Source of the DNA: a virus
Taxonomy: Duplodnaviria > Heunggongvirae > Uroviricota > Caudoviricetes
DNA length: 48,452 nucleotides
Strand: one strand, 5' to 3'
IMG/VR virus record: IMGVR_UViG_2718218453_000005
Shown here: positions 1 to 48,452 of the stretch, one piece after another
How positions within the stretch are numbered: position 1 is the first letter of the stretch
Layout of the letters: every line of letters starts with the position of its first letter
Translations under genes and position numbers: made by a program
The notes under the pieces: generated by a model
What the model was told of the DNA's origin: nothing
What the model saw: the letters and a program-made list of their open reading frames with translations, nothing else
The model's database searches: none

Positions 1-394
1 CACAACATCCGAGGACAGCATCGTCCGCTGGCCCACAGAAGTCCGGAAAGTCATGGAAGGTCGTTGTTGGGAGGAGGTACAAATTCTCTCATGCAAAAAA
101 TACGTAAAATCGATAATAGCTGGAAATAATTCAATACATGCACTCTCGAAAGTGCATCAGCCAACCGCAGAACGTTATTGCATACAACGTTTCTGCGGCA
201 TAATCCCAATGATTACTCCCTGACAGGGTTCGTAGGCCACTCAATATCAGGTGCAGTTGATGTATCAACACGGTTCAGCAACACCCGATACTTTTCCAGA
301 CTTCCAGCAACGAAGTTTCTTCCTCCGTTGCGATTTCCAGCTCAACAACAGTCTGAACGTACCAGGAACAGCCTCCTTCAGGGCTTGAAGGATA

Positions 395-3300
395 TCAATG
401 TTCGCTTCCTGTTAACTGCCCGACAAGTGCAACCAGTTCGCTTACCTGATTTTCCAGAGTGCTGATCCGGGTGCCTGCTGTTGCCAGATTTTCACGTAAC
501 GTTGTATTTTCCTCTTCCAGCGCGGTAACGCGATCATCTGTTTCACGGGCGACCTGAACAAGTAAGCCAGTCACGGCGGCGTAGTCAACATTCAGATAGC
601 GAGTTTCTTCGCGTAGCTCGTTGCCGTCAACGGTCGGACCTTGCAACTCTTCACCATAATGAGTAAACGATCCCACAGCTTCAGGTATCGCCTCCATTAC
701 TTCCTGTGCAATAACGCCAGCATAAGGCATTCCGTTTTCCTTGAGCGTGTAGGTGTATCCGTGCATTTTACGGATTGCTTTCGTCGCGTCGCTGATAACG
801 AGAATATCGTCTTTAAGGTCGCGGTCTGATGACTGATTCAGCGTTGTGCAATTAATAGCGCCATTTACATCAAACAACTGGCCTGCTGACGTTTTTTGCG
901 CATAAAACAGATACGCAGCAGACGTTCCAACCTCAAAAACGTTTTGTCGATCACTTGATCCCCATACTTTTGCGGCAAATGATAGTTCTGTATTACCTAA
1001 GTTCTGTAAAACAAAACGATTTCCAGTCCCTGTTTGTTTTGTAAGAGTTAAATCAACAGTTGAGTTAACCTCATTCTTGTTGATAGTGAGCGCCTGCGCT
1101 GTAGCTCCGTTAACAGCACCTGTTTTGAGTTGAACTGCTCCATCACTGCCATTAAGTAGAATCTCTGCATTACTATGGTAGTTCTTAAGTGACACCATTT
1201 TGCTTTCGCCTGAGTGCATACCTAACACCCACGCAGCGGAACTACCTGTACTGTTAAGGCCGAGAACATAGCATGACATTGCAGAAAAATCTGCAACGCT
1301 ACCAAGTATCTCTACCCTACCTCCACCGGATTTAACTGGTGATGATGTTGTTACTGACTTAACAGAAAGATCGGTTGCTGAATTGAGATCGTCAGCCGTA
1401 AGTAGTTTTTTCCATTCCTGAACCGTTCTGTTTTCAACTGTTCTTCCCCAAAAACCGGAATTGCGGCCTCCGAACTGCACAGCATAATTTTTACTAAATT
1501 GAACATGAATGCCGCCAAGAACCATAGAGCCTGCCGGGCCGTTTGTACTACCTGCGATTGGTCTAAATTTGTCGACGTTATCAGTATGCTGAGCGTTCCA
1601 GTCATGACCTGTTAATGTTGCGATTCCTGAGTTAGCTGTAATTAACCCAGACGCTTTAAGATTTTGCACATCAATTCTGTCGTTTGCGAAATTATATGCA
1701 ATTGCGTTACTAACGCTTCCGGCATCATCATAATCGCGTTTCTGAATAAACCAGTCGCCAGCATTAGCAATGAGAGTATAAGTAGGCGTGTTAGCCGGGC
1801 GATCTGTTTCATTAAATCTTATTGCTGGGTTAGCGCTCCTTATTTGTAAAGGTTTTTCAACCGTGGATTTCAGTATCGCACTATCTACAATTAAATTACC
1901 TTCTGAGGTAAAGTCTAGATATTTTGTAGCACCAGTTGAACCACCGTATGTAAATCTTATTGTTAATCGACCCTGCTCATTTGGAAAAGTCTGAACATAC
2001 ATATCAGCGGCAAGGCGCACAGTGTTGTCATTTGCTAACAGCCTCGTATGGAGCATTCCGCCAGTAGTGTATGCGCCAGTAGAATCACTATATCTATCAA
2101 GAAATAGACTGTTAAGTTGAGGGCTATTATCCCTGCCTAATCCAAGATGCGTTCTGGCACCATCAATAGTTGCCGCGCCAGTGCCACCATGAGAAACATC
2201 AAGCGGTATCCATTCTTTTTGTGTATCGCTGTAACAACCCCATGTTGATCCGGTTAAACCCAGGCGCATGGATTTATCATGGTTATATAACCATGTTTCG
2301 CTATTCCATTGGTCAAGACGGTCCACTTCATTTTTGCGAGCGTGGCGTGTCCATTGCGGGCCTGTTGTCGGACTCCAGCGATAGGTATAAAGCGAGCGAG
2401 TAGTCCATCCCTGAAATACACCTGTATACGCTGGTGTTCCATCTACCTGACTAATAAAACCAGTAAGATTACCTTCGCCTGATGCAATAGACGGAAAACC
2501 TGTTGCGGAAGCAAAAATGCGCATAAAGCCAATATAACCGGATGGATCACCGGAAATATCAGGACAATTGCGCGGTGATGATCCCAAACCGATGTTAGCA
2601 CCAACAATACCCTGAGCATGGTTGCGATAATTAAGTGCGTCCGCCGCAGATTTCGCCGCGTTTGTTTCACTGGATTTAGCATTAGTTTCGCTGGCTTTAG
2701 CGTTGGTTTCGCTGCTCTTTGCTGCTGCCTCGCTATTTTTCGCGTTGGTTTCTGATTTTTTGGCTGCTGTCGCGGAGTTTGCCGATGCAGTTTGTGAGTC
2801 TGCTGCCGCCTGTGCGCTGTTATCCGCATTCGTCTCAGACGTTTTTGCGGCCTTCGCGGAATTTCCTGCCGCCGTTGCCGAGGAAGCTGCACTACTGGCA
2901 CTTGATGATGCGTTCGTTTCTGATGATTTCGCTGCCTCTTTTGAGGCCGCCGCATCCCGGGCTGAGGTGGCAGCTTCTGACGCTTTCGTGGTCGCGGTGG
3001 ATGCAGAAGTGGCTGCAGATTTTTGTGACGCTGCAGCATTCGTTTCTGACGTTTTCGCCGCACCGGCACTGGTAGCCGCCGCGCTTTTTGAGGACTCTGC
3101 AGCGGCAGCACTTTTTTCCGCTTCAGTGGCCTTTGTTGATGCCGTTCCTGCGCTGGAAGACGCCTCCTGAGCCGACGACGCGGCCTGTCCGGCTGACGTG
3201 CTGGCTGCGCGTGCTGAGCCTGCAGCATCAGTCGCATGGGTTGCCGCCTCACGGGCAGATGTGCCGGCATCGCCGGCTGACTTCTTCGCGGCTGCCGTGT

Positions 3301-3667
3301 TCTGTGCCACCGCGGACGCGTTACGCGCCACCTCTTCCACCATCAGTTCAAAACGGCGCAGAGCCTCCGGACGGGCATCATCCTCCGTCATGGCACCGAG
3401 AAAATCATTCAGCGTACCCGGTTGTGAGTCTTCATACACGGTGATGGTCCCGGCATGCGATGGCGGGAAGCCTTCCACCAACAGAATAACGCTGTACTGA
3501 CCGTACTCAACGTCCATGCTGTAACGCCCGGCTTCATCCGGATTTTCTGAGGCCACCGTGTTCGCCACCACCGTGGTGCTGTTACGTTTTGCTTTCAGCT
3601 GGATTGTACAGTTCTGTACCGGTTTACCTGCACCGTCTTTCAGTACACCTGAAATCTTTACTGCCAT
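395..3667 (-). CDS. stf: side tail fibre protein (Stf-like) with C-terminal S74-type intramolecular chaperone domain
   Basis: ORF 395..3673 trimmed to first ATG (MAVKISGVLKDG...) preceded by GGGGTG; N-terminus matches lambda Stf as recalled; central Ala/Ser/Thr-rich SETNA-type repeats; C-terminal ~130 aa has SDRDLK-type start typical of peptidase S74 chaperone domains. Confidence 0.85.
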   Translation of the reverse strand: MAVKISGVLKDGAGKPVQNCTIQLKAKRNSTTVVANTVASENPDEAGRYSMDVEYGQYSVILLVEGFPPSHAGTITVYEDSQPGTLNDFLGAMTEDDARPEALRRFELMVEEVARNASAVAQNTAAAKKSAGDAGTSAREAATHATDAAGSARAASTSAGQAASSAQEASSSAGTASTKATEAEKSAAAAESSKSAAATSAGAAKTSETNAAASQKSAATSASTATTKASEAATSARDAAASKEAAKSSETNASSSASSAASSATAAGNSAKAAKTSETNADNSAQAAADSQTASANSATAAKKSETNAKNSEAAAKSSETNAKASETNAKSSETNAAKSAADALNYRNHAQGIVGANIGLGSSPRNCPDISGDPSGYIGFMRIFASATGFPSIASGEGNLTGFISQVDGTPAYTGVFQGWTTRSLYTYRWSPTTGPQWTRHARKNEVDRLDQWNSETWLYNHDKSMRLGLTGSTWGCYSDTQKEWIPLDVSHGGTGAATIDGARTHLGLGRDNSPQLNSLFLDRYSDSTGAYTTGGMLHTRLLANDNTVRLAADMYVQTFPNEQGRLTIRFTYGGSTGATKYLDFTSEGNLIVDSAILKSTVEKPLQIRSANPAIRFNETDRPANTPTYTLIANAGDWFIQKRDYDDAGSVSNAIAYNFANDRIDVQNLKASGLITANSGIATLTGHDWNAQHTDNVDKFRPIAGSTNGPAGSMVLGGIHVQFSKNYAVQFGGRNSGFWGRTVENRTVQEWKKLLTADDLNSATDLSVKSVTTSSPVKSGGGRVEILGSVADFSAMSCYVLGLNSTGSSAAWVLGMHSGESKMVSLKNYHSNAEILLNGSDGAVQLKTGAVNGATAQALTINKNEVNSTVDLTLTKQTGTGNRFVLQNLGNTELSFAAKVWGSSDRQNVFEVGTSAAYLFYAQKTSAGQLFDVNGAINCTTLNQSSDRDLKDDILVISDATKAIRKMHGYTYTLKENGMPYAGVIAQEVMEAIPEAVGSFTHYGEELQGPTVDGNELREETRYLNVDYAAVTGLLVQVARETDDRVTALEEENTTLRENLATAGTRISTLENQVSELVALVGQLTGSEH

Positions 3668-3675
3668 ATTCACCC

Positions 3676-3705
3676 CACAAAAAAGCCCGCCTGAACCGGC
3701 GGGCT
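3676..3705 (-). terminator. rho-independent terminator downstream of lom
   Basis: hairpin AGCCCGCC/GGCGGGCT with 6-nt loop followed on minus strand by a T6 run; lies between lom stop and stf start. Confidence 0.6.
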
Positions 3706-3731
3706 GTCATAACACTGTGTTACCTGGCTAA

Positions 3732-4331
3732 TCAGAACTTATAACCAACACCCACGATGAAACCGTCAGTGCGCCAGTCGCCACTGCCGGAGCCTTCATA
3801 AGCAATATCAATGGCCACGGATTCGGTCGGGTTAAACTGCACGCCAGCCCCCCACGCCAGAGACGTGTTGCTGTGGCGACCGTCATCACTTCCGGTCAGC
3901 ACGTCGTGCGTTTTCCCCTTGTTGTCAGTTACGCGGAGATAATCCCCGGAGAAAGTCGACACACGGCTGTAAGCCACACCCGCCATCGCATACGCGCTGA
4001 ACCATTCATTCACGCGCACAGACGGCCCCGCCATCACGCTGAACCAGCGGTTACGAACGGAATCTTCATGCCAGCGGGTATCGCTGTAACGGGTCAGCTG
4101 GCGATTCTTGTCTCCTGCATAGCTGAATGAGGTCACCATCCCCAGTGTGTCCGTAAACTCATAACGGTATTTCACGTTAATCCCGTTCAGATCATCGCTG
4201 CCGGGAACGTTCGTCCGGGCATGAAGATACCCCGCGCTCAGCGTGGACTGATGTTCAGACGCCCATGCAGGCGCACCGGATACGGCCAGACAGATGGCTG
4301 CGGACAAAATGGCTGCACAAACTTTACGCAT
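3732..4331 (-). CDS. lom: outer membrane protein Lom (Ail/Lom family)
   Basis: 199 aa, signal peptide, beta-barrel-like alternating pattern, C-terminal F; position between J and stf as in lambda; SD GAGAGG. Confidence 0.85.
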   Translation of the reverse strand: MRKVCAAILSAAICLAVSGAPAWASEHQSTLSAGYLHARTNVPGSDDLNGINVKYRYEFTDTLGMVTSFSYAGDKNRQLTRYSDTRWHEDSVRNRWFSVMAGPSVRVNEWFSAYAMAGVAYSRVSTFSGDYLRVTDNKGKTHDVLTGSDDGRHSNTSLAWGAGVQFNPTESVAIDIAYEGSGSGDWRTDGFIVGVGYKF

Positions 4332-4397
4332 AATTACCTCTCGCTTTTCTGCAATAAAAAAGGCGTCATTTCTGACGCCCGTTCTGGGTTATAAAAT

Positions 4398-7799
<3,402 letters not shown>

Positions 7800-7856
7800 T
7801 CACGCTCCATAAACGACAAAACCGCCCGGAGGCGGTTTCACATAAAACATTTTGCC

Positions 7857-8504
7857 TCAGCGACCAATCACCACAACCTGACCACCGTCCCCTTCGTCTG
7901 CCGTGCTGATCTCCTGAGAAGCCACCCGCGACCCCACGCGCATTTCACCGTACAGAACAGGCAGAACATTGCCCTGGGCAACCATGTTATCCAGTGAGGA
8001 GAAATAGGTGTTCTGCTTACCGTTATCCGTTGTCTGTGTACGGGGAGTTCTGGCTTTCGGTGCCAGCATCTGCGCCACACCGCCAAGGATCATACTGGCC
8101 CCCGCAGCATACATGCCCGATAAAGCCGCAGCTCCCAGCCAGCCTGCAGGGTTCCACCACGCCACTGCAATCAGCGCCGCACCCAGCACCGCCTGAAACA
8201 CACCGCCACTTTTTGCTCCCGCAAGACGCGGAACGATGTGGATCACGGCACCATTTTTCAACGGCTCATTAAGACGGGCTGATAATTCGTTTTCGCCTGC
8301 ATCACGCCCGGCAATGCGCACCTGATACCAGCCCTCATTCAGTTTCTGACGAAACGCCGGGAGCTGTGTGACCAGTGCCCGGATGGCTTCAGCCCCCGTT
8401 TTCACACGAAGGTCGATGCGGCGGCCAAATCGTTGCAAATCCCCGTAAAGGCAGATGCGTGCCATGCCCGGTGACGCCAGAGGGAGTGTGTGCGTCGCTG
8501 CCAT
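7857..8504 (-). CDS. I: tail tip assembly protein I
   Basis: 215 aa; MAATHTLPLASPGMARICLYGDLQRF and C-terminal ...VSQEISTADEGDGGQVVVIGR match lambda I; ATG start; overlaps K by 103 nt as in lambda. Confidence 0.85.
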   Translation of the reverse strand: MAATHTLPLASPGMARICLYGDLQRFGRRIDLRVKTGAEAIRALVTQLPAFRQKLNEGWYQVRIAGRDAGENELSARLNEPLKNGAVIHIVPRLAGAKSGGVFQAVLGAALIAVAWWNPAGWLGAAALSGMYAAGASMILGGVAQMLAPKARTPRTQTTDNGKQNTYFSSLDNMVAQGNVLPVLYGEMRVGSRVASQEISTADEGDGGQVVVIGR

Positions 8505-9145
8505 TTGTCGGTGTACCTCTCTCGTTTACTCAGTTGTTCAGGAATATGGTGCAGCAGCTCGCCGTCGCCACAGTAAATGGCGGCATGATTCGGCACCGAT
8601 GAACCAAAACAGCACAGCAGCACGTCGCCAGGCTGCGCCTCTGTCAGTGGGACACGGTAAAAACCCGTTGCCTCCATATTGTCAAGATAGAGATTCTGGC
8701 CGTGACGCCACCAGTCATCCCCGCGATGAAAATCCGGCATCTCAATTCCTGCCAGATGGTAAGCGTCCCGGAACAGCGTGTAACAGTCCGTCACCCCGTG
8801 CTCAAAGCGCCGCCCGGTGAGATGCGGCACACAGAGGAATTTATGAATCGCCCCCCGGCAGACCAGCCACCACGGCAAATCACTCTGCACCTGCAGCCGC
8901 CGGTCGGCCTCACTCAGCCAGGGCAGACCACCGGGGTGGCTGTGGACCAGCGCCACAATCTCTCCCTGCATTTCTGCACTCAGCCAGTCCTCCGGCGACA
9001 TCCGGAAATACTCCTCCGGCTCACCGGAGATATTCACGCAGGGAAAATATCTTTCTCCCTCCGGCGTTCTCACCACGAAGCCGCACGACTCTGCTGGCGC
9101 ACATCGCCGGGCGTGCGCCAGAATCGCTGATTCTGTCTCTGTCAT
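8402..9145 (-). CDS. K: tail tip assembly protein K (JAB/MPN plus NlpC/P60-like)
   Basis: 247 aa ORF from ATG; HSHPGG...SEAD JAB-type metal site and C-terminal Cys/His region; lambda K-like. Confidence 0.85.
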   Translation of the reverse strand: MTETESAILAHARRCAPAESCGFVVRTPEGERYFPCVNISGEPEEYFRMSPEDWLSAEMQGEIVALVHSHPGGLPWLSEADRRLQVQSDLPWWLVCRGAIHKFLCVPHLTGRRFEHGVTDCYTLFRDAYHLAGIEMPDFHRGDDWWRHGQNLYLDNMEATGFYRVPLTEAQPGDVLLCCFGSSVPNHAAIYCGDGELLHHIPEQLSKRERYTDKWQRRTHSLWRHRAWHASAFTGICNDLAAASTFV

Positions 9146-9150
9146 GGGAT

Positions 9151-9849
9151 TTACTGCGAAAGTTTGTTAATGGAAAGGAAGCCGCCAAAGTTGCCGACGT
9201 TATTGCGAAACTTACAGCCGCTCAGGCATTTGCTGCATTTATCCTTCGTGATATCGGACGTCGGCTGGTCATATTCATCCGCGACAGCCGGACCGTGATA
9301 ACCGCACTCATCACCGCGATAGGTCCAGGTGCAGGTATTAGCCAGCATGATGCGCCCCGGAAAAACGGCACCATCCGTTTCCGTCGGTGTGGAGAGCACA
9401 AAGGAGGCACTGACCGCGCTCAGTTCGCTGCACTGCTCGATGCGCCAGCGGCTGATCACCTCCTGCTCCGGATCGGCGTCACTGTTTCCGTTGACGAAGT
9501 TCACCGCATCCAGAAAACGGGCGTAAACCTTACGCCGGACCACCGTTCCGCCGACCAGACTCTGCAGATCTTCCGCCATCCCGGTGATCATGCCGTGCAG
9601 GTTAGAGACCGTCAGTGTCGGACGGGCAGCACTGCCCTTGCCGTTCATCTCAAATCCACTCCCCTGAATGGGATAGGCCTGATACTGCCGACTCTGCCAG
9701 GTGACAGACTCACCTTTTTCGTTCTGCTCATTACAGAAAAAGTAGCGATCCCCGCCTACCTCGGTCAGGTCGATTTCCCAGAGCACCACGCTGGCCGACT
9801 GCTCCGCACGAATGCATTCATTCAGCGTTTCCTGTTGTATGTCCTGCAT
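9151..9849 (-). CDS. L: minor tail protein L
   Basis: 232 aa, [28 protein letters not shown]... and C-terminal CSKCLSGCKFRNNVGNFGGFLSINKLSQ as lambda L. Confidence 0.9.
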   Translation of the reverse strand: MQDIQQETLNECIRAEQSASVVLWEIDLTEVGGDRYFFCNEQNEKGESVTWQSRQYQAYPIQGSGFEMNGKGSAARPTLTVSNLHGMITGMAEDLQSLVGGTVVRRKVYARFLDAVNFVNGNSDADPEQEVISRWRIEQCSELSAVSASFVLSTPTETDGAVFPGRIMLANTCTWTYRGDECGYHGPAVADEYDQPTSDITKDKCSKCLSGCKFRNNVGNFGGFLSINKLSQ

Positions 9850-10187
9850 CAGATTACCACTTCGTCAAACTGACACGAAAAATCGGTATAGGTGATATGT
9901 TCTGTCGCTGACCACGTTCGACACACCACTCTGATTTTTCTGTTAATACCCGGCGGGCGCCAAAAAAAAGATTTATAGCCTTCATGCCGGGCTAAAAATT
10001 TTTCAAATGAATCACGTTCATTCGCCTCAACTTTGAAATCACAGGTGAAAACGCGCAGAGAATGATTAAGTCCATTTGGACTTCGTTGCTCATAACCATC
10101 GCCAAATCTTACAGTTTTTATCGATGGTTTATTTTCTGTTTTCATTCCATCCTCTGGTAACCAGTGAAATTCTTCCGTATTAGCCAC
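9849..10187 (-). CDS. M: minor tail protein M
   Basis: 112 aa; [12 protein letters not shown]... and C-terminal FDEVV resemble lambda M; position between tape measure and L. Confidence 0.8.
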
Positions 10188-13100
10188 TTAACATTCCCCC
10201 ATCACGTCGCATATTTAACAGATTGCCCTGCACCCGCTGATCAACCATCCCCATAAGTGCTTTTATTGCCTGAGGGCCAATCTCTCCATTCTGGCCGTCA
10301 TTTTGAATAGTGATTTGGTATACAGGGGCATAGGTAATATCTCCGCCTCCATTACCACTTTTACTATTAATAGCTCTGACACCAAGAGAACCATCGGAAG
10401 TTCGTGTTAATGGCATAATGGCTTCCGGACCAGCCTCACCAAAAACACCAGCCCCTCTTGCAAAAGCAAAAAATTGCGGGGAATCATAAATACCGTTCGA
10501 ATACGTGTTCAATGACGGAGACTCATAAACACCGCCCTTTGCATTCGGAATAAATTTACTAATAGCACTCCCGATAGTTCCTAAAATCCCCCCAGAAGAA
10601 CTGTTACTAATGCTGTCGAAAATCCCAGTAATTGAAGCCTTTAATGCTATTCGACTAAGATCCGAAATCACGGAAGTAGCGAAAGAACGAAAATTTGCCT
10701 TGCCTGTCGTGACAAAATCACCCAGCGCATCGGTCATTCCATCAAACATCTGAGTCGTGGTTGATTTTATCTGCTCACTGATATCCTTAGTGTCATCCAG
10801 CCAGTTATTGAATCCCTGGGAGGCACCACTAACCCAGTCTCCTGCCTGAATATCGAGCTGCTCGTTTTTCTGTCTGACAATTTCTTTTTCTCGTTCCAGA
10901 GCATCATTCAGAGCCTGCATTTTCTCCTGAAAAACATGATTTGACATCCCACGGGATTTATCTGCATAGTCACGTTCAAGTTGCAGACGCTGATTGTTAT
11001 ATTCACGTTCAATCCGCAGTAATTCCTGCTGGCGTTGCTGATTTTTATCGCCAACCCCATAACCAGCAATCTGAATATCATACCCCTGTTGACGATTATC
11101 AATCGAAGCCTGCAATGAATCACGCCATGCAGCTATTTCGGCGGATTCCTTGATTAGCCTGTTATTTTTTTCAATCGCAACATTTTTCTCCATCAACGCG
11201 GTTATTTCTTCCCGGTGTAAGAGAAGCGATTTCTGATCCTGGGTTAATTTCGATGACGGTCGTGACTCCAGGTCGGCAATCTGCTGACGCCACTTAACCA
11301 GTTCCTGTTCAGAGGAACTTAATTTAACGGTTAATTCAGTTTGTGAACTTAGTAACGCATTCTGTTGATTCAGATGATCAATCATTCGTTGGGCAGCATC
11401 ATCCGAATAACCTTTCGCCTTTGGTTGCTTTGGATCTTTATAACGTTCATTTATTTGAGCGATAAAATTATTATATTCTTCCTTTGAATACTGACTCTTT
11501 AGCTTTTCCAGTTTTGCAAGTTCACTAGCTCTCTGCTGCTCCCGGGTCTGATATTGTTTTGAAAAGGCATCTGCTCTCTGTCTGAGTTCAATTCCTTCCT
11601 GTTGTCGCTTGTTGTAATCGTTTATTGATGAATTTAGGACGTCCTGAGCAATTTTTTCTGCTTGAAGTACGCCCAATTGCTGCTTTAATCGTGCCAGCCT
11701 TTTATTTTGAGCTCCGCCATCTCCAATGCCACCTAACCCGAAAACTCCGGGTCGGGTATTTTTTTCTATTTCATCAATTTGACGGAGAACATCTGAGATT
11801 TTTTGATCAAGGGAGGCCTCACGGCCAATATCCAGCATGGAATCCCATGCCCATTTTGCGGAGTCTGCGACAGCTTTCCATGCAGTCTCAAGATAACCAA
11901 GATTTTCTTTAATCTGGTTGGTGCGCTGGATCATTGAGGATGAGTATGCTTCTGTCGCAATGCGGGCGGCCTCCTGCTGGTTCCCTTCATCCTGTAGCGC
12001 CTTAATCTGGTTATAAGTCGCAATTGTCAGAAAATGGTACTGATCATTAAGTTTTGATATGGCACTGACAGGATCCTTTGCAATTTCATTGAAGTCATTA
12101 ACCAGTTGTTCGGTTGATATTCCTGTTACTTCGCTCGTTTTTACTATCGCTGTCGTCACTTGCTCCAGCGAACTGCTCGCTACCTTTCCCGAACGCACAA
12201 GCTGGTTTAATACTGCCGCCGCAGCGCCAGTTGTCGAATCAGCCGCATTCCCGGCACGTTGAGCTATATCGGCCAATTGCCCGCTGGTTGTCCCCAACTG
12301 ATTTCCGGTAAGAATAAGAGATTTATTAAATTCGTCCTGCTCCTGAGAGCCTTTATAGTAAGCCAGCCCTAAGACGCCAACGGCTGCTGCGGCCAGGGTA
12401 AAAGGATTAATTAATCCCAGCACATAAGAACCAACACCTTTGATCGCCGGGCCAATCCCACCGAACATATCTTTTAGCTGGCCGCCCTGCTGCATTAACA
12501 CCATAAAAGGCGACTGACCAGTGGACAACCCAACAACAATATCCGTCATTTGTGCAGGCAACATGCGCATAGCAAAAGCCGTTTGTTTTGCCGACATTCC
12601 GGTTTTGCTTAATTGAGATTGAGTAACCTCAAGCTCACTCCGCATAGCACGAAGTTTTCCAGAAAGTTCCTCATACATTTCAGGAGAGAGCATCCCCTTA
12701 GCTTTTGCTTCATTGAGCTGTTTCTGTTGTTCTACCAGACGATTAAAAGCAGTTCCGACAGGGTCAAGTTGAGCAATCAGACGTTGCAAAGCAGCAACCT
12801 GTTCATCATGCGCTTTTGCTGCTTCTCGCTCTGCCTGAGCCTCTCCGGTAAGCTCTCGCCGTGTTTCCTGTATTTTTCGGCTATAATTCTCAAACTGAGA
12901 ACCATTTATTTTCCCGGATGCAAACGCAGCATTAAGTTCATCCTGCTGTTGTTCAAGATTTCTTAGCGCCGCAGCCAGAGGGTCGATCTTGTCCAGCATT
13001 CTTTGAAAGGCCTGAGCCTGCGCTTCCTGCTGGGCGGCAGCAAGTTTTCCGGCCTTCTCGGCTTCTCTCTGCGCTTGCGCAACCCCGCTCAATTCCTCTG

Positions 13101-13413
13101 TGGTTTCATTAAGTTTACGGACAAGAAATTCATATTCTTCTTTATCAATAAGCCCTTTATCGAAAAATTTCTTTAATTCAGAATAGCGTCGACCGACAGT
13201 ATCAATTGCGGCACCAACTGGATCAATAGCTGCTTTTAATTTTGCGAGCGCGTTCTTCTCATCTTCTGTTGCCTTGGTCACTTTCCCTGCGCTATTTGCA
13301 GCAGTTTCCCCGGCCTGCGTCATTTTGACTAATGAGGAGGTCAGATTGTCAGCATTATTTTTTGCTCCAGTGCTATCAATAATTATTGCGAGACGCGAGG
13401 TTTGCTCTGCCAT
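10180..13413 (-). CDS. tail tape measure protein
   Basis: 1077 aa, highly alpha-helical/coiled-coil, Gly-rich hydrophobic segment, located between GT chaperone and M; SD GGAG before ATG. Confidence 0.85.
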
Positions 13414-13425
13414 TTATTAAAACTC

Positions 13426-13452
13426 CAGACAACAAAAAGCCCACCGAAGTGG
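13426..13452 (-). terminator. terminator-like hairpin upstream of tape measure gene
   Basis: minus strand reads CCCAC-TTCG-GTGGG followed by CTTTTTGTT in the 164-nt gap between GT stop and tape-measure start. Confidence 0.35.
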
Positions 13453-13576
13453 GTTTCAGGCGACATAATAGTAGATATAGCGATTACGAGGCCACGCAAT
13501 GCTTTTCTCCAGGAGCATCATCGATTTAATTAAAGACACCATCACATCTCTGTAACAGAGTGTACGTAATTAACAA

Positions 13577-14346
13577 CTACACACACTGATCCTGAAAATA
13601 CTGGTCATCCAGTGCAAAGATCACTGCTTCAAACTCATCGCGCTCAATCAATACCGGATGAGTGGCTAAATATTCATTTATCTCTGTCAGAGATAAAGGC
13701 AAAGGCACCCCGGTCATTCCAGCATAACGTCGGGCACGGGATATTACCGAATAGGCGTACAACAATTCCTTAAGCACCGGGTCTATTTCTGGTTCCGGTA
13801 TCGGTGGCAACCTGAGTTTTTCTCGCTTCCATCTTGCCTTTTCCCCCCTTTCTCCCCCGAACTCCGATAACCACCGCTGGGCGGCTATGGCTTTTTTATC
13901 GTATCCTGCTTCTGCTGCTCTTTACCCTGGGCGATGCTGGCTGCTTCTGCAAGGATCTGCCAGTACAACTCTGGATTCTGCTTAAGCAGCGCGATCCCTC
14001 GTTCTGGCGTATATTCCAGTGCAACCTCAGCACCATTAACCAGTTCACCAACCCCTTTCCAGTCTTTCAGCAGATAACGAGCAGCATTATCAATGAGTAA
14101 ATCATCAACAGAATCTACCTCGGAAACCTTTGAAATATCAAACTCCTTCGTTCCGACGTGCAAACTGGCATCCATTTTCTCAATGTGACGACGGATTAAT
14201 GCATTACGGGAGCGATACTGATCGTTATCGCTGCTTGCCACCAACAGTTTTAACCCGTCTACAGGTTTTAAGTCCTTCATTGGCGTAAACCAGCGTTCTC
14301 CACCGATGATAATTTTCTGATTAAGAATAAACATACATAACCTCAT
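13577..14346 (-). CDS. tail assembly chaperone GT (predicted -1 frameshift fusion product)
   Basis: -1 frame is open from the slippery site at the end of G through ORF 13577..13810; arrangement identical to lambda G/GT. Confidence 0.6.
13885..14346 (-). CDS. tail assembly chaperone G
   Basis: 153 aa acidic protein immediately upstream of tape measure; alternative ATG at 14334 with GAGG SD. Confidence 0.75.
   Translation of the reverse strand: MRLCMFILNQKIIIGGERWFTPMKDLKPVDGLKLLVASSDNDQYRSRNALIRRHIEKMDASLHVGTKEFDISKVSEVDSVDDLLIDNAARYLLKDWKGVGELVNGAEVALEYTPERGIALLKQNPELYWQILAEAASIAQGKEQQKQDTIKKP
13891..13897 (-). other. programmed -1 ribosomal frameshift slippery heptamer A_AAA_AAG
   Basis: minus strand reads ATA AAA AAG CCA TAG at the end of G; canonical dnaX-type heptamer two codons before the G stop. 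Confidence 0.6.
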
Positions 14347-14394
14347 TCAATGCGTCCCCCTGTAGTGCAGTACCACAGGGGGAATAACGGAAAA

Positions 14395-15357
14395 TCAACT
14401 AATCGCATCAGCACTGGCTTTTGCGATCACGGCAGTTGGGGAGCATTTTTTTCTGGTTATCGTAGGTGCTTCATCTGCTGCGGTAATGCTCAATTGAACC
14501 TGGATAATGTCGCTATTACCCCCATCAGGCCATTCACCTGACACCTGAACCTTCGGGAAACTGAAAGTGTATGCCCCCTCTCCATTCGAAAGCGTGAAGC
14601 TGAACGGAACTGTTTCTCCAGTCAGTGTTTTACTCCAGATTTCCCACGCGGCTTTAGACCATGAAAGCGTCACCGTACCGGACGGTGTAAAAGTAGTCGG
14701 AATATTTGCTCCTGCATAAGGCGAGCCAGTCCCGATACAACGCTGTGTCTGGAGTTTGTTATCGAACTGAATATCAAAACTGTCGATACAAAAACCGTTA
14801 CCTCCGGCAACACCATTCAGGCTTACTGCTGAAACCTCCTTAAACGAATAACGTAGCTTTCCTGCACTATCCACAGGTTCGCCTTTGATAAAATTCGTAT
14901 CATCGGCCTTTGATTCCCAGTCCAGTCCGGCAAAGGTTACGGTCGCTGTAATATCGCCGTCGTTAGGGATCTGCATTTTCCATGAGCCAACCTGCGCTCC
15001 TCTGACGACAGAGGCAATTCCGACATCGGACGCATAGGTCGCCAGAGAAAATGTTATTCGCTCATTCCCCATTGTCAGAGAATCGCCTGACCATTCCGCG
15101 CCGAAACAGGATGCAAGAAAATCATCATGTTGACCCCAGCGAAATTTGGTACCAACATCACCGCCGACATCCACAGTGCCAGGCGTCGCCCCCTGAGCCA
15201 TCCGGGAGCCACCAATCTCATTATTTTCGCCTTTATTCTGGGTGAGTTTTACTCCCCAGCTTGTGCGTTTTAATAAACTCCAGTCACCACTTGCTGGCGT
15301 AGTGCCTGCAACCGTCTCCCGGATAAATGCCGAGATAACCTTTGCACCTGAACTCAC
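14395..15357 (-). CDS. major tail tube protein
   Basis: 320 aa, position upstream of G/GT, Gly/Thr/Ser-rich beta-type composition. Confidence 0.7.
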   Translation of the reverse strand: MSSGAKVISAFIRETVAGTTPASGDWSLLKRTSWGVKLTQNKGENNEIGGSRMAQGATPGTVDVGGDVGTKFRWGQHDDFLASCFGAEWSGDSLTMGNERITFSLATYASDVGIASVVRGAQVGSWKMQIPNDGDITATVTFAGLDWESKADDTNFIKGEPVDSAGKLRYSFKEVSAVSLNGVAGGNGFCIDSFDIQFDNKLQTQRCIGTGSPYAGANIPTTFTPSGTVTLSWSKAAWEIWSKTLTGETVPFSFTLSNGEGAYTFSFPKVQVSGEWPDGGNSDIIQVQLSITAADEAPTITRKKCSPTAVIAKASADAIS

Positions 15358-15383
15358 AGGAGCCTCCTATGTCATTAATTGCG

Positions 15384-15776
15384 CTAGAGCGCGCGATATG
15401 GAATTTGAAGATTAAGCTGGAACCAGCCATTCTTTTCGCCGACGGCTATTGAGGAAACAGCCTGGTAACTGAGACGATCGTCATCCTGAAACTCAAACAG
15501 TTCCCGCAATTTATCGGCTGTCTCAGTAATGAGTTTTGAACCAGAACCTGCGGGGACAAATAACTGAATAATGATTATCCCCGTGCGATAAACAACCGGC
15601 CCCGCGCCAATTTCATTAACTCCAGCCTGCCCGGGAATATTACTTAACCGCGCCCAGATTAACTTACCGGAAGGATCGAACGTTGGCCCGTTCGGATACA
15701 ATACGTCTTTTCCATCAATAATCGTCTGTGCCGTCATTCTGGAAATAACCGTATTTCTGATTTCAGTAAACTTCAT
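15384..15776 (-). CDS. tail terminator protein (lambda U-like)
   Basis: 130 aa, N-terminus MKFTEIRNTV resembles lambda U MKHTELRAAV; position before tail tube gene. Confidence 0.55.
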   Translation of the reverse strand: MKFTEIRNTVISRMTAQTIIDGKDVLYPNGPTFDPSGKLIWARLSNIPGQAGVNEIGAGPVVYRTGIIIIQLFVPAGSGSKLITETADKLRELFEFQDDDRLSYQAVSSIAVGEKNGWFQLNLQIPYRAL

Positions 15777-16153
15777 TTGTAAGCCTGTAAAACACCATGA
15801 AAAGCGTTGGCATACACGCCAGTTGGCGCTTGTTGTGAATGACCGTTTTCAAGAGCCTCTGCATAAGGAAGGTTATTCTGGATATAAATAACCCCGTAAT
15901 TTGCAGCTTTCGAAATAACCCCGATCCCACGCTGAACAGCAATCGTACCGTTCGGATCCACGTTATCAGATATACCAAAATCGGGATGCTGTAACGACAC
16001 CAGGTTGTTATTTCTGAAACGTCCGGTATCAACCGGAGCAGCAATATCAATAGCAGTAAGAATCTGCATAGCGATGTAGCGAATCTTCAGCCCTACATCT
16101 TCCTCAATCATCCCGGCAAATATTGACGGTTCTATATCCCATGCCTTTGCCAT
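15773..16153 (-). CDS. tail completion protein (Z / HK97 gp10-like)
   Basis: 126 aa, 4-nt overlap with downstream gene, position equivalent to lambda Z. Confidence 0.55.
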   Translation of the reverse strand: MAKAWDIEPSIFAGMIEEDVGLKIRYIAMQILTAIDIAAPVDTGRFRNNNLVSLQHPDFGISDNVDPNGTIAVQRGIGVISKAANYGVIYIQNNLPYAEALENGHSQQAPTGVYANAFHGVLQAYK

Positions 16154-16537
16154 TTACGCTCTCCTTAACTGGATAGAGTAAACTGATGCGGAAGGATCTA
16201 CACTTGCTGTAATTACCTCGTATCGTTGTAACTGCCTTGATACAGGATCATAAATCTCAATAATATGGTCGACAGCTGGTTTATCCGTAACCTCGCATAC
16301 CAGAGCGGTTAATTTAAGGTCACCATGCAAAATATTAATCCCATCAATTCTGCCCAGCTTATAACGTGTCAACACGCCTCGCCCGGTATAGATTGCGGTG
16401 GATTCGCCGCCAGTTTCCGTCACAGGATCCCAGTGCCGGTGCGTAACGTAAGAACCAGAAAAATCACTCACGGCGTCCGCTAAATCCTCATCAAAAGCAG
16501 CGGCAACCTCTGACTGAATCTCTTCACGAAGCCCCAT
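16154..16537 (-). CDS. head-tail joining protein (FII-like position)
   Basis: 127 aa ORF tightly packed in head-tail connector block. Confidence 0.5.
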   Translation of the reverse strand: MGLREEIQSEVAAAFDEDLADAVSDFSGSYVTHRHWDPVTETGGESTAIYTGRGVLTRYKLGRIDGINILHGDLKLTALVCEVTDKPAVDHIIEIYDPVSRQLQRYEVITASVDPSASVYSIQLRRA

Positions 16538-16932
16538 TATCCCCCCCTCACAACCCTGACTTGTGAGCGACTAAGTCCGTACGGTTTCAGCAGTGCTATC
16601 GCAAGCTGTAAATCGGGTTCAAGCAATGCAGTGCTGTTTGCTGGCAACTCAGAAAATGATTTCGATACACTGACCCCATCAGCCGACACGGCTTTACTGA
16701 TAACAACGCCAGAATCATTTTTCTGCTGAAACAACTTACCGAATGAGGCAATTCTGGCTGCATATGCTCCCGCAAGTTTTACCTCTTCCGGAATACGGGA
16801 TGGGTTAATTTTCAGGTTGAAGCCATTAAGCCAGGCATTAGCCATTAAAACAGCTTTATTTTTAGCGTTCTCACTCGTCCAGGCGTTCCCAAACGCATTA
16901 TCAACGTCATCACAGGTCACGTAAGTGATCAT
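16537..16932 (-). CDS. head-tail connector / adaptor protein
   Basis: 131 aa, CAGGAG SD, start overlaps stop of upstream small ORF. Confidence 0.5.
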   Translation of the reverse strand: MITYVTCDDVDNAFGNAWTSENAKNKAVLMANAWLNGFNLKINPSRIPEEVKLAGAYAARIASFGKLFQQKNDSGVVISKAVSADGVSVSKSFSELPANSTALLEPDLQLAIALLKPYGLSRSQVRVVRGG

Positions 16933-16935
16933 GTG

Positions 16936-17112
16936 TTACTCCTGAGTTTTCCAGCCCATAGCCTTCCAGTTGTCAACTTCATCAGGATGAACATTAGCGA
17001 TAGTTGGTGCGCCGGGAAACATCTGATAATCGGTCACCATAACCACTAACTCAATTTGCGTTTTTTGTGCGGCTTCACGCTGTGCTCTTTGCTCTTTAGT
17101 TAATCCGGCCAT
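16936..17112 (-). CDS. small hypothetical protein (58 aa) between capsid and connector genes
   Basis: my translation MAGLTKEQRAQREAAQKTQIELVVMVTDYQMFPGAPTIANVHPDEVDNWKAMGWKTQE; G-rich SD; stop 3 nt before next ATG; below ORF-track size cutoff. Confidence 0.45.
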   Translation of the reverse strand: MAGLTKEQRAQREAAQKTQIELVVMVTDYQMFPGAPTIANVHPDEVDNWKAMGWKTQE

Positions 17113-17119
17113 ATGCCCC

Positions 17120-17144
17120 CCATTAAAAATGGGGCCGAAGCCCC
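17120..17144 (-). terminator. rho-independent terminator after major capsid gene
   Basis: minus strand GGGGC-TTCG-GCCCC followed by ATTTTTAAT, 10 nt downstream of capsid stop. Confidence 0.6.
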
Positions 17145-17154
17145 GTTTGAATGT

Positions 17155-18294
17155 TTAACCAAGAATCAGACAACCATGTGCCGGCTTCACTGATGAAACA
17201 CCCCATGCCAGTCCAACTTCATAGCGCACCTGGCGATACTGACGATACAGTGCAATCTGGAACGTAATCCCTGAAATCGGGTCCGTAACATTCATTACAT
17301 CATCAGCATTATCGCCACCTTCCGGCATTGCCGGAGTACGGGATGCCAGCAGAAACGCGTTGCGATCAAACGCCATATTTGCAGTAAAGGCCCCAACAAC
17401 TGTGATGGCAGTATCATCGGCCAGATCCTGACGCAGTCCGGGCGCTGCAAGAGTAATCAGATTGCTGGTCGCTGCTGCCACAACATACTGATTCGGATCA
17501 CCAGCGAACGTAACAATCTGACCTGCAGAAATACTCCCCGAACCAGTATCAATGGAAATAAGAACATCGCCTTCTTTTTTCTCTCCATTCACGAGATAAC
17601 CAGTTGCAGCAACCTTTGGCGCTCGTTTCACACCTGCCGAACTGTGAATATTGAATCCCTCCAGACGCCCCAACACGCCCTCACGCAGTAGCTGTTCAGT
17701 GCCGGATTCATTCACTTTAAACAATACAGACTGTTTTCCGCGCAAATTAGCAATGGCAGTGGAGCCAAGCACCATCTGCAGATCGGTTGTCGGTGCGCCG
17801 TTATCCTCCAGAACCTGACGAGCCAGAGCAGCATCAGAAAGATCATCTTTAACACCAAACGGCGTTGTCCCTGCGGTTCCCACGGCGCGGGAAGCACCGA
17901 AATACAACGCACCAAGATCAGCCTCAACCTCGTTTGCAAGGGCGCGAAAAGCCTGCTTGAACTGATCAGCCAGAATGGTGTTGTAAGTCCCTGAAGGGCC
18001 AAGAGCCAGTTGTTCTTCACCATTCCATTTAACCGGTGCCATTTTGGATTTAGTAATTTTTACATCAACAGTGCCAATATTTTGATCACCGGTATTCGGA
18101 GCTGACGGCCCCGGTACGATATCTTCGGTTTTCGCCTCAGGCGCAACTGGCGCGGTTACCGTCTGATCTTTTGCTGCGGCGTCAGCTTTTGCGTTTTTTG
18201 CTACCGCAGGGATAAAACCTACCTGCTCACGGGATACAACATCCAGGGCGGTATAAATAGTCGGGATCAACCCGGTCAGGGTATTTCCAGCCAT
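17155..18294 (-). CDS. major capsid protein
   Basis: ORF 17155..18387 trimmed to first ATG (MAGNTLTGL...); upstream M is TTG; follows scaffold gene; terminator after it. Confidence 0.8.
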   Translation of the reverse strand: MAGNTLTGLIPTIYTALDVVSREQVGFIPAVAKNAKADAAAKDQTVTAPVAPEAKTEDIVPGPSAPNTGDQNIGTVDVKITKSKMAPVKWNGEEQLALGPSGTYNTILADQFKQAFRALANEVEADLGALYFGASRAVGTAGTTPFGVKDDLSDAALARQVLEDNGAPTTDLQMVLGSTAIANLRGKQSVLFKVNESGTEQLLREGVLGRLEGFNIHSSAGVKRAPKVAATGYLVNGEKKEGDVLISIDTGSGSISAGQIVTFAGDPNQYVVAAATSNLITLAAPGLRQDLADDTAITVVGAFTANMAFDRNAFLLASRTPAMPEGGDNADDVMNVTDPISGITFQIALYRQYRQVRYEVGLAWGVSSVKPAHGCLILG

Positions 18295-18392
18295 AATTAA
18301 ATATTCCTTAAAAATTTGCGTAATTGTGAATAGATGGAGTAATGAGCTATCCAGCCCTGACACCAGCTCCCATCCGGAAGCTGACAAATGTG

Positions 18393-19157
18393 TTAATCAA
18401 CGATTGTGATACCGTCTTTCAATGCGTTTTGCTTACCTGCAACATCCAGTGCATCAAAAGCAGAGCGTTTCATCGTTTTCTGACCAATATCATGCTGTGT
18501 CGGACGGGAGCCGCCGCCATTGTTGCCACTGGCTTTCAGGATGTAGTCTTTCTGAGGGTAATTTTCGACAAGGAACTCCAGCGCCTCATCAAACTGCGCC
18601 AGTTCGCCAGGCTTCGCGCGGGAATAAATTTTGTTGCCGGAAGCGTCATAAGCAACGATCCTCCCTTCTTCCACTTTGAATGCCTGCCCGAAGCGGGCTT
18701 GTAATAAATCTGCCGGGATCGCAATTTTATCGGCAATATATTTTGAACCCGCAAAACTACCGCCAATCATAGAATCGTAAAGCTGCTTCTCCAGCATCTG
18801 AGAGCGTTGCTTTTCTTCATCTAATTGCTGCTGAAAATTTTTCGTAATTTCTGCCTTAACCTGGTCAACCTGTCCCGCATCGAGCAGCTTTTTCTGGTCG
18901 ATTTTTGACAGCATTTCCAGTGCCTCGATCGCCTTCTTCGGGTCTTCGATAGCGGCAAACTTAGCCAGTTTTTCCTCTGCAGCTTCTTTAGCCAGGCGAT
19001 GATTTTTTGCCTCGCCATTAAGCTCTGTAATTTTTTTTGTCGCCAGCGGTGCATCGAAGCCAATTTCTTTACCATCGTCGTGCACATAAACTGGCAGGCC
19101 AGCAGTATCAATTTCTGCGTATTGTTTTCCGTTAATCTCGACCGTTTTCAGTTTCAT
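18393..19157 (-). CDS. head scaffolding protein
   Basis: trimmed to ATG at MKLKTVEINGK...; acidic, coiled-coil-rich; upstream part of ORF contains a terminator hairpin so cannot be coding. Confidence 0.7.
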   Translation of the reverse strand: MKLKTVEINGKQYAEIDTAGLPVYVHDDGKEIGFDAPLATKKITELNGEAKNHRLAKEAAEEKLAKFAAIEDPKKAIEALEMLSKIDQKKLLDAGQVDQVKAEITKNFQQQLDEEKQRSQMLEKQLYDSMIGGSFAGSKYIADKIAIPADLLQARFGQAFKVEEGRIVAYDASGNKIYSRAKPGELAQFDEALEFLVENYPQKDYILKASGNNGGGSRPTQHDIGQKTMKRSAFDALDVAGKQNALKDGITIVD

Positions 19158-19214
19158 ATTAGTACCTGGTTTAAGTCTTCCGACAGTAACGCTGCTCACC
19201 ATCCGGATCGCAGC

Positions 19215-19241
19215 AATAAAAAAGGCCACCCGAAGGTAGCC
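19215..19241 (-). terminator. rho-independent terminator after head morphogenesis gene
   Basis: minus strand GGCTACC-TTCG-GGTGGCC followed by TTTTTTATT. Confidence 0.55.
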
Positions 19242-19261
19242 TGTTGTAATAAATGATTTAT

Positions 19262-20377
19262 TTAAATCCCTGCTTTTCTGAATACCTGTGCATCACGCTC
19301 ACGGAGCTGCTTCAGCGTCAGCCATTCGCCTTTATCGGTGTAAAATTCATCTGGCGACATACCACCATCCCGAATCAGCTTTGCTCGGGTTTCCCCCACA
19401 ATCTGTTTTTGTCTGGTGTAAGGCTGACGCAAAAACCATTCCCTGTAGGTTGTATCTCCGGCCACCACGCCATCCATGCTGGCCCGCTCAGCCGGGGAAA
19501 TATCGCGAACATCAATACCCAGTTCCTTCGCTGATTTCAGAATGAACGTTTCCGTTGAGCGGCAGCAGAAATGAATTTTTCCCGGCCCCTGCAAATAAGG
19601 CACGCTGTGACCTACAGGTTTATTATTCAGCGTATATTTGAGGCGATCCCTGATTCGACATTGTGGCGTAGTACGATTATCAAGCGTTGATAACCATTGC
19701 TTACCCTTAATCAAATCATTATTCGCGCTGGCAAAACTCTCACGGGCAGTAGCAGCAAGATGTCCAACCGCTGTTTTTGCAATGCTGGCCGCATTAGCCC
19801 GGCTCATCTGCAATGCACCATCCTGAAATCCCTTACTGACATGTCCCCGAATTTTTCTTGCGATCTGCTCATTGGTATCCCCCAGCAAAAAACCCTGACG
19901 CACTGTATTTGTTATGCGTCTGAGCCGATCCGCCTCAAGATCTGAGGCCCACTCACTGAGCAGTCGTCCCTGGAATGGTCGCGCCATTGCAGCGGCATAA
20001 AGTGCATCAGGAGAGATACCAACCAGAGGGTGAACATCAGCAACAAAATCAGGTAGCATAGAATCAAACAGACTTAACTGATAACCAGCCTCATAAATTG
20101 CCAGCTCGTTCAGCTCTCCGGAGAGACTGGTAAACATGCTGTTAATAGCAGTGCGGTTAACCTCTCTGACGCTCGCCAGAAGTGACTCCAGGCGCTTAAC
20201 GGTAAAACTACCTGGATCGAGGCTGTCCAGTGCTATCAGCAGGCGAGCAGTAAGTTCCGCATCGCTGTCATTCAGTATTTTCACCATTCTGGCAGCCACG
20301 CCAGTGCTATAGCGGGATATCCAGACTGCATGAGCAATTGATTCATCACGCAGCCGTTCATTCACGGTTTGCATCAT
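19262..20377 (-). CDS. head morphogenesis protein (MuF / SPP1 gp7-like minor head protein)
   Basis: 371 aa directly after portal with 20-nt overlap; composition and position typical of MuF-like proteins. Confidence 0.6.
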   Translation of the reverse strand: MMQTVNERLRDESIAHAVWISRYSTGVAARMVKILNDSDAELTARLLIALDSLDPGSFTVKRLESLLASVREVNRTAINSMFTSLSGELNELAIYEAGYQLSLFDSMLPDFVADVHPLVGISPDALYAAAMARPFQGRLLSEWASDLEADRLRRITNTVRQGFLLGDTNEQIARKIRGHVSKGFQDGALQMSRANAASIAKTAVGHLAATARESFASANNDLIKGKQWLSTLDNRTTPQCRIRDRLKYTLNNKPVGHSVPYLQGPGKIHFCCRSTETFILKSAKELGIDVRDISPAERASMDGVVAGDTTYREWFLRQPYTRQKQIVGETRAKLIRDGGMSPDEFYTDKGEWLTLKQLRERDAQVFRKAGI

Positions 20378-21764
20378 TGATTTCCATCAGCATTACACTC
20401 TGATTTTTTAATTCATCGATCACTTCCTCTGGACGGGAATCCTGATCGATAAATTTCAACGCCTGCAACACCCGAACCGCATCAATCTGACGTATATCAC
20501 CGCCCTGACGCAATGACTGAACAGCCAGCGCGGAGGATGAGTCAAACACCTGGGCAGATACATCCAGTTCAGTGCGCACATCCACATTGCCACCGCAACT
20601 CTCTCCGATCCATTCCGCCATTATCTGGAGAATATTATCGAGGGCATCTTCGAGGGAGTTCGCCATTGTATAAAGCGGCGAGTTTTCCTGCATTCGCTCT
20701 TCATTAGTCTGATCAACAGATTTGGTGGATGTATTTTCAGCACGCAGAAGTTTAGCGCCGGCATGACGCATCTGATTTTCCAGCTTCTCAAGTGATGTTT
20801 CGCCAGATTCTATCGCTGCGCCACTATGTTCAACATATTCGAGGCCATTTTTTGTTCTGTCCTCAAAAATCGTAGCGGTGGATGCACCAACCGTCAGTTC
20901 TTCATTCCTGTCCAGCCCGTAGGCCACCAGCAATGGAACGCGGGCAACATGAAGAATATTGTCCTGCTCGCTCTGGCTTTGCCAGTGCTTGATATTCAGC
21001 AAGCCAAGATTAAGCAATGGCGGTGTACCACGCATAAATCCTGTTTTCTTCGTGTACAGTGTTACCAGAGGAATATCATCACGGCTGGTATTCCATGACT
21101 CATGAAGCGTCCAGACAGATTCGCCATTAGTGCCTTCGCTACGTCGATAAATTTCAACTCGACGGGGCATAATATGGCGGATCTGCTCCACCTTCTTCTG
21201 CCCGAAATCATCACCATCAATAATGATGACCTCTTTTATACGCAAATCAGTGAGAACAACTTTCCCTTTTTCAACTTTCGATTTCCATCCAATAACCTGG
21301 CGTGGATTCAGCATCGTAACGTACGGACGACCACCGGTCGCGTTTTCATCGGCTTTTGTCCGAATCTCTTTCATATCCGTTCGTGGATAGTCCACCAGCG
21401 CATGTGCCACACCATACTGAAATGCGAGGCTGAAAAATTGCTGCGCCCACACATCCAGTCGGCTCCCCTCCATGTCGATATTTTCTGCATATTCCCTGAT
21501 TTTTGCCGGCGTTTCCTCACTCAATACTGTCGGCTCTGCAAATATGCGCCCAATATTTTGCTTGATGCTTTCTTCATACACAGGAAGTAGCGTAGCCACA
21601 GACAGGCGTTTTTTATAAGCGTCTTCATCTTCGTTAGGCCATTTTGGGAGATAATTTTCCCCCTGCCTGCGCATTTCAAGCGTACCGCCCATCAGTGCGT
21701 CGTTAATATCCCACGCCTCCAGCATATCGTTATAGTCGAGGTTGGGTGTTGATATATCAGCCAT
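20358..21764 (-). CDS. portal protein
   Basis: 468 aa directly downstream of TerL, ATG start 3 nt after TerL stop. Confidence 0.8.
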   Translation of the reverse strand: MADISTPNLDYNDMLEAWDINDALMGGTLEMRRQGENYLPKWPNEDEDAYKKRLSVATLLPVYEESIKQNIGRIFAEPTVLSEETPAKIREYAENIDMEGSRLDVWAQQFFSLAFQYGVAHALVDYPRTDMKEIRTKADENATGGRPYVTMLNPRQVIGWKSKVEKGKVVLTDLRIKEVIIIDGDDFGQKKVEQIRHIMPRRVEIYRRSEGTNGESVWTLHESWNTSRDDIPLVTLYTKKTGFMRGTPPLLNLGLLNIKHWQSQSEQDNILHVARVPLLVAYGLDRNEELTVGASTATIFEDRTKNGLEYVEHSGAAIESGETSLEKLENQMRHAGAKLLRAENTSTKSVDQTNEERMQENSPLYTMANSLEDALDNILQIMAEWIGESCGGNVDVRTELDVSAQVFDSSSALAVQSLRQGGDIRQIDAVRVLQALKFIDQDSRPEEVIDELKNQSVMLMEINDANRE

Positions 21765-21766
21765 AA

Positions 21767-23074
21767 TTAAATCCGAAGTGATGTGACTCTTCCGGTCGGT
21801 TTGACAATAGGGAATTGCTTAACGATGAAATAACCTCCGGCATCATTCGGGTGATCATTGCCAGATTTTTTATCAGGCTCCCCCTTCTCATCCCAGACCT
21901 GTTGCTCCAGAGATTCGGCATATAACGGGCAACGCTTCACATTAACTTTATAGCGACGCTCACCATTGGCATTGCAGAACATTGCATTCATTGAGTTAAC
22001 GCGATCTTTTACTGGCGGGTTCGAGCTGTTCACCACAACGTTAAAACCAGCCTGCTTAAGCTGGGCTATATCCGTCGTACTTGCGTTACTTGATTTTCTG
22101 GAATCCCCGGAAGCATCTGGATAAATATAAATTTCCCTCACTTTCCGGTAATCATTCCCATCATACAGCCAGAAGCGTTCTTTAATGATGCGGATCATAT
22201 CCGGCGTATCGTAGGCATTGATGATTTCAGTTACCGCACATGGAAGCCCCAAACGCAGCACATGGACGATTCCCGCCATCTTTCCAACGTTAAAATCCAT
22301 CCCAATATAAATCGGCTCCCCTGGCTGCTCCACTTCTTCGCAATTATTCAGTTTCCGGTCAAACTGATGGTAAACAGTACCACTTGTCAGGTTAGTAAAC
22401 TGTCCTCGAAGATAGGCTTTAATCAGCTCTGGAGGGTATGATTCAAGAAGCGAAGGAATGTAATCTGCTGGCAGGTTCTTTTCATTATCGAAAGTAGATG
22501 CCTGCACCAGACCATACAGTGAGGCCAGCTCTGTTTTTTCACGCACGGCTTTAACAAACTGCTCGTAGACAAATTTGAATCCTTCCGGCGTGGTTGTAAC
22601 GTCAATACCGTTGCGAAGTCCATCAATCTTATAACGCATACGTGCAATTATCTTGCGCCACGCCGTTCTGGCTTTTTCCTTCGGCAAAATGTCCAGTTCA
22701 TCCACCAACGCATTACCAATTTTGAAACCGACGATCGTTTGTGGCTTCTCCATCGATCTGCAGATAGTGGTTCCCCGATACTGGCGTCCGTAATAAAAGT
22801 GAACCTCTTTATTTCCCTCATTAATTTTTACGTTCAATCCCCAGTCAGCAGCAACTTCTTCCACTGTAGGGTAAAAAATATCGCGAATTTGGGGATACGT
22901 TGGCGCAAAATATCCCTGATTTATACCTGGATGCTCCCAAATCCCCTTGCATATGCCGCCACACCCAACCCATGTTTTGCCCGAGCCAAAACCAGCAATA
23001 TAGGCTTTAAATTTATGGGGCATTGAAAGAAATCGCGCCTGAGGCACATTAAGCGTCGGAGAGATCATCTTCAT
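21767..23074 (-). CDS. terminase large subunit
   Basis: Walker A-like GFGSGKT near N-terminus, acidic nuclease-type C-terminal half; first ATG at 23074 (ORF-track start 23077 is GTG). Confidence 0.85.
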   Translation of the reverse strand: MKMISPTLNVPQARFLSMPHKFKAYIAGFGSGKTWVGCGGICKGIWEHPGINQGYFAPTYPQIRDIFYPTVEEVAADWGLNVKINEGNKEVHFYYGRQYRGTTICRSMEKPQTIVGFKIGNALVDELDILPKEKARTAWRKIIARMRYKIDGLRNGIDVTTTPEGFKFVYEQFVKAVREKTELASLYGLVQASTFDNEKNLPADYIPSLLESYPPELIKAYLRGQFTNLTSGTVYHQFDRKLNNCEEVEQPGEPIYIGMDFNVGKMAGIVHVLRLGLPCAVTEIINAYDTPDMIRIIKERFWLYDGNDYRKVREIYIYPDASGDSRKSSNASTTDIAQLKQAGFNVVVNSSNPPVKDRVNSMNAMFCNANGERRYKVNVKRCPLYAESLEQQVWDEKGEPDKKSGNDHPNDAGGYFIVKQFPIVKPTGRVTSLRI

Positions 23075-24143
23075 CACTCCTTACTCTGGCATCAACCACA
23101 TTAATATTGATCGCCACAGGCTGGGGATGTTCATTATCTTCCACCGTTTCGATCTCTTTGCGCAGCTTCTGGTTTTCCATTCTGCGCCGTTCAATTTCCA
23201 GTTCCTGTAGCCGCTTATCTGCACATAAAGCCCCGCCAGCAGAAAACAAACGCAACAATTCACGCCGGGCGGCAGCCTTATCCTCCAGCAGGATCTCAAC
23301 GCCGAATTTTCCGAATTTTGCCCCTGCATATAATTGCCGCGCATCCCCATCAAGCAGAGTGGTATCAGCCATATAAAGCTGTCCCGTTCCCTCACCGCAG
23401 CACTTCGGGCAGTCCGGATTGGGTATGGCGTTATCAACAAAGCCGAGGCCTCCATATTCCGGTTCGGGTTTGCCATCTCTGGAAGCCTGCGCCGCTGCCT
23501 TGTCGAATTCTGCTATATCGCGCCACTGGTAGAGATGATTCTCGCCCCAGCAATAACGGCAGTTAACACGGCGAAATTGTGCAAGCTGATTGGGGTCGGC
23601 CAGGACAATAGCCATCAACTGACTCACTAGTAAATCCAGGTCTGCGGTATAGCGTTTCTGGTACTGATTGCGGAAGTAGCTGATAGCGCGAAAAACCCTG
23701 GCATTTCTAAGCATACGACTGGCGTTGCTGTTAGCTGTCGCACCTTGCCCCTCATAACCGGCTAGTCGGTACGCCTCTGTCGGCTTTTTACCCTGAGCAA
23801 CAAGCATTGCAAACTTAACCTGCTGGTCAGAAATGCCGAATTCATCGGGACAGAACGAAAATTCCTCCGCGTCGCCCTCATTCAGGCCCGCATCGAATAC
23901 TGGCTTTTTTTCCTGAGATTTTTCGTTCCGCTTTTGTGCAGTCTGCGCAGATTTTTTCTGCGCACTTTTTTGCGCAGTTTTGCACATTTCTGTCTGCGCA
24001 TTTTTCGGAGTTTTTTTGATGTAACGACGGGCTGTTGCGTAATTCAGTCCCCTTGCTTCACACCATGCCACCGGAGATATACCGGAGCGGGTGTATTCAG
24101 CAATATACTCCTGCTGCAACGCCCCCCAGTCCGGTCTGCTCAT
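23049..24143 (-). CDS. terminase small subunit
   Basis: N-terminal HTH-like GISPVAWCEARGLNYATARRYIKK, Lys/Gln-rich linker, immediately upstream of and overlapping TerL. Confidence 0.7.
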   Translation of the reverse strand: MSRPDWGALQQEYIAEYTRSGISPVAWCEARGLNYATARRYIKKTPKNAQTEMCKTAQKSAQKKSAQTAQKRNEKSQEKKPVFDAGLNEGDAEEFSFCPDEFGISDQQVKFAMLVAQGKKPTEAYRLAGYEGQGATANSNASRMLRNARVFRAISYFRNQYQKRYTADLDLLVSQLMAIVLADPNQLAQFRRVNCRYCWGENHLYQWRDIAEFDKAAAQASRDGKPEPEYGGLGFVDNAIPNPDCPKCCGEGTGQLYMADTTLLDGDARQLYAGAKFGKFGVEILLEDKAAARRELLRLFSAGGALCADKRLQELEIERRRMENQKLRKEIETVEDNEHPQPVAININVVDARVRSDEDDLSDA

Positions 24144-24146
24144 CAG

Positions 24147-24398
24147 TTAGTCCTGATTTTTATCCACCCTGAGTAGTTCGCGCAGAGCAAAGGCATCCCC
24201 TTTTCTGGCAAGCTTAAACAATGCCGCTCGTAACTCGGCTTCACCTTTCGCTCTGCCCTTACGGATGGCCGCATAAAAATCTGTCATTGCTTCCCGATTT
24301 TCTTTCAGTCGGTTCAGATCAACATCCAGAACGTCAGCGATTTGTTGTGCAGTCATCCGGCACGCTGCCAGAGACTCGACTTTCGAATACGGAATCAT
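24147..24398 (-). CDS. small HTH-like protein upstream of terminase
   Basis: 83 aa, ATG with GGGGTGA SD; overlaps 3' end of upstream gene by 65 nt. Confidence 0.4.
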   Translation of the reverse strand: MIPYSKVESLAACRMTAQQIADVLDVDLNRLKENREAMTDFYAAIRKGRAKGEAELRAALFKLARKGDAFALRELLRVDKNQD

Positions 24399-25266
24399 TT
24401 GTCACCCCCATTGATATGCAGGGTGTCTTCTTCCTGTATTTTTCGTGAAGGATTTTTACTGCAGCGTTGTTCCAGGTGACCTGATGGTGAATGCGTTTAT
24501 GGCTGGCACCCATCAGTGAGATTTTTACGCACGACGGCGCATACATGACGGAGTAAAAACTTTTAACGTAGGTTCCGGAATCCAGATACAGCTCGGTCAT
24601 TCCGCCGCTGTTTTTCTGCGTCTGTTTCTGCCCTAACTGGACAGCACCGATCGTCATAAACAATTCACCACAGCGACCGAGATTCGTGTACGTATTCACA
24701 TCCTCGTTAATGCGCCCCATGAATGAGAACGGTCGATCAACCGAACAGATAAAGCTGTTCATTGCCTTGCGTTTCACCCACGAAGCATGGCCGCCATTGT
24801 CACCAAGAAAATCCCCGCCCTGCGACATAGCGATGGAAAGAGCAGGTATTGATTCGTAGTACGCCAGCATTTCAGAAAGGATCGCATCCAGTTTCCTTAT
24901 CGGAAAATAGGCCTGGTCATAGTTGCGATCCACCCGAAACTGGAACTCGTGATAATCATCATCGAGCTGAATGAAGTATTTACACCCGACCAGTTTTGCC
25001 AGGTCGAAACAGGCATTACGGGCGTAAAAAATTGAGCGGCGGTCACAGAAATTATCGGCTTCGTCAAAACGACTGGCGATATCGGCTTTGGAAAACACCA
25101 GCACCTGTTCACCAAATTCAGCCATGTACTGATGCCGTGTCTTATCTTCATCATCAACAACGATAAAAATTTTCCCGGTATAGCCAGCACGACGCAACGT
25201 CCGGTAAGTCAGAACTTTGTCCGGTCGCCCGTGAGTCAGAATAAAGGCGCAAAAATCATCACGCAT
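24334..25266 (-). CDS. DxD-motif protein, possible GT-A-fold glycosyltransferase-like enzyme (function unknown)
   Basis: trimmed to ATG at MRDDFCAFILTHGRPD with GAGGAGGAGG SD; motifs IFIVVDDED and IQLDDDYHEF; ATG overlaps ParB-like stop (ATGCGTGA). Confidence 0.6.
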   Translation of the reverse strand: MRDDFCAFILTHGRPDKVLTYRTLRRAGYTGKIFIVVDDEDKTRHQYMAEFGEQVLVFSKADIASRFDEADNFCDRRSIFYARNACFDLAKLVGCKYFIQLDDDYHEFQFRVDRNYDQAYFPIRKLDAILSEMLAYYESIPALSIAMSQGGDFLGDNGGHASWVKRKAMNSFICSVDRPFSFMGRINEDVNTYTNLGRCGELFMTIGAVQLGQKQTQKNSGGMTELYLDSGTYVKSFYSVMYAPSCVKISLMGASHKRIHHQVTWNNAAVKILHEKYRKKTPCISMGVTNDSVFESRVSGSVPDDCTTNR

Positions 25267-26050
25267 ATTCCTCCTCCTCACCACCATGCATGATCTCCAC
25301 CATGCGCTGCGTCATCCGGACAAATCCATTTTCAATAGCCTGCTGATAATCAATGATCACCAGCGCCGACTCCTCGAAAAAACACTGAATTTCAGAGGGG
25401 GCGTGAGCGTAATAGTCCGCAATTCTGCTGAAATTAAACACCGTGTGACGTTCTGCCGCACACAGGAGGAATTTCTCAATATCAGGCTCAAGGGACGCCG
25501 AACGTATCCGGCTGATCAGCTCCTGAGTTTTCGTATCGTCGTACAGTTCACTGATATCCGGTTTACCGCCCGACGGCTCATAAACAGGCGTATCAATTTT
25601 CGTCGTATACGGCTCCTCCTCATTTCCTGTACCGGGCAAAACATCCGTCAACAGTTCATCAATTTCTGTCGGGATGAAGCCTGTCAGGGAGACATCAAAA
25701 TCAGCATTGATTAGGTCCGACAGCTCCATCCGCAACAGATCTTCATCCCAGCCAGCATTCATCGGCAGGCGATTATCTGCCAGGCGGTACGCCTTTTTCT
25801 GCTCATCCGTCAGGCCAGACAGAACAATGACCGGAACAGAATCCATTTTGAGCATTTCAGCCGCCATAACACGACCGTGACCCGCAATAATTTCGCCCTT
25901 TTCGTCAATCAGCACCGGATTAGTCCAGCCGAATTGCTTAATACTTTCTACCAGTTGTGCCACCTGCTCAGTACTGTGCGTCCTGGCGTTGTGCGCATAC
26001 GGTGACAATTCTTGTAATGGGCGATAGACTATCTTTAATTTCTCGCTCAT
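25259..26050 (-). CDS. ParB N-terminal-like (ParB/Srx) nuclease domain protein
   Basis: 263 aa; N-terminal region with GHGR motif (IIAGHGRVMAA) typical of ParB/sulfiredoxin fold; acidic C-terminus. Confidence 0.7.
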   Translation of the reverse strand: MSEKLKIVYRPLQELSPYAHNARTHSTEQVAQLVESIKQFGWTNPVLIDEKGEIIAGHGRVMAAEMLKMDSVPVIVLSGLTDEQKKAYRLADNRLPMNAGWDEDLLRMELSDLINADFDVSLTGFIPTEIDELLTDVLPGTGNEEEPYTTKIDTPVYEPSGGKPDISELYDDTKTQELISRIRSASLEPDIEKFLLCAAERHTVFNFSRIADYYAHAPSEIQCFFEESALVIIDYQQAIENGFVRMTQRMVEIMHGGEEEEYA

Positions 26051-26066
26051 ACAGCCTTGCTTTATG

Positions 26067-26101
26067 AATAAAACGCACCCCAGCAGCCAGTGCTACTGGG
26101 G
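26067..26101 (-). terminator. terminator-like hairpin downstream of trkG
   Basis: minus strand CCCCAG-12nt loop-CTGGGG followed by TGCGTTTTATT. Confidence 0.4.
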
Positions 26102-26187
26102 ACGGAGGTGTTGCTGGTAAAGTTAGGTATTGGATCAATGAGTGAGTCAACATAATATTAAACTCACAATTATAAATCAGCCATATA

Positions 26188-27645
26188 TTAGGAGCGCCAA
26201 AAAAAACCTGAAAACAATATAATAACAGGATAAATTTCAAGGCGACCAAGAATCATAGCTATGCACATTAAACATTTTGCAATGTCATTAAGCACTCCGA
26301 ATGACGATGCAGTAGCCCCAAAACCTAATCCCATATTATTAATACATGCAGCCACTGTTGCAAATGATGTAAGAAAATCATATCCCATACCATTTAACAC
26401 CAGTATAAAAAACACCGTGAAGAGAGTATAAAGAAAAAAGAAACTCCATACAGACCTCATTACACGATCTGTAACTATCTTCCCTCCTACATTTACACTC
26501 AACAACGCTCTGGGATGAGAAAGCTGATTTATCTCGTGTTTGCTTTGTTTGAAAAGTATAAGAAATCGAAGTGACTTAATTCCACCACAAGTTGAACCTA
26601 TACATCCCCCAAAGAAACTTGACAACAGCAAAAACACTATCGTGTGCGTGGGCCAACTTGCATAATCCTGCGTAGCTAAACCATTATCAGTGAGCATGGA
26701 GCTGGCAAGAAAAAACGAATGAATAAAACTTCCATGCAAGTCATACATACCTATATGCCAGACCTGGAAAGAGGTAACAATGATCACCCCTAAGGCTATT
26801 AACAGAAAGAAACGAAGTTCAATATCTCTGATTAAAGGTTTTATCGTTTTCCTGCTAATAACAATATACCAAAGAGTGAAGTTGAAAGCCGATAGCAGGG
26901 AAAAAGAACCAGCCACCAGCTCAACCAAATAGTTATTAAAATATCCGATACTCTCGCTATGAGTTGAGAAACCACCAAGCGAAACTGTGGAAATCCCGTG
27001 ACAAATAGCATCAAACAAAGGCATTCCTGCAAGTCTATAACAGACAATACAAGCAATACCTAATAAAGAATAAGTTATCCACAGTGTCCGTGACGTATCG
27101 GCCAGGCGGGGAGTGAGTTTGTCATCCTTAAATGGCCCCGGCATTTCTGACTGATAAAGCTTTGCACCACCAATACCCAATAATGGCAATACAGCAACCG
27201 CCAGAACAATAACTCCTAAACCACCTATAAAATTTAACTGTGACCGATAGTACAAATATGCCCGAGGTAATGAACTAACATCATCAATTACAGTTGCTCC
27301 TGTTGTTGTTATTCCAGAAACCCCTTCAAACAGAGCATCAATGAACGTTAAATTAAGTTCTGAGTCAATCCATAAAGGGAATGCACTAATAACAGAAAAC
27401 AAAATCCAAAACATTACAATTATAATAAACCCATCACGGGTACGTAATTGAATGCCAGATTTCTTAGTTGTATACCACGCTCCGCCACCAATGCAAAAAA
27501 ATATAACGAAAGTTATAAAGAAAACGAACAGGCTTTTTTCTTTATAAAACAATGCTACAACCATTGGTGGCAACATTGAAAGACTATAGAGCCAAACCAG
27601 GAACCCACACATATGAGTAACAACTCTTACATGAGATGTATTCAT
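26188..27645 (-). CDS. trkG: Trk-system potassium uptake protein TrkG
   Basis: 485 aa from first ATG (MNTSHVRVVTHMCGF...); polytopic membrane protein matching K-12 Rac TrkG as recalled; AT-rich codon usage. Confidence 0.9.
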   Translation of the reverse strand: MNTSHVRVVTHMCGFLVWLYSLSMLPPMVVALFYKEKSLFVFFITFVIFFCIGGGAWYTTKKSGIQLRTRDGFIIIVMFWILFSVISAFPLWIDSELNLTFIDALFEGVSGITTTGATVIDDVSSLPRAYLYYRSQLNFIGGLGVIVLAVAVLPLLGIGGAKLYQSEMPGPFKDDKLTPRLADTSRTLWITYSLLGIACIVCYRLAGMPLFDAICHGISTVSLGGFSTHSESIGYFNNYLVELVAGSFSLLSAFNFTLWYIVISRKTIKPLIRDIELRFFLLIALGVIIVTSFQVWHIGMYDLHGSFIHSFFLASSMLTDNGLATQDYASWPTHTIVFLLLSSFFGGCIGSTCGGIKSLRFLILFKQSKHEINQLSHPRALLSVNVGGKIVTDRVMRSVWSFFFLYTLFTVFFILVLNGMGYDFLTSFATVAACINNMGLGFGATASSFGVLNDIAKCLMCIAMILGRLEIYPVIILFSGFFWRS

Positions 27646-27782
27646 ATCTAAATATTCTTTCAATTATAACCACCTTGCTGCAATATTATGATTATACTGT
27701 ATAAAATTTAACTCCTCTTAGATCTTACTTCACTGTTCCTTATGAAACAATCATCAAAATGAATCATATTGTAGTTAAGATT

Positions 27783-28247
27783 TTACTTTAAACACTGCTC
27801 GGTTATGTATTGCTGAGCACCTTCAAGTTGGGCCTGCATCATTACCAGTCGTTCCCGGAGGGTGAAATAATCCCGTTCAGCGGTGTCTGCCAGTCGGGGG
27901 GAGGCTGCATTATCCACGCCGGAGGCGGTGGTGGCTTCACGCACTGACTGACAGACTGCTTTGATGTGCAACCGACGACGACCAGCGGCAACATCATCAC
28001 GCAGAGCATCATTTTCAGCTTTCGCATCAGCTAACTCCTTCGTGTATTTTGCATCGAGCGCAGCAACATCACGCTGACGCATCTGCATGTCAGTAATTGC
28101 CGCGTTCGCCAGCTTCAGTTCTCTGGCATTTTTGTCGCGCTGTTCTTTGTAGGCGATGGCGTTATCACGGTAATGATTAACACCCCATGACAGGCAGACG
28201 ACGATGCAGATAACCAGAGCGGAGATAATCGCGGTTACTCTGCTCAT
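27783..28247 (-). CDS. Rz: i-spanin Rz
   Basis: 154 aa, N-terminal TM helix, coiled-coil periplasmic domain; lambda Rz-like; overlaps R stop. Confidence 0.85.
27842..28027 (-). CDS. Rz1: o-spanin Rz1 (lipoprotein, embedded in Rz +1 frame)
   Basis: 61 aa; MLPLVVVGC lipobox, [15 protein letters not shown] proline-rich, as lambda Rz1. Confidence 0.85.
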
Positions 28248-28720
28248 ACCTCAATCTCTCTGACCGTTCCGCCAGCTTCTTTGAATTTTGCAATCAGACT
28301 GTCAGCCTTATGCTCGAACTGACCATAACCAGCGCCCGGCAGTGAAGCCCATATATTGCTGCAACGGTCGATAGCCTGACGGATATCACCGCGATCAATC
28401 ATCGGCAAAGCGCCACGCTCTTTAATCTGCTGCAGCGCTACAGCATCCTGACTTTCTGGAGAAAAATCTTTCAGGCCAAGTTGCTTGCGGTAGGCATCCC
28501 ACCAGCGTGAAAGAAGCTGGTAACGTCCAGCGGCTGTTGATTTGAGTTTCGGATTTAGCGTGACAAGTTTGCGGGGGTGATCGGAGTAATCAGTGAACAG
28601 TTCGCCACCGACAATAACATCATAACCGTGATTTCTGGTTTTCTGCCGTCCGTTATCTGTTCCTTCTGACCATGCCACCATATCAAGGAAAGCTTTACGC
28701 TGGGAATTAAGTGTCTGCAT
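28244..28720 (-). CDS. R: endolysin, lambda R-type lytic transglycosylase
   Basis: 158 aa; [48 protein letters not shown]... near-identical to lambda R as recalled. Confidence 0.9.
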
Positions 28721-28723
28721 TAA

Positions 28724-29065
28724 TTACTCCTTATGGGCACCGAACTTGTTACCGATGACCCTCATTGCCGCACCACGAATAGCATCAACACCAATCAGCC
28801 CCACCCCACCACCAATGGCAACAGAAAGTGATTTAGGCCATCCGACATACTCAAGCGCGGATGCAAAGGTCAGCGTCAGAGCACCACAAAGCAGAATCTC
28901 AAGCGTTTTTCGTTTCCAGCCGCCGCCACCGCCAAAATAGGCAATGCGCAAACCAGCCATAATAATTGACATAACCACTGCACCCAGCGGCGTATCTCCA
29001 CGCCACCAACTTTGTAAGAGTTCCAGTAAGTCAGGCCAGGAATGAGGGGCATTGTGCATTTTCAT
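28724..29065 (-). CDS. holin
   Basis: trimmed to first ATG (MKMHNAP..., ORF-track start is GTG); MKM dual-start-like motif, hydrophobic helices, charged C-terminus; GGAGGTGAGG SD; directly upstream of R. Confidence 0.7.
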   Translation of the reverse strand: MKMHNAPHSWPDLLELLQSWWRGDTPLGAVVMSIIMAGLRIAYFGGGGGWKRKTLEILLCGALTLTFASALEYVGWPKSLSVAIGGGVGLIGVDAIRGAAMRVIGNKFGAHKE

Positions 29066-29159
29066 AAGCCTCACCTCCGAGAGTTCGGATGGTGCTAAGT
29101 GTAAGATTCAGGCTCTCAGGCTTGCTAACAAGAAGTCGAGGATGTTTCCGGAGCCTAAC

Positions 29160-29188
29160 AACGAAAAAGCCCCGGGACATGCCGGGGC
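29160..29188 (-). terminator. rho-independent terminator downstream of membrane-protein moron
   Basis: minus strand GCCCCGG-loop-CCGGGGC followed by TTTTT. Confidence 0.5.
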
Positions 29189-29282
29189 CAGATGGAGTGC
29201 CAGATTAAGCTTCTGGCGGTATATACTCGTGTTTGATATCGTTAAATCGCCAAAAGTAACAATTCAAACAAAGAGGATTTTT

Positions 29283-29444
29283 ATGTCTGAAAAAAACAAA
29301 CCACAAGGTGAAAATAAACCTCAGCAACCCGTGGCACCAAAACCAACTCCAACACAAAGTACTACAGACTTTGCTACACGTCGTGTTTTTGTTGGAGATT
29401 CTGCCGACTCAGTCATTGAACATATAAAAAAACAGCCGAGATAA
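29283..29444 (+). CDS. small hypothetical protein (53 aa), Pro/Gln-rich
   Basis: ATG with AAGAGGA SD 6 nt upstream; MSEKNKPQGENKPQQPVAPKPTPTQ...; convergent with and overlapping 3' end of 29413..29982 gene. Confidence 0.4.
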   Translation: MSEKNKPQGENKPQQPVAPKPTPTQSTTDFATRRVFVGDSADSVIEHIKKQPR

Positions 29445-29982
29445 ACATCGCCGCTACCGGAGCAAGGATGGTATACATCCTTGCTTTATCGAGACTCGTG
29501 CGGATTTTCTCATTTTCCAACAGTAACTCTCTTGCTGTATCACTCAAGTCAACAAGGCGATACCTTCGTATAAGCGGCAATAACTTATCAGGTCCTAAAT
29601 ATCCTGCATCAGCGAATATTTTAAAGCTCGAGGGCTCCATATCCTTATATTTTTCATGATATAGATGATCAGGAGGGGCATTGATCAGGCCCCTAACCTT
29701 CACAGATAAACCAGTACATACCAAGTAAATGGCGCACCATGTCCATAGTAATGTAAATGTGGTAATTCCGGCGGTGAGAAAATCGAAATTAGTTTTCTGT
29801 GTCAGCAATAAAAAAGATGAACCAATTCCAACAATCTGAATGTTCAGAAGTTTGTATCCATTCTCAACATTGGTTTTGTTAGAAAGATGAATCTCTCGTA
29901 TCGTCTCTTCCCCTTGTTTTTCAAGATAATCGACGAGCTCATCATCTACTCCTAAAAAATAATCTTTAGGTAGTTCTCTCAT
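29413..29982 (-). CDS. hypothetical membrane protein (moron in Q-S slot)
   Basis: 189 aa, ATG with GGAGGTG SD, three predicted TM helices, AT-rich, located between tR'-like terminator and holin. Confidence 0.65.
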   Translation of the reverse strand: MRELPKDYFLGVDDELVDYLEKQGEETIREIHLSNKTNVENGYKLLNIQIVGIGSSFLLLTQKTNFDFLTAGITTFTLLWTWCAIYLVCTGLSVKVRGLINAPPDHLYHEKYKDMEPSSFKIFADAGYLGPDKLLPLIRRYRLVDLSDTARELLLENEKIRTSLDKARMYTILAPVAAMFISAVFLYVQ

Positions 29983-30087
29983 CTCACCTCCACATCCTGT
30001 ACTGAAAACAATTTTACCAGAATGTCTCGATTCTAGGTATTCCGCCAGGAATCGCGCTCCAGAAATGAAACATCAGGTTCGCCAGTA

Positions 30088-30120
30088 CCAGAAACAACAA
30101 AACCCGCTCAATGGCGGGTT
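30088..30120 (-). terminator. tR'-like terminator downstream of Q-like gene
   Basis: minus strand AACCCGC-CATTGA-GCGGGTT followed by TTTGTTGTTT, about 85 nt after Q-like stop. Confidence 0.6.
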
Positions 30121-30203
30121 CTGGTAAAGTTCATGCGCTTGGTTCGCCTCGCGATACAGCTTTGCGAAGCATACCGGAATTGAAGCAGTTTATGCGTAAA
30201 AAA

Positions 30204-30746
30204 TCAAGCTATTTTTTGAGCAAATGATTCTCGCATGGGAATATATAGGGCATACTCAGCAACAGCCAACCAATTAGCAATTCGCTTTTCGCATGTGCTA
30301 AAACACCACTCAGGATGTGCATCATTTAGCAATTCAGCCATTTTGCGCTTAGTCATCCCCCGTCCTTCATACCGTTGCCGGAGGACACTAATCAATCCAG
30401 GATGCTCTGCCAGCACCTCACTTATGACTCTATCAATACATAACGCCTCTGCATCAGTACAATGCGCCAGCCAGCTCTTTTGCTTGCCGTTGATCATCTC
30501 TCGCAAAAACGCTTCCAGCTCAGCTTTCTCTATTCCCGCTTTTTTCATTCTGCGCAGGGCTTCATTGATGGCTGTTTTCGTCAATTTTTTGGATGCCAAC
30601 AACTGATTGAACATATTTCCTGACCTGCCACCGCCAATATACGACCAGCGCCCCCACATACGCAGTTTGCCCTGAATCCAGACACTTTCCAGCGTGGCGA
30701 GACGAAGGTGTTCTCCGCTTTTTCCTGTATTCGTTGGGTAAATCAC
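30204..30746 (-). CDS. putative late-gene antitermination protein Q
   Basis: 181 aa from GTG with GGAGGG SD, start overlaps ybcO-like stop (GTGA); position immediately before terminator and lysis genes; sequence family assignment from memory only. Confidence 0.5.
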   Translation of the reverse strand: MIYPTNTGKSGEHLRLATLESVWIQGKLRMWGRWSYIGGGRSGNMFNQLLASKKLTKTAINEALRRMKKAGIEKAELEAFLREMINGKQKSWLAHCTDAEALCIDRVISEVLAEHPGLISVLRQRYEGRGMTKRKMAELLNDAHPEWCFSTCEKRIANWLAVAEYALYIPMRESFAQKIA

Positions 30747-31033
30747 AAATATCCCTCCTTTCTCCAGATTTCTTGTGTGCGAAAAACACCTTCTGCATGC
30801 ATCAGGCGTAATTCTTCTTTGGTGTAATCGCTGGTTTTTACCCGCCCGTCGATTAGATCGTGGCATGAGCTACAGGCAATCGCCGCCTGCATATCGTGTG
30901 GTTTTGTCGCTGTTCCGCACGTTCCCGCCAGTCGGTAATGCGCCAGCACAGACGTTTCCGGATCATGATTGCAGTAGCCAGGAATTCTGACGGTGCACAT
31001 CTGCCCCCGCGCCGCTTTACGTAAATCCACCAT
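30743..31033 (-). CDS. YbcO-like protein (DUF1364, putative nuclease)
   Basis: 96 aa; LRKAARGQMCTVRIPGYCNHDPETSVLAHYRLAG...IACSSCHD resembles DLP12 YbcO as recalled; Cys/His cluster. Confidence 0.7.
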   Translation of the reverse strand: MVDLRKAARGQMCTVRIPGYCNHDPETSVLAHYRLAGTCGTATKPHDMQAAIACSSCHDLIDGRVKTSDYTKEELRLMHAEGVFRTQEIWRKEGYL

Positions 31034-31632
31034 TACGCAAACTCCAGCAGCTGCGCGGTCACATTTTCGACTTGTTCCGGAGAGGAAAATTTACGGAACA
31101 GAATCCAGTTCCACAGCACATTCAGAACAGATTTATAAACCTGCTGAAACTCGGTTTCGTCCATATTCGCAAAAGCGATGGATTTCGCCCGACGCCCATG
31201 GCTACCATCAGGATAAAGATGCTCGGTGTAAAATCCGGCCTGAATGGTTACCCACTCGCGGAAAGCCTCAAACGACTTTAGCAATGCCGTATCCCGGGTT
31301 CTGCGTGTCGCAACTGTATTCAGATATTGCTCTGCGGCTTCGCTCAGAGCTGGCGTATGTTCCCGGCCTACTGATTCACATAGGTAATCAACGAATCCTG
31401 AAACCAGCTTTCGTTCGCGAGGCGTGATCGCCCCACCGACCGGAGTCCAGTAATCGAATCCCAGTTGCAGGAGTTTGAAAAAACGCTTGTGGAATGCGTA
31501 GTTACGCACACGCTTAAAGTCTGCGTGTATCCACTCGCCTATTTTGATTTGATGCAAAAAATCGCAACTCTCCGGCGTCGCCGGGAGAAGTAGTCCAGAA
31601 GAGGTTTGTTTGACCAGTTGTATATGCGCCAT
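31033..31632 (-). CDS. nin-region phage protein of unknown function (DUF1367-like)
   Basis: 199 aa, ATG start, stop overlaps ybcO-like start (TAATG). Confidence 0.65.
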   Translation of the reverse strand: MAHIQLVKQTSSGLLLPATPESCDFLHQIKIGEWIHADFKRVRNYAFHKRFFKLLQLGFDYWTPVGGAITPRERKLVSGFVDYLCESVGREHTPALSEAAEQYLNTVATRRTRDTALLKSFEAFREWVTIQAGFYTEHLYPDGSHGRRAKSIAFANMDETEFQQVYKSVLNVLWNWILFRKFSSPEQVENVTAQLLEFA

Positions 31633-31910
31633 TTCTCAATCTCTCGATGGCGCAGTGCAGCAGATGCCAGTTGTTCAGGCTGGCGAATAAAGTATAAATA
31701 AACTGGCTATGGTGTAAAGCTCCACATAACATGAACAAACACTACATATCAAATAGCTGATACAAGGATAGAAATACAACACTTATTATTAAAAACGATT
31801 AGATAAATTACATTTTAATGTTATGAAAAAGTTCTTTTTTATCATAACATTTCAACAAAAGCATTACAGATGCACATCCCGTCATCATCAATTATTTAAG
31901 GTGGTTAAAC

Positions 31911-31997
31911 ATGGAAAATAACAACTATGCACATCTCGCTCCTTTTTTATCCGTAATCCTTTTCGCTGGCTGTTTTATATGGGCATTATTTTTATAA
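31911..31997 (+). CDS. putative small hydrophobic peptide (28 aa)
   Basis: AAGGTGG SD 6 nt before ATG; MENNNYAHLAPFLSVILFAGCFIWALFL; in AT-rich intergenic region; below ORF-track cutoff. Confidence 0.4.
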   Translation: MENNNYAHLAPFLSVILFAGCFIWALFL

Positions 31998-32070
31998 AGT
32001 AGCCGCATGATTAGTTTCTGGAATCATGTTTCCCACTCAAATCATTAACATTTGATAAGATATATCTAAA

Positions 32071-32132
32071 AGGATGCCTTTACATTATTTGATGCGTATA
32101 TGATTTATTTATATGCACAGTAAAGGCATCCT
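32071..32132. repeat. 13-bp perfect inverted repeat (AGGATGCCTTTAC / GTAAAGGCATCCT) separated by 36 bp
   Basis: read directly from sequence; in AT-rich non-coding region. Confidence 0.6.
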
Positions 32133-40766: not shown

Positions 40767-40997
40767 ACGCTCTCAAATGTACCTTTTGCAACATCGTATT
40801 GACTCGAAAGGTAACTCTTGTTACCTTAACGGCATACCAACCCACCCCACCCCACAGAATGCAGGGCAATACTTCGAGTTACCAGGCAGTGGTCAGGGGT
40901 TAAGTAGCCAGCCCGAGGCGTATGAACATGACGGCGGGATTCAAATTTTGCAGTGCAGCAGTTAGTTCCGCCACCCGGCGTTAAAGGGAGAGATAAG

Positions 40998-41132
40998 ATG
41001 GTGCATTACGAAGTAGTTCAATATTTGATGGATTGTTGCAGTATCACTTACAGCCAGGCTGTGCAGGCTTTACGCAGCAACGACTGGGATCTCTGGCAGG
41101 CAGAAGCCTCTATCCGCAACAACAAGATGTGA
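40998..41132 (+). CDS. ydaG: YdaG-like small protein (44 aa)
   Basis: my translation MVHYEVVQYLMDCCSITYSQAVQALRSNDWDLWQAEASIRNNKM; AGGGAGAG SD; below ORF-track cutoff. Confidence 0.6.
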   Translation: MVHYEVVQYLMDCCSITYSQAVQALRSNDWDLWQAEASIRNNKM

Positions 41133-41142
41133 GGTGCGAAAA

Positions 41143-41298
41143 ATGCAAAAAATCGACCTCGGCAACAACGAATCCCTGGTGTGCGGCGTGTTCCCCAACC
41201 AGGATGGAACGTTCACTGCCATGACGTATACCAAAAGCAAAACATTTAAAACCGAAACTGGTGCGCGCCGATGGTTGGAGAAGCACACAGTAAGCTAA
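41143..41298 (+). CDS. ydaF: YdaF-like small protein (51 aa)
   Basis: my translation MQKIDLGNNESLVCGVFPNQDGTFTAMTYTKSKTFKTETGARRWLEKHTVS; 3' end overlaps sieB stop convergently. Confidence 0.6.
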   Translation: MQKIDLGNNESLVCGVFPNQDGTFTAMTYTKSKTFKTETGARRWLEKHTVS

Positions 41299-41783
41299 CG
41301 ATTAAAACGTCTACTCCTGCTGTTCCAGAATAACTTCATAAAATGGGAGTATTTTTCGGTGACGAGATAATAAGAACAGTTTGCGCTATCACTCTGATGT
41401 TGAATGATGCCCTTCCGTTCTAATTTTTTCATAACCGGGTTACGGCAAGGAGAAGTGATAATAAGATTTCCTGTTTTAAGGAAATCTTTAAATACAGCGA
41501 TTTCTTTCTCAGATAAACGAAGCAATACTCGTTGCTCTGGTAGTAATGAATAATGCTTTTGAATATGTGCTCGCAATCTTGAGAAGGAAATGGCGACCAC
41601 GAAAGAAAAGGCAAAAACGATAATCTGAAAGAGCCAAGGTATTTCAGTATAAGCATTGAATGCGACAGTAAACTCTTTCGGTATCAGCCAGAGAGTGAGA
41701 CCAAAAATGATAATCGTATACATAAGTCTTTCGAGTGGCTCGTTAGCAAAAAGTTTCAACAATGGAGTAAATACATCCAACAT
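41295..41783 (-). CDS. sieB: superinfection exclusion protein B
   Basis: 162 aa from ATG at MLDVFTPLLKLFANEPLE...; two N-terminal TM helices; matches Rac/lambda SieB as recalled. Confidence 0.85.
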   Translation of the reverse strand: MLDVFTPLLKLFANEPLERLMYTIIIFGLTLWLIPKEFTVAFNAYTEIPWLFQIIVFAFSFVVAISFSRLRAHIQKHYSLLPEQRVLLRLSEKEIAVFKDFLKTGNLIITSPCRNPVMKKLERKGIIQHQSDSANCSYYLVTEKYSHFMKLFWNSRSRRFNR

Positions 41784-42001
41784 ATCAATAACTCTCAACT
41801 GTAAGGGTATTGAAATGTTAACACAAGCTCTCGCTGTAGGGGTATAGCCGAGACCACCGAAGCCCGGAGGTGGTGAAATAAAACCGGGCACAACACGAAG
41901 GCGCATTTCCGATATCCATAAAGAGTCGGTCTTGTCTGTTAAATTTAAATGGTGGGAGTGCGCCTCCGGTTGTAAATAACGACATTGCTGTGTGTAGTCC
42001 T

Positions 42002-42050
42002 GGCGGCATCAGTTTTTTCTTGAAGTTCGGCTGATGTCCGCCCTTTTTTA
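42002..42050 (+). terminator. terminator-like hairpin upstream of kilR (tL-like)
   Basis: GGCGGCATCAG...CTGATGTCCGCC stem with long loop followed by CTTTTTTAA. Confidence 0.4.
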
Positions 42051-42223
42051 AGTGAATTTTGTGATGCGGTGAATGCGGCTAAGCGCACGTGGCACAGTTA
42101 AAAGTCATGTTAGTCCTTATTGGTTTGGGTGGGAAAGCCGACTGTAATTGTTAACTGGTTGCAGTCACCTGGAGGCACCAGGTACCGCATCAACAAAGTT
42201 CATTTGTAAAAATGGAGATAATT

Positions 42224-42445
42224 ATGATTGCACATCACTTCGGAACTGATGAAATACCACGTCAGTGTGTGACTCCTGGCGATTATGTTCTTCATGAAGG
42301 CCGGACATATATTGCCTCGGCAAACAATATTAAAAAGCGAAAACTATATATTCGTAACCTGACCACAAAAACATGCATTACTGACCGCATGATTAAAGTC
42401 TTCCTCGGTCGTGATGGTTTACCTGTAAAGGCGGAGTCATGGTGA
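42224..42445 (+). CDS. kilR: FtsZ inhibitor KilR
   Basis: 73 aa from [38 protein letters not shown]...; GGAG SD; matches K-12 KilR as recalled. Confidence 0.85.
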
Positions 42446-42615
42446 TGACTAAGAAAATAAAATGTGCTTACCACCTTTGCAAAAAAGACGTTGAAGAAAG
42501 CAAAGCTATTGAAAGAATGCTTCACTTCATGCACGGGATTTTATCAAAAGACGAACCGAGAAAATATTGCAGTGAATCTTGTGCCGAAAAAGACCAGATG
42601 GCACATGAACTTTAA
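42445..42615 (+). CDS. ydaE: YdaE-like small Cys-rich protein
   Basis: 56 aa [14 protein letters not shown]...CSESCAEKDQMAHEL; ATG overlaps kilR stop (TGATG). Confidence 0.7.
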   Translation: MTKKIKCAYHLCKKDVEESKAIERMLHFMHGILSKDEPRKYCSESCAEKDQMAHEL

Positions 42616-42689
42616 TTAATTGACTATTCGAAACTGAATTTATGCCAGAAATGGCAGGTATTCGCTCAACCTTAATTAAGGAGAAAAAC

Positions 42690-42935
42690 ATGATTACCAA
42701 TTATGAAGCCACTGTTGTAACTACCGATGACATTGTTCACGAGGTGAATCTGGAAGGAAAGCGCATTGGCTACGTAATTAAAACAGAAAATAAAGAAACC
42801 CCATTCACTGTGGTTGATATCGATGGTCCATCAGGCAACGTAAAAACACTTGATGAAGGTGTCAAAAAAATGTGCCTGGTGCATATCGGAAAGAATCTGC
42901 CCGCAGAAAAAAAGCCGAATTTCTGGCAACTCTAA
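42690..42935 (+). CDS. racC: RacC-like protein
   Basis: trimmed to ATG (MITNYEATVV...) with AAGGAG SD 7 nt upstream; ORF-track start 42642 possible alternative. Confidence 0.7.
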   Translation: MITNYEATVVTTDDIVHEVNLEGKRIGYVIKTENKETPFTVVDIDGPSGNVKTLDEGVKKMCLVHIGKNLPAEKKPNFWQL

Positions 42936-43065
42936 TTGCAATGAAATTAAAAGGTGAAATCTGAAAGAAATAGCCTGCGTATGGCGCAGGCTATGAACAG
43001 TGTGTATCCGGCAAGATCATTCACTGAACAAAACGAATTTTAATCTGAGTTGAGGTTAAAAAACA

Positions 43066-45666
43066 ATGAGCACAAAACCACTCTTCCTGTTACGGAAAGC
43101 GAAAAAATCATCCGGTGAACCTGACGTCGTCCTGTGGGCAAGCAACGATTTTGAATCGACCTGTGCCACTCTGGACTACCTGATCGTTAAGTCAGGTAAA
43201 AAACTGAGCAGCTATTTTAAAGCTGTTGCCACGAATTTTCCTGTCGTTAATGACCTGCCCGCTGAAGGTGAGATCGATTTTACCTGGAGTGAACGCTATC
43301 AACTCAGCAAAGACTCCATGACATGGGAACTAAAACCGGGAGCAGCACCAGACAACGCTCACTATCAAGGCAATACCAACGTCAACGGCGAAGACATGAC
43401 TGAGATTGAGGAGAATATGCTACTCCCAATTTCTGGCCAGGAACTGCCCATTCGTTGGCTTGCTCAACACGGCAGCGAAAAACCGGTAACGCACGTTTCA
43501 CGCGACGGACTCCAGGCATTACACATTGCTCGGGCTGAAGAACTACCGGCTGTTACTGCCCTGGCTGTTTCCCACAAAACCAGCCTGCTCGACCCGCTGG
43601 AAATTCGCGAACTCCACAAACTGGTTCGTGACACTGACAAAGTTTTCCCTAATCCTGGTAATTCAAACCTGGGACTGATAACTGCTTTTTTCGAAGCATA
43701 CCTGAACGCTGACTACACCGATCGAGGACTGCTGACAAAAGAGTGGATGAAGGGTAATCGTGTTTCACACATCACTCGCACGGCTTCCGGTGCTAATGCT
43801 GGCGGCGGAAACCTCACCGATCGCGGCGAAGGTTTCGTACACGATCTGACGTCACTGGCGCGCGACGTAGCCACTGGCGTACTGGCCCGTTCAATGGATC
43901 TGGACATCTATAACCTTCATCCGGCACACGCTAAACGCATTGAGGAAATTATCGCTGAAAATAAACCGCCCTTTTCTGTTTTCCGCGACAAATTCATCAC
44001 CATGCCTGGCGGGCTGGATTATTCCCGCGCCATCGTGGTTGCGTCCGTAAAAGAAGCACCAATTGGGATCGAGGTCATCCCCGCGCACGTCACTGAATAT
44101 CTGAACAAAGTACTGACTGAAACCGATCATGCCAACCCTGATCCGGAAATCGTGGATATTGCCTGCGGTCGCTCCTCTGCCCCGATGCCGCAGCGAGTAA
44201 CAGAAGAAGGAAAACAGGATGATGAAGAAAAACCGCAACCATCTGGAACAACGGCAGTTGAACAGGGAGAGGCTGAAACAATGGAACCGGACGCAACTGA
44301 ACATCATCAGGACACGCAGCCGCTGGATGCTCAGTCACAGGTAAATTCTGTTGATGCGAAATATCAGGAACTGCGGGCAGAACTCCATGAAGCCCGGAAA
44401 AACATTCCATCAAAAGATCCTGTCGATGCCGATAAATTGCTTGCTGCATCACGTGGTGAATTTGTTGACGGAATTAGCGACCCGAACGATCCGAAATGGG
44501 TAAAGGGGATCCAGACTCGCGATTGTGTGTACCAGAACCAGCCAGAAACGGAAAAAACCAGCCCGGATATGAATCAACCTGAGCCAGTAGTGCAACAGGA
44601 ACCGGAAATAGCCTGCAATGCCTGCGGCCAGACTGGCGGGGATAACTGCCCTGACTGTGGTGCGGTGATGGGCGACGCAACATACCAGGAAACATTCGAT
44701 GAAGAGAGTCAGGTTGAAGCTAAGGAAAATGATCCGGAGGAAATGGAAGGCGCTGAACATCCGCACAATGAGAATGCTGGCAGCGATCCGCATCGCGATT
44801 GCAGTGATGAAACTGGCGAAGTCGCAGATCCCGTAATCGTAGAAGACATAGAGCCAGGTATTTATTACGGAATTTCGAATGAGAATTACCACGCGGGTCC
44901 CGGTGTCAGTAAGTCTCAGCTCGATGACATTGCTGATACTCCGGCACTATATTTGTGGCGTAAAAATGCCCCCGTGGACACCACAAAGACAAAAACGCTC
45001 GATTTAGGAACCGCTTTCCACTGCCGGGTACTTGAACCGGAAGAATTCAGTAACCGCTTTATCGTAGCACCTGAATTTAACCGCCGTACAAACGCCGGAA
45101 AAGAAGAAGAGAAAGCGTTTCTGATGGAATGCGCAAGCACAGGAAAAACAGTTATCACTGCGGAAGAAGGCCGGAAAATTGAACTCATGTATCAAAGCGT
45201 TATGGCTTTGCCGCTGGGGCAATGGCTTGTTGAAAGCGCCGGACACGCTGAATCATCAATTTACTGGGAAGATCCTGAAACAGGAATTTTGTGTCGGTGC
45301 CGTCCGGACAAAATTATCCCTGAATTTCACTGGATCATGGACGTGAAAACTACGGCGGATATTCAACGATTCAAAACCGCTTATTACGACTACCGCTATC
45401 ACGTTCAGGATGCATTCTACAGTGACGGTTATGAAGCACAGTTTGGAGTGCAGCCAACTTTCGTTTTTCTGGTTGCCAGCACAACTATTGAATGCGGACG
45501 TTATCCGGTTGAAATTTTCATGATGGGCGAAGAAGCAAAACTGGCAGGTCAACAGGAATATCACCGCAATCTGCGAACCCTGTCTGACTGCCTGAATACC
45601 GATGAATGGCCAGCTATTAAGACATTATCACTGCCCCGCTGGGCTAAGGAATATGCAAATGACTAA
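43066..45666 (+). CDS. recE: exodeoxyribonuclease VIII (RecE)
   Basis: 866 aa; long acidic N-terminal region and C-terminal nuclease domain; matches Rac RecE as recalled; followed by overlapping recT. Confidence 0.95.
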
Positions 45667-46468
45667 GCAACCACCAATCGCAAAAGCCGATCTGCAAAAA
45701 ACTCAGGGAAACCGTGCACCAGCAGCAGTTAAAAATAGCGACGTGATTAGTTTTATTAACCAGCCATCAATGAAAGAGCAACTGGCAGCAGCTCTTCCAC
45801 GCCATATGACGGCTGAACGTATGATCCGTATCGCCACCACAGAAATTCGTAAAGTTCCGGCGTTAGGAAACTGTGACACTATGAGTTTTGTCAGTGCGAT
45901 CGTACAGTGTTCACAGCTCGGACTTGAGCCAGGTAGCGCCCTCGGTCATGCATATTTACTGCCTTTTGGTAATAAAAACGAAAAGAGCGGTAAAAAGAAC
46001 GTTCAGCTAATCATTGGCTATCGCGGCATGATTGATCTGGCTCGCCGTTCTGGTCAAATCGCCAGCCTGTCAGCCCGTGTTGTCCGTGAAGGTGACGAGT
46101 TTAGCTTCGAATTTGGCCTTGATGAAAAGTTAATACACCGCCCGGGAGAAAACGAAGATGCCCCGGTTACCCACGTCTATGCTGTCGCAAGACTGAAAGA
46201 CGGAGGTACTCAGTTTGAAGTTATGACGCGCAAACAGATTGAGCTGGTGCGCAGCCTGAGTAAAGCTGGTAATAACGGGCCGTGGGTAACTCACTGGGAA
46301 GAAATGGCAAAGAAAACGGCTATTCGTCGCCTGTTCAAATATCTGCCCGTATCAATTGAGATCCAGCGTGCAGTATCAATGGATGAAAAGGAACCACTGA
46401 CAATCGATCCTGCAGATTCCTCTGTATTAACCGGGGAATACAGTGTAATCGATAATTCAGAGGAATAA
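45659..46468 (+). CDS. recT: recombinase RecT (single-strand annealing protein)
   Basis: 269 aa from [19 protein letters not shown]...; 8-nt overlap with recE stop. Confidence 0.95.
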
Positions 46469-46524
46469 TTCAGCCTGGCGGTGTAATGCACCGCCAACTT
46501 GAAATATTTTTTATGAGAAAAATT

Positions 46525-46719
46525 ATGAGATATGACAATGTTAAACCATGTCCATTTTGTGGTTGTCCATCAGTAACGGTGAAAGTCATTTCAGGATATT
46601 ACCGAGCGAAGTGTAACGGATGCGAATCCCGAACCGGTTATGGTGGAAGTGAAAAAGAAGCACTCGAAAGATGGAATAAACGAACCACTGGAAATAATAA
46701 CGGAGGTGTTCATGTATAA
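46525..46719 (+). CDS. ralR: restriction alleviation protein RalR / Lar
   Basis: 64 aa from ATG MRYDNVKPCPFCGCPSVTVK...; two CxxC pairs; matches Rac RalR as recalled. Confidence 0.85.
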   Translation: MRYDNVKPCPFCGCPSVTVKVISGYYRAKCNGCESRTGYGGSEKEALERWNKRTTGNNNGGVHV

Positions 46720-46900
46720 AATTACCGCCACTATTGAAAAGGAAGGTGGCACTCCTACTAACTGGACAAGATATTCAAAATCTAAACTAACGAAATCAGA
46801 ATGCGAAAAAATGCTCTCAGGTAAAAAAGAAGCAGGCGTTTCCAGAGAGCAGAAAGTAAAACTGATAAATTTTAATTGCGAGAAACTTCAGTCCTCGTGA
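46712..46900 (+). CDS. ydaC: YdaC-like protein
   Basis: 62 aa from ATG MYKITATIEKEGGTPTNWTRYSK...; overlaps ralR stop. Confidence 0.75.
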   Translation: MYKITATIEKEGGTPTNWTRYSKSKLTKSECEKMLSGKKEAGVSREQKVKLINFNCEKLQSS

Positions 46901-46999
46901 ATTGCATTGTATTCAAATTAAAACTTCATAGCTGATTATTAATAATCAACATCGGGCGTCAATTTCAGTCTAACATTGGCGCCTGCCAGAGGTGATGCG

Positions 47000-47215
47000 A
47001 TGGCACAAGTAATCTTTAATGAAGAGTGGATGGTTGAATACGGCCTGATGCTTCGCACTGGTCTGGGGGCCAGACAAATTGAAGCATACCGCCAGAACTG
47101 TTGGGTGGAGGGCTTCCACTTCAAACGAGTATCTCCTTTAGGTAAGCCAGACAGCAAACGAGGGATTATCTGGTACAACTATCCAAAGATAAATCAGTTT
47201 ATCAAAGACTCATGA
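47000..47215 (+). CDS. xis: excisionase
   Basis: 71 aa from [36 protein letters not shown]...; immediately upstream of int (stop 1 nt before int ATG). Confidence 0.8.
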
Positions 47216-47216
47216 T

Positions 47217-48452
47217 ATGTCTAAATTACCAACAGGTGTCGAGATTAGAGGTAGATACATTCGCATCTGGTTCATGTTTCGAGGAAAACGATGTCGGGAA
47301 ACATTAAAAGGCTGGGAGATTACAAACAGTAATATTAAAAAGGCCGGAAATTTAAGAGCGCTGATAGTTCATGAAATAAACTCCGGTGAATTTGAGTATT
47401 TAAGACGTTTTCCCCAGTCCAGCACTGGGGCAAAAATGGTGACAACGAGAGTCATAAAAACGTTCGGAGAGCTTTGTGATATCTGGACAAAAATTAAAGA
47501 GACAGAGTTAACAACAAACACAATGAAGAAAACGAAATCACAATTAAAAACACTCAGAATAATAATTTGTGAAAGTACCCTGATATCACATATTCGTTAT
47601 AGCGATATCTTAAACTACCGGAATGAACTGCTGCATGGAGAAACGCTTTACCTGGATAATCCAAGATCCAACAAAAAAGGAAGAACCGTGCGCACAGTTG
47701 ATAACTATATCGCCCTGCTCTGTTCGCTGTTACGTTTTGCGTATCAGTCGGGATTTATATCAACCAAACCATTTGAAGGAGTAAAAAAATTACAGCGAAA
47801 CAGAATAAAGCCTGATCCGTTATCTAAAACAGAATTCAATGCATTAATGGAAAGTGAAAAAGGACAGAGCCAGAACATGTGGAAATTTGCAGTTTACTCA
47901 GGACTTCGTCACGGGGAACTGGCAGCTCTGGCGTGGGAGGATGTGGATCTCGAAAAGGGAATAGTGAATGTCAGAAGAAACCTGACGATACTTGATATGT
48001 TCGGTCCCCCAAAAACAAATGCCGGGATCCGGACAGTAACACTACTGCAGCCTGCTCTTGAAGCACTGAAGGAGCAATACAAACTGACCGGGCATCATCG
48101 CAAAAGCGAAATCACCTTTTATCATCGGGAGTACGGCAGAACCGAAAAGCAAAAACTGCATTTTGTTTTCATGCCCAGGGTGTGTAACGGAAAACAAAAA
48201 CCTTATTACTCGGTAAGCAGTTTGGGGGCAAGGTGGAATGCAGCAGTAAAACGTGCTGGTATTCGCCGCCGTAATCCGTACCATACGCGGCATACTTTTG
48301 CCTGCTGGCTGTTGACGGCAGGAGCGAACCCGGCATTTATAGCCAGCCAAATGGGGCATGAAACTGCGCAGATGGTGTATGAAATTTACGGTATGTGGAT
48401 TGATGACATGAACGACGAACAGATAGCCATGTTGAATGCGCGGTTATCATAG
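47217..48452 (+). CDS. int: tyrosine site-specific integrase
   Basis: 411 aa; C-terminal catalytic region with R...HTRHT...Y pattern (NPYHTRHTFACWLL, MGHETAQMVYEIY); ends at last base of window. Confidence 0.95.
   Translation: MSKLPTGVEIRGRYIRIWFMFRGKRCRETLKGWEITNSNIKKAGNLRALIVHEINSGEFEYLRRFPQSSTGAKMVTTRVIKTFGELCDIWTKIKETELTTNTMKKTKSQLKTLRIIICESTLISHIRYSDILNYRNELLHGETLYLDNPRSNKKGRTVRTVDNYIALLCSLLRFAYQSGFISTKPFEGVKKLQRNRIKPDPLSKTEFNALMESEKGQSQNMWKFAVYSGLRHGELAALAWEDVDLEKGIVNVRRNLTILDMFGPPKTNAGIRTVTLLQPALEALKEQYKLTGHHRKSEITFYHREYGRTEKQKLHFVFMPRVCNGKQKPYYSVSSLGARWNAAVKRAGIRRRNPYHTRHTFACWLLTAGANPAFIASQMGHETAQMVYEIYGMWIDDMNDEQIAMLNARLS

Follow-up and report, generated by a model that had tools for sequence, protein, structure and literature searches.

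Whether a Caudoviricetes record of 48,452 nucleotides that combines Rac genes with apparently complete structural genes (IMG/VR IMGVR_UViG_2718218453_000005; this whole stretch of DNA is hereinafter the window) preserves an inducible ancestor of the cryptic Rac prophage of Escherichia coli K-12 is the question that this locus raises. Our analysis points to another answer, to which we assign a probability of about 0.75: the window would be the bulk of a 52.4-kb mosaic Rac-family lambdoid prophage, a structurally complete recombinant sibling of K-12 Rac that is likely blind to the SOS response.

A full-length Rac-family prophage of mosaic composition

The window is found at 100% identity in E. 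coli EC07 (NZ_CM169494.1, 2581743–2630194), where it makes up most of a prophage of 52,405 bp from att to att. Both 43-bp att repeats lie outside the window, one at the 5′ end of ttcA, which intR abuts, and the other at a ttcC remnant next to uspF, placed identically to the ttcC of K-12. The element extends 3.85 kb past the left end of the window; between the left att and base 1 lies sitABCD, whose coding sequence takes up 3.4 kb. The expectation of an intact Rac-type prophage is borne out in that the element is a full-length member of the family at ttcA; the window itself omits both att repeats and sitABCD. Membership in the Rac family is indicated by integration at the ttcA 5′ end via IntR/XisR with a remnant of ttcC at the opposite end, and by an early-left arm with recET, ralR/RalA, kilR, sieB, ydaE, ydaF, and ydaG; the RacR/YdaS/YdaT immunity switch and the YdaU/YdaV replication genes are missing. 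The gene order (int-xis-rec-sieB-cI-cro-rep-nin-Q-lysis-terminase-head-tail-stf) and mosaic blocks with 88–92.5% nucleotide identity to lambda are lambdoid.

This prophage type, the full-length Rac family, has been described before and is frequent in wild E. coli: at least 80% of the structural half is present in 672 of 5426 complete E. coli genomes, and at least 80% of the window half 24001–48452, which includes a Tmn-like NTPase gene, in only three. KingRac, an active 46.8-kb Rac-like lambdoid prophage that replaces K-12 Rac at ttcA, makes tailed particles and is weakly mitomycin-inducible (Frazão et al., 2019, PNAS; PMC6731689), and as a particle-forming element it is a published precedent for an intact Rac. 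Our finding is accordingly an ordinary one and the idea is not new. Both are full-length Rac-like prophages at ttcA, a comparison of a published description with an element known from its sequence, and KingRac is 5.6 kb shorter.

The element would be a recombinant sibling, not an ancestor, of K-12 Rac, assembled from six blocks: the Rac arm (int to ydaG); a replication block of the cI/Cro/YdaT-family/Tritos type; a nin/Q/lysis region; an HK639-like head; a tail shaft of its own; and a lambda-like tail tip (Table 1). The second of these is present in many non-Rac prophages, and the nin/Q/lysis region is likewise shared. The cargo is heavy as well: besides sitABCD, which lies beyond the window, it includes trkG, hok/sok, ralR/RalA, sieB, a ParB–TAGT pair, and the Tmn-like NTPase. 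The structural, lysis, and replication ORFs are all open with family-length matches, and a re-check for frameshifts and truncations found racC and tfa decayed and no essential gene truncated; all particle-building and release functions thus appear, as judged from the reading frames, to be encoded by open, full-length genes.

Table 1. Coordinates of features in the window, with the matches on which their assignment rests.
Feature	Position	Strand	Basis or remark
tfa remnant, pseudogene (134 bp)	213..346	-	PGAP: frameshifted, incomplete
Stf side tail fibre (1090 aa), C-terminal S74 intramolecular chaperone	395..3667	-	Pfam
lom (199 aa)	3732..4331	-	Open ORF, no IS
Tail tip J, I, K, L	4398..9849	-	92.5% nucleotide identity to lambda 13407-18461
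M-like protein (112 aa) and tape measure (1077 aa)	9849..13413	-	M 42%, H 28% to lambda
Tail assembly chaperone pair (G/GT type)	13577..14346	-	153-aa ORF matches phrog_313
Tube, terminator, completion, head closure, and head-tail adaptor genes; 58-aa protein	14395..17112	-	Pfam Phage_tube_2
Head module: P22-coat-fold capsid, DUF6651 scaffold-position protein, MuF-like, DUF4055 portal	17155..21764	-	Pfam
Terminase large (433 aa) and small (364 aa)	21767..24143	-	Terminase_6N/6C, Terminase_2
Cargo before terminase: 69-aa ORF, TAGT-family glycosyltransferase, ParB-fold protein	24147..26050	-	
TAGT-family glycosyltransferase	24334-25266	-	PF20691 3e-35
ParB-fold protein, full-length (263 aa)	25259-26050	-	ParB_N at 23-90
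trkG potassium transporter	26188..27645	-	100% identical to K-12 TrkG; GC 0.39
Lysis cassette: holin, endolysin, Rz, embedded Rz1	27783..29065	-	All ORFs open
Rz	27783-28247	-	93% to lambda
Rz1	27842-28027	-	Nearly identical to lambda Rz1
Endolysin	28244-28720	-	95% to lambda R
Holin	28724-29065	-	Open
Q-like antiterminator (DUF1133), YbcO, DUF1367: nin-region equivalent	30204..31632	-	Pfam
hok/sok type I toxin-antitoxin	32923..33216	-	PGAP Hok/Gef; Rfam sok 101 bits
YobI/Tmn-like KAP-type P-loop NTPase (1210 aa)	33696..37328	-	Pfam YobI-ATPase 8e-123
Replication module: 356-aa initiator (replisome organizer), DUF977	37728..39261	-	Full-length phrog_3729 match
YdaT-family protein (cII position), P22-type Cro	39333..39970	-	Pfam YdaT_toxin, P22_Cro
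Immunity region	40000..40824	+	Operators; cI-like repressor gene 40020-40736
Rac left arm: ydaG, ydaF, sieB(-), kilR, ydaE, racC, recE, recT, ralR, rcbA, xisR, intR	40832..48452	+ (sieB -)	99.5% nucleotide identity to K-12 over 7.6 kb
racC	42690-42964		Frameshifted
RalA RNA (accompanying ralR)	46718-46896	-	Rfam RalA 225 bits

K-12 Rac as a product of deletions in a shared backbone

At the level of aligned sequence, the cryptic K-12 Rac (NC_000913.3, 1411899–1434958) is demonstrably the same backbone minus three internal deletions and plus an IS5 insertion. In addition to the integration site, the ttcC remnant, IntR/XisR, and the arm, the two elements share trkG, the rzpR/rzoR region, ynaK, ydaY, ynaA, lomR, and the 5′ end of stfR, collinear and at 96–99.9% identity. 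The first deletion has removed the head and tail shaft (window 14237–25796; junction 14236/25797), and the second most of the tape measure through J (window 4130–12478; junction 4129/12479), and on both sides of these two junctions the K-12 segments are collinear and 98.5–99.9% identical. The third was mapped on N31 (L008, 4728–12380), and a 2-bp overlap is seen at each of the three junctions. K-12 deletion junction A is carried by 348 of the 5426 complete genomes. Several K-12 genes can be read as remnants of those in the window: ynaA corresponds to the first 312 aa of the tape measure (99%), ynaK to the N-terminal 86 aa encoded by the ParB gene, and the two lomR fragments flanking IS5 map to the single lom. 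The 119-aa 'ydaY' annotated in K-12 and by PGAP was rejected as a deletion-junction artefact, not a real gene form.

The K-12 gene content anticipated for the arm was recovered for sieB, kilR, ydaE, recE, recT, ralR, ydaC, xis, and int: SieB, KilR, YdaE, RecE, RecT, RalR, RcbA (formerly YdaC), XisR, and IntR are 98–100% identical to their K-12 counterparts (IntR 99.5%, XisR 100%); racC is the exception in being frameshifted. The alignment with K-12 and lambda thus upholds the arm (99.5%) and the tail tip (92.5%), whereas K-12 has no nucleotide match to window positions 28228–40831, and a correspondence of ydaS/T/U to K-12 proved mistaken: Cro gives no match to K-12 YdaS, identity between the YdaT-family protein and K-12 YdaT is 33%, and the replication protein has no more than its final 19 residues in common with YdaU. 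Where K-12 has racR-ydaS-ydaT-ydaU-ydaV, the window has the cI/Cro/YdaT-family/other-initiator block, with a LexA/cI-type repressor in the position of RacR and no YdaV. K-12 also differs in lacking the nin/Q/holin/endolysin block, in the IS5 within lom, and in ending in tfaR-pinR-ynaE, in place of which the studied element has sitABCD. An ancestor-like form of Rac is not what these comparisons describe, the block at ~33.2–40.8 kb (immunity, replication, and cargo) being a different mosaic module common to non-Rac lambdoid prophages. The truly K-12-like full-length form is carried by strain N31, and N31-type genomes have a full-length element with K-12's own racR-ydaSTUV at 99.7% identity over that region.

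Head, tail, lysis, and replication modules

A full head module unrelated to that of lambda had been predicted, and this holds: the terminase subunits, portal, MuF, scaffold, and capsid genes are present and give no blastp hit to lambda head proteins at E<1e-3, and no homologue of the Nu1-A-W-B-C-Nu3-D-E set was detected. Their Pfam families are Terminase_2, Terminase_6N/6C, DUF4055, Phage_Mu_F, DUF6651, and P22_CoatProtein. The nearest named relative of the head is that of the lambdoid phage HK639 (NC_016158), with full-length matches for the capsid (75%), DUF6651 (65%), MuF-like (50%), and portal (69%) proteins; together with small gp07-like proteins these span 50–75% identity with order kept. 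Elsewhere the two are distant or unrelated, in the terminase and the immunity and early regions as well as in the tail shaft and tip; the terminase subunits show similarity neither to lambda Nu1/A nor to the HK639 terminase.

In the tail, the connector genes match PHROG families 179, 169, 161, and 493, and the chaperone pair retains an intact -1 slippery site (A_AAA_AAG, 13897–13891), at which a simulated -1 shift yields an open 256-aa G/GT fusion ending at 13577. Likeness to lambda at the DNA level is confined to R/Rz, the Stf N-terminus, and the tail-tip genes L, K, I, and J. Window 4840–9871 is lambda-like DNA (92.5%) that takes in J, I, K, and L and reaches the M border; at the protein level identity is 93.5% for both K and L, 89% for J, and 79% for I, with only ~40% in the last ~130 aa of J, its receptor-binding end. 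A lom-3′/stf-5′ stretch has 88% nucleotide identity. A lambda-like tail from the tape-measure flank through stf was therefore correct for J/I/K/L and this stretch, and not for the distant M-like and tape-measure proteins or the shaft, where tube, terminator, and assembly chaperones give no lambda hit. Stf combines phage_tail_N (1–134) with Peptidase_S74 (947–998) by Pfam; identity to lambda Stf is 87% over the N-terminal 284 aa, and that to K-12 StfR 85–97% over the first ~300 aa. The tail genes were thought complete, which is so for lom and stf, both free of IS elements, and not for the tfa remnant, only 17 aa of which align to lambda Tfa or K-12 TfaR. Overall, the element resembles lambda (NC_001416) in gene order, L/K/I/J (79–93.5%), the Stf N-terminus, and R/Rz (93–95%), and differs in that no similarity could be detected for Nu1, A, W, B, C, Nu3, D, E, FI, FII, Z, U, V, G, or T, in having RecET where lambda has Exo/Bet, and in its replication proteins and integrase.

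The lysis cassette is uninterrupted, as had been noted, and the Q-like antiterminator combines Pfam DUF1133 with a weak Phage_antitermQ hit. The initiator–DUF977 pair is 98.6% identical to that of phage Tritos (E. coli LF82; OV696610), which has it in the same gene string, between a YdaT-family protein and a variable cargo slot followed by hok, and differs in its 140-aa repressor without an S24 domain and in its integrase and site, structural genes, and cargo. Tritos, which likewise lacks a DnaC-like gene, forms plaques (PMC9928086), so the module functions with no loader of the DnaC type.

A cI-like repressor with alanine at the nucleophile position

The immunity region contains three perfect copies of the operator GTAAC-N4-GTTAC (at 40000, 40048, and 40811), a count reached by no shuffle. 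The repressor consists of HTH_3 and Peptidase_S24 domains (Pfam), and we aligned it with lambda cI, 18 database homologues, and PDB 3BDN. It retains the general-base lysine (K197/K198 invariant) and an Ala-Gly scissile bond, Q-A-G at 112–114 aligning with the lambda A111-G112 region. The Ser nucleophile of the G-x-S-M motif, a feature of every self-cleaving S24 repressor (LexA, lambda cI, UmuD), is absent: G-D-A151-M-T falls opposite G[DE]SM in the family consensus and GNSM (S149) in lambda, placing Ala151 (codon GCG, 40470–40472) in a column occupied by Ser in 15 of the 19 compared sequences (the 18 homologues and lambda cI). The Ala state is old and maintained, being found in 80/80 close IMG/VR relatives and in 89%- and 68%-identical homologues, with Ser in an 87%-identical one; the Ala form belongs to a cluster of 499 members. 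This repressor type was not found in 50,697 sequenced phage genomes, with no phage record above 45% identity.

Replacement of the nucleophile Ser by Ala in LexA or lambda cI reportedly abolishes autocleavage (Slilaty and Little, 1987). The window contains neither a LexA box (CTGT-N8-ACAG) nor a recognisable antirepressor gene, and Ala151 together with the missing LexA box makes SOS induction by autocleavage unlikely. The repressor would be unable to cleave itself on activated RecA, precluding classical SOS induction, and from its sequence we infer a loss of autocleavage, and hence poor or non-classical induction of the prophage. That the prophage is inducible, as first supposed, is thus doubtful, the more so as its repressor type is absent from the phage genomes. 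Gifsy prophages and coliphage 186, reported to be induced by antirepressors (Lemire et al., 2011; Shearwin et al., 1998), are similar in that their repressors are non-cleavable; they differ in having a LexA-controlled antirepressor gene.

Tentatively, and at somewhat less than even odds, the Ala-for-Ser CI may be a long-maintained, widespread type, the mark of a class of lambdoid prophages that are complete in structure and have a switch independent of RecA; the persistence of Ala to 68% identity, the interleaved Ser relatives, the 499-member cluster, the IMG/VR relatives, and the absence from sequenced phages all point this way. If so, prophages scored 'intact' by PHASTER and similar tools would be locked carriers of host-beneficial cargo or would answer to some other trigger.

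Alternative explanations

The original prediction, in which an intact prophage open to SOS induction represents the ancestor-like form of K-12 Rac, we regard as improbable. The complete structural, lysis, and recombination genes, the S24 domain with its Ala-Gly site and catalytic Lys, K-12 segments that are collinear and at least 98.5% identical, and KingRac as evidence that Rac-like prophages can be active would all fit; nevertheless, the Ala found here and in every close relative, the immunity and replication block that differs from K-12's, and the N31-type elements as the real K-12-like full-length form speak against it. An assembly chimera of two prophages would account for the strongly mosaic composition. 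This is scarcely credible, since the whole window is 100% identical in a second complete genome independent of EC07, that of E. coli strain 1-62 from a different host, and nearly so in a third, and the mosaic joints fall at gene-module borders, as expected from lambdoid recombination.

A less remote alternative, although still an unlikely one, is a grounded prophage with its lytic cycle blocked beyond the repressor, by an oversized genome after cargo gain or by cryptic missense changes, and kept because its cargo (sitABCD, trkG, sieB, the Tmn-like NTPase, and toxin-antitoxin loci) would be of benefit to the host. Consistent with this are its 52.4 kb against the 49.6 kb of HK639, several kb of low-GC cargo, the decay of racC and tfa, a repressor type never recovered in a sequenced phage, and 'phage' records with the same structural module that are PHASTER predictions, not virions. 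Against it, the essential genes are untruncated, the programmed frameshift site is intact, and near-identical structural modules in 672 genomes show no visible decay, which suggests recent or continuing horizontal spread. The structurally complete, probably SOS-blind sibling of K-12 Rac remains our preferred reading; it has to contend with the weak mitomycin induction of its relative KingRac, with the excess length over HK639, which bears on packaging capacity, with possible inactivating point mutations in open genes, and with an old Ala state that fits a functional phage with another trigger (e.g., a trans-acting antirepressor) as well as a locked prophage.

Cargo genes

Two cargo loci merit separate mention. 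The Tmn-like NTPase gene (GC 0.30–0.34) has the Tmn/KAP organization of a single large gene for a P-loop NTPase with TM helices inserted in the NTPase domain (Walker A at 42–49; helices at 122–148 and 170–193), and its N-terminal 440 aa alone match PADLOC Tmn (1e-66); it is low-GC cargo and, by these matches, a candidate anti-phage gene. The second is the ParB–TAGT cassette. No TET_JBP gene for a 5mYOX dioxygenase, the 5-methylpyrimidine enzyme that would supply the hydroxymethyl acceptor, is annotated in the window, for which the Pfam scan covered the cassette proteins, or in five other ParB–TAGT neighborhoods. The pairing of a ParB-fold partner with a TAGT-family glycosyltransferase bearing a DxD motif (the invariant DDD, D102-D103-D104) is that of the phage 5mYOX (TET/JBP)–ParB–glycosyltransferase pathways of DNA hypermodification, and the pair adjoins the terminase in other phages too.

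Extent and gene content of the element

The window was recovered at 100% identity in the chromosome of E. coli EC07 (NZ_CM169494.1, 2581743-2630194) and likewise in strain 1-62; its left half (1-24000) is matched at 100% by the E. coli genomes CE0021a, 190 and NDM1, of which NDM1 also carries 94% of the right half. In EC07, base 1 of the window is the base directly after the sitD stop codon and its last base belongs to the intR stop codon. Both prophage ends lie outside these limits and are marked by an imperfect direct repeat of 43 bp whose copies are 91% identical, with the left copy in the uspF–sitA spacer, the place of the ttcC remnant in K-12, and the right copy 59 bp past the last base of the window, within the 5′ end of ttcA, so that the element measures 52,405 bp from att to att. 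An element sited at a tRNA gene was considered and rejected, since a tRNA scan of the window found none. Immediately left of base 1, but inside the prophage, lies the sitABCD iron/manganese transporter operon (EC07 locus, 12294-15743), with the left att repeat on one side and, on the other, the decayed gene for tail-fibre assembly (tfa remnant); in Rac, the cryptic K-12 prophage at ttcA, the same slot is held by tfaR-pinR-ynaE. As a moron, this operon is often found behind the tail-fibre genes of lambdoid phages, with phage 21, ev207 and Perceval among the examples.

Translation of every PGAP-annotated gene found all of them open except racC and the tfa remnant. The original prediction of an intact Rac-type prophage largely stands as an observation, with corrections given below, and its interpretation, which included a possible inducible ancestor-like form, is partly supported. 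The lost Tfa is dispensable thanks to the S74 chaperone of the side tail fibre. The G-like chaperone ORF (153 aa) ends with the heptamer A_AAA_AAG (13897-13891, minus strand), where a -1 shift gives a 256-aa fusion open to 13577; the programmed frameshift of the tail chaperone pair is thus predicted to be kept. Searches of PDB sequences with TerL and with the glycosyltransferase (TAGT) protein described below recovered no matches, and a promoter and terminator scan of the early region gave no excess over the shuffle expectation.

Gene modules of the prophage and stretches shared with lambda and K-12 Rac
Feature	Window position	Strand	Remark
Side tail fibre, 1090 aa	395-3667	-	C-terminal S74 intramolecular chaperone
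M, L, K, I, J, Lom	3732-10187	-	
Tape measure, 1077 aa	10180-13413	-	
Tail chaperone pair	13577-14346	-	
Tail tube	14395-15357	-	Phage_tube_2
Adaptor, head-closure, tail-completion, tail-terminator	15384-16932	-	
Portal, MuF-like, DUF6651, capsid	17155-21764	-	DUF4055 portal; P22-coat-fold capsid
TerS and TerL	21767-24143	-	
Holin, endolysin, Rz and embedded Rz1	27783-29065	-	
Q-like antiterminator	30204-30746	-	DUF1133, weak Phage_antitermQ match
P22-type Cro	within ~33.2-40.8 kb		
YdaT-family protein	within ~33.2-40.8 kb		33% identical to K-12 YdaT
Initiator, 356 aa	within ~33.2-40.8 kb		shares only its last 19 residues with YdaU
DUF977	within ~33.2-40.8 kb		
Lambda-like DNA	2826-3859		lom 3′ end and stf 5′ end, 88%
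Lambda-like DNA	4840-9871		J, I, K, L, 92.5%
Lambda-like DNA	27793-28702		R, Rz, 91.6%
K-12 block	2826-4129		two lomR fragments and stfR 5′ end, 95.7-98.1%
K-12 block	12479-14236		ydaY and ynaA, 98.5%
K-12 block	25797-28227		rzpR/rzoR, trkG, ynaK, 99.9%
K-12 block	40832-48452		intR…ydaG, 99.5%

Such an object is of a known kind. In the mouse gut, K-12 Rac was displaced from ttcA by KingRac, a Rac-like prophage of 46.8 kb that is weakly induced by mitomycin and produces tailed particles (Frazão et al. 2019, PMC6731689); Rac is intact in EDL933 according to Lawrence et al. 2001, as cited in a review; and GenBank holds PHASTER-predicted 'intact' prophage records with the structural module of the window at 99.7-99.8% identity. 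The 'phage' records named vB_EcoS-… and SPF_0923 were considered but not accepted as evidence that virions exist, since those of the vB_EcoS-… series are PHASTER predictions. Precedents are on record for full-length Rac-like prophages at ttcA, for the mosaic joining of lambdoid heads and tails and for sitABCD as a moron, and the main finding, while correct, is in this respect ordinary.

A CI-like repressor without the catalytic serine

The CI-like repressor (238 aa, gene at 40020-40736) combines HTH_3 and Peptidase_S24 domains and retains the Ala-Gly site and the Lys. Its nucleophile motif reads G-D-A151-M-T, as against G-N-S149-M-T in lambda cI and a family consensus of G-[DE]-S-M, with codon 151 being GCG (40470-40472); the S24 catalytic Ser is thereby replaced by Ala. 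The same residue is present in all 80 of the IMG/VR relatives and in homologues that are 99% (P0001, a 499-member cluster), 89% (P0002) and 68% (P0005, Salmonella) identical to the window protein, whereas P0003 (87%) and P0006 (66%) have Ser, as do the distant homologues at 26-52% identity (12 database sequences and lambda cI) save for P0022, in which the motif is degenerate. This interleaving of states points to at least two switches between Ser and Ala, with the Ala form apparently maintained over ~30% divergence. Among 50,697 phage genome records, no encoded protein exceeds 45% identity to this repressor.

Slilaty and Little reportedly found in 1987 that Ser-to-Ala at the nucleophile position abolishes autocleavage of LexA and cI, from which we infer that the classical SOS route would be closed for this prophage. 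Induction might instead be set off in another way, for instance by an antirepressor acting in trans, in the manner of the Gifsy prophages; for a LexA-controlled antirepressor in the window there is no evidence, with no match to the LexA box (CTGT-N8-ACAG) over its length. Every lytic gene is open, yet the repressor lacks its autocleavage nucleophile, so that 'intact' by gene content does not mean inducible. For this prophage, SOS-inducibility does not follow from a complete gene set, which is the sole substantive new point of the analysis.

Around the repressor gene we found three perfect GTAAC-N4-GTTAC palindromes, at the putative OR (40000, 40048) and the putative OL (40811). The second OR copy (40048-40061) falls inside the cI ORF as annotated, near its 5′ end. 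CI homologues in many cases begin at a Met equivalent to residue 15 of the annotated ORF, and the true cI start is probably the ATG at ~40062.

Mosaic relationships with lambda, HK639 and K-12 Rac

Alignment to K-12 Rac and lambda (blastn) recovered four collinear K-12 blocks and three lambda-like stretches, the latter being the only places of DNA similarity to lambda; window 28228-40831 has no nucleotide match in K-12. At the protein level, lambda has distant homologues of M (42%), H (28%) and Lom (45%), and the head, connector, tube and chaperone proteins have no matches to lambda proteins (blastp). The lambdoid phage HK639, by contrast, has full-length homologues of the portal (69%), MuF (50%), DUF6651 (65%) and capsid (75%), with a terminase and tail shaft that lack homology to those of the window. 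The head/tail mosaic was hence correctly described, but the tail is lambda-type in its tip only and not throughout. The C-terminus of J (window 4398-4790) departs from that of lambda, its last ~130 residues being ~40% identical as against 89-100% over the first 1000; this implies a swapped receptor-binding domain, which would confer a receptor specificity different from that of lambda.

The K-12 element can be derived from a full-length one by three mapped deletions, each with a 2-bp overlap. The joint at window 14236/25797 (overlap AA) removed 11,560 bp of head and tail shaft, and the joint at window 4129/12479 (overlap CA) removed 8,349 bp, from most of the tape measure through J. The third, of 7.65 kb, reaches from the DUF1627 gene up to where Rz begins and was mapped on strain N31, which carries a full-length element with K-12's own racR-ydaSTUV (99.7% identity). 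Of 5426 complete genomes, 348 have the K-12 junction A and 672 hold 80% or more of the structural half in its undeleted form. Several K-12 'genes' are consequently scars. In ydaW, 150 codons of DUF1627 run directly into Rz sequence; ynaK corresponds to the initial 86 of the 263 codons of a ParB-fold gene and ynaA to the initial 312 of the tape measure gene, and ydaY (119 aa, TTG start, K-12 locus 18622-18981) is a 5′-truncated tail assembly chaperone gene, the real gene behind it being window 13885-14346 (153 aa, extended to 256 aa by the -1 frameshift). Together with one IS5 insertion, these deletions make K-12 ydaW, rzpR, ynaK, ydaY, ynaA and lomR readable as scars, and PGAP's calls of a 119-aa 'ydaY' and a 'ynaK pseudogene' in wild strains carry K-12 artefacts onward. 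The latter call ('missing C-terminus') looks wrong, as the 263-aa ORF has full-length homologues in Lactobacillus phages (40% identity).

Within the segment unmatched in K-12, the nin/Q/lysis part is common to N31 (same protein accessions), and the block at ~33.2-40.8 kb is a different one. This block has no YdaV. A replication defect from the absence of this DnaC-like loader was considered and rejected: Tritos, a plaque-forming phage of E. coli LF82, has an initiator 98.6% identical to that of the window followed by DUF977, a variable cargo slot and hok, and the Evi phage record has the same arrangement, both without a loader. The immunity module recurs in 80 IMG/VR prophage loci at at least 98% identity; in all 80 the similarity to the window ends at 40989 and the left arms are non-Rac, which argues that it is a mobile mosaic unit.

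Cargo genes

The cargo includes two systems that merit testing, one being a Tmn-like NTPase and the other a ParB–TAGT pair that lacks a dioxygenase partner. The former (33696-37328, minus strand; 1210 aa; GC 0.30-0.34) is a YobI/Tmn-like KAP-type P-loop NTPase with a Walker A motif and two TM helices within the NTPase domain. It occupies the variable cargo slot between DUF977 and hok, where Tritos, Evi and N31 have other genes, and is a candidate anti-phage gene. The window half containing it (24001-48452) is present over at least 80% of its length in only 3 of 5426 complete E. coli genomes.

In the second system (24334-26050, minus strand), directly upstream of TerS, a ParB-fold protein (263 aa) overlaps a TAGT-family, GREB1-related glycosyltransferase (310 aa) with an invariant DDD motif. 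In the pathways described in the literature, a 5mYOX dioxygenase is activated by ParB, and the hydroxymethyl base is glycosylated by the transferase; unlike these, the pair in the window has no dioxygenase partner, and no dioxygenase gene (TET/JBP) was found near the pair in any of six contexts examined. In all six the two genes have the same orientation and closely abutting or overlapping reading frames, and in five (the window, phiLdb, jlb1 and the neighbourhoods L092/L093 and L095) they lie upstream of terminase genes, which are of several types; apart from the window, these contexts are in Lactobacillus phages and metagenomic contigs. Even outside the enterobacteria, counterparts of the glycosyltransferase keep 60-65% identity.

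Two smaller ORFs were also noted: a 113-aa TehB-family fragment (32499-32840, plus strand), on the opposite strand beside hok/sok, and a 189-aa phrog_11870 protein (29413-29982, minus strand) in a moron position between Q and the holin.

Follow-up and report, generated by a model that had tools for sequence, protein, structure and literature searches.

A lambda-like side tail fibre ending in a predicted S74 chaperone in a Rac-type lambdoid prophage

Introduction

The side tail fibre gene of Ur-lambda is followed by an intact tail fibre assembly gene, tfa. How could a lambda-type side fibre be built at a locus where such a gene is missing? This question is raised by the stretch of 48,452 nucleotides analysed here (the window), in which the side tail fibre gene stf lies near one end. 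We suggest, as the very probable answer, that a lambda-like collar and coiled-coil shaft are combined with a beta-rich tip, that the Peptidase_S74 chaperone of this tip replaces Tfa and that the distal part came in as a cassette.

Results and discussion

The stf gene and its prophage

The gene has the following surroundings.

395..3667, minus strand: stf, complete side tail fibre gene, from the list of open reading frames (1090 aa, stop codon at 395-397)
3684..3705, minus strand: terminator-like hairpin in the gap between lom and stf, from a consensus scan (a stem of 8 bp, 7 of them GC pairs, followed by a run of T)
3732..4331, minus strand: lom, upstream of stf
4398..7796, minus strand: J, upstream of stf

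This stf belongs to a Rac-type lambdoid prophage of Escherichia coli which is of full length. The prophage is complete from intR to stf, with genes for integration, regulation, replication, lysis, head and tail all present, and stf is located after J and lom, as expected for a lambda-type Stf. RefSeq/PGAP annotates the span 395..3667 alike (CDS WP_073545344.1 in the 100% identical genome NZ_CM131229.1), and tail-fibre families in PHROG match the product. Translation from the ATG yields 1090 aa; a GTG at 3673, two codons upstream, would yield 1092 aa.

An intact-looking gene may still be an unused relic, as in laboratory lambda PaPa, either because no side fibres are made or because the prophage is not inducible; its S74 module would then be without a present role. 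The terminator-like hairpin ahead of stf would fit such a state, and Rac of E. coli K-12 is a defective prophage. Moreover, lambda does not need side fibres for plaque formation (PMC12617516). Nevertheless, the 1090 codons are uninterrupted and 99.9-100% identical across five genomes from unrelated sources, the gene set of the prophage is full and the catalytic residues of the fibre are intact. The isolated phages mEp460, PhiR70_1 and Ayreon carry this type of fibre, and mEp460 has the same arrangement before stf, with a terminator annotated at the equivalent site. Late transcription, antiterminated by Q, presumably reads through the hairpin. We therefore consider an unused stf quite improbable.

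A lambda-type collar and a heptad shaft

The N-terminal part of the protein is divided as follows.

3395..3667, minus strand: N-terminal collar (tail-attachment) domain, aa 1-91, from PF08400 and 9e7m matches, with limits after Ur-lambda Stf (PMC12617516)
3365..3394, minus strand: putative flexible linker, aa 92-101, from the limits in PMC12617516 and the gap-free lambda alignment
2630..3364, minus strand: proximal coiled-coil shaft, aa 102-346, about 35 unbroken heptads S-x-x-x-A-x-x, from autocorrelation, heptad counts and the 21-nt periodicity of the DNA

It had been proposed that the first 250 residues or so follow lambda Stf, and this is borne out by the Pfam match, by the alignment with lambda and by the place of the gene after J and lom. 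The Pfam family PF08400 (phage_tail_N) matches aa 1-134 over the full model (239.7 bits against a cut-off of 26.6, E = 1e-71), and aa 1-94 align with few substitutions to the solved lambda-type Stf collar (chain 9e7m_Ta, E = 3e-51). The similarity to lambda Stf (orf-401) extends without gaps over aa 1-284 at 87% identity and thus covers the collar, the linker and most of the heptad shaft. Ur-lambda Stf has been assigned a collar (1-91), a linker (92-101) and a trimeric coiled coil (102-393), and four of its trimers form a dodecameric collar on the tail (PMC12617516). By homology with Ur-lambda, three chains would make up each fibre here, and the collar would dock at the junction of tail tube and tail tip.

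The shaft had been described as a SETNA-type array of imperfect repeats. The repeats are indeed imperfect and rich in Ala, Ser and Thr (37% Ala, 21% Ser and 11% Thr within aa 116-345, together 69%), but an uninterrupted coiled coil of heptads describes the segment better than a tandem SETNA repeat does. Identity autocorrelation over aa 116-345 peaks at lags 7, 14, 21, 28 and 35 (z = 7-11, 2000 shuffles), with z of about 10 at lag 7. In the heptads over aa 116-346, Ser occupies the first position in 28 of 33 and Ala the fifth in 31 of 33. All seven copies of SETNA (at aa 207, 249, 277, 305, 319, 326 and 333) fall into one heptad register. A long coiled-coil shaft of 33-35 heptads after the collar, most of it aligned with the 87% identical segment of lambda, is what a lambda-type Stf should have. 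By this homology the SETNA array is the proximal coiled coil described for Ur-lambda Stf, and like the latter it is probably trimeric. We suggest that in the trimer aa 102-346 would wind into a long coiled-coil shaft of about 36 nm, its core made of Ser and Ala.

Might there be no structured coiled coil at all, the array being a low-complexity linker without order or an artefact of its composition? The composition is extreme, and classical coiled-coil cores use hydrophobic residues larger than Ser and Ala. However, the register stays strict for more than 230 residues, two core positions are conserved in it, and the natural indels respect it (see below). The homologous segment of lambda is a rigid proximal rod by cryo-ET and has been modelled as a trimeric coiled coil (PMC12617516), and weak sequence matches of stf fall on the alpha-helical shaft of T7 gp17. 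We give a disordered linker next to no credence and retain the coiled coil. Antisense and alternative-frame open reading frames over the shaft were rejected as artefacts of composition.

The heptads are also visible in the DNA. The match fraction at lag 21 is 0.46 compared with 0.24 at lags 20 and 22 and with 0.27 elsewhere in the gene. Of the two motifs that the initial annotation had named for this periodicity only GTTTC qualifies, with six copies, all in one phase of the 21-nt period and 5.5 times as dense as in the window as a whole; GCTGG is found in just three copies which are not periodic. Strictly tandem repeats are short (2.4 copies of 21 nt at 2664-2714 by TRF), and dispersed repeat copies are spaced by 21, 42, 84, 126 and 210 nt.

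Such an array was expected to be a site of length variation, and the relatives agree with this. Shaft lengths were compared with a composition-based boundary and explicit alignment. Where the flanks agree, relatives depart from this shaft by indels of 7, 14 and 98 aa, all of them whole heptads and in register, and lambda has 7 aa more. Several of these length variants are partial proteins from short draft contigs and some of the indels are possibly assembly artefacts in repetitive DNA; the hits of the N-terminal and mid-protein homologue searches are mainly truncated proteins from draft contigs. The whole-heptad indels suggest that natural variation of shaft length is possible among the relatives. 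In-register unequal recombination or slippage between the heptad repeats of the DNA could change the length by whole heptads and leave the coiled coil unbroken, and such variation may have a function.

A chaperone domain at the C-terminus

Two features are located at the 3′ end of the gene.

398..829, minus strand: intramolecular chaperone (Peptidase_S74), aa 947-1090, with the predicted scissile bond at S946|S947
812..829, minus strand: codons of the Ser/Lys dyad, S947-D-R-D-L-K952, from the translation (SSDRDLK is aa 946-952)

The claim that the fibre ends in an S74 intramolecular chaperone holds on three grounds, the Pfam match, the conserved Ser/Asp/Lys motif and the predicted fold. The HMM search that had been named as a check returned PF13884 at aa 947-998 with 48.7 bits against a cut-off of 22 (E = 9e-13). 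The domain comprises the last 144 of the 1090 residues and thus the extreme C-terminus of the fibre. Among 66 diverse homologues the S-D-x-x-x-K dyad motif is nearly invariant (S947 in 65, D948 and K952 in all 66), and the spacing of S947 and K952 equals that of Ser1264 and Lys1269 in T5 pb1 (PMC4690869). The conservation of the motif suggests that the fibre cleaves itself.

The predicted fold matches four solved IMC/ICA structures, those of MyRF, GA-1, T5 pb1 and K1F, and the model has the small alpha/beta lobe, the long beta-hairpin and the long C-terminal helix of these domains. The TM-scores are low (0.15-0.3) because monomers were modelled of a protein which folds as an intertwined trimer; for the distal modules the models are of only moderate quality. 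No confident counterpart of the Arg/Asp "folding sensor" described for T5 pb1 emerged in this protein; R907 and E912 are conserved among the homologues, at a distance to the Ser which differs from that of the T5 pb1 sensor.

The relatives of this domain serve rather different proteins. T5 pb1 shares about 9% identity in the structural alignment and differs in its separate collar protein, its shaft and its "bullet" tip; its cleavage has been demonstrated experimentally, whereas cleavage is predicted here. The chaperones of the K1F endosialidase (3GW6) and the GA-1 neck appendage (3GUD) are the founding members of Peptidase_S74 and serve enzymatic tailspikes and appendages of podoviruses, whereas the present fibre, non-enzymatic by Pfam, belongs to a lambdoid siphovirus. 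For the ICA domain of MyRF (7DC3), a eukaryotic membrane-bound transcription factor, the homology is limited to the domain.

We suggest that folding proceeds in these steps. The S74 domain would trimerise via its long helix and the beta-hairpin "tentacles" and would act as a template on which the triple beta structure ahead of it folds. In a correctly formed trimer, Lys952 would then activate Ser947, which could cut S946|S947. Finally, the cleaved chaperone would be released, which would expose the tip.

A relic of tfa downstream of stf

~213..357, minus strand: tfa relic, ~48 codons from the 3′ end of a lambda-type tail fibre assembly gene, with homology to intact tfa starting at ~357

No intact tfa, that is no open reading frame of about 190 aa, was found in the 394 nt 3′ of stf. 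The earlier statement that a recognisable tfa is lacking there is correct as to a functional gene, but a recognisable 3′ relic of about 48 codons is present. Two frames of the relic, separated by a 1-nt frameshift in an A run, align with the C-terminus of lambda Tfa; a start codon is missing. PGAP annotates a pseudogene at 213..346 ("frameshifted; missing N-terminus"). Its missing start codon, the frameshift and this annotation led us to reject the relic as a small functional open reading frame. The relic is consistent with the point made initially that a Tfa-type chaperone is missing, and a fibre tip which bears its own self-cleaving chaperone would not need a separate assembly gene.

The fibre could still need a Tfa-type chaperone which another resident prophage provides in trans, with the S74 domain as no more than an accessory trimerisation tag. 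A tfa relic does adjoin stf, and tfa-like sequence is present in 4551 of the 5426 complete E. coli genomes, as a rule in about two places each, so that a source in trans would usually be available. Against this, mEp460 and PhiR70_1 have this fibre but no tfa anywhere in their genomes, and the chaperone domain suffices for folding in the systems that have been solved (PMC4690869). Furthermore, nothing beyond about aa 284 is similar to lambda, and therefore the tip does not resemble the gp37-like tip of lambda that depends on Tfa. In our view dependence on a foreign Tfa is highly unlikely, and we maintain that the S74 domain very probably takes the place of Tfa.

The distal part as a mosaic

Between shaft and chaperone we distinguish three modules.

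2138..2629, minus strand: first distal module, aa 347-510, from 94% identity, as far as aa 510, to mEp460 and PhiR70_1
1634..2137, minus strand: second distal module, aa 511-678, from pairwise BLASTP breakpoints
830..1633, minus strand: third distal module, predicted mature tip and receptor-binding end, aa 679-946, from the BLASTP mosaic

In Ur-lambda (Stf/Tfa encoded by orf-401, orf-314 and orf-194; 9e7m; PMC12617516) a gp37-like distal part binds OmpC, and the intact 194-aa tfa comes next, whereas unrelated beta modules and the S74 domain are found here. Since lambda-like sequence stops at about aa 284 and only a relic of tfa is left, the protein is a lambda-type Stf in its proximal third only.

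Much closer are two phage proteins which share the lambda-type N-terminus, the equal shaft length, the S74 C-terminus and the lack of a tfa gene downstream. Stf of mEp460 (AFM76057, 1202 aa) is 94% identical over aa 1-510 and 81% over aa 669-1090, and carries a different, longer segment in the place of aa 511-668. Stf of PhiR70_1 (XSB43585, 830 aa) is 94% identical over aa 1-678 and 90% over aa 936-1090 and has no counterpart of aa 679-935. Thus the second module is common to PhiR70_1, where it directly precedes the chaperone, and is replaced by another sequence in mEp460; the third is common to mEp460 and absent from PhiR70_1.

The first module has a small beta domain at about aa 365-445 (AF2 pLDDT ~90) and ends in a GGTGA...LGL motif. 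Its relatives are named "pyocin knob domain-containing". For the second module the confidence is moderate (mean pLDDT 66.6 for the AF2 model of aa 346-700). The model of the third is beta-rich (pLDDT ~60-90), with weak fold matches to the fibre tips of pyocin, T5 and T7. The fold hits of aa 346-700 to the Bdellovibrio Bd2133 fibre, the phi812 baseplate fibre and T4 gp34 were set aside as generic; they identify no receptor. A Pfam search with the middle 601 residues of Stf gave no match at E values up to 10, and the distal modules are thus without a curated family; an NCBIfam scan of the whole protein gave no match either. We suggest that aa 347-946 form beta-rich distal modules which end in a receptor-binding tip. 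The distal part would have been gained as a cassette whose right-hand crossover fell within the 3′ end of a former tfa and left the frameshifted relic of 48 codons.

The module that is the terminal, chaperone-adjacent tip in PhiR70_1 (aa 511-678) is internal here. For this reason one may ask whether the distal part consists of two stacked tip modules, aa 511-678 and aa 679-946, each competent alone, a reading which we regard as unlikely. If the internal module keeps its binding site, two receptors could be recognised in series, and the heptad-quantised shaft length could then tune the reach to different layers of surface glycans. Fibres with two receptor-binding domains are reportedly present in some BASEL phages, to which such a stacked-tip fibre may be likened.

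Occurrence

The architecture is already known, as the protein is named in RefSeq and the architecture is an existing PGAP category. Our literature search found no paper specifically on a lambda-type Stf carrying S74. As a discovery the fibre has little weight, with hundreds of E. coli genomes and isolated phages sharing its architecture; the S74 end together with the tfa relic is present in 800 of the 5426 complete E. coli genomes. It is rather a clean natural example of how lambdoid phages may swap host-range cassettes at conserved joints. The joints here are the GGTGA...LGL motif (aa 493-510), the strand that leads up to the cleavage site, and tfa at its 3′ end. Since no matching Tfa would be needed, fibres that bring their own chaperone could also be handy for the engineering of lambda-based delivery particles.

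The stf gene and its C-terminal chaperone

The side tail fibre gene stf follows J and lom:

395..3667 (-): stf, uninterrupted, 1090 codons from the ATG
3684..3705 (-): strong terminator-like hairpin in the lom/stf gap
3732..4331: lom, preceding stf
4361..4380 (-): strong terminator-like hairpin in the J/lom gap
4398..7796: J, the central fibre gene, preceding stf

A GTG at 3673, two codons upstream of the ATG, is an alternative start which would add two residues. The gene layout is alike in mEp460, where terminators are annotated at the same two sites. Because of the terminator-like hairpins ahead of it, stf presumably depends for its expression on antiterminated late transcription.

PGAP places a coding sequence (protein accession WP_073545344.1) at exactly 395..3667 in an identical genome and already describes it in the terms of the initial annotation, which therefore equals the existing database reading. 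Such genes are common in E. coli prophages and are found in isolated phages; stf belongs to an established gene type and is itself a known example of it. Our analysis supports this interpretation with two refinements. The shaft is better described as a heptad coiled coil, and a relic of tfa, the gene for the separate tail fibre assembly chaperone, is present.

The Peptidase_S74 tail proposed initially is borne out by a Pfam match at aa 947-998 with 48.7 bits (cut-off 22). The motif SSDRDLK occupies aa 946-952. We aligned 66 homologues, with identities to the query down to 24%, drawn from an exhaustive search with 2056 representatives at E < 1e-3. Asp948 and Lys952 are conserved in 66/66 and Ser947 in 65/66. 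Phage T5 pb1 has the same Ser/Lys dyad with i, i+5 spacing. There the catalytic pair is Ser1264 and Lys1269, the cut falls between Thr1263 and Ser1264, cleavage is abolished by S1264A, and the receptor-binding tip is masked by the chaperone until release (PMC4690869).

For aa 669-1090, AlphaFold2 gives a model with a mean pLDDT of 81 and values >90 across most of the chaperone. The modelled chaperone has a small alpha/beta lobe and two extended elements: aa 998-1027 form a long beta-hairpin, and aa 1029-1087 a terminal helix of 59 residues. Hairpin and helix have counterparts in the tentacle and central-helix elements of pb1. The top Foldseek match is 3GW6, the K1F endosialidase chaperone (probability 1.00), and a profile search of PDB sequences also matches 6F45 and MyRF. 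Since sequence, motif, predicted fold and position all agree, we assign the domain to the S74/intramolecular chaperone family. The predicted cleavage products are a 946-residue mature fibre and a freed chaperone of 144 residues.

A relic of tfa downstream of stf

The initial annotation recognised no tfa downstream of stf. A functional tfa is indeed missing, but a recognisable relic of about 48 codons is present:

about 357 to 213 (-): tfa relic, encoding 17 residues and then 26 residues in a shifted frame

The relic matches the C-terminal ~48 residues of lambda Tfa, and a single A missing from an A run causes the frameshift. PGAP labels it a tfa pseudogene, frameshifted and N-terminally truncated. 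As the relic is unable to make the chaperone, the functional point, an S74 tail without tfa, holds. The records of mEp460 and PhiR70_1 contain no annotated tfa gene downstream of stf, and in mEp460 the downstream DNA is common across the relic. The relic is the trace of a past exchange: an S74-type distal cassette took the place of an earlier unit of tip and tfa, and the right-hand crossover lay inside the tfa 3' end.

The 3' end of the chaperone together with the relic (200..860, -) is found at a coverage of at least 80% in 800/5426 complete E. coli genomes. Taken by itself, the relic gives tfa-like matches in 4551 of these 5426 genomes, mostly to annotated tail fiber assembly genes. The conservation of the chaperone end with the relic suggests that crossovers which exchange fibre cassettes recur at the tfa 3' end.

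Collar and shaft

The N-terminus is lambda-like, as first proposed: Pfam phage_tail_N matches aa 1-134 (E 1e-71), aa 1-94 align to 9e7m, a solved collar chain of lambda-type Stf (E 3e-51), and aa 1-284 show 87% identity to lambda orf-401 in a gap-free alignment, with no similarity past aa 284. For Ur-lambda Stf, cryo-EM/ET assigned residues 1-91 to the collar domain, 92-101 to a flexible linker and 102-393 to a proximal trimeric coiled coil, followed by a hinge and the distal part; the collar sits at the gpV/gpM junction, where four fibres contribute twelve chains (PMC12617516). By homology, this domain plan and collar assembly should carry over to the proximal third of the Stf studied here.

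The Ala/Ser/Thr-rich periodic array described initially is present (aa 116-345: 37% Ala, 21% Ser, 11% Thr). Its identity autocorrelation peaks sharply at lags 7, 14, 21, 28 and 35 and at no others; relative to 2000 shuffles, these peaks have z = 7-11. In heptad rows Ser occupies position 1 in 28/33 and Ala position 5 in 31/33, the register runs unslipped from about aa 102 to 346, and all seven SETNA copies fall into this single register. The unbroken 7-residue register rules out a tandem repeat of a 10-residue unit. Judged from its sequence, the array is an uninterrupted coiled coil of about 35 heptads, whose core is made of the small residues Ser and Ala, and at 0.148 nm per residue the shaft would be about 36 nm long.

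The periodicity is also visible in the DNA. The lag-21 match fraction of the array is 0.46; at lags 20 and 22 it falls to 0.24, and the remaining gene gives 0.27. All six copies of GTTTC (antisense of Glu-Thr codons) share one 21-nt phase, whereas the gctgg element, also proposed as periodic, showed no periodicity. Strict tandem 21-nt units occur only at 2664-2714; the remaining copies are scattered at spacings that are multiples of 21 nt. Two further reading frames overlie the shaft, an antisense one of 155 aa (2703..3170, +) and another of 275 aa in a different frame (2443..3270, -). We reject both as genes and regard them as by-products of the Ala/Ser-rich periodic coding sequence. The counterpart of the antisense frame is annotated in the lambda record as 'orf206b hypothetical protein'.

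Recombinational length variation of the array, suspected from the outset, is supported by an alignment of close relatives with the same flanks. Relative to Stf here, the homologues P0013 and P0012 lack 7 and 14 shaft residues, P0064 and P0113 lack 98 each, and the lambda shaft is 7 residues longer; several of these variants come from short draft contigs and are partial proteins, and some indels could therefore be assembly errors. All indels are whole heptads placed between near-identical repeat segments (e.g. TSAREAA / TSARDAA), which supports the view that length changes keep the coiled-coil register.

Exchangeable distal modules

In the numbering of the Stf studied here, identity to mEp460 Stf (1202 aa) is 94% for aa 1-510 and 81% for aa 669-1090, and the segments between are unrelated. 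Identity to PhiR70_1 Stf (830 aa) is 94% for aa 1-678, after which the match resumes directly at the chaperone (90% for aa 936-1090). One breakpoint follows a GGTGA...LGL motif (aa 493-510); the other is a recurring strand, ...DVxNxKASGxxTA/C or ...DVNGAINC, which normally stands ahead of the cleavage site. Because the breakpoints lie at shared joints, the fibres are combinations of exchangeable modules, and the terminal tip module of PhiR70_1 is an internal module here.

Pfam and NCBIfam hold no family for the distal modules. A search with aa 346-700 yielded just 94 homologues, of which one is a Shigella entry and almost all the others come from E. coli; the label "pyocin knob domain-containing" is attached to some. 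The AlphaFold2 model of this region is of moderate confidence and its fold matches are generic fibre proteins; these family and fold searches did not identify the receptor. That the stacked modules confer two receptor specificities is a mildly novel possibility, and an unlikely one.

Homologues of the distal module with the chaperone (398..1663, -) also occur in many E. coli proteins of 619-709 aa (e.g. P0128 and P0184), which are without phage_tail_N and bear the names 'tail fiber domain-containing protein' or 'pyocin knob domain-containing S74 family peptidase'. Should these proteins be full-length, fibres with a different N-terminal attachment would have the cassette too.

Proposed assembly

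We suggest the following steps. Three chains would trimerise, as judged from lambda Stf, T5 pb1 and the K1F endosialidase endoNF. By analogy with characterised homologues, the C-terminal chaperone would then nucleate folding of the beta-structured tip, after which Ser947/Lys952 would cut at S946|S947, releasing the chaperone and exposing the tip. The collar would dock the fibre on the tail, and the fibre could speed reversible adsorption.

The prophage

Several E. coli strains have a chromosomal segment that is 100% identical to the entire window. The segment in strain 1-62 is a Rac-type prophage of full length, integrated beside ttcA and carrying intR, xisR, recET, ralR, kilR, sieB, a repressor/cro pair, replication genes, a lysis cassette, trkG and terminase, portal, capsid and tail genes, with stf last. 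Directly past window position 1, beyond stf, the host genome continues with sitABCD. Landmarks are:

26188..27663 (-): trkG
43066..45666 (+): recE
47217..48452 (+): intR

The window (1..48452) is a complete 48-kb Rac-type lambdoid prophage with head, tail and lysis modules all present. Rac of K-12, a defective element of 23 kb, also carries recET, ralR, kilR, sieB and trkG; the prophage here has the full head, tail and lysis modules in addition. Its early region includes a 1210-aa reading frame (33696..37328, -), which the annotation of the identical genome names a YobI-family P-loop NTPase. With a GC content of about 0.30-0.34, far under that of the remainder of the prophage, it resembles a moron gained by horizontal transfer and possibly involved in defence.

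Follow-up and report, generated by a model that had tools for sequence, protein, structure and literature searches.

A lambda G/GT-type programmed −1 ribosomal frameshift is very probable in the YdaY-type tail assembly chaperone gene of a Rac-family Escherichia coli prophage

Introduction

The G/GT frameshift of the tail assembly chaperone genes is a textbook feature of long-tailed phages, and sequence homology to the lambda proteins is not what defines the class, the families of which are notoriously diverged. The frameshift signal of the E. coli dnaX gene (gamma/tau) has a strong Shine–Dalgarno (SD) sequence (AGGGAG) 10 nt before the slip site and a stable hairpin 6 nt after it, and about 50% of ribosomes shift, giving a shorter product. 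The lambda −1 frameshift was described by Levin, Hendrix and Casjens in 1993 and by Xu, Hendrix and Duda in 2004, 2013 and 2014, as summarised in PMC5009743; a G:GT ratio of about 30:1 is needed in lambda (PMC5009743), and two HK97-like chaperone genes gave 6–7% frameshifting in reporters (PMC3711429). Among E. coli prophages, the ECs1801/ECs1802 pair of prophage Sp9 in strain O157:H7 Sakai is placed in cluster A_AAA_AAG_25 and rated 'true / safely inferred' (Sharma et al. 2014, PMC4066793).

Here, we analyse a G/T pair in a 48,452-nt stretch of DNA (IMG/VR record IMGVR_UViG_2718218453_000005; the whole stretch is referred to as the window). Like lambda, the window carries two open reading frames (ORFs) that are flanked by the major tail gene and the tape-measure gene, and the second of them is in the −1 frame and has no start of its own; in both, a heptamer ending in A_AAG is found close to the 3′ end of G, GT exceeds G in length, and there is no obvious conserved downstream structure. 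The two differ in that the window has A_AAA_AAG 3 nt from the G stop whereas lambda has G_GGA_AAG 15 nt from it. With dnaX the window shares the identical A_AAA_AAG and the same tRNA-Lys, and it has an SD-like element upstream as a candidate stimulator; unlike dnaX, it has only an AGGA at 6 nt, no conserved hairpin, a longer product and a low expected rate. ECs1801 is, like the window gene, a lambdoid prophage tail chaperone with the same heptamer at its very end (AGA AAA AAG TAG) and a T-like ORF following, but it belongs to PHROG 344/337 instead of 313/1189 and gives no BLASTP alignment with the G protein of the window. The same heptamer in the same place is already known, then, from the unrelated ECs1801; what is new is the membership of the YdaY-type family in this class, which is absent from public records. 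We consider it very probable that ribosomes undergo a programmed −1 frameshift at this locus, as they do in lambda G/GT.

Results and discussion

Genomic setting and public annotation

Identity between the region and E. coli chromosomes reaches 100% (strain 190, NZ_CP020520), and the locus is an intact Rac-family prophage with its late genes on the minus strand of the window. RefSeq gives the gene order as tail terminator, tail tube, 'ydaY', a 66-aa 'hypothetical protein', tape measure and M/L/K/I/J-type tail-tip genes. Upstream of the pair lies the major tail tube protein gene (14395..15357, minus strand, from the RefSeq annotation of the 100%-identical record) and downstream the gene for the 1077-aa tail tape-measure protein (10180..13413, minus strand, from the ORF list and RefSeq), the G/T pair being placed between tube and tape-measure genes as in the lambda-type class. 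Of 5426 complete E. coli genomes, 1073 (about a fifth) contain related DNA.

Both RefSeq and GenBank annotate the pair as 'YdaY' plus a separate short 'hypothetical protein', the latter started at GTG 13777 (66 aa). A slippage-annotated fusion for enteric members was found in none of the database entries among the homologues listed, and a literature search on ydaY, or on Rac together with tail chaperone, returned nothing relevant; ydaY is also absent from those texts of Sharma et al. (PMC4066793) and Antonov et al. that were searched. In the Rac remnant of K-12 MG1655 (L002:2993-3660), ydaY is an N-terminally truncated G that retains the in-phase A_AAA_AAG, and the T frame is intact but unannotated, with 104 codons and two residues different from the window; G of the window is 98% identical to this remnant. 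The main value of the present analysis lies in annotation: the 252-aa GT protein is missing from RefSeq and GenBank and recognising the frameshift would correct the gene models. With it, ydaY gains a putative function, as the remnant of a tail assembly chaperone, and one more family comes under the conserved G/GT rule; the understanding of frameshifting itself is unchanged by the YdaY-type case.

Gene models of G and T

Gene G, the ydaY homologue, occupies 13885..14334 on the minus strand and encodes a 149-aa tail assembly chaperone followed by a TAG stop. Its end, at 13900..13885 of the minus strand, reads G ATA AAA AAG CCA TAG. The ORF 13885..14346 translates as ...QDTIKKP*, so ATA, AAA, AAG, CCA and TAG are zero-frame codons of G; because of this, A_AAA_AAG (13897..13891, minus strand) has the X_XXY_YYZ phasing of a −1 tandem slip, with AAA in the P site and AAG in the A site. 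The sequence, coordinates and frames of this site are as an earlier note on this DNA had given them. In the −1 frame, a TAA at 13924..13922 is followed by no further stop until 13579..13577, which bears out the same note's claim of an open frame down to 13577. Between this TAA and the G stop TAG (13887..13885), the two frames overlap over 13885..13924 of the minus strand, that is, over 11 codons, and A_AAA_AAG is the sole slippery site inside the overlap. The T segment, read in the −1 frame after the slip (GCC ATA GCC ...), covers 13577..13891 on the minus strand and comprises 104 codons and a TAG stop. A slip at the heptamer would thus join G residues 1–148 to these 104 codons in a 252-aa GT fusion, and the first start-type codon in the −1 frame occurs only 27 codons past the slip site, without an SD sequence.

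Translation of G most likely begins at ATG 14334, rather than at the ATG of the longest ORF (14346) or at the RefSeq start (14244), because the PHROG 313 alignment begins at the Met of ATG 14334 and homologues begin there as well (MFILNQK or MLII..). A GAGG lies at 14344..14341, 6 nt upstream of this ATG. The RefSeq start of ydaY is an internal Met at 14244 (119 aa), 30 codons too far downstream, and is used even in intact prophages; it was apparently inherited from the truncated K-12 gene.

For detection of the fusion, digestion with Asp-N or Glu-C is predicted to yield the GT junction peptide DTIKKAIAAQRWLSE. The T-frame peptides AIAAQR and WLSEFGGER would likewise come from the frameshift only, because they are encoded upstream of any start codon in the −1 frame.

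Protein families of G and T

G matches PHROG 313 'tail assembly chaperone' over residues 5–153 with an E value of 6.7e-47; the profile, which has 258 positions, also covers the T part, weakly, with its C-terminal half. T matches PHROG 1189 (E = 5.6e-36) and reaches 20 bits against the Pfam family Phage_TAC_18, below the cut-off of 27; the proteins listed as homologues included none that consisted of T only. G itself gave no match in NCBIfam, in the Pfam copy that was searched or, by sequence, in the PDB. A newer Pfam family, PF27119.1, is precomputed on 120 of 120 among the G homologues listed. On these profile matches, G is a member of the YdaY-type chaperone family (PHROG 313; PF27119).

The fold predicted for G matches that of the HK97 chaperone (PDB 2ob9) at a sequence identity of 7%, and the model indicates that G has the tail-assembly-chaperone fold. 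In comparison with 2ob9, the G model, which is of moderate confidence, carries an extra long C-terminal helix. Neither G nor T shows sequence similarity to lambda gpG or gpT in BLASTP (E of 40 or worse), so that the pair is either an analogue or a very remote relative of the lambda proteins.

The heptamer as signal or chance occurrence

The string AAAAAAG occurs 26 times in the window, counting both strands, and is therefore too common to prove anything by itself. Its position is more telling: from the window's own frequencies, the chance that an efficient heptamer falls in phase within an overlap of 11–13 codons is P of about 0.004, where AAAAAAG, GGGAAAG and CCCAAAG were counted as efficient (these work well in E. 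coli). Three in-phase efficient heptamers exist in the long ORFs of the window, and only at the G site does the zero frame end at once (one codon left) while the −1 frame continues for more than 100 codons. The other two would give truncated products: a G_GGA_AAG near 12190 (minus strand), inside the tape-measure gene, where the −1 frame stops after 28 codons, and an A_AAA_AAG near 23910 (minus strand), in a 365-aa ORF (24146..23049), where it stops after 8. In E. coli genes generally, in-phase A_AAA_AAG is strongly avoided (z = −10.1; PMC4066793 Table S3).

A GGGAAAA run that had been noticed about 50 nt downstream, its frame left unchecked, does exist (13845..13839, 46 nt away), but a role in the signal was rejected as its phase is wrong. 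In the T frame it reads AGG GGG GAA AAG, and G_GGA_AAA phasing is obtained only in the untranslated third frame; the run encodes a conserved G-E-K of T, the codons of which vary synonymously in relatives.

Conservation and frame switch among enteric relatives

The relatives collected were 80 loci from IMG/VR, 11 loci from species-representative genomes and several annotated phages, and conservation was counted over the 90 loci that carry the conserved AQGKEQ motif. RTA AAA AAG is present in the G frame in 89 of these 90 loci, from at least 7 genera, the heptamer being kept in Escherichia, Shigella, four Citrobacter species, Klebsiella/Raoultella, Dryocola and Entomohabitans. The codons around it vary synonymously (GGT/GGA/GGC/GGG for Gly, CAG/CAA for Gln, ACG/ACC/ACT for Thr and CCA/CCT/CCC/CCG for Pro). 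In the enteric loci that keep the heptamer, by comparison, the two Lys codons invariably read AAA followed by AAG, and the codon before them, for Ile or Val, has A in its third position throughout (ATA or GTA). Both flanking stops are mobile: the G stop lies 3, 27, 81 or 93 nt past the heptamer (TAG having become TTG or TCG), and the upstream −1-frame stop lies 11 to 80 codons from it. As both stops move while the heptamer stays, selection holds the heptamer and not the stops.

At the heptamer, the frame that is under purifying selection changes from that of G to the −1 frame. Over the 90 nt upstream, 63% of pairwise codon differences are synonymous in the G frame and 3–4% in the other frames; over the 75 nt downstream, the synonymous share is 59% for the −1 frame, against 14% for the G frame and 7% for the third. 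The variation at the junction narrows the switch to the heptamer itself, since the Thr codon directly before it varies at its G-frame third position and the triplet after GCC varies as ATA/ATT/ATC, a synonymous change for the −1 frame that gives stop, Leu or Ser in the G frame. There is no ATG, GTG or TTG in the −1 frame in the 75 nt after the heptamer. The frame switch implies that the stretch AIAAQRWLSEFGGERGEKARWKREKLR is translated and that it can be reached only by a shift at the heptamer.

These observations bear directly on the public gene model, in which T would be a separate gene with its own start, at GTG 13777 (66 aa) or alternatively at TTG 13810, and the heptamer an incidental Lys-Lys pair. 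Both RefSeq and GenBank present the locus in this way, and the Val codon GTG is conserved in relatives; against this, the 27 −1-frame codons that separate the heptamer from the earliest possible start (AIAAQRWLSEFGGERGEKARWKREKLR) show conservation of the protein sequence between genera (synonymous fraction 0.59), and they are not preceded by any start codon. Moreover, there is no SD-like sequence before either 13810 or 13777, the heptamer is invariant while its neighbours drift, and the two-frame layout persists down to 30% identity. Translation of AIAAQRWLSEFGGERGEKARWKREKLR by way of the shift contradicts the free-standing T from GTG 13777, and we regard a separate T gene as highly improbable. 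The geometry of the locus, the conservation in 89 of 90 loci and the frame switch at the heptamer together support the earlier proposal that the site reproduces the conserved G/GT programmed frameshift.

In one relative, P0001 (240 aa; NB16F79_39920 of E. coli), the loss of 37 nt between two direct repeats, GCAGAAGCAG, shortly before the heptamer has put G and T into a single frame, so that only a GT-like protein could be made there. The use of such natural G-T fusions as 'Rosetta stone' evidence was considered and set aside as weak at best, P0001 being a deletion and P0002, P0003 and P0011 having the look of indel-ridden assemblies.

Candidate stimulators

Upstream of the heptamer, at a distance of 6 nt, an SD-like AGGA (13904..13907, minus strand) is a candidate stimulator. 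It is present at the same spacing in 24 of 24 unique enteric sequences, at the short edge of the range published for upstream SD-like elements (a spacing of 6–17 nt; PMC4066793), and overlaps the codons CAG GAT/GAA. The Gln codon within AGGA is always CAG, and the neighbouring Gln codon alternates between CAG and CAA; because of the overlap with CAG GAT/GAA, however, coding constraint on this stretch is inseparable from any signal. The heptamer is probably the main determinant of the slip, and the conserved AGGA may add to its effect.

Directly 3′ of the heptamer, the local hairpin CCAUAGCCGCC-CAGC-GGUGGUUAU(C)GG (13864..13890, minus strand) has a folding energy of about −14.7 kcal/mol, which is no better than that of shuffled sequences (z of about −0.4 to −0.5). 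A search for a downstream stimulatory structure had been suggested in the earlier note, and no conserved one emerged from folds compared with shuffles, from the alignment fold or from hairpin criteria. The consensus fold of 12 diverse relatives gave −3 kcal/mol and no compensatory pairs; 14 of the 24 unique sequences qualify by published hairpin criteria, with shapes unrelated to one another; and in Rfam no family matched, with nothing near threshold. A conserved downstream structure was thus rejected on the grounds of shuffle-like folds, lack of covariation and heterogeneous shapes. It is possible that the hairpin at 13864..13890 acts as a weak stimulator specific to the E. coli clade, but it is probably not required.

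Distant relatives and exchange of signal parts

The two-frame arrangement is kept among relatives down to 30% identity, and in an alignment of six divergent chaperones the Lys at the A-site codon (AAG) is invariant. In Acinetobacter phages, the homologous site is G_GGA_AAG, found at about 78 loci and down to 35% identity. One of these phages, vB_AbaS_TRS1 (NC_031098), has an annotated joined tail-assembly-chaperone CDS, gp18/gp19. TRS1 is a distant member of the same G/T family as the window (G 21% and T about 37% identical) and would slip at the homologous invariant Lys codon; unlike the window, it uses G_GGA_AAG, located 78 nt ahead of the stop codon of G, and its two frames overlap by 34 codons.

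The 21 Pseudomonas-phage loci (L100-L120, the phiPSA1 group) have no canonical in-phase heptamer, and CTG GAA AAG (G_GAA_AAG) is invariant among them, at about nt 400–470 of G. In several of these loci, −1-frame stops 3–4 codons upstream pin the shift at CTG GAA AAG. The 30 nt after the site are identical at 28–30 of 30 positions even where G is 61% identical; a hairpin of −17 kcal/mol starts about 3 nt after the site, in a stretch that is dual-coding, such that constraints on structure and coding are inseparable. The Erwinia phage Gungnir39 (L004:1960-2000), the sole enteric-type relative without the heptamer, reads GTC GCA AAG TAA, with only A_AAG left and the G stop directly after it. Judged from these alignments, the constant element of the family is A_AAG read by tRNA-Lys.

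A further origin of the fusion would be transcriptional slippage: gain or loss of an A by RNA polymerase at the A6 run would place G and T in the same frame in a subpopulation of mRNA. The bacterial enzyme typically needs runs of 8–9 or more to slip at a useful level; the site does have a homopolymeric run, but at six A it is shorter than that, and the distant homologous sites have only 3–4 A (G_GGA_AAG, G_GAA_AAG and GCA_AAG), so that the conserved feature is the A_AAG of tRNA-Lys and not the homopolymer. Although homopolymer slippage is a known route in other systems (PMC5009743), we consider it extremely unlikely to be the one used here.

The same invariance of A_AAG, the only element kept family-wide, raises the question of how many tRNAs take part in the slip. 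The A-site tRNA-Lys could slip alone on A_AAG, with the first AAA playing a minor part and the rate being set by a stimulator that has escaped recognition (AGGA or some undetected structure); A_AAG is the most shift-prone tetramer in E. coli, at 5.6% with a pseudoknot compared with at most 1.8% for the others (PMC4066793 Table S2), and the fixed spacing of AGGA in all the unique enteric sequences would fit a stimulator of this kind. Heptamers, however, outperform the tetramer with the same stimulators (PMC4066793), and the enteric loci keep the full heptamer, including a rare ATA or GTA codon that supplies its first A; as the use of ATA or GTA is invariant there, we argue that the P-site half is selected too. 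Single-tRNA slippage as the mechanism at the window site is accordingly very unlikely, while a purely single-tRNA slip is possible in the distant clades.

The signal parts around the tandem slip site differ between host clades: enteric loci have A_AAA_AAG with the upstream AGGA and no conserved structure, the Acinetobacter phages have G_GGA_AAG, the Pseudomonas phages have G_GAA_AAG with an almost invariant 30–60 nt after the site, and the one Erwinia phage has GCA_AAG. A tentative and rather doubtful reading of this pattern is that the slip position is fixed at the Lys AAG while each host clade has remade the other signal parts, as real compensation. If true, the compensation would set a weak slip site with a strong stimulator against a strong slip site alone, the family would offer a natural series in which frameshift efficiency is held constant while parts are exchanged, and it would add a working non-canonical heptamer.

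Proposed mechanism and expected rate

In the programmed −1 frameshift that we favour, most ribosomes would read ATA AAA AAG CCA and stop at TAG, producing the 149-aa G protein. A minority would slip back by one base with tRNA-Lys on AAA in the P site and on AAG in the A site; both tRNAs would re-pair on AAA AAA, and decoding would resume at GCC ATA GCC ..., so that 104 codons of the −1 frame are read and the 252-aa GT protein results. Purely by analogy with lambda, many G and few GT subunits would coat the tape-measure protein, and the T domain would recruit the tail-tube protein; on that analogy, the slip rate would set a fixed G:GT ratio. For this prophage, we infer both the slip itself and the roles of G and T from these parallels.

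The earlier note had contrasted the heptamer, as dnaX-type, with the G_GGA_AAG of lambda. The distinction stands for the sequence but not for function: in E. coli reporters A_AAA_AAG and G_GGA_AAG gave 0.29 and 0.28% when bare (PMC4066793 Table S3), 4.3 and 3.8% with the IS911 stimulators and 39 and 43% with the IS3 pseudoknot stimulator (PMC4066793). As the measured behaviour of the two heptamers is equal, the contrast with lambda carries no functional weight. Taken together, the 30:1 ratio of lambda, the 6–7% of the HK97-like genes and these heptamer data lead us to expect, by analogy, that the slip rate probably lies in the range from a few tenths of a percent to a few percent. With no conserved structure and a bare heptamer at about 0.3%, it could be below the roughly 3% of lambda.

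Other features of the tail operon

Two further hairpins flank the G/T pair. The gap from the tube stop to the G start is 60 nt long and contains a strong, GC-rich hairpin of 12 bp (14355-14383, minus strand; UCCCCCUGUGGU...ACUACAGGGGGA); the 60-nt segment folds at −22 kcal/mol (z = −2.6), and no U-run follows the hairpin. This hairpin may reduce the expression of G compared with that of the tube protein, or may stabilise the mRNA upstream of it. A terminator-like hairpin with a T-run (13430-13453, minus strand; CCCACTTCGGTGGG CTTTTTGTTG) lies within the 163 nt that separate the stop of T from the start of the tape-measure gene, in the middle of the tail operon. According to the RefSeq annotation of the identical strain, the late genes include the trkG potassium transporter gene, the prophage carries two tRNA genes (Thr and Gly), and the sitABCD iron/manganese transporter genes adjoin its tail-fibre end.

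Follow-up and report, generated by a model that had tools for sequence, protein, structure and literature searches.

A TAGT-family glycosyltransferase and its obligate upstream partner protein in a Rac-like prophage of E. coli

The gene pair and its surroundings

The window, that is, the whole stretch of 48,452 nucleotides analysed here, holds a nearly complete Rac-like E. coli prophage in which two minus-strand genes occupy a late-operon position, with the low-GC trkG moron on one side and the terminase genes on the other. An earlier note made from the sequence alone had described two genes with an overlapping stop and start between the moron and the packaging genes, and this is confirmed, with both reading frames on the minus strand. 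The first gene encodes a 263-aa protein, referred to below as the partner, and the second a 310-aa protein, referred to below as the TAGT. The locus comprises the following features.

21767-23077: terminase large subunit, downstream of the pair
23049-24143: terminase small subunit, downstream of the pair
24147-24398: small ORF separating the TAGT gene from that of the terminase small subunit; 83 aa here, 69 aa in the RefSeq version
24334-25266, minus strand: TAGT-family GT-A glycosyltransferase, 310 aa (RefSeq 'GREB1-related protein')
25259-25266, minus strand: 8-nt stop/start overlap ATGCGTGA (translational coupling), reverse complement read directly
25259-26050, minus strand: partner gene, 263 aa (RefSeq 'ynaK', ParB/Srx family N-terminal domain-containing protein), from ORF, Pfam and PHROG evidence
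26078-26101, minus strand: hairpin resembling an intrinsic terminator, at the end of the trkG moron and 27 nt ahead of the start of the partner gene
26188-27663, minus strand: trkG, upstream of the pair

The stop of the first gene and the start of the second share the 8 nt of ATGCGTGA. The count of 310 aa is taken from the ATG at 25266, which was chosen over the longest ORF, starting 7 codons further upstream, because the homologues and the RefSeq protein begin at MRDDFC. The earlier note had placed the pair directly upstream of the terminase; the upstream position holds, with one detail that the note missed, the 83-aa ORF in between, which matches a terminase-small-subunit PHROG and overlaps the 3' end of the 310-aa gene. 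On the other side, the hairpin that ends the moron has a 10-bp stem with 7 G-C pairs and is followed by a T-run. With a GC content of 0.48-0.50, against 0.34-0.41 for trkG, the pair resembles the phage backbone and is unlike the moron. An intact copy is carried by 867 of 5426 complete E. coli genomes (about a sixth), in an inducible lambdoid prophage; ETEC H10407 is one of the strains with an intact prophage. The Rac prophage of E. coli K-12 no longer has the TAGT gene, and of ynaK an 87-aa fragment is left. Both ORFs are real genes rather than chance reading frames, since the same overlapping, ordered pair recurs in 102 lineages from many phyla.

Domains and conserved motifs of the two proteins

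The 310-aa protein belongs to Pfam family PF20691, TAGT (122.3 bits against a cut-off of 27.5, E 3.4e-35), the match covering residues 8-222 and profile positions 4-205 of 205. It has a GT-A fold, a DxD-type DDD motif and the R and ED catalytic-site residues, and its best structural matches are viral TAGT proteins, so the GT-A-like transferase proposed in the earlier note was the correct call; the motifs quoted there are likewise all present, namely KIFIVVDDEDK (D38-D41) and IQLDDDYHEF (D102-D104) in this protein and IIAGHGRV (G57-R60) in the partner. R14 and E188/D189 are conserved along with the DDD motif, in agreement with the R...DDD...ED(Y/F) active-site pattern of phage GT-A DNA glycosyltransferases and JGT (bioRxiv 10.1101/2023.12.21.572611). 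The family itself is already known, from Pfam and from the RefSeq name, and the pair is less novel than the note had assumed. It was reportedly Iyer et al. who defined the TAGT family, in 2013. The parts of the two proteins lie as follows.

24397-24600, minus strand: subfamily-specific conserved C-terminal region of the TAGT, residues 223-290 (GGMTELY...GTYVKSFY...RIHH), outside the Pfam model
24955-24963, minus strand: DDD (DxD-type) metal and nucleotide-sugar motif of the TAGT, residues 102-104, invariant in alignments A1 and A3
25286-25525, minus strand: C-terminal helical domain of the partner, about residues 176-255 (FLxxAAxRHxVF...IAxYYAHA...Q.LME.SALVIID...AIxNG)
25574-25609, minus strand: conserved linear motif of the partner, YTTKIDTPVYEP, residues 148-159, of the general form YTxKIxxPxYEP
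25622-25750, minus strand: acidic helical linker of the partner, about residues 101-143, with a segment median pI of 4.05 across lineages
25751-26050, minus strand: ParB-CTPase-fold N-terminal domain of the partner, about residues 1-100, with the P-motif GHGR at residues 57-60

While the Pfam match of the TAGT stops at residue 222, phrog_31222 spans residues 199-280, and G222, T224, Y227, K235, P244, H260 and H261 are invariant across the C-terminal region. Despite this conservation the region has a low pLDDT in the monomer, and residues 223-290 probably form the interface with the partner.

The partner matches Pfam ParB_N (E 9e-7) and phrog_620 (E 1e-90), and its ParB domain, modelled by AF2 with a pLDDT of about 85, finds Noc, ParB, PadC and KorB as its top Foldseek matches. 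These results bear out the ParB/Srx N-terminal domain read in the first gene by the earlier note, and the label "nuclease" that it attached finds no support in any result here. Outside the family, this domain is most closely related to the N-terminal parts of DNA adenine methyltransferases from phages (identity of up to 57%; PADLOC MTase_II, E 1.5e-38; phrog_498, E 9e-51), which supports the earlier suggestion that the pair stands where a ParB-methyltransferase module would otherwise be; the role in DNA or virion modification or against restriction that the note also raised is putative. Among the 84 partners with a ParB domain, most have a P-motif of the form G(H/N)xR, the catalytic Glu of GERR is present in one and the P-motif arginine is lost in a few. 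The E. coli protein departs from canonical ParABS proteins in having GHGR instead of GERR and in reaching 38 bits with TIGR00180 against a cut-off of 58; the Pfam search found no HTH and no domain other than ParB_N in the partner. A partition function was rejected, as neither a ParA gene nor an HTH domain was found in the window.

Many lineages have no ParB domain in their partner, and short partners start immediately ahead of the YTxKIxxPxYEP motif; this dispensability had escaped the earlier note. Across 164 distinct partners, Y148, P155 and Y157 of the motif are conserved in at least 99%, and R201, A211, Y214 and D234 of the C-terminal domain are invariant. The universal part of the partner is this motif together with the acidic helical C-terminal domain, and not the ParB domain. 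The C-terminal domain is previously undescribed: it has no significant match in Pfam (best E 0.01, sub-threshold noise), and its profile finds only insignificant matches, to designed armadillo repeats, among PDB sequences. A whole-library search recovered it in 1189 clusters at 50% identity, and in nearly all of the best 150 hits it sits C-terminally. The AF2 model of the partner is confident for the ParB domain alone; the motif has a pLDDT below 50 in the monomer, and motif and C-terminal domain together lie at about 35-70, so a fold search with the C-terminal domain is not meaningful.

Obligate pairing and the missing hydroxymethyl-pyrimidine pathway

The partner was found with the TAGT in all 102 TAGT lineages, which span many bacterial phyla and one haloarchaeal virus. 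It overlaps the TAGT from directly upstream in 87 of them, or 87 of the 94 with upstream sequence; in 8 the contig ends inside the partner gene, and in the other 7 a gene intervenes, often a second TAGT or a methyltransferase. These observations were further strengthened by a reverse survey that started from the C-terminal domain of the partner, where a TAGT was present at 77 of 77 loci. The pairing of this TAGT subfamily with an upstream partner is thus obligate in both directions, and it is a new result; no study of the pair was found in the literature on ynaK, ydaY, GREB1-related proteins, or a ParB-like protein with a glycosyltransferase. Across 179 surveyed lineages the TAGT and the partner are the sole conserved genes, with no other neighbour conserved: the downstream terminases belong to at least four unrelated families, and in the phages with short partners the genes ahead of the pair encode DNA polymerase A or a primase-helicase. 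The median pI is 8.7 for the TAGT and 4.6 for the partner. The mirror-tree correlation of the two proteins is moderate (r = 0.53) and adds little. A natural partner-TAGT fusion was also considered as Rosetta-stone evidence and rejected, as the lone case, P0241, with 161 aa and 96% identity to its E. coli counterpart, has the look of a fragment produced by a frameshift.

This TAGT was found linked neither to a TET/JBP (5mYOX) dioxygenase nor to any other gene that could supply hydroxymethyl-pyrimidine. The scan of the nearly complete 48-kb prophage, which covered most ORFs of at least 100 aa on the coding strands, yielded ordinary lambdoid functions and no TET/JBP dioxygenase, thymidylate-synthase-like hydroxymethylase or C5-methylase, and the few ORFs without a Pfam match (189, 358 and 153 aa) gave no hint of a dioxygenase. 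The absence of the expected hydroxymethyl-pyrimidine-forming enzyme is a second point that the earlier note had missed. None of the three enzyme types recurs among the neighbour clusters of 102 and 58 lineages; the Pfam scan took in 136 recurrent neighbour clusters and lists the best 25 of 92 matched families, so the absence of TET_JBP holds for recurrent families, and single occurrences may escape. In 6 of the 102 lineages, C5-methyltransferases are encoded no more than 10 kb upstream. With no source of 5hmC or 5hmU in the prophage, the acceptor would have to differ from that of the characterised TAGT and JGT enzymes.

Proposed activity and relation to known systems

The reading that we tentatively prefer, though it falls somewhat short of probable, is that the pair is a two-subunit, late-expressed glycosyltransferase acting on phage DNA after replication. 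The 310-aa protein would be the catalytic subunit, a basic, GT-A-fold, DxD-type TAGT/JGT enzyme with a nucleotide-sugar donor, and the 263-aa protein its obligatory partner, whose YTxKIxxPxYEP motif and acidic C-terminal domain would bind the enzyme and complete or activate it. The ParB-CTPase-fold domain, a module that phages fuse to DNA methyltransferases, may add nucleotide-dependent loading on, or access to, duplex DNA, a role proposed by likeness to the ParB-like activators of phage thymine dioxygenases; its being missing in many lineages implies that DNA loading through it would not be essential to the core reaction. Phage DNA-modifying enzymes that depend on ParB were demonstrated experimentally in 2026, a phage ParB-like protein without a DNA-binding domain activating its cognate DNA dioxygenase specifically on dsDNA (PMC13229309). 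Transcription of the pair would be part of late-operon expression, just ahead of the terminase, so that the genome would be marked before packaging, and the purpose of the mark would most plausibly be to blunt nuclease-based defences of the host.

Family, fold, motifs, two-way pairing, late-operon position, the kinship of the ParB domain with methyltransferase fusions and the lack of a hydroxymethyl-pyrimidine pathway are results of the analysis, from which we infer that the two proteins form a physical complex, that the acceptor is DNA, when the mark is made and that it protects. Strict co-occurrence suggests that the TAGT needs its partner, and the charge complementarity of a basic TAGT and an acidic partner is counted in favour of this reading, as are the pairing, the GC content, the kinship of the ParB domain with methyltransferase N-termini, the dioxygenase precedent and the replication genes next to pairs with short partners. 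The low monomer pLDDT despite conservation hints that the C-terminal region of the TAGT may fold mutually with the motif and C-terminal domain of the partner. Several observations speak against DNA as the acceptor: the partner is acidic, with no recognisable DNA-binding domain and a C-terminal domain predicted with low confidence, the P-motif arginine is gone in a few partners, GREB1 glycosylates protein (PMC7968844), and the characterised DNA-acting members of the family all need a pre-made hydroxyl, be it on 5hmC, 5hmU or an attached sugar. It is conceivable, though rather unlikely, that the complex attaches a sugar straight to a canonical DNA base without prior modification, for instance at an exocyclic amine, comparable to arginine GlcNAcylation by GT-A enzymes.

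The main rival to DNA as the acceptor, possible but doubtful, is a protein glycosylation system in which the partner serves the TAGT as substrate or adaptor. In the simplest form the target would be the invariant Tyr, or Thr/Ser, within YTxKIxxPxYEP, on the model of glycogenin or of the glycocin S-glycosyltransferase and its substrate; otherwise a virion or host protein would be modified with the partner as adaptor. This would agree with the invariant, hydroxyl-residue-rich and predictedly disordered motif, the strict 1:1 pairing of the genes, the unavailability of a hydroxylated base in the prophage, the GT2 genes after the capsid gene in one related contig, and GREB1, whose TAGT-type domain belongs to an O-GlcNAc transferase for ER-alpha (PMC7968844). 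For a mere substrate, however, the retention of an entire helical domain with R, Y, E and D residues that are invariant would be unexpected, and so would repeated fusion to a ParB domain type found otherwise on DNA methyltransferases; the TAGT is also basic, as nucleic-acid enzymes often are, and the phages with short partners have the pair within replication modules.

A further reading, which we regard as improbable, is that the pair acts as an ordinary hydroxymethyl-pyrimidine glycosyltransferase and receives its substrate from another source, be it an unlinked or unrecognised phage or host hydroxylase, rare oxidised bases (5hmU) or the DNA of a co-infecting or superinfecting phage. No candidate hydroxylase was found in the nearly complete prophage, to our knowledge E. 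coli makes no 5hmC or 5hmU enzymatically, and conservation across the 179 lineages is limited to the TAGT and its partner. Hypermodification pathways are, moreover, normally clustered, although family membership favours such a substrate in that TAGT and JGT enzymes act on 5hmC or 5hmU (bioRxiv 10.1101/2023.12.21.572611). Thousands of 5mYOX-like sequences are missed by the Pfam TET_JBP model (PMC13229309), and a concealed hydroxylase is further favoured by the neighbour scan resting on 25 families among the matches listed and by the C5-methyltransferases upstream in 6 of 102 lineages. Very improbable, and already disfavoured by the co-occurrence data, are separate functions, with the ParB-like protein as a nuclease or an accessory of terminase packaging or partition and the glycosyltransferase as a lysogenic-conversion moron for a cell-envelope glycan. 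Prophages often carry O-antigen-modifying glycosyltransferases, the pair adjoins the terminase, and annotations as a ParB-like "nuclease" are common in that slot; against this stand the strict two-way pairing with overlapping reading frames in bacteria and one archaeal virus, partners that often lack the ParB domain, mutually unrelated downstream terminase families, and the lack of a ParA gene or HTH domain. A moron or serotype-conversion function was rejected on account of the phage-backbone GC, unlike that of trkG, and the strict pairing.

TAGT-family glycosyltransferases put sugar decorations on phage and trypanosome DNA, and about two thirds of the phage homologues found in earlier work, having no recognisable supply of a hydroxylated base, were set aside as unexplained (bioRxiv 10.1101/2023.12.21.572611). 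Our findings show that a large share of these orphans belongs to a single coherent system of two obligately paired proteins, in which the partner has an undescribed domain and which stands ahead of the packaging genes in phages whose hosts range from E. coli to haloarchaea. Each of the three main outcomes would be useful, whether unmodified bases prove to carry a new DNA mark, viruses to have a new system of protein glycosylation, or hydroxylation to follow a hidden route. Direct glycosylation of an unmodified base, if true, would add an undescribed type to the known DNA modifications, and the two-gene cassette behind it occurs in roughly one in six complete E. coli genomes as well as in haloarchaeal phages and phages of many phyla.

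With the TET/JBP-associated glycosyltransferases (PF20691) and the trypanosome JGT, the TAGT shares the Pfam family, the GT-A fold and the R...DDD...ED pattern. It differs from them in lying in a prophage without a TET/JBP dioxygenase, C5-methyltransferase or hydroxymethylase, none of which recurs nearby, in a conserved stretch of about 70 residues towards the C-terminus that the Pfam model does not cover, and in its obligatory partner protein. GREB1 (PMC7968844) also has a TAGT-type glycosyltransferase domain, and the RefSeq name of the E. coli gene refers to it; it is a 1949-aa multidomain eukaryotic protein with no ParB-type partner and no phage context, and its activity on ER-alpha shows that enzymes of the family can do without a TET partner and use an acceptor other than DNA. 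The T2/T6 beta-glucosyl-HMC-alpha-glucosyltransferase, which gives phrog_842 its PHROGs name, is a distant structural match only (Foldseek E 8e-6 for the 310-aa protein against the homologue from Klebsiella phage PKO111). In phages that build HMC-DNA, the T2/T6 enzyme adds to a glucose that hydroxymethylcytosine already bears, whereas the prophage has neither a dCMP hydroxymethylase nor a first glucosyltransferase; since the HMC pathway is lacking, the phrog_842 label is almost certainly a misnomer here, and this misleading annotation is corrected.

The ParB/DNA methyltransferase fusions (phrog_498; MTase_II; Kaljevic et al. 2025, PMC12704722) are likewise phage-encoded, have the same type of ParB-CTPase domain and presumably work on the same principle, a ParB module being tied to an enzyme that modifies nucleic acid; the enzyme here differs in being a separate polypeptide with a dedicated adaptor domain and in transferring a glycosyl instead of a methyl group. 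In the ParB-dependent phage thymine dioxygenase pair 5mYOX176/ParB176 (O'Toole et al. 2026, PMC13229309), as here, a phage enzyme of a DNA-modification family stands beside its cognate ParB-like protein, with terminase genes as frequent neighbours. The likeness is one of domain layout, the ParB-like protein in both cases being adjacent and having a nucleotide-binding and a C-terminal domain and no HTH. The enzyme here is a GT-A glycosyltransferase and not a 5-methylpyrimidine dioxygenase, and the ParB domain is dispensable in many lineages while the motif and the C-terminal domain are invariant. The pair would thereby extend the recent finding of ParB-fold proteins as regulators of DNA-modifying enzymes.

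The gene pair within a Rac-like prophage

The window represents an E. coli prophage of the lambdoid, Rac-like type that is nearly complete, and in it two overlapping genes, one encoding a ParB-fold protein (the partner; ynaK in RefSeq) and the other a TET-associated glycosyltransferase (TAGT), are found among the following features.

Features of the prophage around the pair
24334-25266, minus strand: TAGT gene, 310 aa
25259-26050, minus strand: partner gene, 263 aa
26078-26101: strong hairpin terminator with a 10-bp stem at the end of trkG
26188-27663, minus strand: trkG, a clear moron upstream of the pair, flanked by the lysis cassette and by the partner gene
Minus strand: terminase, portal, head and tail genes
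Part of the expected lambdoid layout: cI-like repressor
Part of the expected lambdoid layout: Q-like antiterminator
Part of the expected lambdoid layout: S, R and Rz lysis genes
Right end of the prophage: recE, recT and int

The positions of the two genes and their shared 8 nt (ATGCGTGA) agree with those reported in the earlier note, and every motif quoted there was recovered from the two proteins. The pair is followed on its 3' side by a small terminase-related ORF and then by the small and large terminase subunits, and its GC content is 0.48-0.50 against 0.34-0.41 for trkG, with flanks of about 0.50. The pair has phage-backbone composition and is located in the late operon. Transcripts of the late operon must pass the trkG terminator before they arrive at the pair and the terminase genes. 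Elsewhere in the prophage, a 1210-aa ORF of the early region (33696-37328, minus strand) probably encodes an anti-phage defence protein: it matches Tmn in the PADLOC defence set (E 1e-66) and the YobI-like P-loop NTPase in Pfam (E 8e-123). A DUF1971 (TehB-like) ORF in the region where early and late genes meet (32487-32840), on the opposite, plus strand, is probably another moron.

Many E. coli chromosomes are 100% identical to the 2.2-kb region carrying the pair, which was detected in 1619 of 5426 complete E. coli genomes and at least 80% covered in 867 of these. No paper on the pair was found in our literature search, and its scant study may be explained by the cryptic Rac prophage of K-12, where only the N-terminal 87 aa of the partner survive, as ynaK (MG1655, 1425377-1425980), and where deletion has removed the glycosyltransferase gene along with the head genes. 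In many database proteins this fragment is fused to parts of Lom, of a tail fibre or of a terminase, which reflects comparable deletions in other strains.

Conserved features of the two proteins

The 310-aa protein, named "GREB1-related protein" in RefSeq, is matched by Pfam PF20691 (TAGT, E 3.4e-35) and phrog_842 (E 6e-104), and a sequence search against solved structures gave no match. Its residues R14, D102-D104 and E188/D189, conserved in TAGT alignments, fit the R...DDD...ED(Y/F) pattern of phage GT-A DNA glycosyltransferases and trypanosome JGT (bioRxiv 10.1101/2023.12.21.572611). The E. coli protein also carries a tail of about 20 residues (24334-24398), missing in most homologues (285-290 aa); the DNA encoding this tail extends over the beginning of the following gene, a 69/83-aa terminase-associated ORF. 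PHROGs-based pipelines call phrog_842 genes 'beta-glucosyl-HMC-alpha-glucosyltransferase' even in phages of Lactobacillus and Porphyromonas and in haloarchaeal viruses that have no HMC pathway; the label is a propagated, misleading name.

The N-terminus of the partner adopts a ParB-CTPase fold, as indicated by a Pfam ParB_N match, a confident AF2 model and best Foldseek matches to Noc, ParB, PadC and KorB. The enzyme classes suggested earlier for both proteins, a DxD-motif transferase and a ParB-like protein, were correct. Beyond this domain, no HTH or other known domain was found in the 263 residues. Outside the family, the ParB-fold domain is most closely related to N-terminal regions of DNA adenine methyltransferases from phages (identity at most 57%), with matches to phrog_498 "DNA methyltransferase" (E 9e-51) and PADLOC MTase_II (E 1.5e-38), and by sequence the domain points to DNA. 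Fusions of ParB domains to DNA methyltransferases are enriched in prophages (PMC12704722), and work published in 2026 showed that a thymine dioxygenase is activated, specifically on dsDNA, by its cognate phage ParB-like protein, which has no DNA-binding domain; in models the dioxygenase occupies the place where ParB's DNA-binding domain usually lies (PMC13229309). Since the P-motif of the partner reads G(H/N)xR and so lacks the catalytic Glu present in GERR, and since its Arg is lost in a few lineages, NTP binding is plausible and hydrolysis doubtful, and the core reaction cannot depend on either.

Pairing across lineages

Relatives of the glycosyltransferase were collected at 172 loci from annotated phages, IMG/VR and one genome per species, giving 102 lineages at 85% identity across Proteobacteria, Firmicutes, Actinobacteria, Bacteroidota, Verrucomicrobiota, Desulfobacterota, others and haloarchaeal virus HHTV-2. 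A partner homologue was present in all 102, directly upstream and overlapping in 87; in eight the contig ends inside the partner gene, and in seven a gene intervenes, which is often another TAGT paralogue or else encodes a SAM methyltransferase. No further neighbour was conserved in these lineages, and at least four unrelated terminase families lie downstream. Conversely, when the partner's C-terminal domain was used for searching, a TAGT gene lay on the same strand in 77/77 viral contigs, nearly always adjacent. The two genes form an obligate unit whose core is not the ParB domain. About nine lineages carry a short partner (131-153 aa) without any ParB domain and with no ParB ORF upstream, their pair following DNA polymerase A or primase-helicase genes, and short forms account for 58 of the 77 partners found from the partner side.

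Because short partners lack the ParB domain, the invariant partner comprises a linear motif, YTxKIxxPxYEP, and an acidic helical C-terminal domain, FLxxAAxRHxVF...IAxYYAHA...Q.LME.SALVIID...AIxNG, and the 77 contigs found from the partner side bear this out. Among 164 distinct partners, R201, A211, Y214 and D234 are invariant and Y148, P155, Y157 and E226 are kept in at least 99%. The domain had no match in Pfam or among PDB sequences, and when 1.8 billion representative proteins were searched it turned up in 1189 clusters; among the 150 best hits examined, nearly all carry it at their C-terminus or close to it. TAGT has a conserved C-terminal region beyond the part covered by the Pfam model. 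Monomer predictions have low confidence for this region as well as for the partner's motif and domain, which is consistent with their folding on each other; median pI is 8.7 (basic) for TAGT and 4.6 (acidic) for the partner.

Variations on the arrangement were also observed. Six Clostridia/Lachnospiraceae prophage lineages (loci L143:10860-11819, L144, L145, L158, L159 and L171) carry a radical-SAM (SPASM/twitch-like) gene directly after TAGT: the partner gene comes first, then TAGT, in some cases two copies of it, then the radical-SAM gene and the small terminase. Such an order suggests that the modification pathway is longer there. Some lineages combine one partner gene with two TAGT paralogues in tandem (L117:2970-5117, L160:82-2331, L144 and L159), an arrangement reminiscent of sequential sugar addition, and in one lineage (L147:5456-7648) a Methyltransf_23-like SAM-dependent methyltransferase lies between a short partner gene and TAGT.

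A candidate two-subunit DNA glycosyltransferase

To our knowledge, characterised DNA-acting members of the TAGT family require a hydroxyl from a dioxygenase or hydroxymethylase. Neither enzyme was found among the scanned prophage ORFs, which encode ordinary lambdoid functions, the Tmn/YobI-type NTPase or proteins without a Pfam match. Across the surveyed lineages, the recurrent neighbours of the pair include, among the matches listed, no dioxygenase, no thymidylate-synthase-like enzyme and no C5-methylase, a C5-methylase lying within 10 kb in 6/102. In earlier mining of these glycosyltransferases, about 65% of contigs had no hydroxyl-supplying neighbour, which was left unexplained (bioRxiv 10.1101/2023.12.21.572611).

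The best-supported reading, which we hold tentatively, is that the pair forms a two-subunit, late-expressed DNA glycosyltransferase. TAGT would be the catalytic, DNA-contacting subunit, the partner motif and C-terminal domain would act as an obligatory activating or completing subunit, and the ParB domain, a module borrowed from methyltransferase fusions, would be optional and serve DNA access or loading. The acceptor would have to differ from 5hmC and 5hmU, a canonical base being the most interesting possibility. The main rival of this reading, itself rather unlikely, is protein glycosylation, for which GREB1 offers a precedent (PMC7968844), possibly on the partner's own invariant Tyr/Thr motif. 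A conventional enzyme supplied with hydroxylated bases from a hidden or external source is less likely again, and, with a partner in every lineage, two genes of unrelated function would be a highly improbable explanation. The DNA- or virion-modification or anti-restriction role proposed earlier for the pair is plausible and unproven. The family is already catalogued, so the pair is not categorically new; what is new is a TET-independent, obligately partnered form of TAGT with a previously undescribed partner domain, abundant and experimentally tractable in E. coli.

Follow-up and report, generated by a model that had tools for sequence, protein, structure and literature searches.

Does the gene pair that lies between the late antiterminator and the holin of a lambdoid prophage form a functional unit, and what might such a unit do? 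The window, meaning the whole stretch of 48,452 nucleotides that was analysed (IMG/VR record IMGVR_UViG_2718218453_000005), is a Rac-like lambdoid prophage of E. coli whose late genes lie on the minus strand. A preliminary description had noted an AT-rich reading frame of 189 codons with a GGAGGTG Shine-Dalgarno (SD) sequence between a tR'-like terminator and the holin, and on the opposite strand a Pro/Gln-rich frame of 53 codons with an AAGAGGA SD that overlaps its 3' end by about 30 nt. It read the pair as a moron in the Q-S slot, and left room for the small frame being fortuitous. All of these elements were located in the window, the overlap measuring 32 nt (Table 1).

Table 1. Features of the cassette, in window coordinates
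Feature	Position	Strand	Remarks
Upstream intrinsic terminator, tR'-like, just downstream of Q gene	30098..30123	-	followed by tail TTGTTGTTTCTGG; upstream cassette edge
Promoter-like element CATTCTGGTAAAAT	30011..30024	-	-10 hexamer TAAAAT at 30016..30011, preceded by TGG
SD GGAGGTG of membrane-protein gene	29985..29991	-	
189-aa ORF (membrane-protein gene)	29413..29982	-	ATG start; WP_001208722, phrog_11870
Tail-to-tail overlap of both coding regions	29413..29444	both	32 nt, including both stop codons
Small ORF, 53 aa	29283..29444	+	phrog_14506
SD AAGAGGA of small gene	29271..29277	+	
Conserved hairpin abutting the small-gene ribosome-binding site	29231..29269	-	GUUUGA-AUU-GUUA-CUUUUGGCGAUU-UAAC-GAUA-UCAAAC
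Second hairpin (GCCAGA-loop-TCTGGC)	29199..29218	-	between first hairpin and terminator; seen by eye in alignments, tentative
Downstream intrinsic terminator	29158..29189	-	GGCCCCGG-CATGTC-CCGGGGCT, then TTTTTCGTTG; downstream cassette edge

The locus and its signals

The cassette is preceded by the Q gene (DUF1133/Phage_antitermQ in Pfam) and followed by a holin gene (Phage_holin_3_1), the longest ORF of which starts with GTG at 29074. At 0.39, the GC content of the membrane gene is well below that of Q (0.47) and of the holin, lysozyme and Rz genes (0.49-0.52), and such a deviation from adjoining genes is one of the marks of a moron, defined as an independent accessory transcription unit of a prophage (PMC3594210). 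The same prophage also carries the RNA-antitoxin systems RalA (ralR/ralA) and sok (hok/sok).

A hairpin with a similar tail stands upstream of the membrane gene in most related loci. Between it and the gene, about 30-45 nt upstream of the ATG, sits the TAAAAT element, and nearly all of the approximately 45 distinct upstream regions share the consensus cAtTcaGgTAAAAT. No conserved -35 sequence accompanies the element, none is recognisable for a promoter of either gene, and a consensus promoter scan called neither. Judged by its conservation, the element may be a promoter; since the membrane gene would then start at its own promoter and stop at its own terminator, expression from the repressed prophage is possible, and Q-modified polymerase would also read through late in infection. 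The gene's own terminator, as first described, is upheld as a prediction, with a minus-strand hairpin at 29189..29168 and a T-run to 29158, which leaves 84 nt before the start of the longest holin ORF; its position is conserved and its stem shows compensatory changes.

The conserved block next to the small-gene ribosome-binding site was also considered as a promoter, and is read as an RNA hairpin because no acceptable -10/-35 pair was found in either orientation and in one clade the ribosome-binding site would lie too near. The stem carries compensatory changes, and a YUNR-type motif, UUGG, is found in the conserved loop. When both strands of each sequence were folded, the hairpin was more stable as minus-strand RNA in 21 of 27 versions, with an asymmetry of -3.1 kcal/mol towards the strand of the membrane gene, a pattern suggestive of control by antisense RNA. 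One clade and the distant relatives have other sequences in place of the hairpin, which is not kept outside the Enterobacterales, although the gene pair is. In the tentative second hairpin the structure is conserved while the sequence varies, and it is absent from the RNAalifold consensus. Rfam has no family that matches at the locus.

The membrane protein

Three hydrophobic segments were read by eye in the 189-aa protein, at about 45-61, 68-92 and 169-188, and the AlphaFold model, all-helical with a pLDDT of 82, has long helices over all three. A strict Kyte-Doolittle scan (19-residue window, threshold 1.6) flags the second and third, with the first falling below the threshold, so that the three helices of the preliminary description hold by eye and by model and two of them by strict hydropathy. 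The predicted layout runs from an acidic N-terminal helix through TM1 (containing IVGIGSSF) and TM2 to a helical region with an RRYRL motif, assigned to the cytoplasm, and ends with TM3. The protein belongs to a real, conserved family that forms 104 clusters at 90% identity across the Enterobacterales. Most members have about 189 aa, and 25 residues are invariant; a profile search found 102 representatives, Gilliamella and Gallibacterium among them. The gene is frequently truncated or disrupted among relatives, which would fit a product that is costly or toxic.

The small gene on the opposite strand

The 53-aa protein contains seven prolines and five glutamines, and is hydrophilic (nine lysines plus arginines, six aspartates plus glutamates) with no hydrophobic segment. 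Its N-terminal half is Pro/Gln/Lys-rich, of low complexity, rich in indels and poorly conserved. The C-terminal part carries the motif DF(A/S)xxRxxVG(D/N)SA(D/E)..KK, which is still present where identity has dropped to 30-40% and in relatives that belong to other orders of bacteria. Modelled alone, the protein is disordered except for a single short C-terminal helix. PGAP places the start at a GTG at 29229 (WP_152948782), and some annotations skip the gene, which overlaps another on the opposite strand.

Of 60 distinct related loci, 58 have a convergent ORF of 47-64 aa, with an ATG and an SD, beside the membrane gene. In distant relatives the small ORFs are shorter (26-53 aa), and one still adjoins membrane-protein relatives of 27-35% identity. 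It was first allowed that the small ORF might be fortuitous, and the extreme form of that idea would have the nucleotide sequence alone matter, as a 3' UTR or antisense RNA, with the frame an incidental by-product. The weakly conserved, low-complexity N-terminal half would suit it, as would the low pN/pS of 0.38 in the antisense frame whose wobble positions coincide. The conservation pattern is nevertheless that of a protein. Among 44 distinct nucleotide versions the small-gene frame is the sole frame open in every one, and each opposite-strand frame is broken by stop codons in at least 33. All indels between versions are multiples of three, third-position changes predominate, and the start codon is preceded in all homologues by a GGAG/AGGA/GAGG element at constant distance. 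The small gene has a pooled pN/pS of 0.34 and a median dN/dS of 0.19, whereas pN/pS is 1.0-1.4 in all but one of the five other frames. Together with the retained C-terminal peptide motif and the strict linkage described below, these observations make the by-product reading very improbable and dispose of a fortuitous ORF: the small ORF is a real protein-coding gene under purifying selection, and not merely an antisense RNA.

The two genes are strictly linked. They converge in every locus examined, no small gene without a membrane gene was seen among the loci sampled from the small-protein side, and the two proteins co-diverge (Spearman 0.64). The overlap measures 20, 23, 26, 32 or 35 nt in the homologues, always 2 modulo 3, so that the frame relation is constant. 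Damaged versions do occur. One viral contig (L028) has a frameshift in an A7 run of the small gene and an intact membrane gene, which, if real, speaks against an indispensable antidote, and in one E. coli lineage a deletion of 1 nt within the overlap alters the C-termini of both proteins.

Distribution and mobility

Matches to some part of a 1161-nt region that includes the flanks were found in 1493 E. coli genomes, of which only 222 cover at least 80%, and the cassette itself was matched in 253; close relatives thus differ by its presence or absence at the same position (222-253 against 1493). About 4% of complete E. coli genomes carry it. With this patchiness, its AT-richness, its bracketing terminators and a conserved -10-like element of its own, the cassette has the anatomy of the moron in the Q-S slot that had been proposed.

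It is also found in prophages of Klebsiella, Citrobacter, Salmonella, Serratia, Yersinia, Proteus, Providencia and Morganella, and the gene pair occurs widely in the Enterobacterales and in Pasteurellales and Orbales as well. In most enterobacterial loci the pair directly precedes the holin in the late direction; the Q genes ahead of it encode proteins of four Pfam families, and the holins after it are of the lambda-S, P21 and LydA types. Other sites are the interval that separates tail chaperone/KilA-N genes from the tape measure gene, a position after a tape measure gene, and the neighbourhood of cI-like, Bro and AntA genes. The cassette is a mobile accessory unit that is not tied to the Q-S slot.

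Searches for known families

The only families that took in the two proteins were two of 'unknown function' in PHROGs (phrog_11870 and phrog_14506). Neither protein matched Pfam or NCBIfam, even at E-values of 1-10, nor any of the 5027 models of PADLOC-DB v2.0 at E-values up to 1. A profile search of solved structures gave nothing meaningful, and fold searches of solved and viral folds returned generic long-helix matches only. The Pfam matches of 65 distant relatives and of the longer relatives were set aside as weak, compositional hits to membrane DUFs only, and two sequences considered as fusions (P0162 and P0190) are repetitive sequences instead. In a tblastn search of 50,697 phage records the 189-aa protein found five records only, with HK97, P22, lambda and phi80 absent from them. 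A search of the literature by accession and PHROG number found no report on either protein.

Several specific identities were considered. SieB (PF14163) was unmatched by the window protein at Pfam E-values up to 10, and the same holds for the holin models of Pfam and NCBIfam, the true holin being the next gene. The Pycsar transmembrane effector PycTM (PF18967) likewise did not match the window protein; a match of one distant relative (P0129) listed in a precomputed table was sub-threshold on re-scanning, at 16.1 bits and an E-value of 0.016 over one helix, with a cut-off of 27.2. No cyclase gene adjoins the phage-borne cassettes whose neighbours were listed. A gene with a Guanylate_cyc domain lies about 1.3 kb upstream of the weakest relative only, in a non-phage context. 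A type II toxin-antitoxin operon was rejected, as it needs co-directional, co-transcribed genes and the present genes are convergent, and so was a type I system with a small hydrophobic toxin of less than 60 aa, as the membrane protein has 189 aa and the small protein is hydrophilic.

What the pair may do

The reading that we prefer, tentatively and at somewhat short of an even chance, is that of a self-contained, horizontally mobile moron with two protein genes and RNA control that works by an effector/modulator mechanism. The effector would be an N-in, three-pass inner-membrane protein, on the predicted topology, that most likely blocks or aborts the infection of other phages, or else acts as a membrane-damaging toxin. 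The 53-aa protein, soluble and largely disordered, would be its cognate modulator, whether an antidote, a self-immunity factor or a trigger. We propose that transcription of one gene interferes with the other, because the two converge and overlap. The 3' untranslated part of the membrane-gene RNA would carry the hairpin exactly opposite the small-gene ribosome-binding site, and for that reason the membrane-gene transcript probably pairs as antisense with the small-gene mRNA and keeps down its translation. The module would probably serve for exclusion, abortive infection or as a toxin-antidote pair, with each gene controlling the other through antisense. Its function, like its expression, the topology, the contact between the two proteins and the direction of regulation, is what we infer from sequence and models. 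The earlier idea of an exclusion protein with an antisense-encoded regulator is still a reasonable hypothesis. That the cassette represents an unrecognised family of prophage immunity or addiction modules, with a three-pass effector checked or triggered by a tiny disordered protein from the opposite strand and wired by overlap and antisense hairpin into a hybrid of protein-antidote and RNA-antitoxin logic, is a more doubtful proposition that we would still entertain.

The simplest competitor is superinfection exclusion by the membrane protein alone, which would block DNA entry as HK97 gp15 and P22 SieA do without being toxic, leaving the small protein as a regulator or accessory and not an antidote. 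An inner-membrane protein encoded in classic moron slots, that of gp15 included (PMC3594210), with promoter- and terminator-like signals of its own, is what such a view would expect, and variants with a damaged small gene and an intact membrane gene fit it too. No sequence similarity to gp15, SieA or SieB came out of the tblastn search of 50,697 phage records, however, the linkage of the small protein and the purifying selection on it over deep divergence exceed what a dispensable accessory would lead one to expect, and the frequent truncation of the membrane gene suggests a cost; we regard exclusion by the membrane protein alone as rather unlikely. The roles could instead be turned around in a type I-like toxin-antitoxin system. 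There the toxin or active effector would be the hydrophilic 53-aa protein, and an antisense antitoxin would come from the membrane-gene strand, either as the 3' UTR of that gene's transcript or as a small RNA in its own right; the membrane protein would be co-transported cargo or serve as a second component. The hairpin opposite the ribosome-binding site, with its UUGG loop and the greater stability of the antisense strand, points this way, and hairpin, second hairpin and terminator together are laid out like an antisense RNA some 105 nt long; by eye, the reverse complement of the spacer between SD and ATG resembles a -10 element, and RalA and sok reside in the same prophage. Yet the small protein has no hydrophobic helix and is mostly disordered by prediction, an Rfam match is absent, the hairpin is not conserved outside the Enterobacterales although the gene pair is, and there would be no explanation of why the two proteins are so strictly linked and diverge together, all of which makes this reversal of roles improbable.

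Lower still we place an accessory of lysis timing, a pair that would modulate the holin or the envelope in the lytic cycle, be made from the Q-dependent late transcript only and have no role in the lysogen. The usual position just upstream of the holin in the late direction speaks for it, as do the holin-like size and helix number of the membrane protein. A terminator-bracketed cassette with its own conserved -10-like element is hard to square with dependence on late transcription only; moreover, unrelated holin families adjoin the pair, the loci in tail and early regions are far from the lysis genes, the holin models were unmatched at E-values up to 10, and most related prophages are without the cassette, so that a lysis-timing role appears distinctly improbable.

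Comparison with known systems

The preferred reading, an effector at the membrane with a small modulator, has parallels in several prophages, of which phi80 and P22 set precedents for the control of prophage defence genes by transcription of the opposite strand. Lambda RexA/RexB, a module expressed from the prophage, pairs a multi-pass inner-membrane protein with a soluble one; rexA and rexB are co-directional in the immunity operon, and RexA is 279 aa long. The present pair also combines a membrane protein with a soluble partner, but it is convergent and no similarity was found. Type I toxin-antitoxin systems such as hok/sok and ralR/ralA share with it a convergent or overlapping antisense arrangement, carriage by prophages, a membrane product and a structured antisense element over a ribosome-binding site, here a predicted hairpin. 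They differ in that the present membrane protein has 189 aa where theirs is a peptide of less than 60 aa, and in that its partner codes for a selected protein and Rfam gives no match.

HK97 gp15 is an exclusion moron in the slot between tail chaperone and tape measure (PMC3594210), a slot also used by some relatives of this cassette. Both are small inner-membrane proteins, the present one by prediction, encoded by insertions of deviant GC content in a lambdoid prophage; gp15 is independently transcribed, and the present gene putatively so. No sequence similarity is detectable and exclusion is hypothetical for the present protein, and whereas gp15 is a single gene, the cassette always comes with a convergent, overlapping partner and an RNA hairpin. 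In P22 sieB/esc/sas, membrane-associated exclusion of the abortive-infection type is switched by a cis-antisense RNA, and the small protein Esc counteracts the effector SieB (PMC12197685). The combination of prophage membrane protein, small protein and antisense is shared, with putative roles in our case. Esc, however, is an in-frame product of sieB and the sas RNA is non-coding, whereas the present small gene is separate, lies on the opposite strand and codes for a protein; nor does the window protein match SieB or any other Pfam model.

Phage phi80 has a defence gene and a small counter-defence gene (TaiEcA/AtiEcA) on opposite strands inside the Q-controlled late operon, and because of this arrangement late transcription lowers the opposite-strand gene (PMC11364771). 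The present small gene is likewise antisense to the late direction between Q and holin. The two arrangements are mirror images: in phi80 the opposite strand codes for the defence protein, of 26 kDa and directed at tail assembly, and the late strand for the small one, in contrast to the present cassette with its large membrane protein on the late strand and small protein opposite. There is also no homology, phi80 being unmatched by tblastn of the 189-aa protein, and the present genes overlap at their 3' ends.

Significance

Beyond what the preliminary description contained, the new elements are a protein partner under selection, an RNA hairpin at the ribosome-binding site and independence from a particular slot. 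Prophage morons are a main source of phage resistance and lysogenic conversion and most are unannotated; this cassette escapes the current defence-system finders. Should it be an exclusion or abortive-infection module, it would be relevant to the choice of phages for therapy against pathogens that carry it, and it would offer a compact example of a protein-coding antisense partner combined with control at the RNA level. Whatever the function, the strictly linked pair is a clean case for selection on overlapping convergent genes.

Prophage setting

The gene pair lies in a lambdoid prophage of the Rac type, hosted by E. coli, with the late genes on the minus strand in the order Q, cassette (the pair with its flanking terminators, promoter-like element and hairpin), holin, lysozyme-like gene, Rz with its embedded Rz1, and trkG. 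All elements of the anatomy drawn in the preliminary description were recovered: a 189-aa ORF with GGAGGTG seven bases 5' of its ATG, a 53-codon ORF on the opposite strand with AAGAGGA five bases 5' of its ATG, a tR'-like terminator upstream, seen as a terminator-like hairpin right after Q, and a separate downstream terminator, with 84 nt between it and the point where the longest holin ORF begins. The convergent 3' overlap, put at about 30 nt, measures 32 nt, and the membrane gene is indeed AT-rich (GC 39%, against 47-52% in its neighbours). Several complete E. coli genomes match this locus at 100% identity over 1.16 kb, and the NCBI annotation there lists both products as "hypothetical proteins": WP_001208722, of 189 aa, and WP_152948782, of 71 aa. 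The latter starts at a GTG at 29229 and shares frame and stop with the 53-codon ORF.

Features of the cassette and its prophage surroundings
Feature	Coordinates	Strand	Remark
RalA, Rfam match	46718..46896	-	antitoxin RNA of ralR
sok, Rfam match	33046..33216	-	
Antiterminator Q	30204..30866	-	DUF1133/Phage_antitermQ type
TTGGCT-18-TATATT	30240..30269	-	sole promoter-like site from scan of late strand
Terminator-like hairpin after Q	30123..30098		
Extended -10-like sequence CATTCTGGTAAAAT	30024..30011	-	window version of cATTCAGGTAAAAT
Membrane gene	29413..29982	-	189 aa
Small gene	29283..29444	+	53 codons
A7 run	29290..29296		just after small-gene start codon
Downstream terminator	29189..29168		
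Lambda-family holin	28724..29074	-	downstream of cassette in late order
MRLMKM, start of longest holin ORF	29057..29074	-	PGAP start is MKM
Lysozyme-like gene	28244..28720	-	glycoside hydrolase family 24 protein or endolysin in annotation of matching genomes
61-aa ORF in another frame within Rz	27842..28027	-	lipoprotein-like N-terminus (LVVVGC), proline-rich tail
trkG	26188..27663	-	TrkH-family potassium transporter, GC 0.38

Several neighbours deserve mention in their own right. The trkG gene directly follows the lysis cassette, carries the same annotation in phage records and matching genomes, and appears to be a second piece of AT-rich cargo in the prophage. The 61-aa ORF within Rz looks, from its sequence, like the embedded Rz1 (o-spanin), and the MRLMKM start of the holin is similar to the motif by which lambda S has a dual start (antiholin/holin). 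A possible late promoter pR' is the TTGGCT-18-TATATT site, which lies inside the 3' end of Q, some 110 nt ahead of the tR'-like terminator. RalA and sok both exceed the Rfam gathering score, which gives the prophage two RNA-antitoxin systems that are already known; at the matching position of one matching genome the annotation names hokD.

The small opposite-strand gene

It had been left open that the small ORF was fortuitous. Homologous loci from species-representative genomes (9), viral contigs (80) and one phage record gave 60 distinct downstream regions, 58 of which hold an opposite-strand ORF of 47-64 codons with an ATG and a GGAG, AGGA or GAGG at the usual distance. Both exceptions come from E. 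coli and are almost identical to each other, one with an ambiguous base and the other with an A lost from the A7 run; the ORF is also absent from three further loci, each with a truncated or interrupted membrane gene. It ends 20, 23, 26, 32 or 35 nt within the membrane gene, and the frame relation is constant. Among 44 distinct nucleotide versions, indels are in frame and differences fall mostly at third codon positions, with a pooled pN/pS of 0.34 and a median dN/dS of 0.19; of the five other frames, four give a pN/pS of 1.0-1.4 and one, the antisense frame with coinciding wobble positions, gives 0.38. None of the 44 versions interrupts the sense frame, and each opposite-strand frame has stop codons in at least 33 of them. 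The retained ATG and Shine-Dalgarno sequence, in-frame indels, purifying selection and linkage to the membrane gene led us to reject the fortuitous reading: on this comparative evidence the small ORF is a gene, and the pair is almost certainly real.

The N-terminal half of the small protein is variable and rich in Pro, Gln and Lys, and its C-terminus carries a conserved DF(A/S)xxRxxVG(D/N)SA(D/E) followed by a Lys-rich tail. The prediction for the isolated protein is a disordered chain with one short helix, and the 43 clusters of it in public annotations are all "hypothetical". Variants of the A7 run, A6 (a frameshift) in viral contig L028 and N plus A6 in another contig, L016, could be sequencing errors or slippage-prone inactivation.

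The membrane protein family

A search of 5.8 billion proteins returned 104 clusters of the membrane protein, most about 189 residues long, with identity down to about 42% and hosts including E. coli, Klebsiella, Citrobacter, Salmonella, Enterobacter, Serratia, Yersinia, Pantoea, Proteus, Providencia and Morganella. About 100 remoter members, 160-200 aa in length and including some Gilliamella and Gallibacterium proteins, were added by a profile search of 1.84 billion representatives. Invariant in the family alignment are 25 positions, among them those of IVGIGSSF (helix 1), W80/A84 (helix 2), P104-x-x-L-Y, an RRYRL motif and P175. Neither the window protein nor its relatives matched Pfam, NCBIfam or PADLOC; PHROGs assigned only phrog_11870, "unknown function", and structure comparisons gave generic helical bundles only. 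This is a real, uncharacterised family.

The three hydrophobic helices described earlier are present: the stretches at residues about 45-61, 68-92 and 169-188 are all covered by long helices in a confident AlphaFold model (pLDDT 82). A strict hydropathy threshold is passed by the second and third only. The acidic N-terminus, the Lys/Arg residues after helix 2 and before helix 3 and the short helix 1-2 loop would fit a three-pass, N-in, C-out topology.

The membrane gene is often truncated or disrupted among homologous loci, which is compatible with a cost of its product. In locus L008 the match stops, together with the reading frame, at about 112 residues, with an unrelated ORF behind it, and in L010 a long opposite-strand ORF directly follows the shortened gene; both appear to have been cut short by an inserted element, a putative insertion sequence. 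The weakest relative (L098/L099, E 6e-4) has GC-rich surroundings that are not of phage type and lies downstream of a large Guanylate_cyc-TPR protein, with a small Pro-rich opposite-strand ORF that does not overlap; it is a candidate member only.

Linkage and distribution

Divergence in one protein goes with divergence in the other (Spearman 0.64 over 990 pairs), and the membrane gene was convergent and overlapping in 8 of 8 loci, these being all places listed for two small-protein clusters. Remote membrane-protein relatives (27-35% identity) likewise come with a small ORF of this character that is convergent and overlaps the membrane gene, as in a Gilliamella-type phage (MNKQKEQQPSPKPVPRFVGNEQEKKK) and in Gallibacterium-type prophages (45- and 53-aa versions).

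The cassette is found behind Q proteins of four Pfam families (DUF1133, PF06530, PF03589 and PF06323) and ahead of lambda-S, P21-type, LydA-type and other holins. In one E. coli clade it sits between tail chaperone/KilA-N genes and the tape measure; other slots are immediately after a tape measure gene and beside cI-like repressor, Bro and AntA genes. Of 5426 complete E. coli genomes, 222-253 contain the cassette, and 1493 match part of the surrounding sequence. In several E. coli genomes a 1-nt deletion in the 32-nt overlap (window 29433; locus L102, NZ_CP173557.1) alters both C-termini, giving a 190-aa membrane protein and a small ORF that is no longer annotated.

Promoter-like element, terminators and hairpin

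In nearly all loci, cATTCAGGTAAAAT lies upstream of the membrane gene, about 35-45 nt before its start codon; ahead of it comes a terminator hairpin whose tail is similar between loci. Most loci have a downstream intrinsic terminator with compensatory stem changes, about 100 nt past the small-gene start in the membrane-gene sense. This terminator is absent from L042-L047, Klebsiella/Citrobacter-type loci of 72-75% identity, in which a tRNA-gene-like sequence (GGCCCTTTAGCTCAG...) follows the cassette about 120-200 nt past the small-gene start in the membrane-gene direction.

The block between the terminator and the small-gene ribosome site is conserved far above either protein. It folds as a hairpin, GUUUGA/UCAAAC plus GUUA/UAAC around a CUUUUGGCGAUU loop, with compensatory substitutions (UUUGA/UCAAA versus UCUGA/UCAGA; GUUA/UAAC versus GUUG/CAAC). 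G-U pairs make the membrane-gene strand the more stable of the two in 21 of 27 versions, with a mean difference of 3.1 kcal/mol. A divergent clade has a different hairpin at the same place. No Rfam family matches the block. The hairpin would be a structured element within the 3' UTR of the membrane gene, or within a separate RNA of that strand, positioned for pairing with the small-gene translation start. As a sigma-70 promoter the block fits in neither direction, and in one clade the ribosome site is too close.

In distant relatives direct repeats replace the enterobacterial hairpin: two of them (TTATAAGTTGTGGTWACAA; TAYGCGTTGTGGT) lie upstream of the small gene in loci L096 (3700..3760) and L100 (3650..3710), and these may be operators.

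Relation to known systems and possible function

Morons are insertions that differ in composition from their surroundings, have a promoter and a terminator of their own and can be expressed from a repressed prophage, and the HK97 gp15 exclusion protein is an inner-membrane example (PMC3594210), in a slot type that the cassette also uses. Deviant composition, terminators and the promoter-like element support the earlier moron reading, and the anatomy fits the definition with the promoter putative. Prophage defence genes with a small antagonist and opposite-strand transcription control are known as phi80 TaiEcA/AtiEcA, within the Q operon (PMC11364771), and P22 sieB/esc/sas (PMC12197685); a Pseudomonas phage has overlapping opposite-strand genes with exclusion activity (PMC9936078). 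The defining sequence features of SieB, PycTM, holins, PADLOC systems and Tai are all absent from the cassette, and it departs from type I and type II toxin-antitoxin definitions in toxin size, hydrophobicity or gene orientation. It is best called a prophage moron with defence-like architecture, and its two protein families are both unassigned. We know of no earlier description of a protein-coding, 3'-overlapping antisense partner with a hairpin at its ribosome site.

The moron anatomy and the precedents of defence genes controlled from the opposite strand lead us to a tentative proposal, for which the odds are somewhat short of even. The membrane protein would act as effector, whether in exclusion, in abortive infection or in a toxin-type function, of which exclusion, suggested earlier, is plausible; the small protein would be its cognate modulator, and the convergent overlap and hairpin would place both genes under reciprocal control. 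Two variants weigh against a strict antidote role for the small protein: a contig that has a frameshifted small gene next to an intact membrane gene, and the E. coli lineage with the overlap deletion. Though no surprise to specialists, the cassette is widespread, cleanly delimited and experimentally tractable.

Follow-up and report, generated by a model that had tools for sequence, protein, structure and literature searches.

A conserved 28-codon ORF predicted to encode a membrane peptide in a mobile prophage cassette of Escherichia: a candidate type I toxin-antitoxin-like module

Is a 28-codon ORF in the AT-rich DNA between two prophage genes a real gene and, if its product is made, could that product be a membrane toxin? 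The locus that raises this question lies in a 48,452-nt stretch of viral DNA (IMG/VR record IMGVR_UViG_2718218453_000005), the whole of which is referred to here as the window. It is a lambdoid E. coli prophage; the region is identical to that of strain NDM1, and trkG adjoins it, as is the case for Rac. With its 87 nt, the ORF falls below the reporting minimum of most gene callers, and neither it nor the surrounding cassette described below carries an annotation in any of the ~140 RefSeq record rows inspected. An exact look-up of four peptide variants among 15 billion proteins found none of them. An earlier note on this DNA had described a strongly initiated ORF whose product is essentially one transmembrane helix, and had recognized in it the pattern of small membrane toxins and regulatory peptides. 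Here, we examine the coding status of the ORF, the extent of the unit to which it belongs, and the regulatory signals around it, and we weigh the readings that these allow.

The ORF, its start signals and its neighbourhood

The start signals and the peptide are as the earlier note had them (Table 1). In the window copy, the predicted duplex between the Shine-Dalgarno (SD) sequence and the anti-SD at the 16S 3' end has an energy of -10.2 kcal/mol, a strength that just 17 ORFs reach (top 2%) among the 854 in the window that begin with ATG and have 20 codons or more. The SD of other clades is weaker, being AAGGTGA (-8.5 kcal/mol), AAGGTAG (-5.9 kcal/mol) or AAAGTGA (-4.4 kcal/mol), and the window copy combines an intact ORF with the strongest SD of the family. 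Mean Kyte-Doolittle hydropathy is -1.2 over the polar head (residues 1-9) and +2.3 over the hydrophobic tail (residues 10-28), and the tail averages +2.3 to +2.6 across all clades. With its 28 aa and one predicted membrane helix, the peptide belongs to the class of small (<60 aa) hydrophobic membrane proteins. The AT-rich intergenic setting was also described correctly: the ORF lies within an 855-nt gap (GC about 0.30) on the border of the prophage's variable cargo/defence slot, and GC content is 0.30-0.32 over 31650-32400 compared with about 0.5 in the flanking genes.

Table 1. Coordinates of the features of the locus in the window
Feature	Position	Strand	Description
28-codon ORF with stop	31911..31997	+	ATG at 31911; encodes MENNNYAHLAPFLSVILFAGCFIWALFL, with a polar N-terminal 9 aa and a C-terminal 19-aa transmembrane segment
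SD sequence AAGGTGG	31898..31904	+	Followed by the 6-nt spacer ttaaac (31905-31910) and the ATG
Near-invariant leader block	31782..31830	+	Holds a -10-like TATTAT (31784-31789; putative sense promoter) and the 5' arm of the leader hairpin, AATGTTATG
Leader hairpin	31817..31851	+	AATGTTATG (31817-31825) pairs with CATAACATT (31843-31851); present in the MFE fold
Anti-SD strand TTATCATAACAT	31839..31850	+	Can pair with 31894-31904 (AT-TTAAGGTGG)
Antisense promoter-like site	31891..31918	-	-35 TTTTCC (31918-31913), 16-nt spacer, -10 AATAAT (31896-31891); sub-threshold in the window
Antisense terminator-like element	31768..31797	-	Stem CGTTT...AAGTG (31797-31780), then TTGTATTTCT; weak in the window
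Whole conserved cassette, ~220 bp	31780..31998	+	Promoter -10, leader, SD and 28-codon ORF; common to all clades and contexts
NinB-like DUF1367 gene	31033-31632	-	One flank of the AT-rich gap
DUF1971 gene	32487-32840	+	Other flank of the AT-rich gap
hok/sok locus	32923-33216	-	Rfam sok 7e-23 (101 bits); Pfam HOK_GEF; ~1 kb from the ORF
YobI/Tmn-type P-loop NTPase defence gene	33696-37328	-	1210 aa; PADLOC Tmn 1e-66

Phage genes of the window run on the - strand. Replication genes lie beyond the YobI/Tmn-type NTPase gene, and the slot between 32000 and 37700 is a variable cargo/defence hotspot, filled here by DUF1971, hok/sok and the YobI-like NTPase and in other strains by IteA/IteS, an AAA ATPase with DUF262, QueH, or IS3. 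The Hok ORF of the window is just 41 aa long, ends in ...RIRTGRRRL and appears truncated or altered at its C-terminus. In H55 (NZ_CP067342.1, 2594075-2595645) an IS1 is inserted inside the 851-nt intergenic region.

Further signals are found on both sides of the ORF. A promoter-like TTTACA-16-TATACT (10 of 12 consensus positions) lies on the - strand at 31691-31718, 60-85 nt upstream of the DUF1367 start, and the scanned loci of W and L164 type have it unchanged. Its -10, together with an adjacent GCCAG...CTGGC hairpin (31674-31692), is also kept in Salmonella and Citrobacter, and the site suggests that the nin-like/Q-like operon has a promoter of its own. Upstream of DUF1971, a perfect TTGACA and a perfect TATAAT (32445-32477, + strand) are conserved in relatives; their 21-nt separation is wider than a standard sigma-70 promoter allows. 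The 13-bp perfect inverted repeat that the earlier note had placed about 80 nt downstream of the ORF does exist (32071-32083 / 32120-32132, with a 36-nt loop), starting 74 nt past the stop codon. A functional link to the ORF did not stand, however: the repeat belongs to the DUF1971-type cargo beyond the cassette and shows one mismatch and one wobble in close relatives, and we do not count it as part of the ORF unit.

Selection on the ORF and extent of the cassette

Relatives were gathered from IMG/VR through two independent anchors, the SD/start region and a non-coding block ~100 nt upstream, each anchored set being unbiased for the part that is fixed by the other anchor. The sets consist of related Escherichia prophages among the matches listed, and their loci and alignment cells are not independent events. 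Four clades are distinguished, called here the window, W, L164 and L197 clades. When anchored on the upstream block, all 135 complete loci among the matches listed keep the ATG and exactly 28 codons plus stop, and they encode 14 peptide variants. A minimum-spanning tree of 18 distinct ORF sequences, taken as a rough genealogy, holds 24 synonymous and 25 non-synonymous changes on 17.5 synonymous and 69.5 non-synonymous sites (dN/dS about 0.26, binomial p = 5.7e-6). This dN/dS is the lowest of the six frames, the other five of which all contain stops, and pairwise pN/pS values from one clade to another range over 0.10-0.61. The most distant clades retain 79-83% identity in the ORF with zero gap columns, compared with 47-58% identity and 3-6 gap columns for the leader spacer. 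Within residues 10-28 every replacement is hydrophobic or small, and M1, E2, N3, N4, H8, P11, L13, S14, I16, L17, F18, C21, W24, A25, F27 and L28 do not change at all.

The earlier note had looked to conservation of the ORF itself in related prophages, and would have doubted it had synonymous sites been conserved no better than flanking non-coding DNA. Instead, the 28 codons are intact throughout the related prophages among the matches listed, synonymous changes are ~4-fold enriched in the ORF frame, and indels occur in the leader spacer and none in the ORF. The codons are thus under purifying selection, and it follows that the peptide is probably made and matters. From these comparisons we regard the ORF, with high confidence, as a genuine coding gene.

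It would be quite unlikely, in light of the same data, that no peptide is made and that only an RNA or DNA element is conserved, with a fortuitous ORF inside it. Such an element might encode an sRNA on the - strand, serve as leader to the DUF1367-DUF1364-Q-like operon, or resemble tR2 within the early-right transcript. The idea draws on the location of the most conserved stretch in non-coding DNA (31782-31830), on the strong conserved promoter-like site nearby on the - strand (31718-31691), and on the weak SD of the L164 clade (-4.4 kcal/mol). It does not account for a synonymous enrichment that is specific to the ORF frame, for zero stops or indels in 135 loci of four clades among the matches listed, for a homology that terminates exactly at the stop codon, or for the existence of cassette copies without DUF1367.

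The conserved unit is larger than the ORF and has sharp edges. With 31780-31998 as BLAST query, 1170 of 5426 complete E. coli genomes (22%) proved to carry the cassette, at 1243 places; about 460 copies have at least 95% identity and about 710 have 72-75%. Divergent copies align to query positions 3-219, which correspond to 31782-31998 of the window. At the right edge, homology stops at the ORF stop codon before at least three unrelated types of cargo: the 3' end of a convergent hok, a bidirectional iteS terminator, or, in the window, the DUF1971 module. The cassette generally borders the variable slot that separates the replication genes from the DUF1367 gene, and it lies on the strand opposite to the phage operons. 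In contigs L197 and L206, by contrast, it lies near tail-fibre genes, with DUF1367 absent and unrelated flanks on both sides, and the stretch that these contigs have in common with the window is 31780-32000 only. The recurrence of the 31782-31998 edges and the tail-fibre context make the cassette an autonomous, sharp-edged unit found in different phage contexts, as phage morons are.

Carriers were found among lambdoid prophages of Escherichia and Shigella, and the cassette appears to be missing from K-12. Among 39 DUF1367 loci from genome contigs, the ORF was present only in Shigella and E. ruysiae; it was absent from DUF1367 loci of Salmonella (87% protein identity), Citrobacter, Pantoea and other genera. 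A search of viral contigs with a degenerate codon pattern, excluding the known nucleotide versions, matched nothing, and L197-type patterns matched L197 and L206 only, so that among the matches listed there were no members outside the four clades.

The contexts also bear on whether the ORF could be a leader peptide, or upstream ORF, controlling the DUF1971 gene on the same strand. A + strand gene does follow 490 nt downstream in the window clade. Most carriers, however, have a convergent gene (hok, iteS) or a terminator after the stop codon and are devoid of DUF1971; a hairpin stands 10-25 nt after the stop in every context type, and it is the peptide sequence itself that is under selection. 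We consider this possibility highly improbable. As for the hairpins, those of the IteAS- and hok-type contexts (L003 4358-4410; L002 4375-4390) are GC-rich, begin 20-25 nt past the stop of the small ORF and have A-runs before them or T-runs after them; each has the appearance of a terminator that acts in both directions and also serves the convergent cargo gene.

Leader folds and promoter-like signals on both strands

Upstream of the ORF, the leader block is near-invariant in the 57 haplotypes obtained with the SD/start anchor (among the matches listed), with 89-98% identity between clades. The W and L164 clades carry TTGCTG/TTGTTG-16-TATTAT there, a plausible sigma-70 promoter. An 8-nt insertion leaves the window clade with a poor sense -35, and a PWM promoter scan of this clade returned no convincing sense promoter. 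Were transcription to start near 31796, the leader would be about 115 nt long.

Leader folds were evaluated on an alignment (A4) of 55 distinct sequences, which represent four clades and a handful of independent substitutions per helix. In the leader hairpin 90% of the alignment cells are paired, and variation is solely between G-C and G-U, tolerated only on the + strand. The anti-SD helix (A4 columns 62-73 with 123-134) has 96.3% of its cells paired, compared with at most 47% in slid controls, and includes compensatory changes at column pairs 63/133 (CG, UG, UA) and 71/125 (UA, CG). Four more of its pairs vary by wobbles that exist on the + strand only and would be A-C mismatches on the - strand. 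This strand preference in the leader helices is a further point against a conserved element that makes no peptide.

The leader hairpin and the anti-SD helix have one strand in common and are therefore mutually exclusive. The MFE fold of the W-type RNA contains the SD-occluding anti-SD helix, whereas in the RNAalifold consensus the 5' hairpin is retained and codons 8-9, rather than the upstream anti-SD, are the partner of the SD. What is robust in these models is the predicted burial of the SD in the leader fold, whichever the partner. Computationally, then, both the anti-SD helix and the RNAalifold pairing give the occluded ribosome binding site that is found in the leaders of toxin mRNAs. Whole-RNA fold energies are 1.6-1.8 sd below shuffles; for the putative mRNA and antisense RNA the whole-RNA MFE has z between -0.3 and -1.9 and is not decisive.

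Two peculiarities of the leader were noted in single clades. The window-clade leader holds a near-copy of ORF codons 6-9, forming a direct repeat on the + strand (31870-31881 / 31927-31938; ATGCACATCCCG / ATGCACATCTCG) that is missing in other clades. In the W-clade leader (L002 4177-4260; A4 columns 46-134), an invariant ATG opens a 27-codon frame, MQICQITIISHLKTAEITTLSGLIILR, that stops at a TGA within the SD AGGTGA, a geometry that recalls the coupling of mok and hok. We rejected the frame as a mok analogue, as it has 11, 22, 27 or 32 codons depending on the clade and is devoid of an SD.

Signals on the opposite strand are clearest in the relatives. A blind consensus scan of three of them (from the W, L164 and L197 clades) called an antisense promoter at the same position, with TTTCCA-16 followed by TATGAT, CATAAT or AATAAT; the -35 is complementary to the first two codons of the ORF, and the -10 lies just upstream of the SD. 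This promoter satisfies the criteria of the scan in 113 of 117 W and L164 loci among the matches listed. All 17 window-clade loci among the matches listed pass relaxed criteria only, a 1-nt deletion having shifted the -35 register to give TTTTCC-16-AATAAT. For the W and L164 clades, the same scan also reported an antisense terminator-like hairpin at the left cassette edge (CGCTTTTAATAATAAGCG followed by the T-run TTGTTTTTAT or TTGTGTTTAT), whose loop is the complement of the sense -10. In the window clade, two C-to-U transitions in the terminator stem keep G-U pairs on the - strand only, and the stem of the window copy is made of one G-C, two G-U and two A-U pairs. Scanning the window itself called neither the antisense promoter nor the terminator, and the number of promoter-like sites in the window is not above that of shuffles; all these calls are pattern matches to a consensus, of a kind that AT-rich DNA commonly yields.

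Taken together, the antisense promoter and terminator would yield an RNA of ~110 nt with full complementarity to the leader. The predicted RNA overlaps the anti-SD and not the SD. Simple occlusion of the ribosome binding site by the antisense RNA is therefore not predicted, and repression would instead proceed via RNase III or decay of the duplex, or by another route.

A candidate type I toxin-antitoxin-like family and its relation to known systems

We group the cassette, as a candidate, with type I toxin-antitoxin modules because it joins a selected one-helix peptide, a leader predicted to hide the ribosome binding site, a putative inward-facing antisense promoter with its terminator, and a mobile location in prophages. 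As a complete mechanism, a new family working in this way has a probability of about 0.5 in our estimate. In such a module, a sigma-70 promoter with its -10 TATTAT at the left edge of the cassette would make the mRNA, and the opposing promoter over the start codon would make an antisense RNA of ~110 nt that covers the leader and ends at the small terminator that has the sense -10 as its loop. The mRNA would stay translationally silent through its own fold and through the antisense RNA. Upon failure of this control, the peptide would insert into the inner membrane and damage or depolarise it. Plausible roles would be retention of the prophage or of the cargo slot, or abortive infection. The window copy is a less typical representative, since the commoner clades surpass it in the sense -35, in the antisense spacing and in the antisense terminator. 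The pattern of small membrane toxins and regulatory peptides seen by the earlier note thus finds support in the selected one-helix peptide, the SD-occluding leader and the antisense signals of relatives, but not in the promoter and antisense signals of the window, which are weak.

In the main rival reading, which we hold to be possible though doubtful, the ORF encodes a small membrane protein that is controlled by the leader and is not toxic. The product would be a real, translated, lysogen-expressed "moron" peptide that modulates a membrane protein of host or phage, for example in superinfection exclusion, in the modulation of a transporter or sensor, or in helping adjacent defence cargo, with the leader switch adjusting its translation; the antisense matches would be by-products, arising from the AT-rich sequence and from the constraints that coding and structure impose. 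Coding selection, autonomy of the cassette and leader structure fit this reading equally. Among bacterial peptides with one helix and 20-50 aa, many act as regulators and not as toxins. A harmless peptide would also make it easier to understand that the window clade has the ORF and a very strong SD together with weak antisense signals. Furthermore, the antisense -35 falls within the invariant codons ATG-GAA-AA and the -10 within the 3' strand of the anti-SD helix, both of which are constrained for other reasons. On the other hand, an independent scan called a mutually fitting promoter and terminator ~110 nt apart on the correct strand in two clades, and the antisense promoter alone in L197. 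The terminator changes of the window clade are compatible with wobble pairing on the - strand only, and the cassette has no fixed partner gene, its cargo being variable.

A more specific version of the toxin reading would make the cassette an anchor of the cargo/defence slot, in which a minimal toxin/antisense pair sits exactly at the recombination boundary and couples retention of the cargo to survival of the cell, or triggers abortive infection. The peptide would be unleashed by loss of the adjacent DNA, or by antisense read-through from the early-right operon during infection or induction, and the cargo whose retention would be coupled includes Tmn, IteAS, Hok and others. We consider this elaboration unlikely.

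E. coli is the best-annotated bacterium, and yet a cassette present in 22% of its complete genomes is unannotated in the ~140 rows inspected. If the peptide is an antisense-controlled membrane toxin, as in the type I-like reading that we prefer, it would define a new type I family specific to the border of a prophage defence hotspot, with a bearing on prophage stability, persistence and phage defence. Even if harmless, it would be a clean example of a selected 28-residue membrane protein with a predicted leader RNA switch.

Profile searches with the peptide (Pfam-A, NCBIfam, PADLOC and PHROGs) found no family at E <= 1 except the Lp6.6 lipoprotein model (E = 0.21) and the PHROG spanin 6073 (E = 0.009, with one variant only), both of which we judged to be noise from the hydrophobic segment. 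An Rz/Rz1-type spanin was rejected, given that the lysis genes lie 3 kb away on the other strand, the W-type peptide is unmatched and there is no lipobox. Rfam models over the cassette gave no family and no sok match, and a literature search with the peptide, DNA and RNA sequence motifs of the cassette gave no match. A preprint on Pas-sRNA was set aside as an earlier account, as it deals with other prophage positions.

In architecture, the closest known system is hok/sok. Both have a small membrane peptide and a long structured leader in which the ribosome binding site is occluded, both are carried by prophages at this slot, and in both an antisense RNA promoter (here predicted) lies within the leader and fires back towards the toxin promoter. 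They differ in that the peptide of the cassette has 28 aa instead of about 50, is devoid of a periplasmic Cys-containing tail and has no sequence similarity to Hok; against Hok/Gef (PF01848) it gives no Pfam match at E <= 1, compared with 3e-16 for the nearby Hok. The cassette also has no conserved mok-like overlapping frame.

In size, the peptide is closer to the short hydrophobic type I toxins of E. coli (ibs/sib, shoB/ohsC, zorO/orzO, dinQ/agrB and tisB/istR), which are 18-30 aa long with one helix and have a 5' UTR of at least 100 nt that controls translation. Those toxins occupy fixed chromosomal intergenic sites, whereas the cassette is mobile in prophages. Its predicted overlap is about 95 nt and fully cis-encoded, and the toxicity of its peptide is putative; unlike many type I toxins, the peptide is devoid of a charged C-terminal tail. 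In published accounts of short E. coli type I toxins (PMC2887945, PMC3919570), the sRNA is encoded opposite the 5' end of the toxin mRNA.

Finally, the cassette resembles phage morons in its sharp boundaries, its AT-rich composition, a predicted transcription that does not depend on the phage operons and runs against them, and its varied positions, at the border of the nin region or at the tail-fibre/integrase end. It differs from them in being far smaller and in apparently carrying its own antisense regulator.
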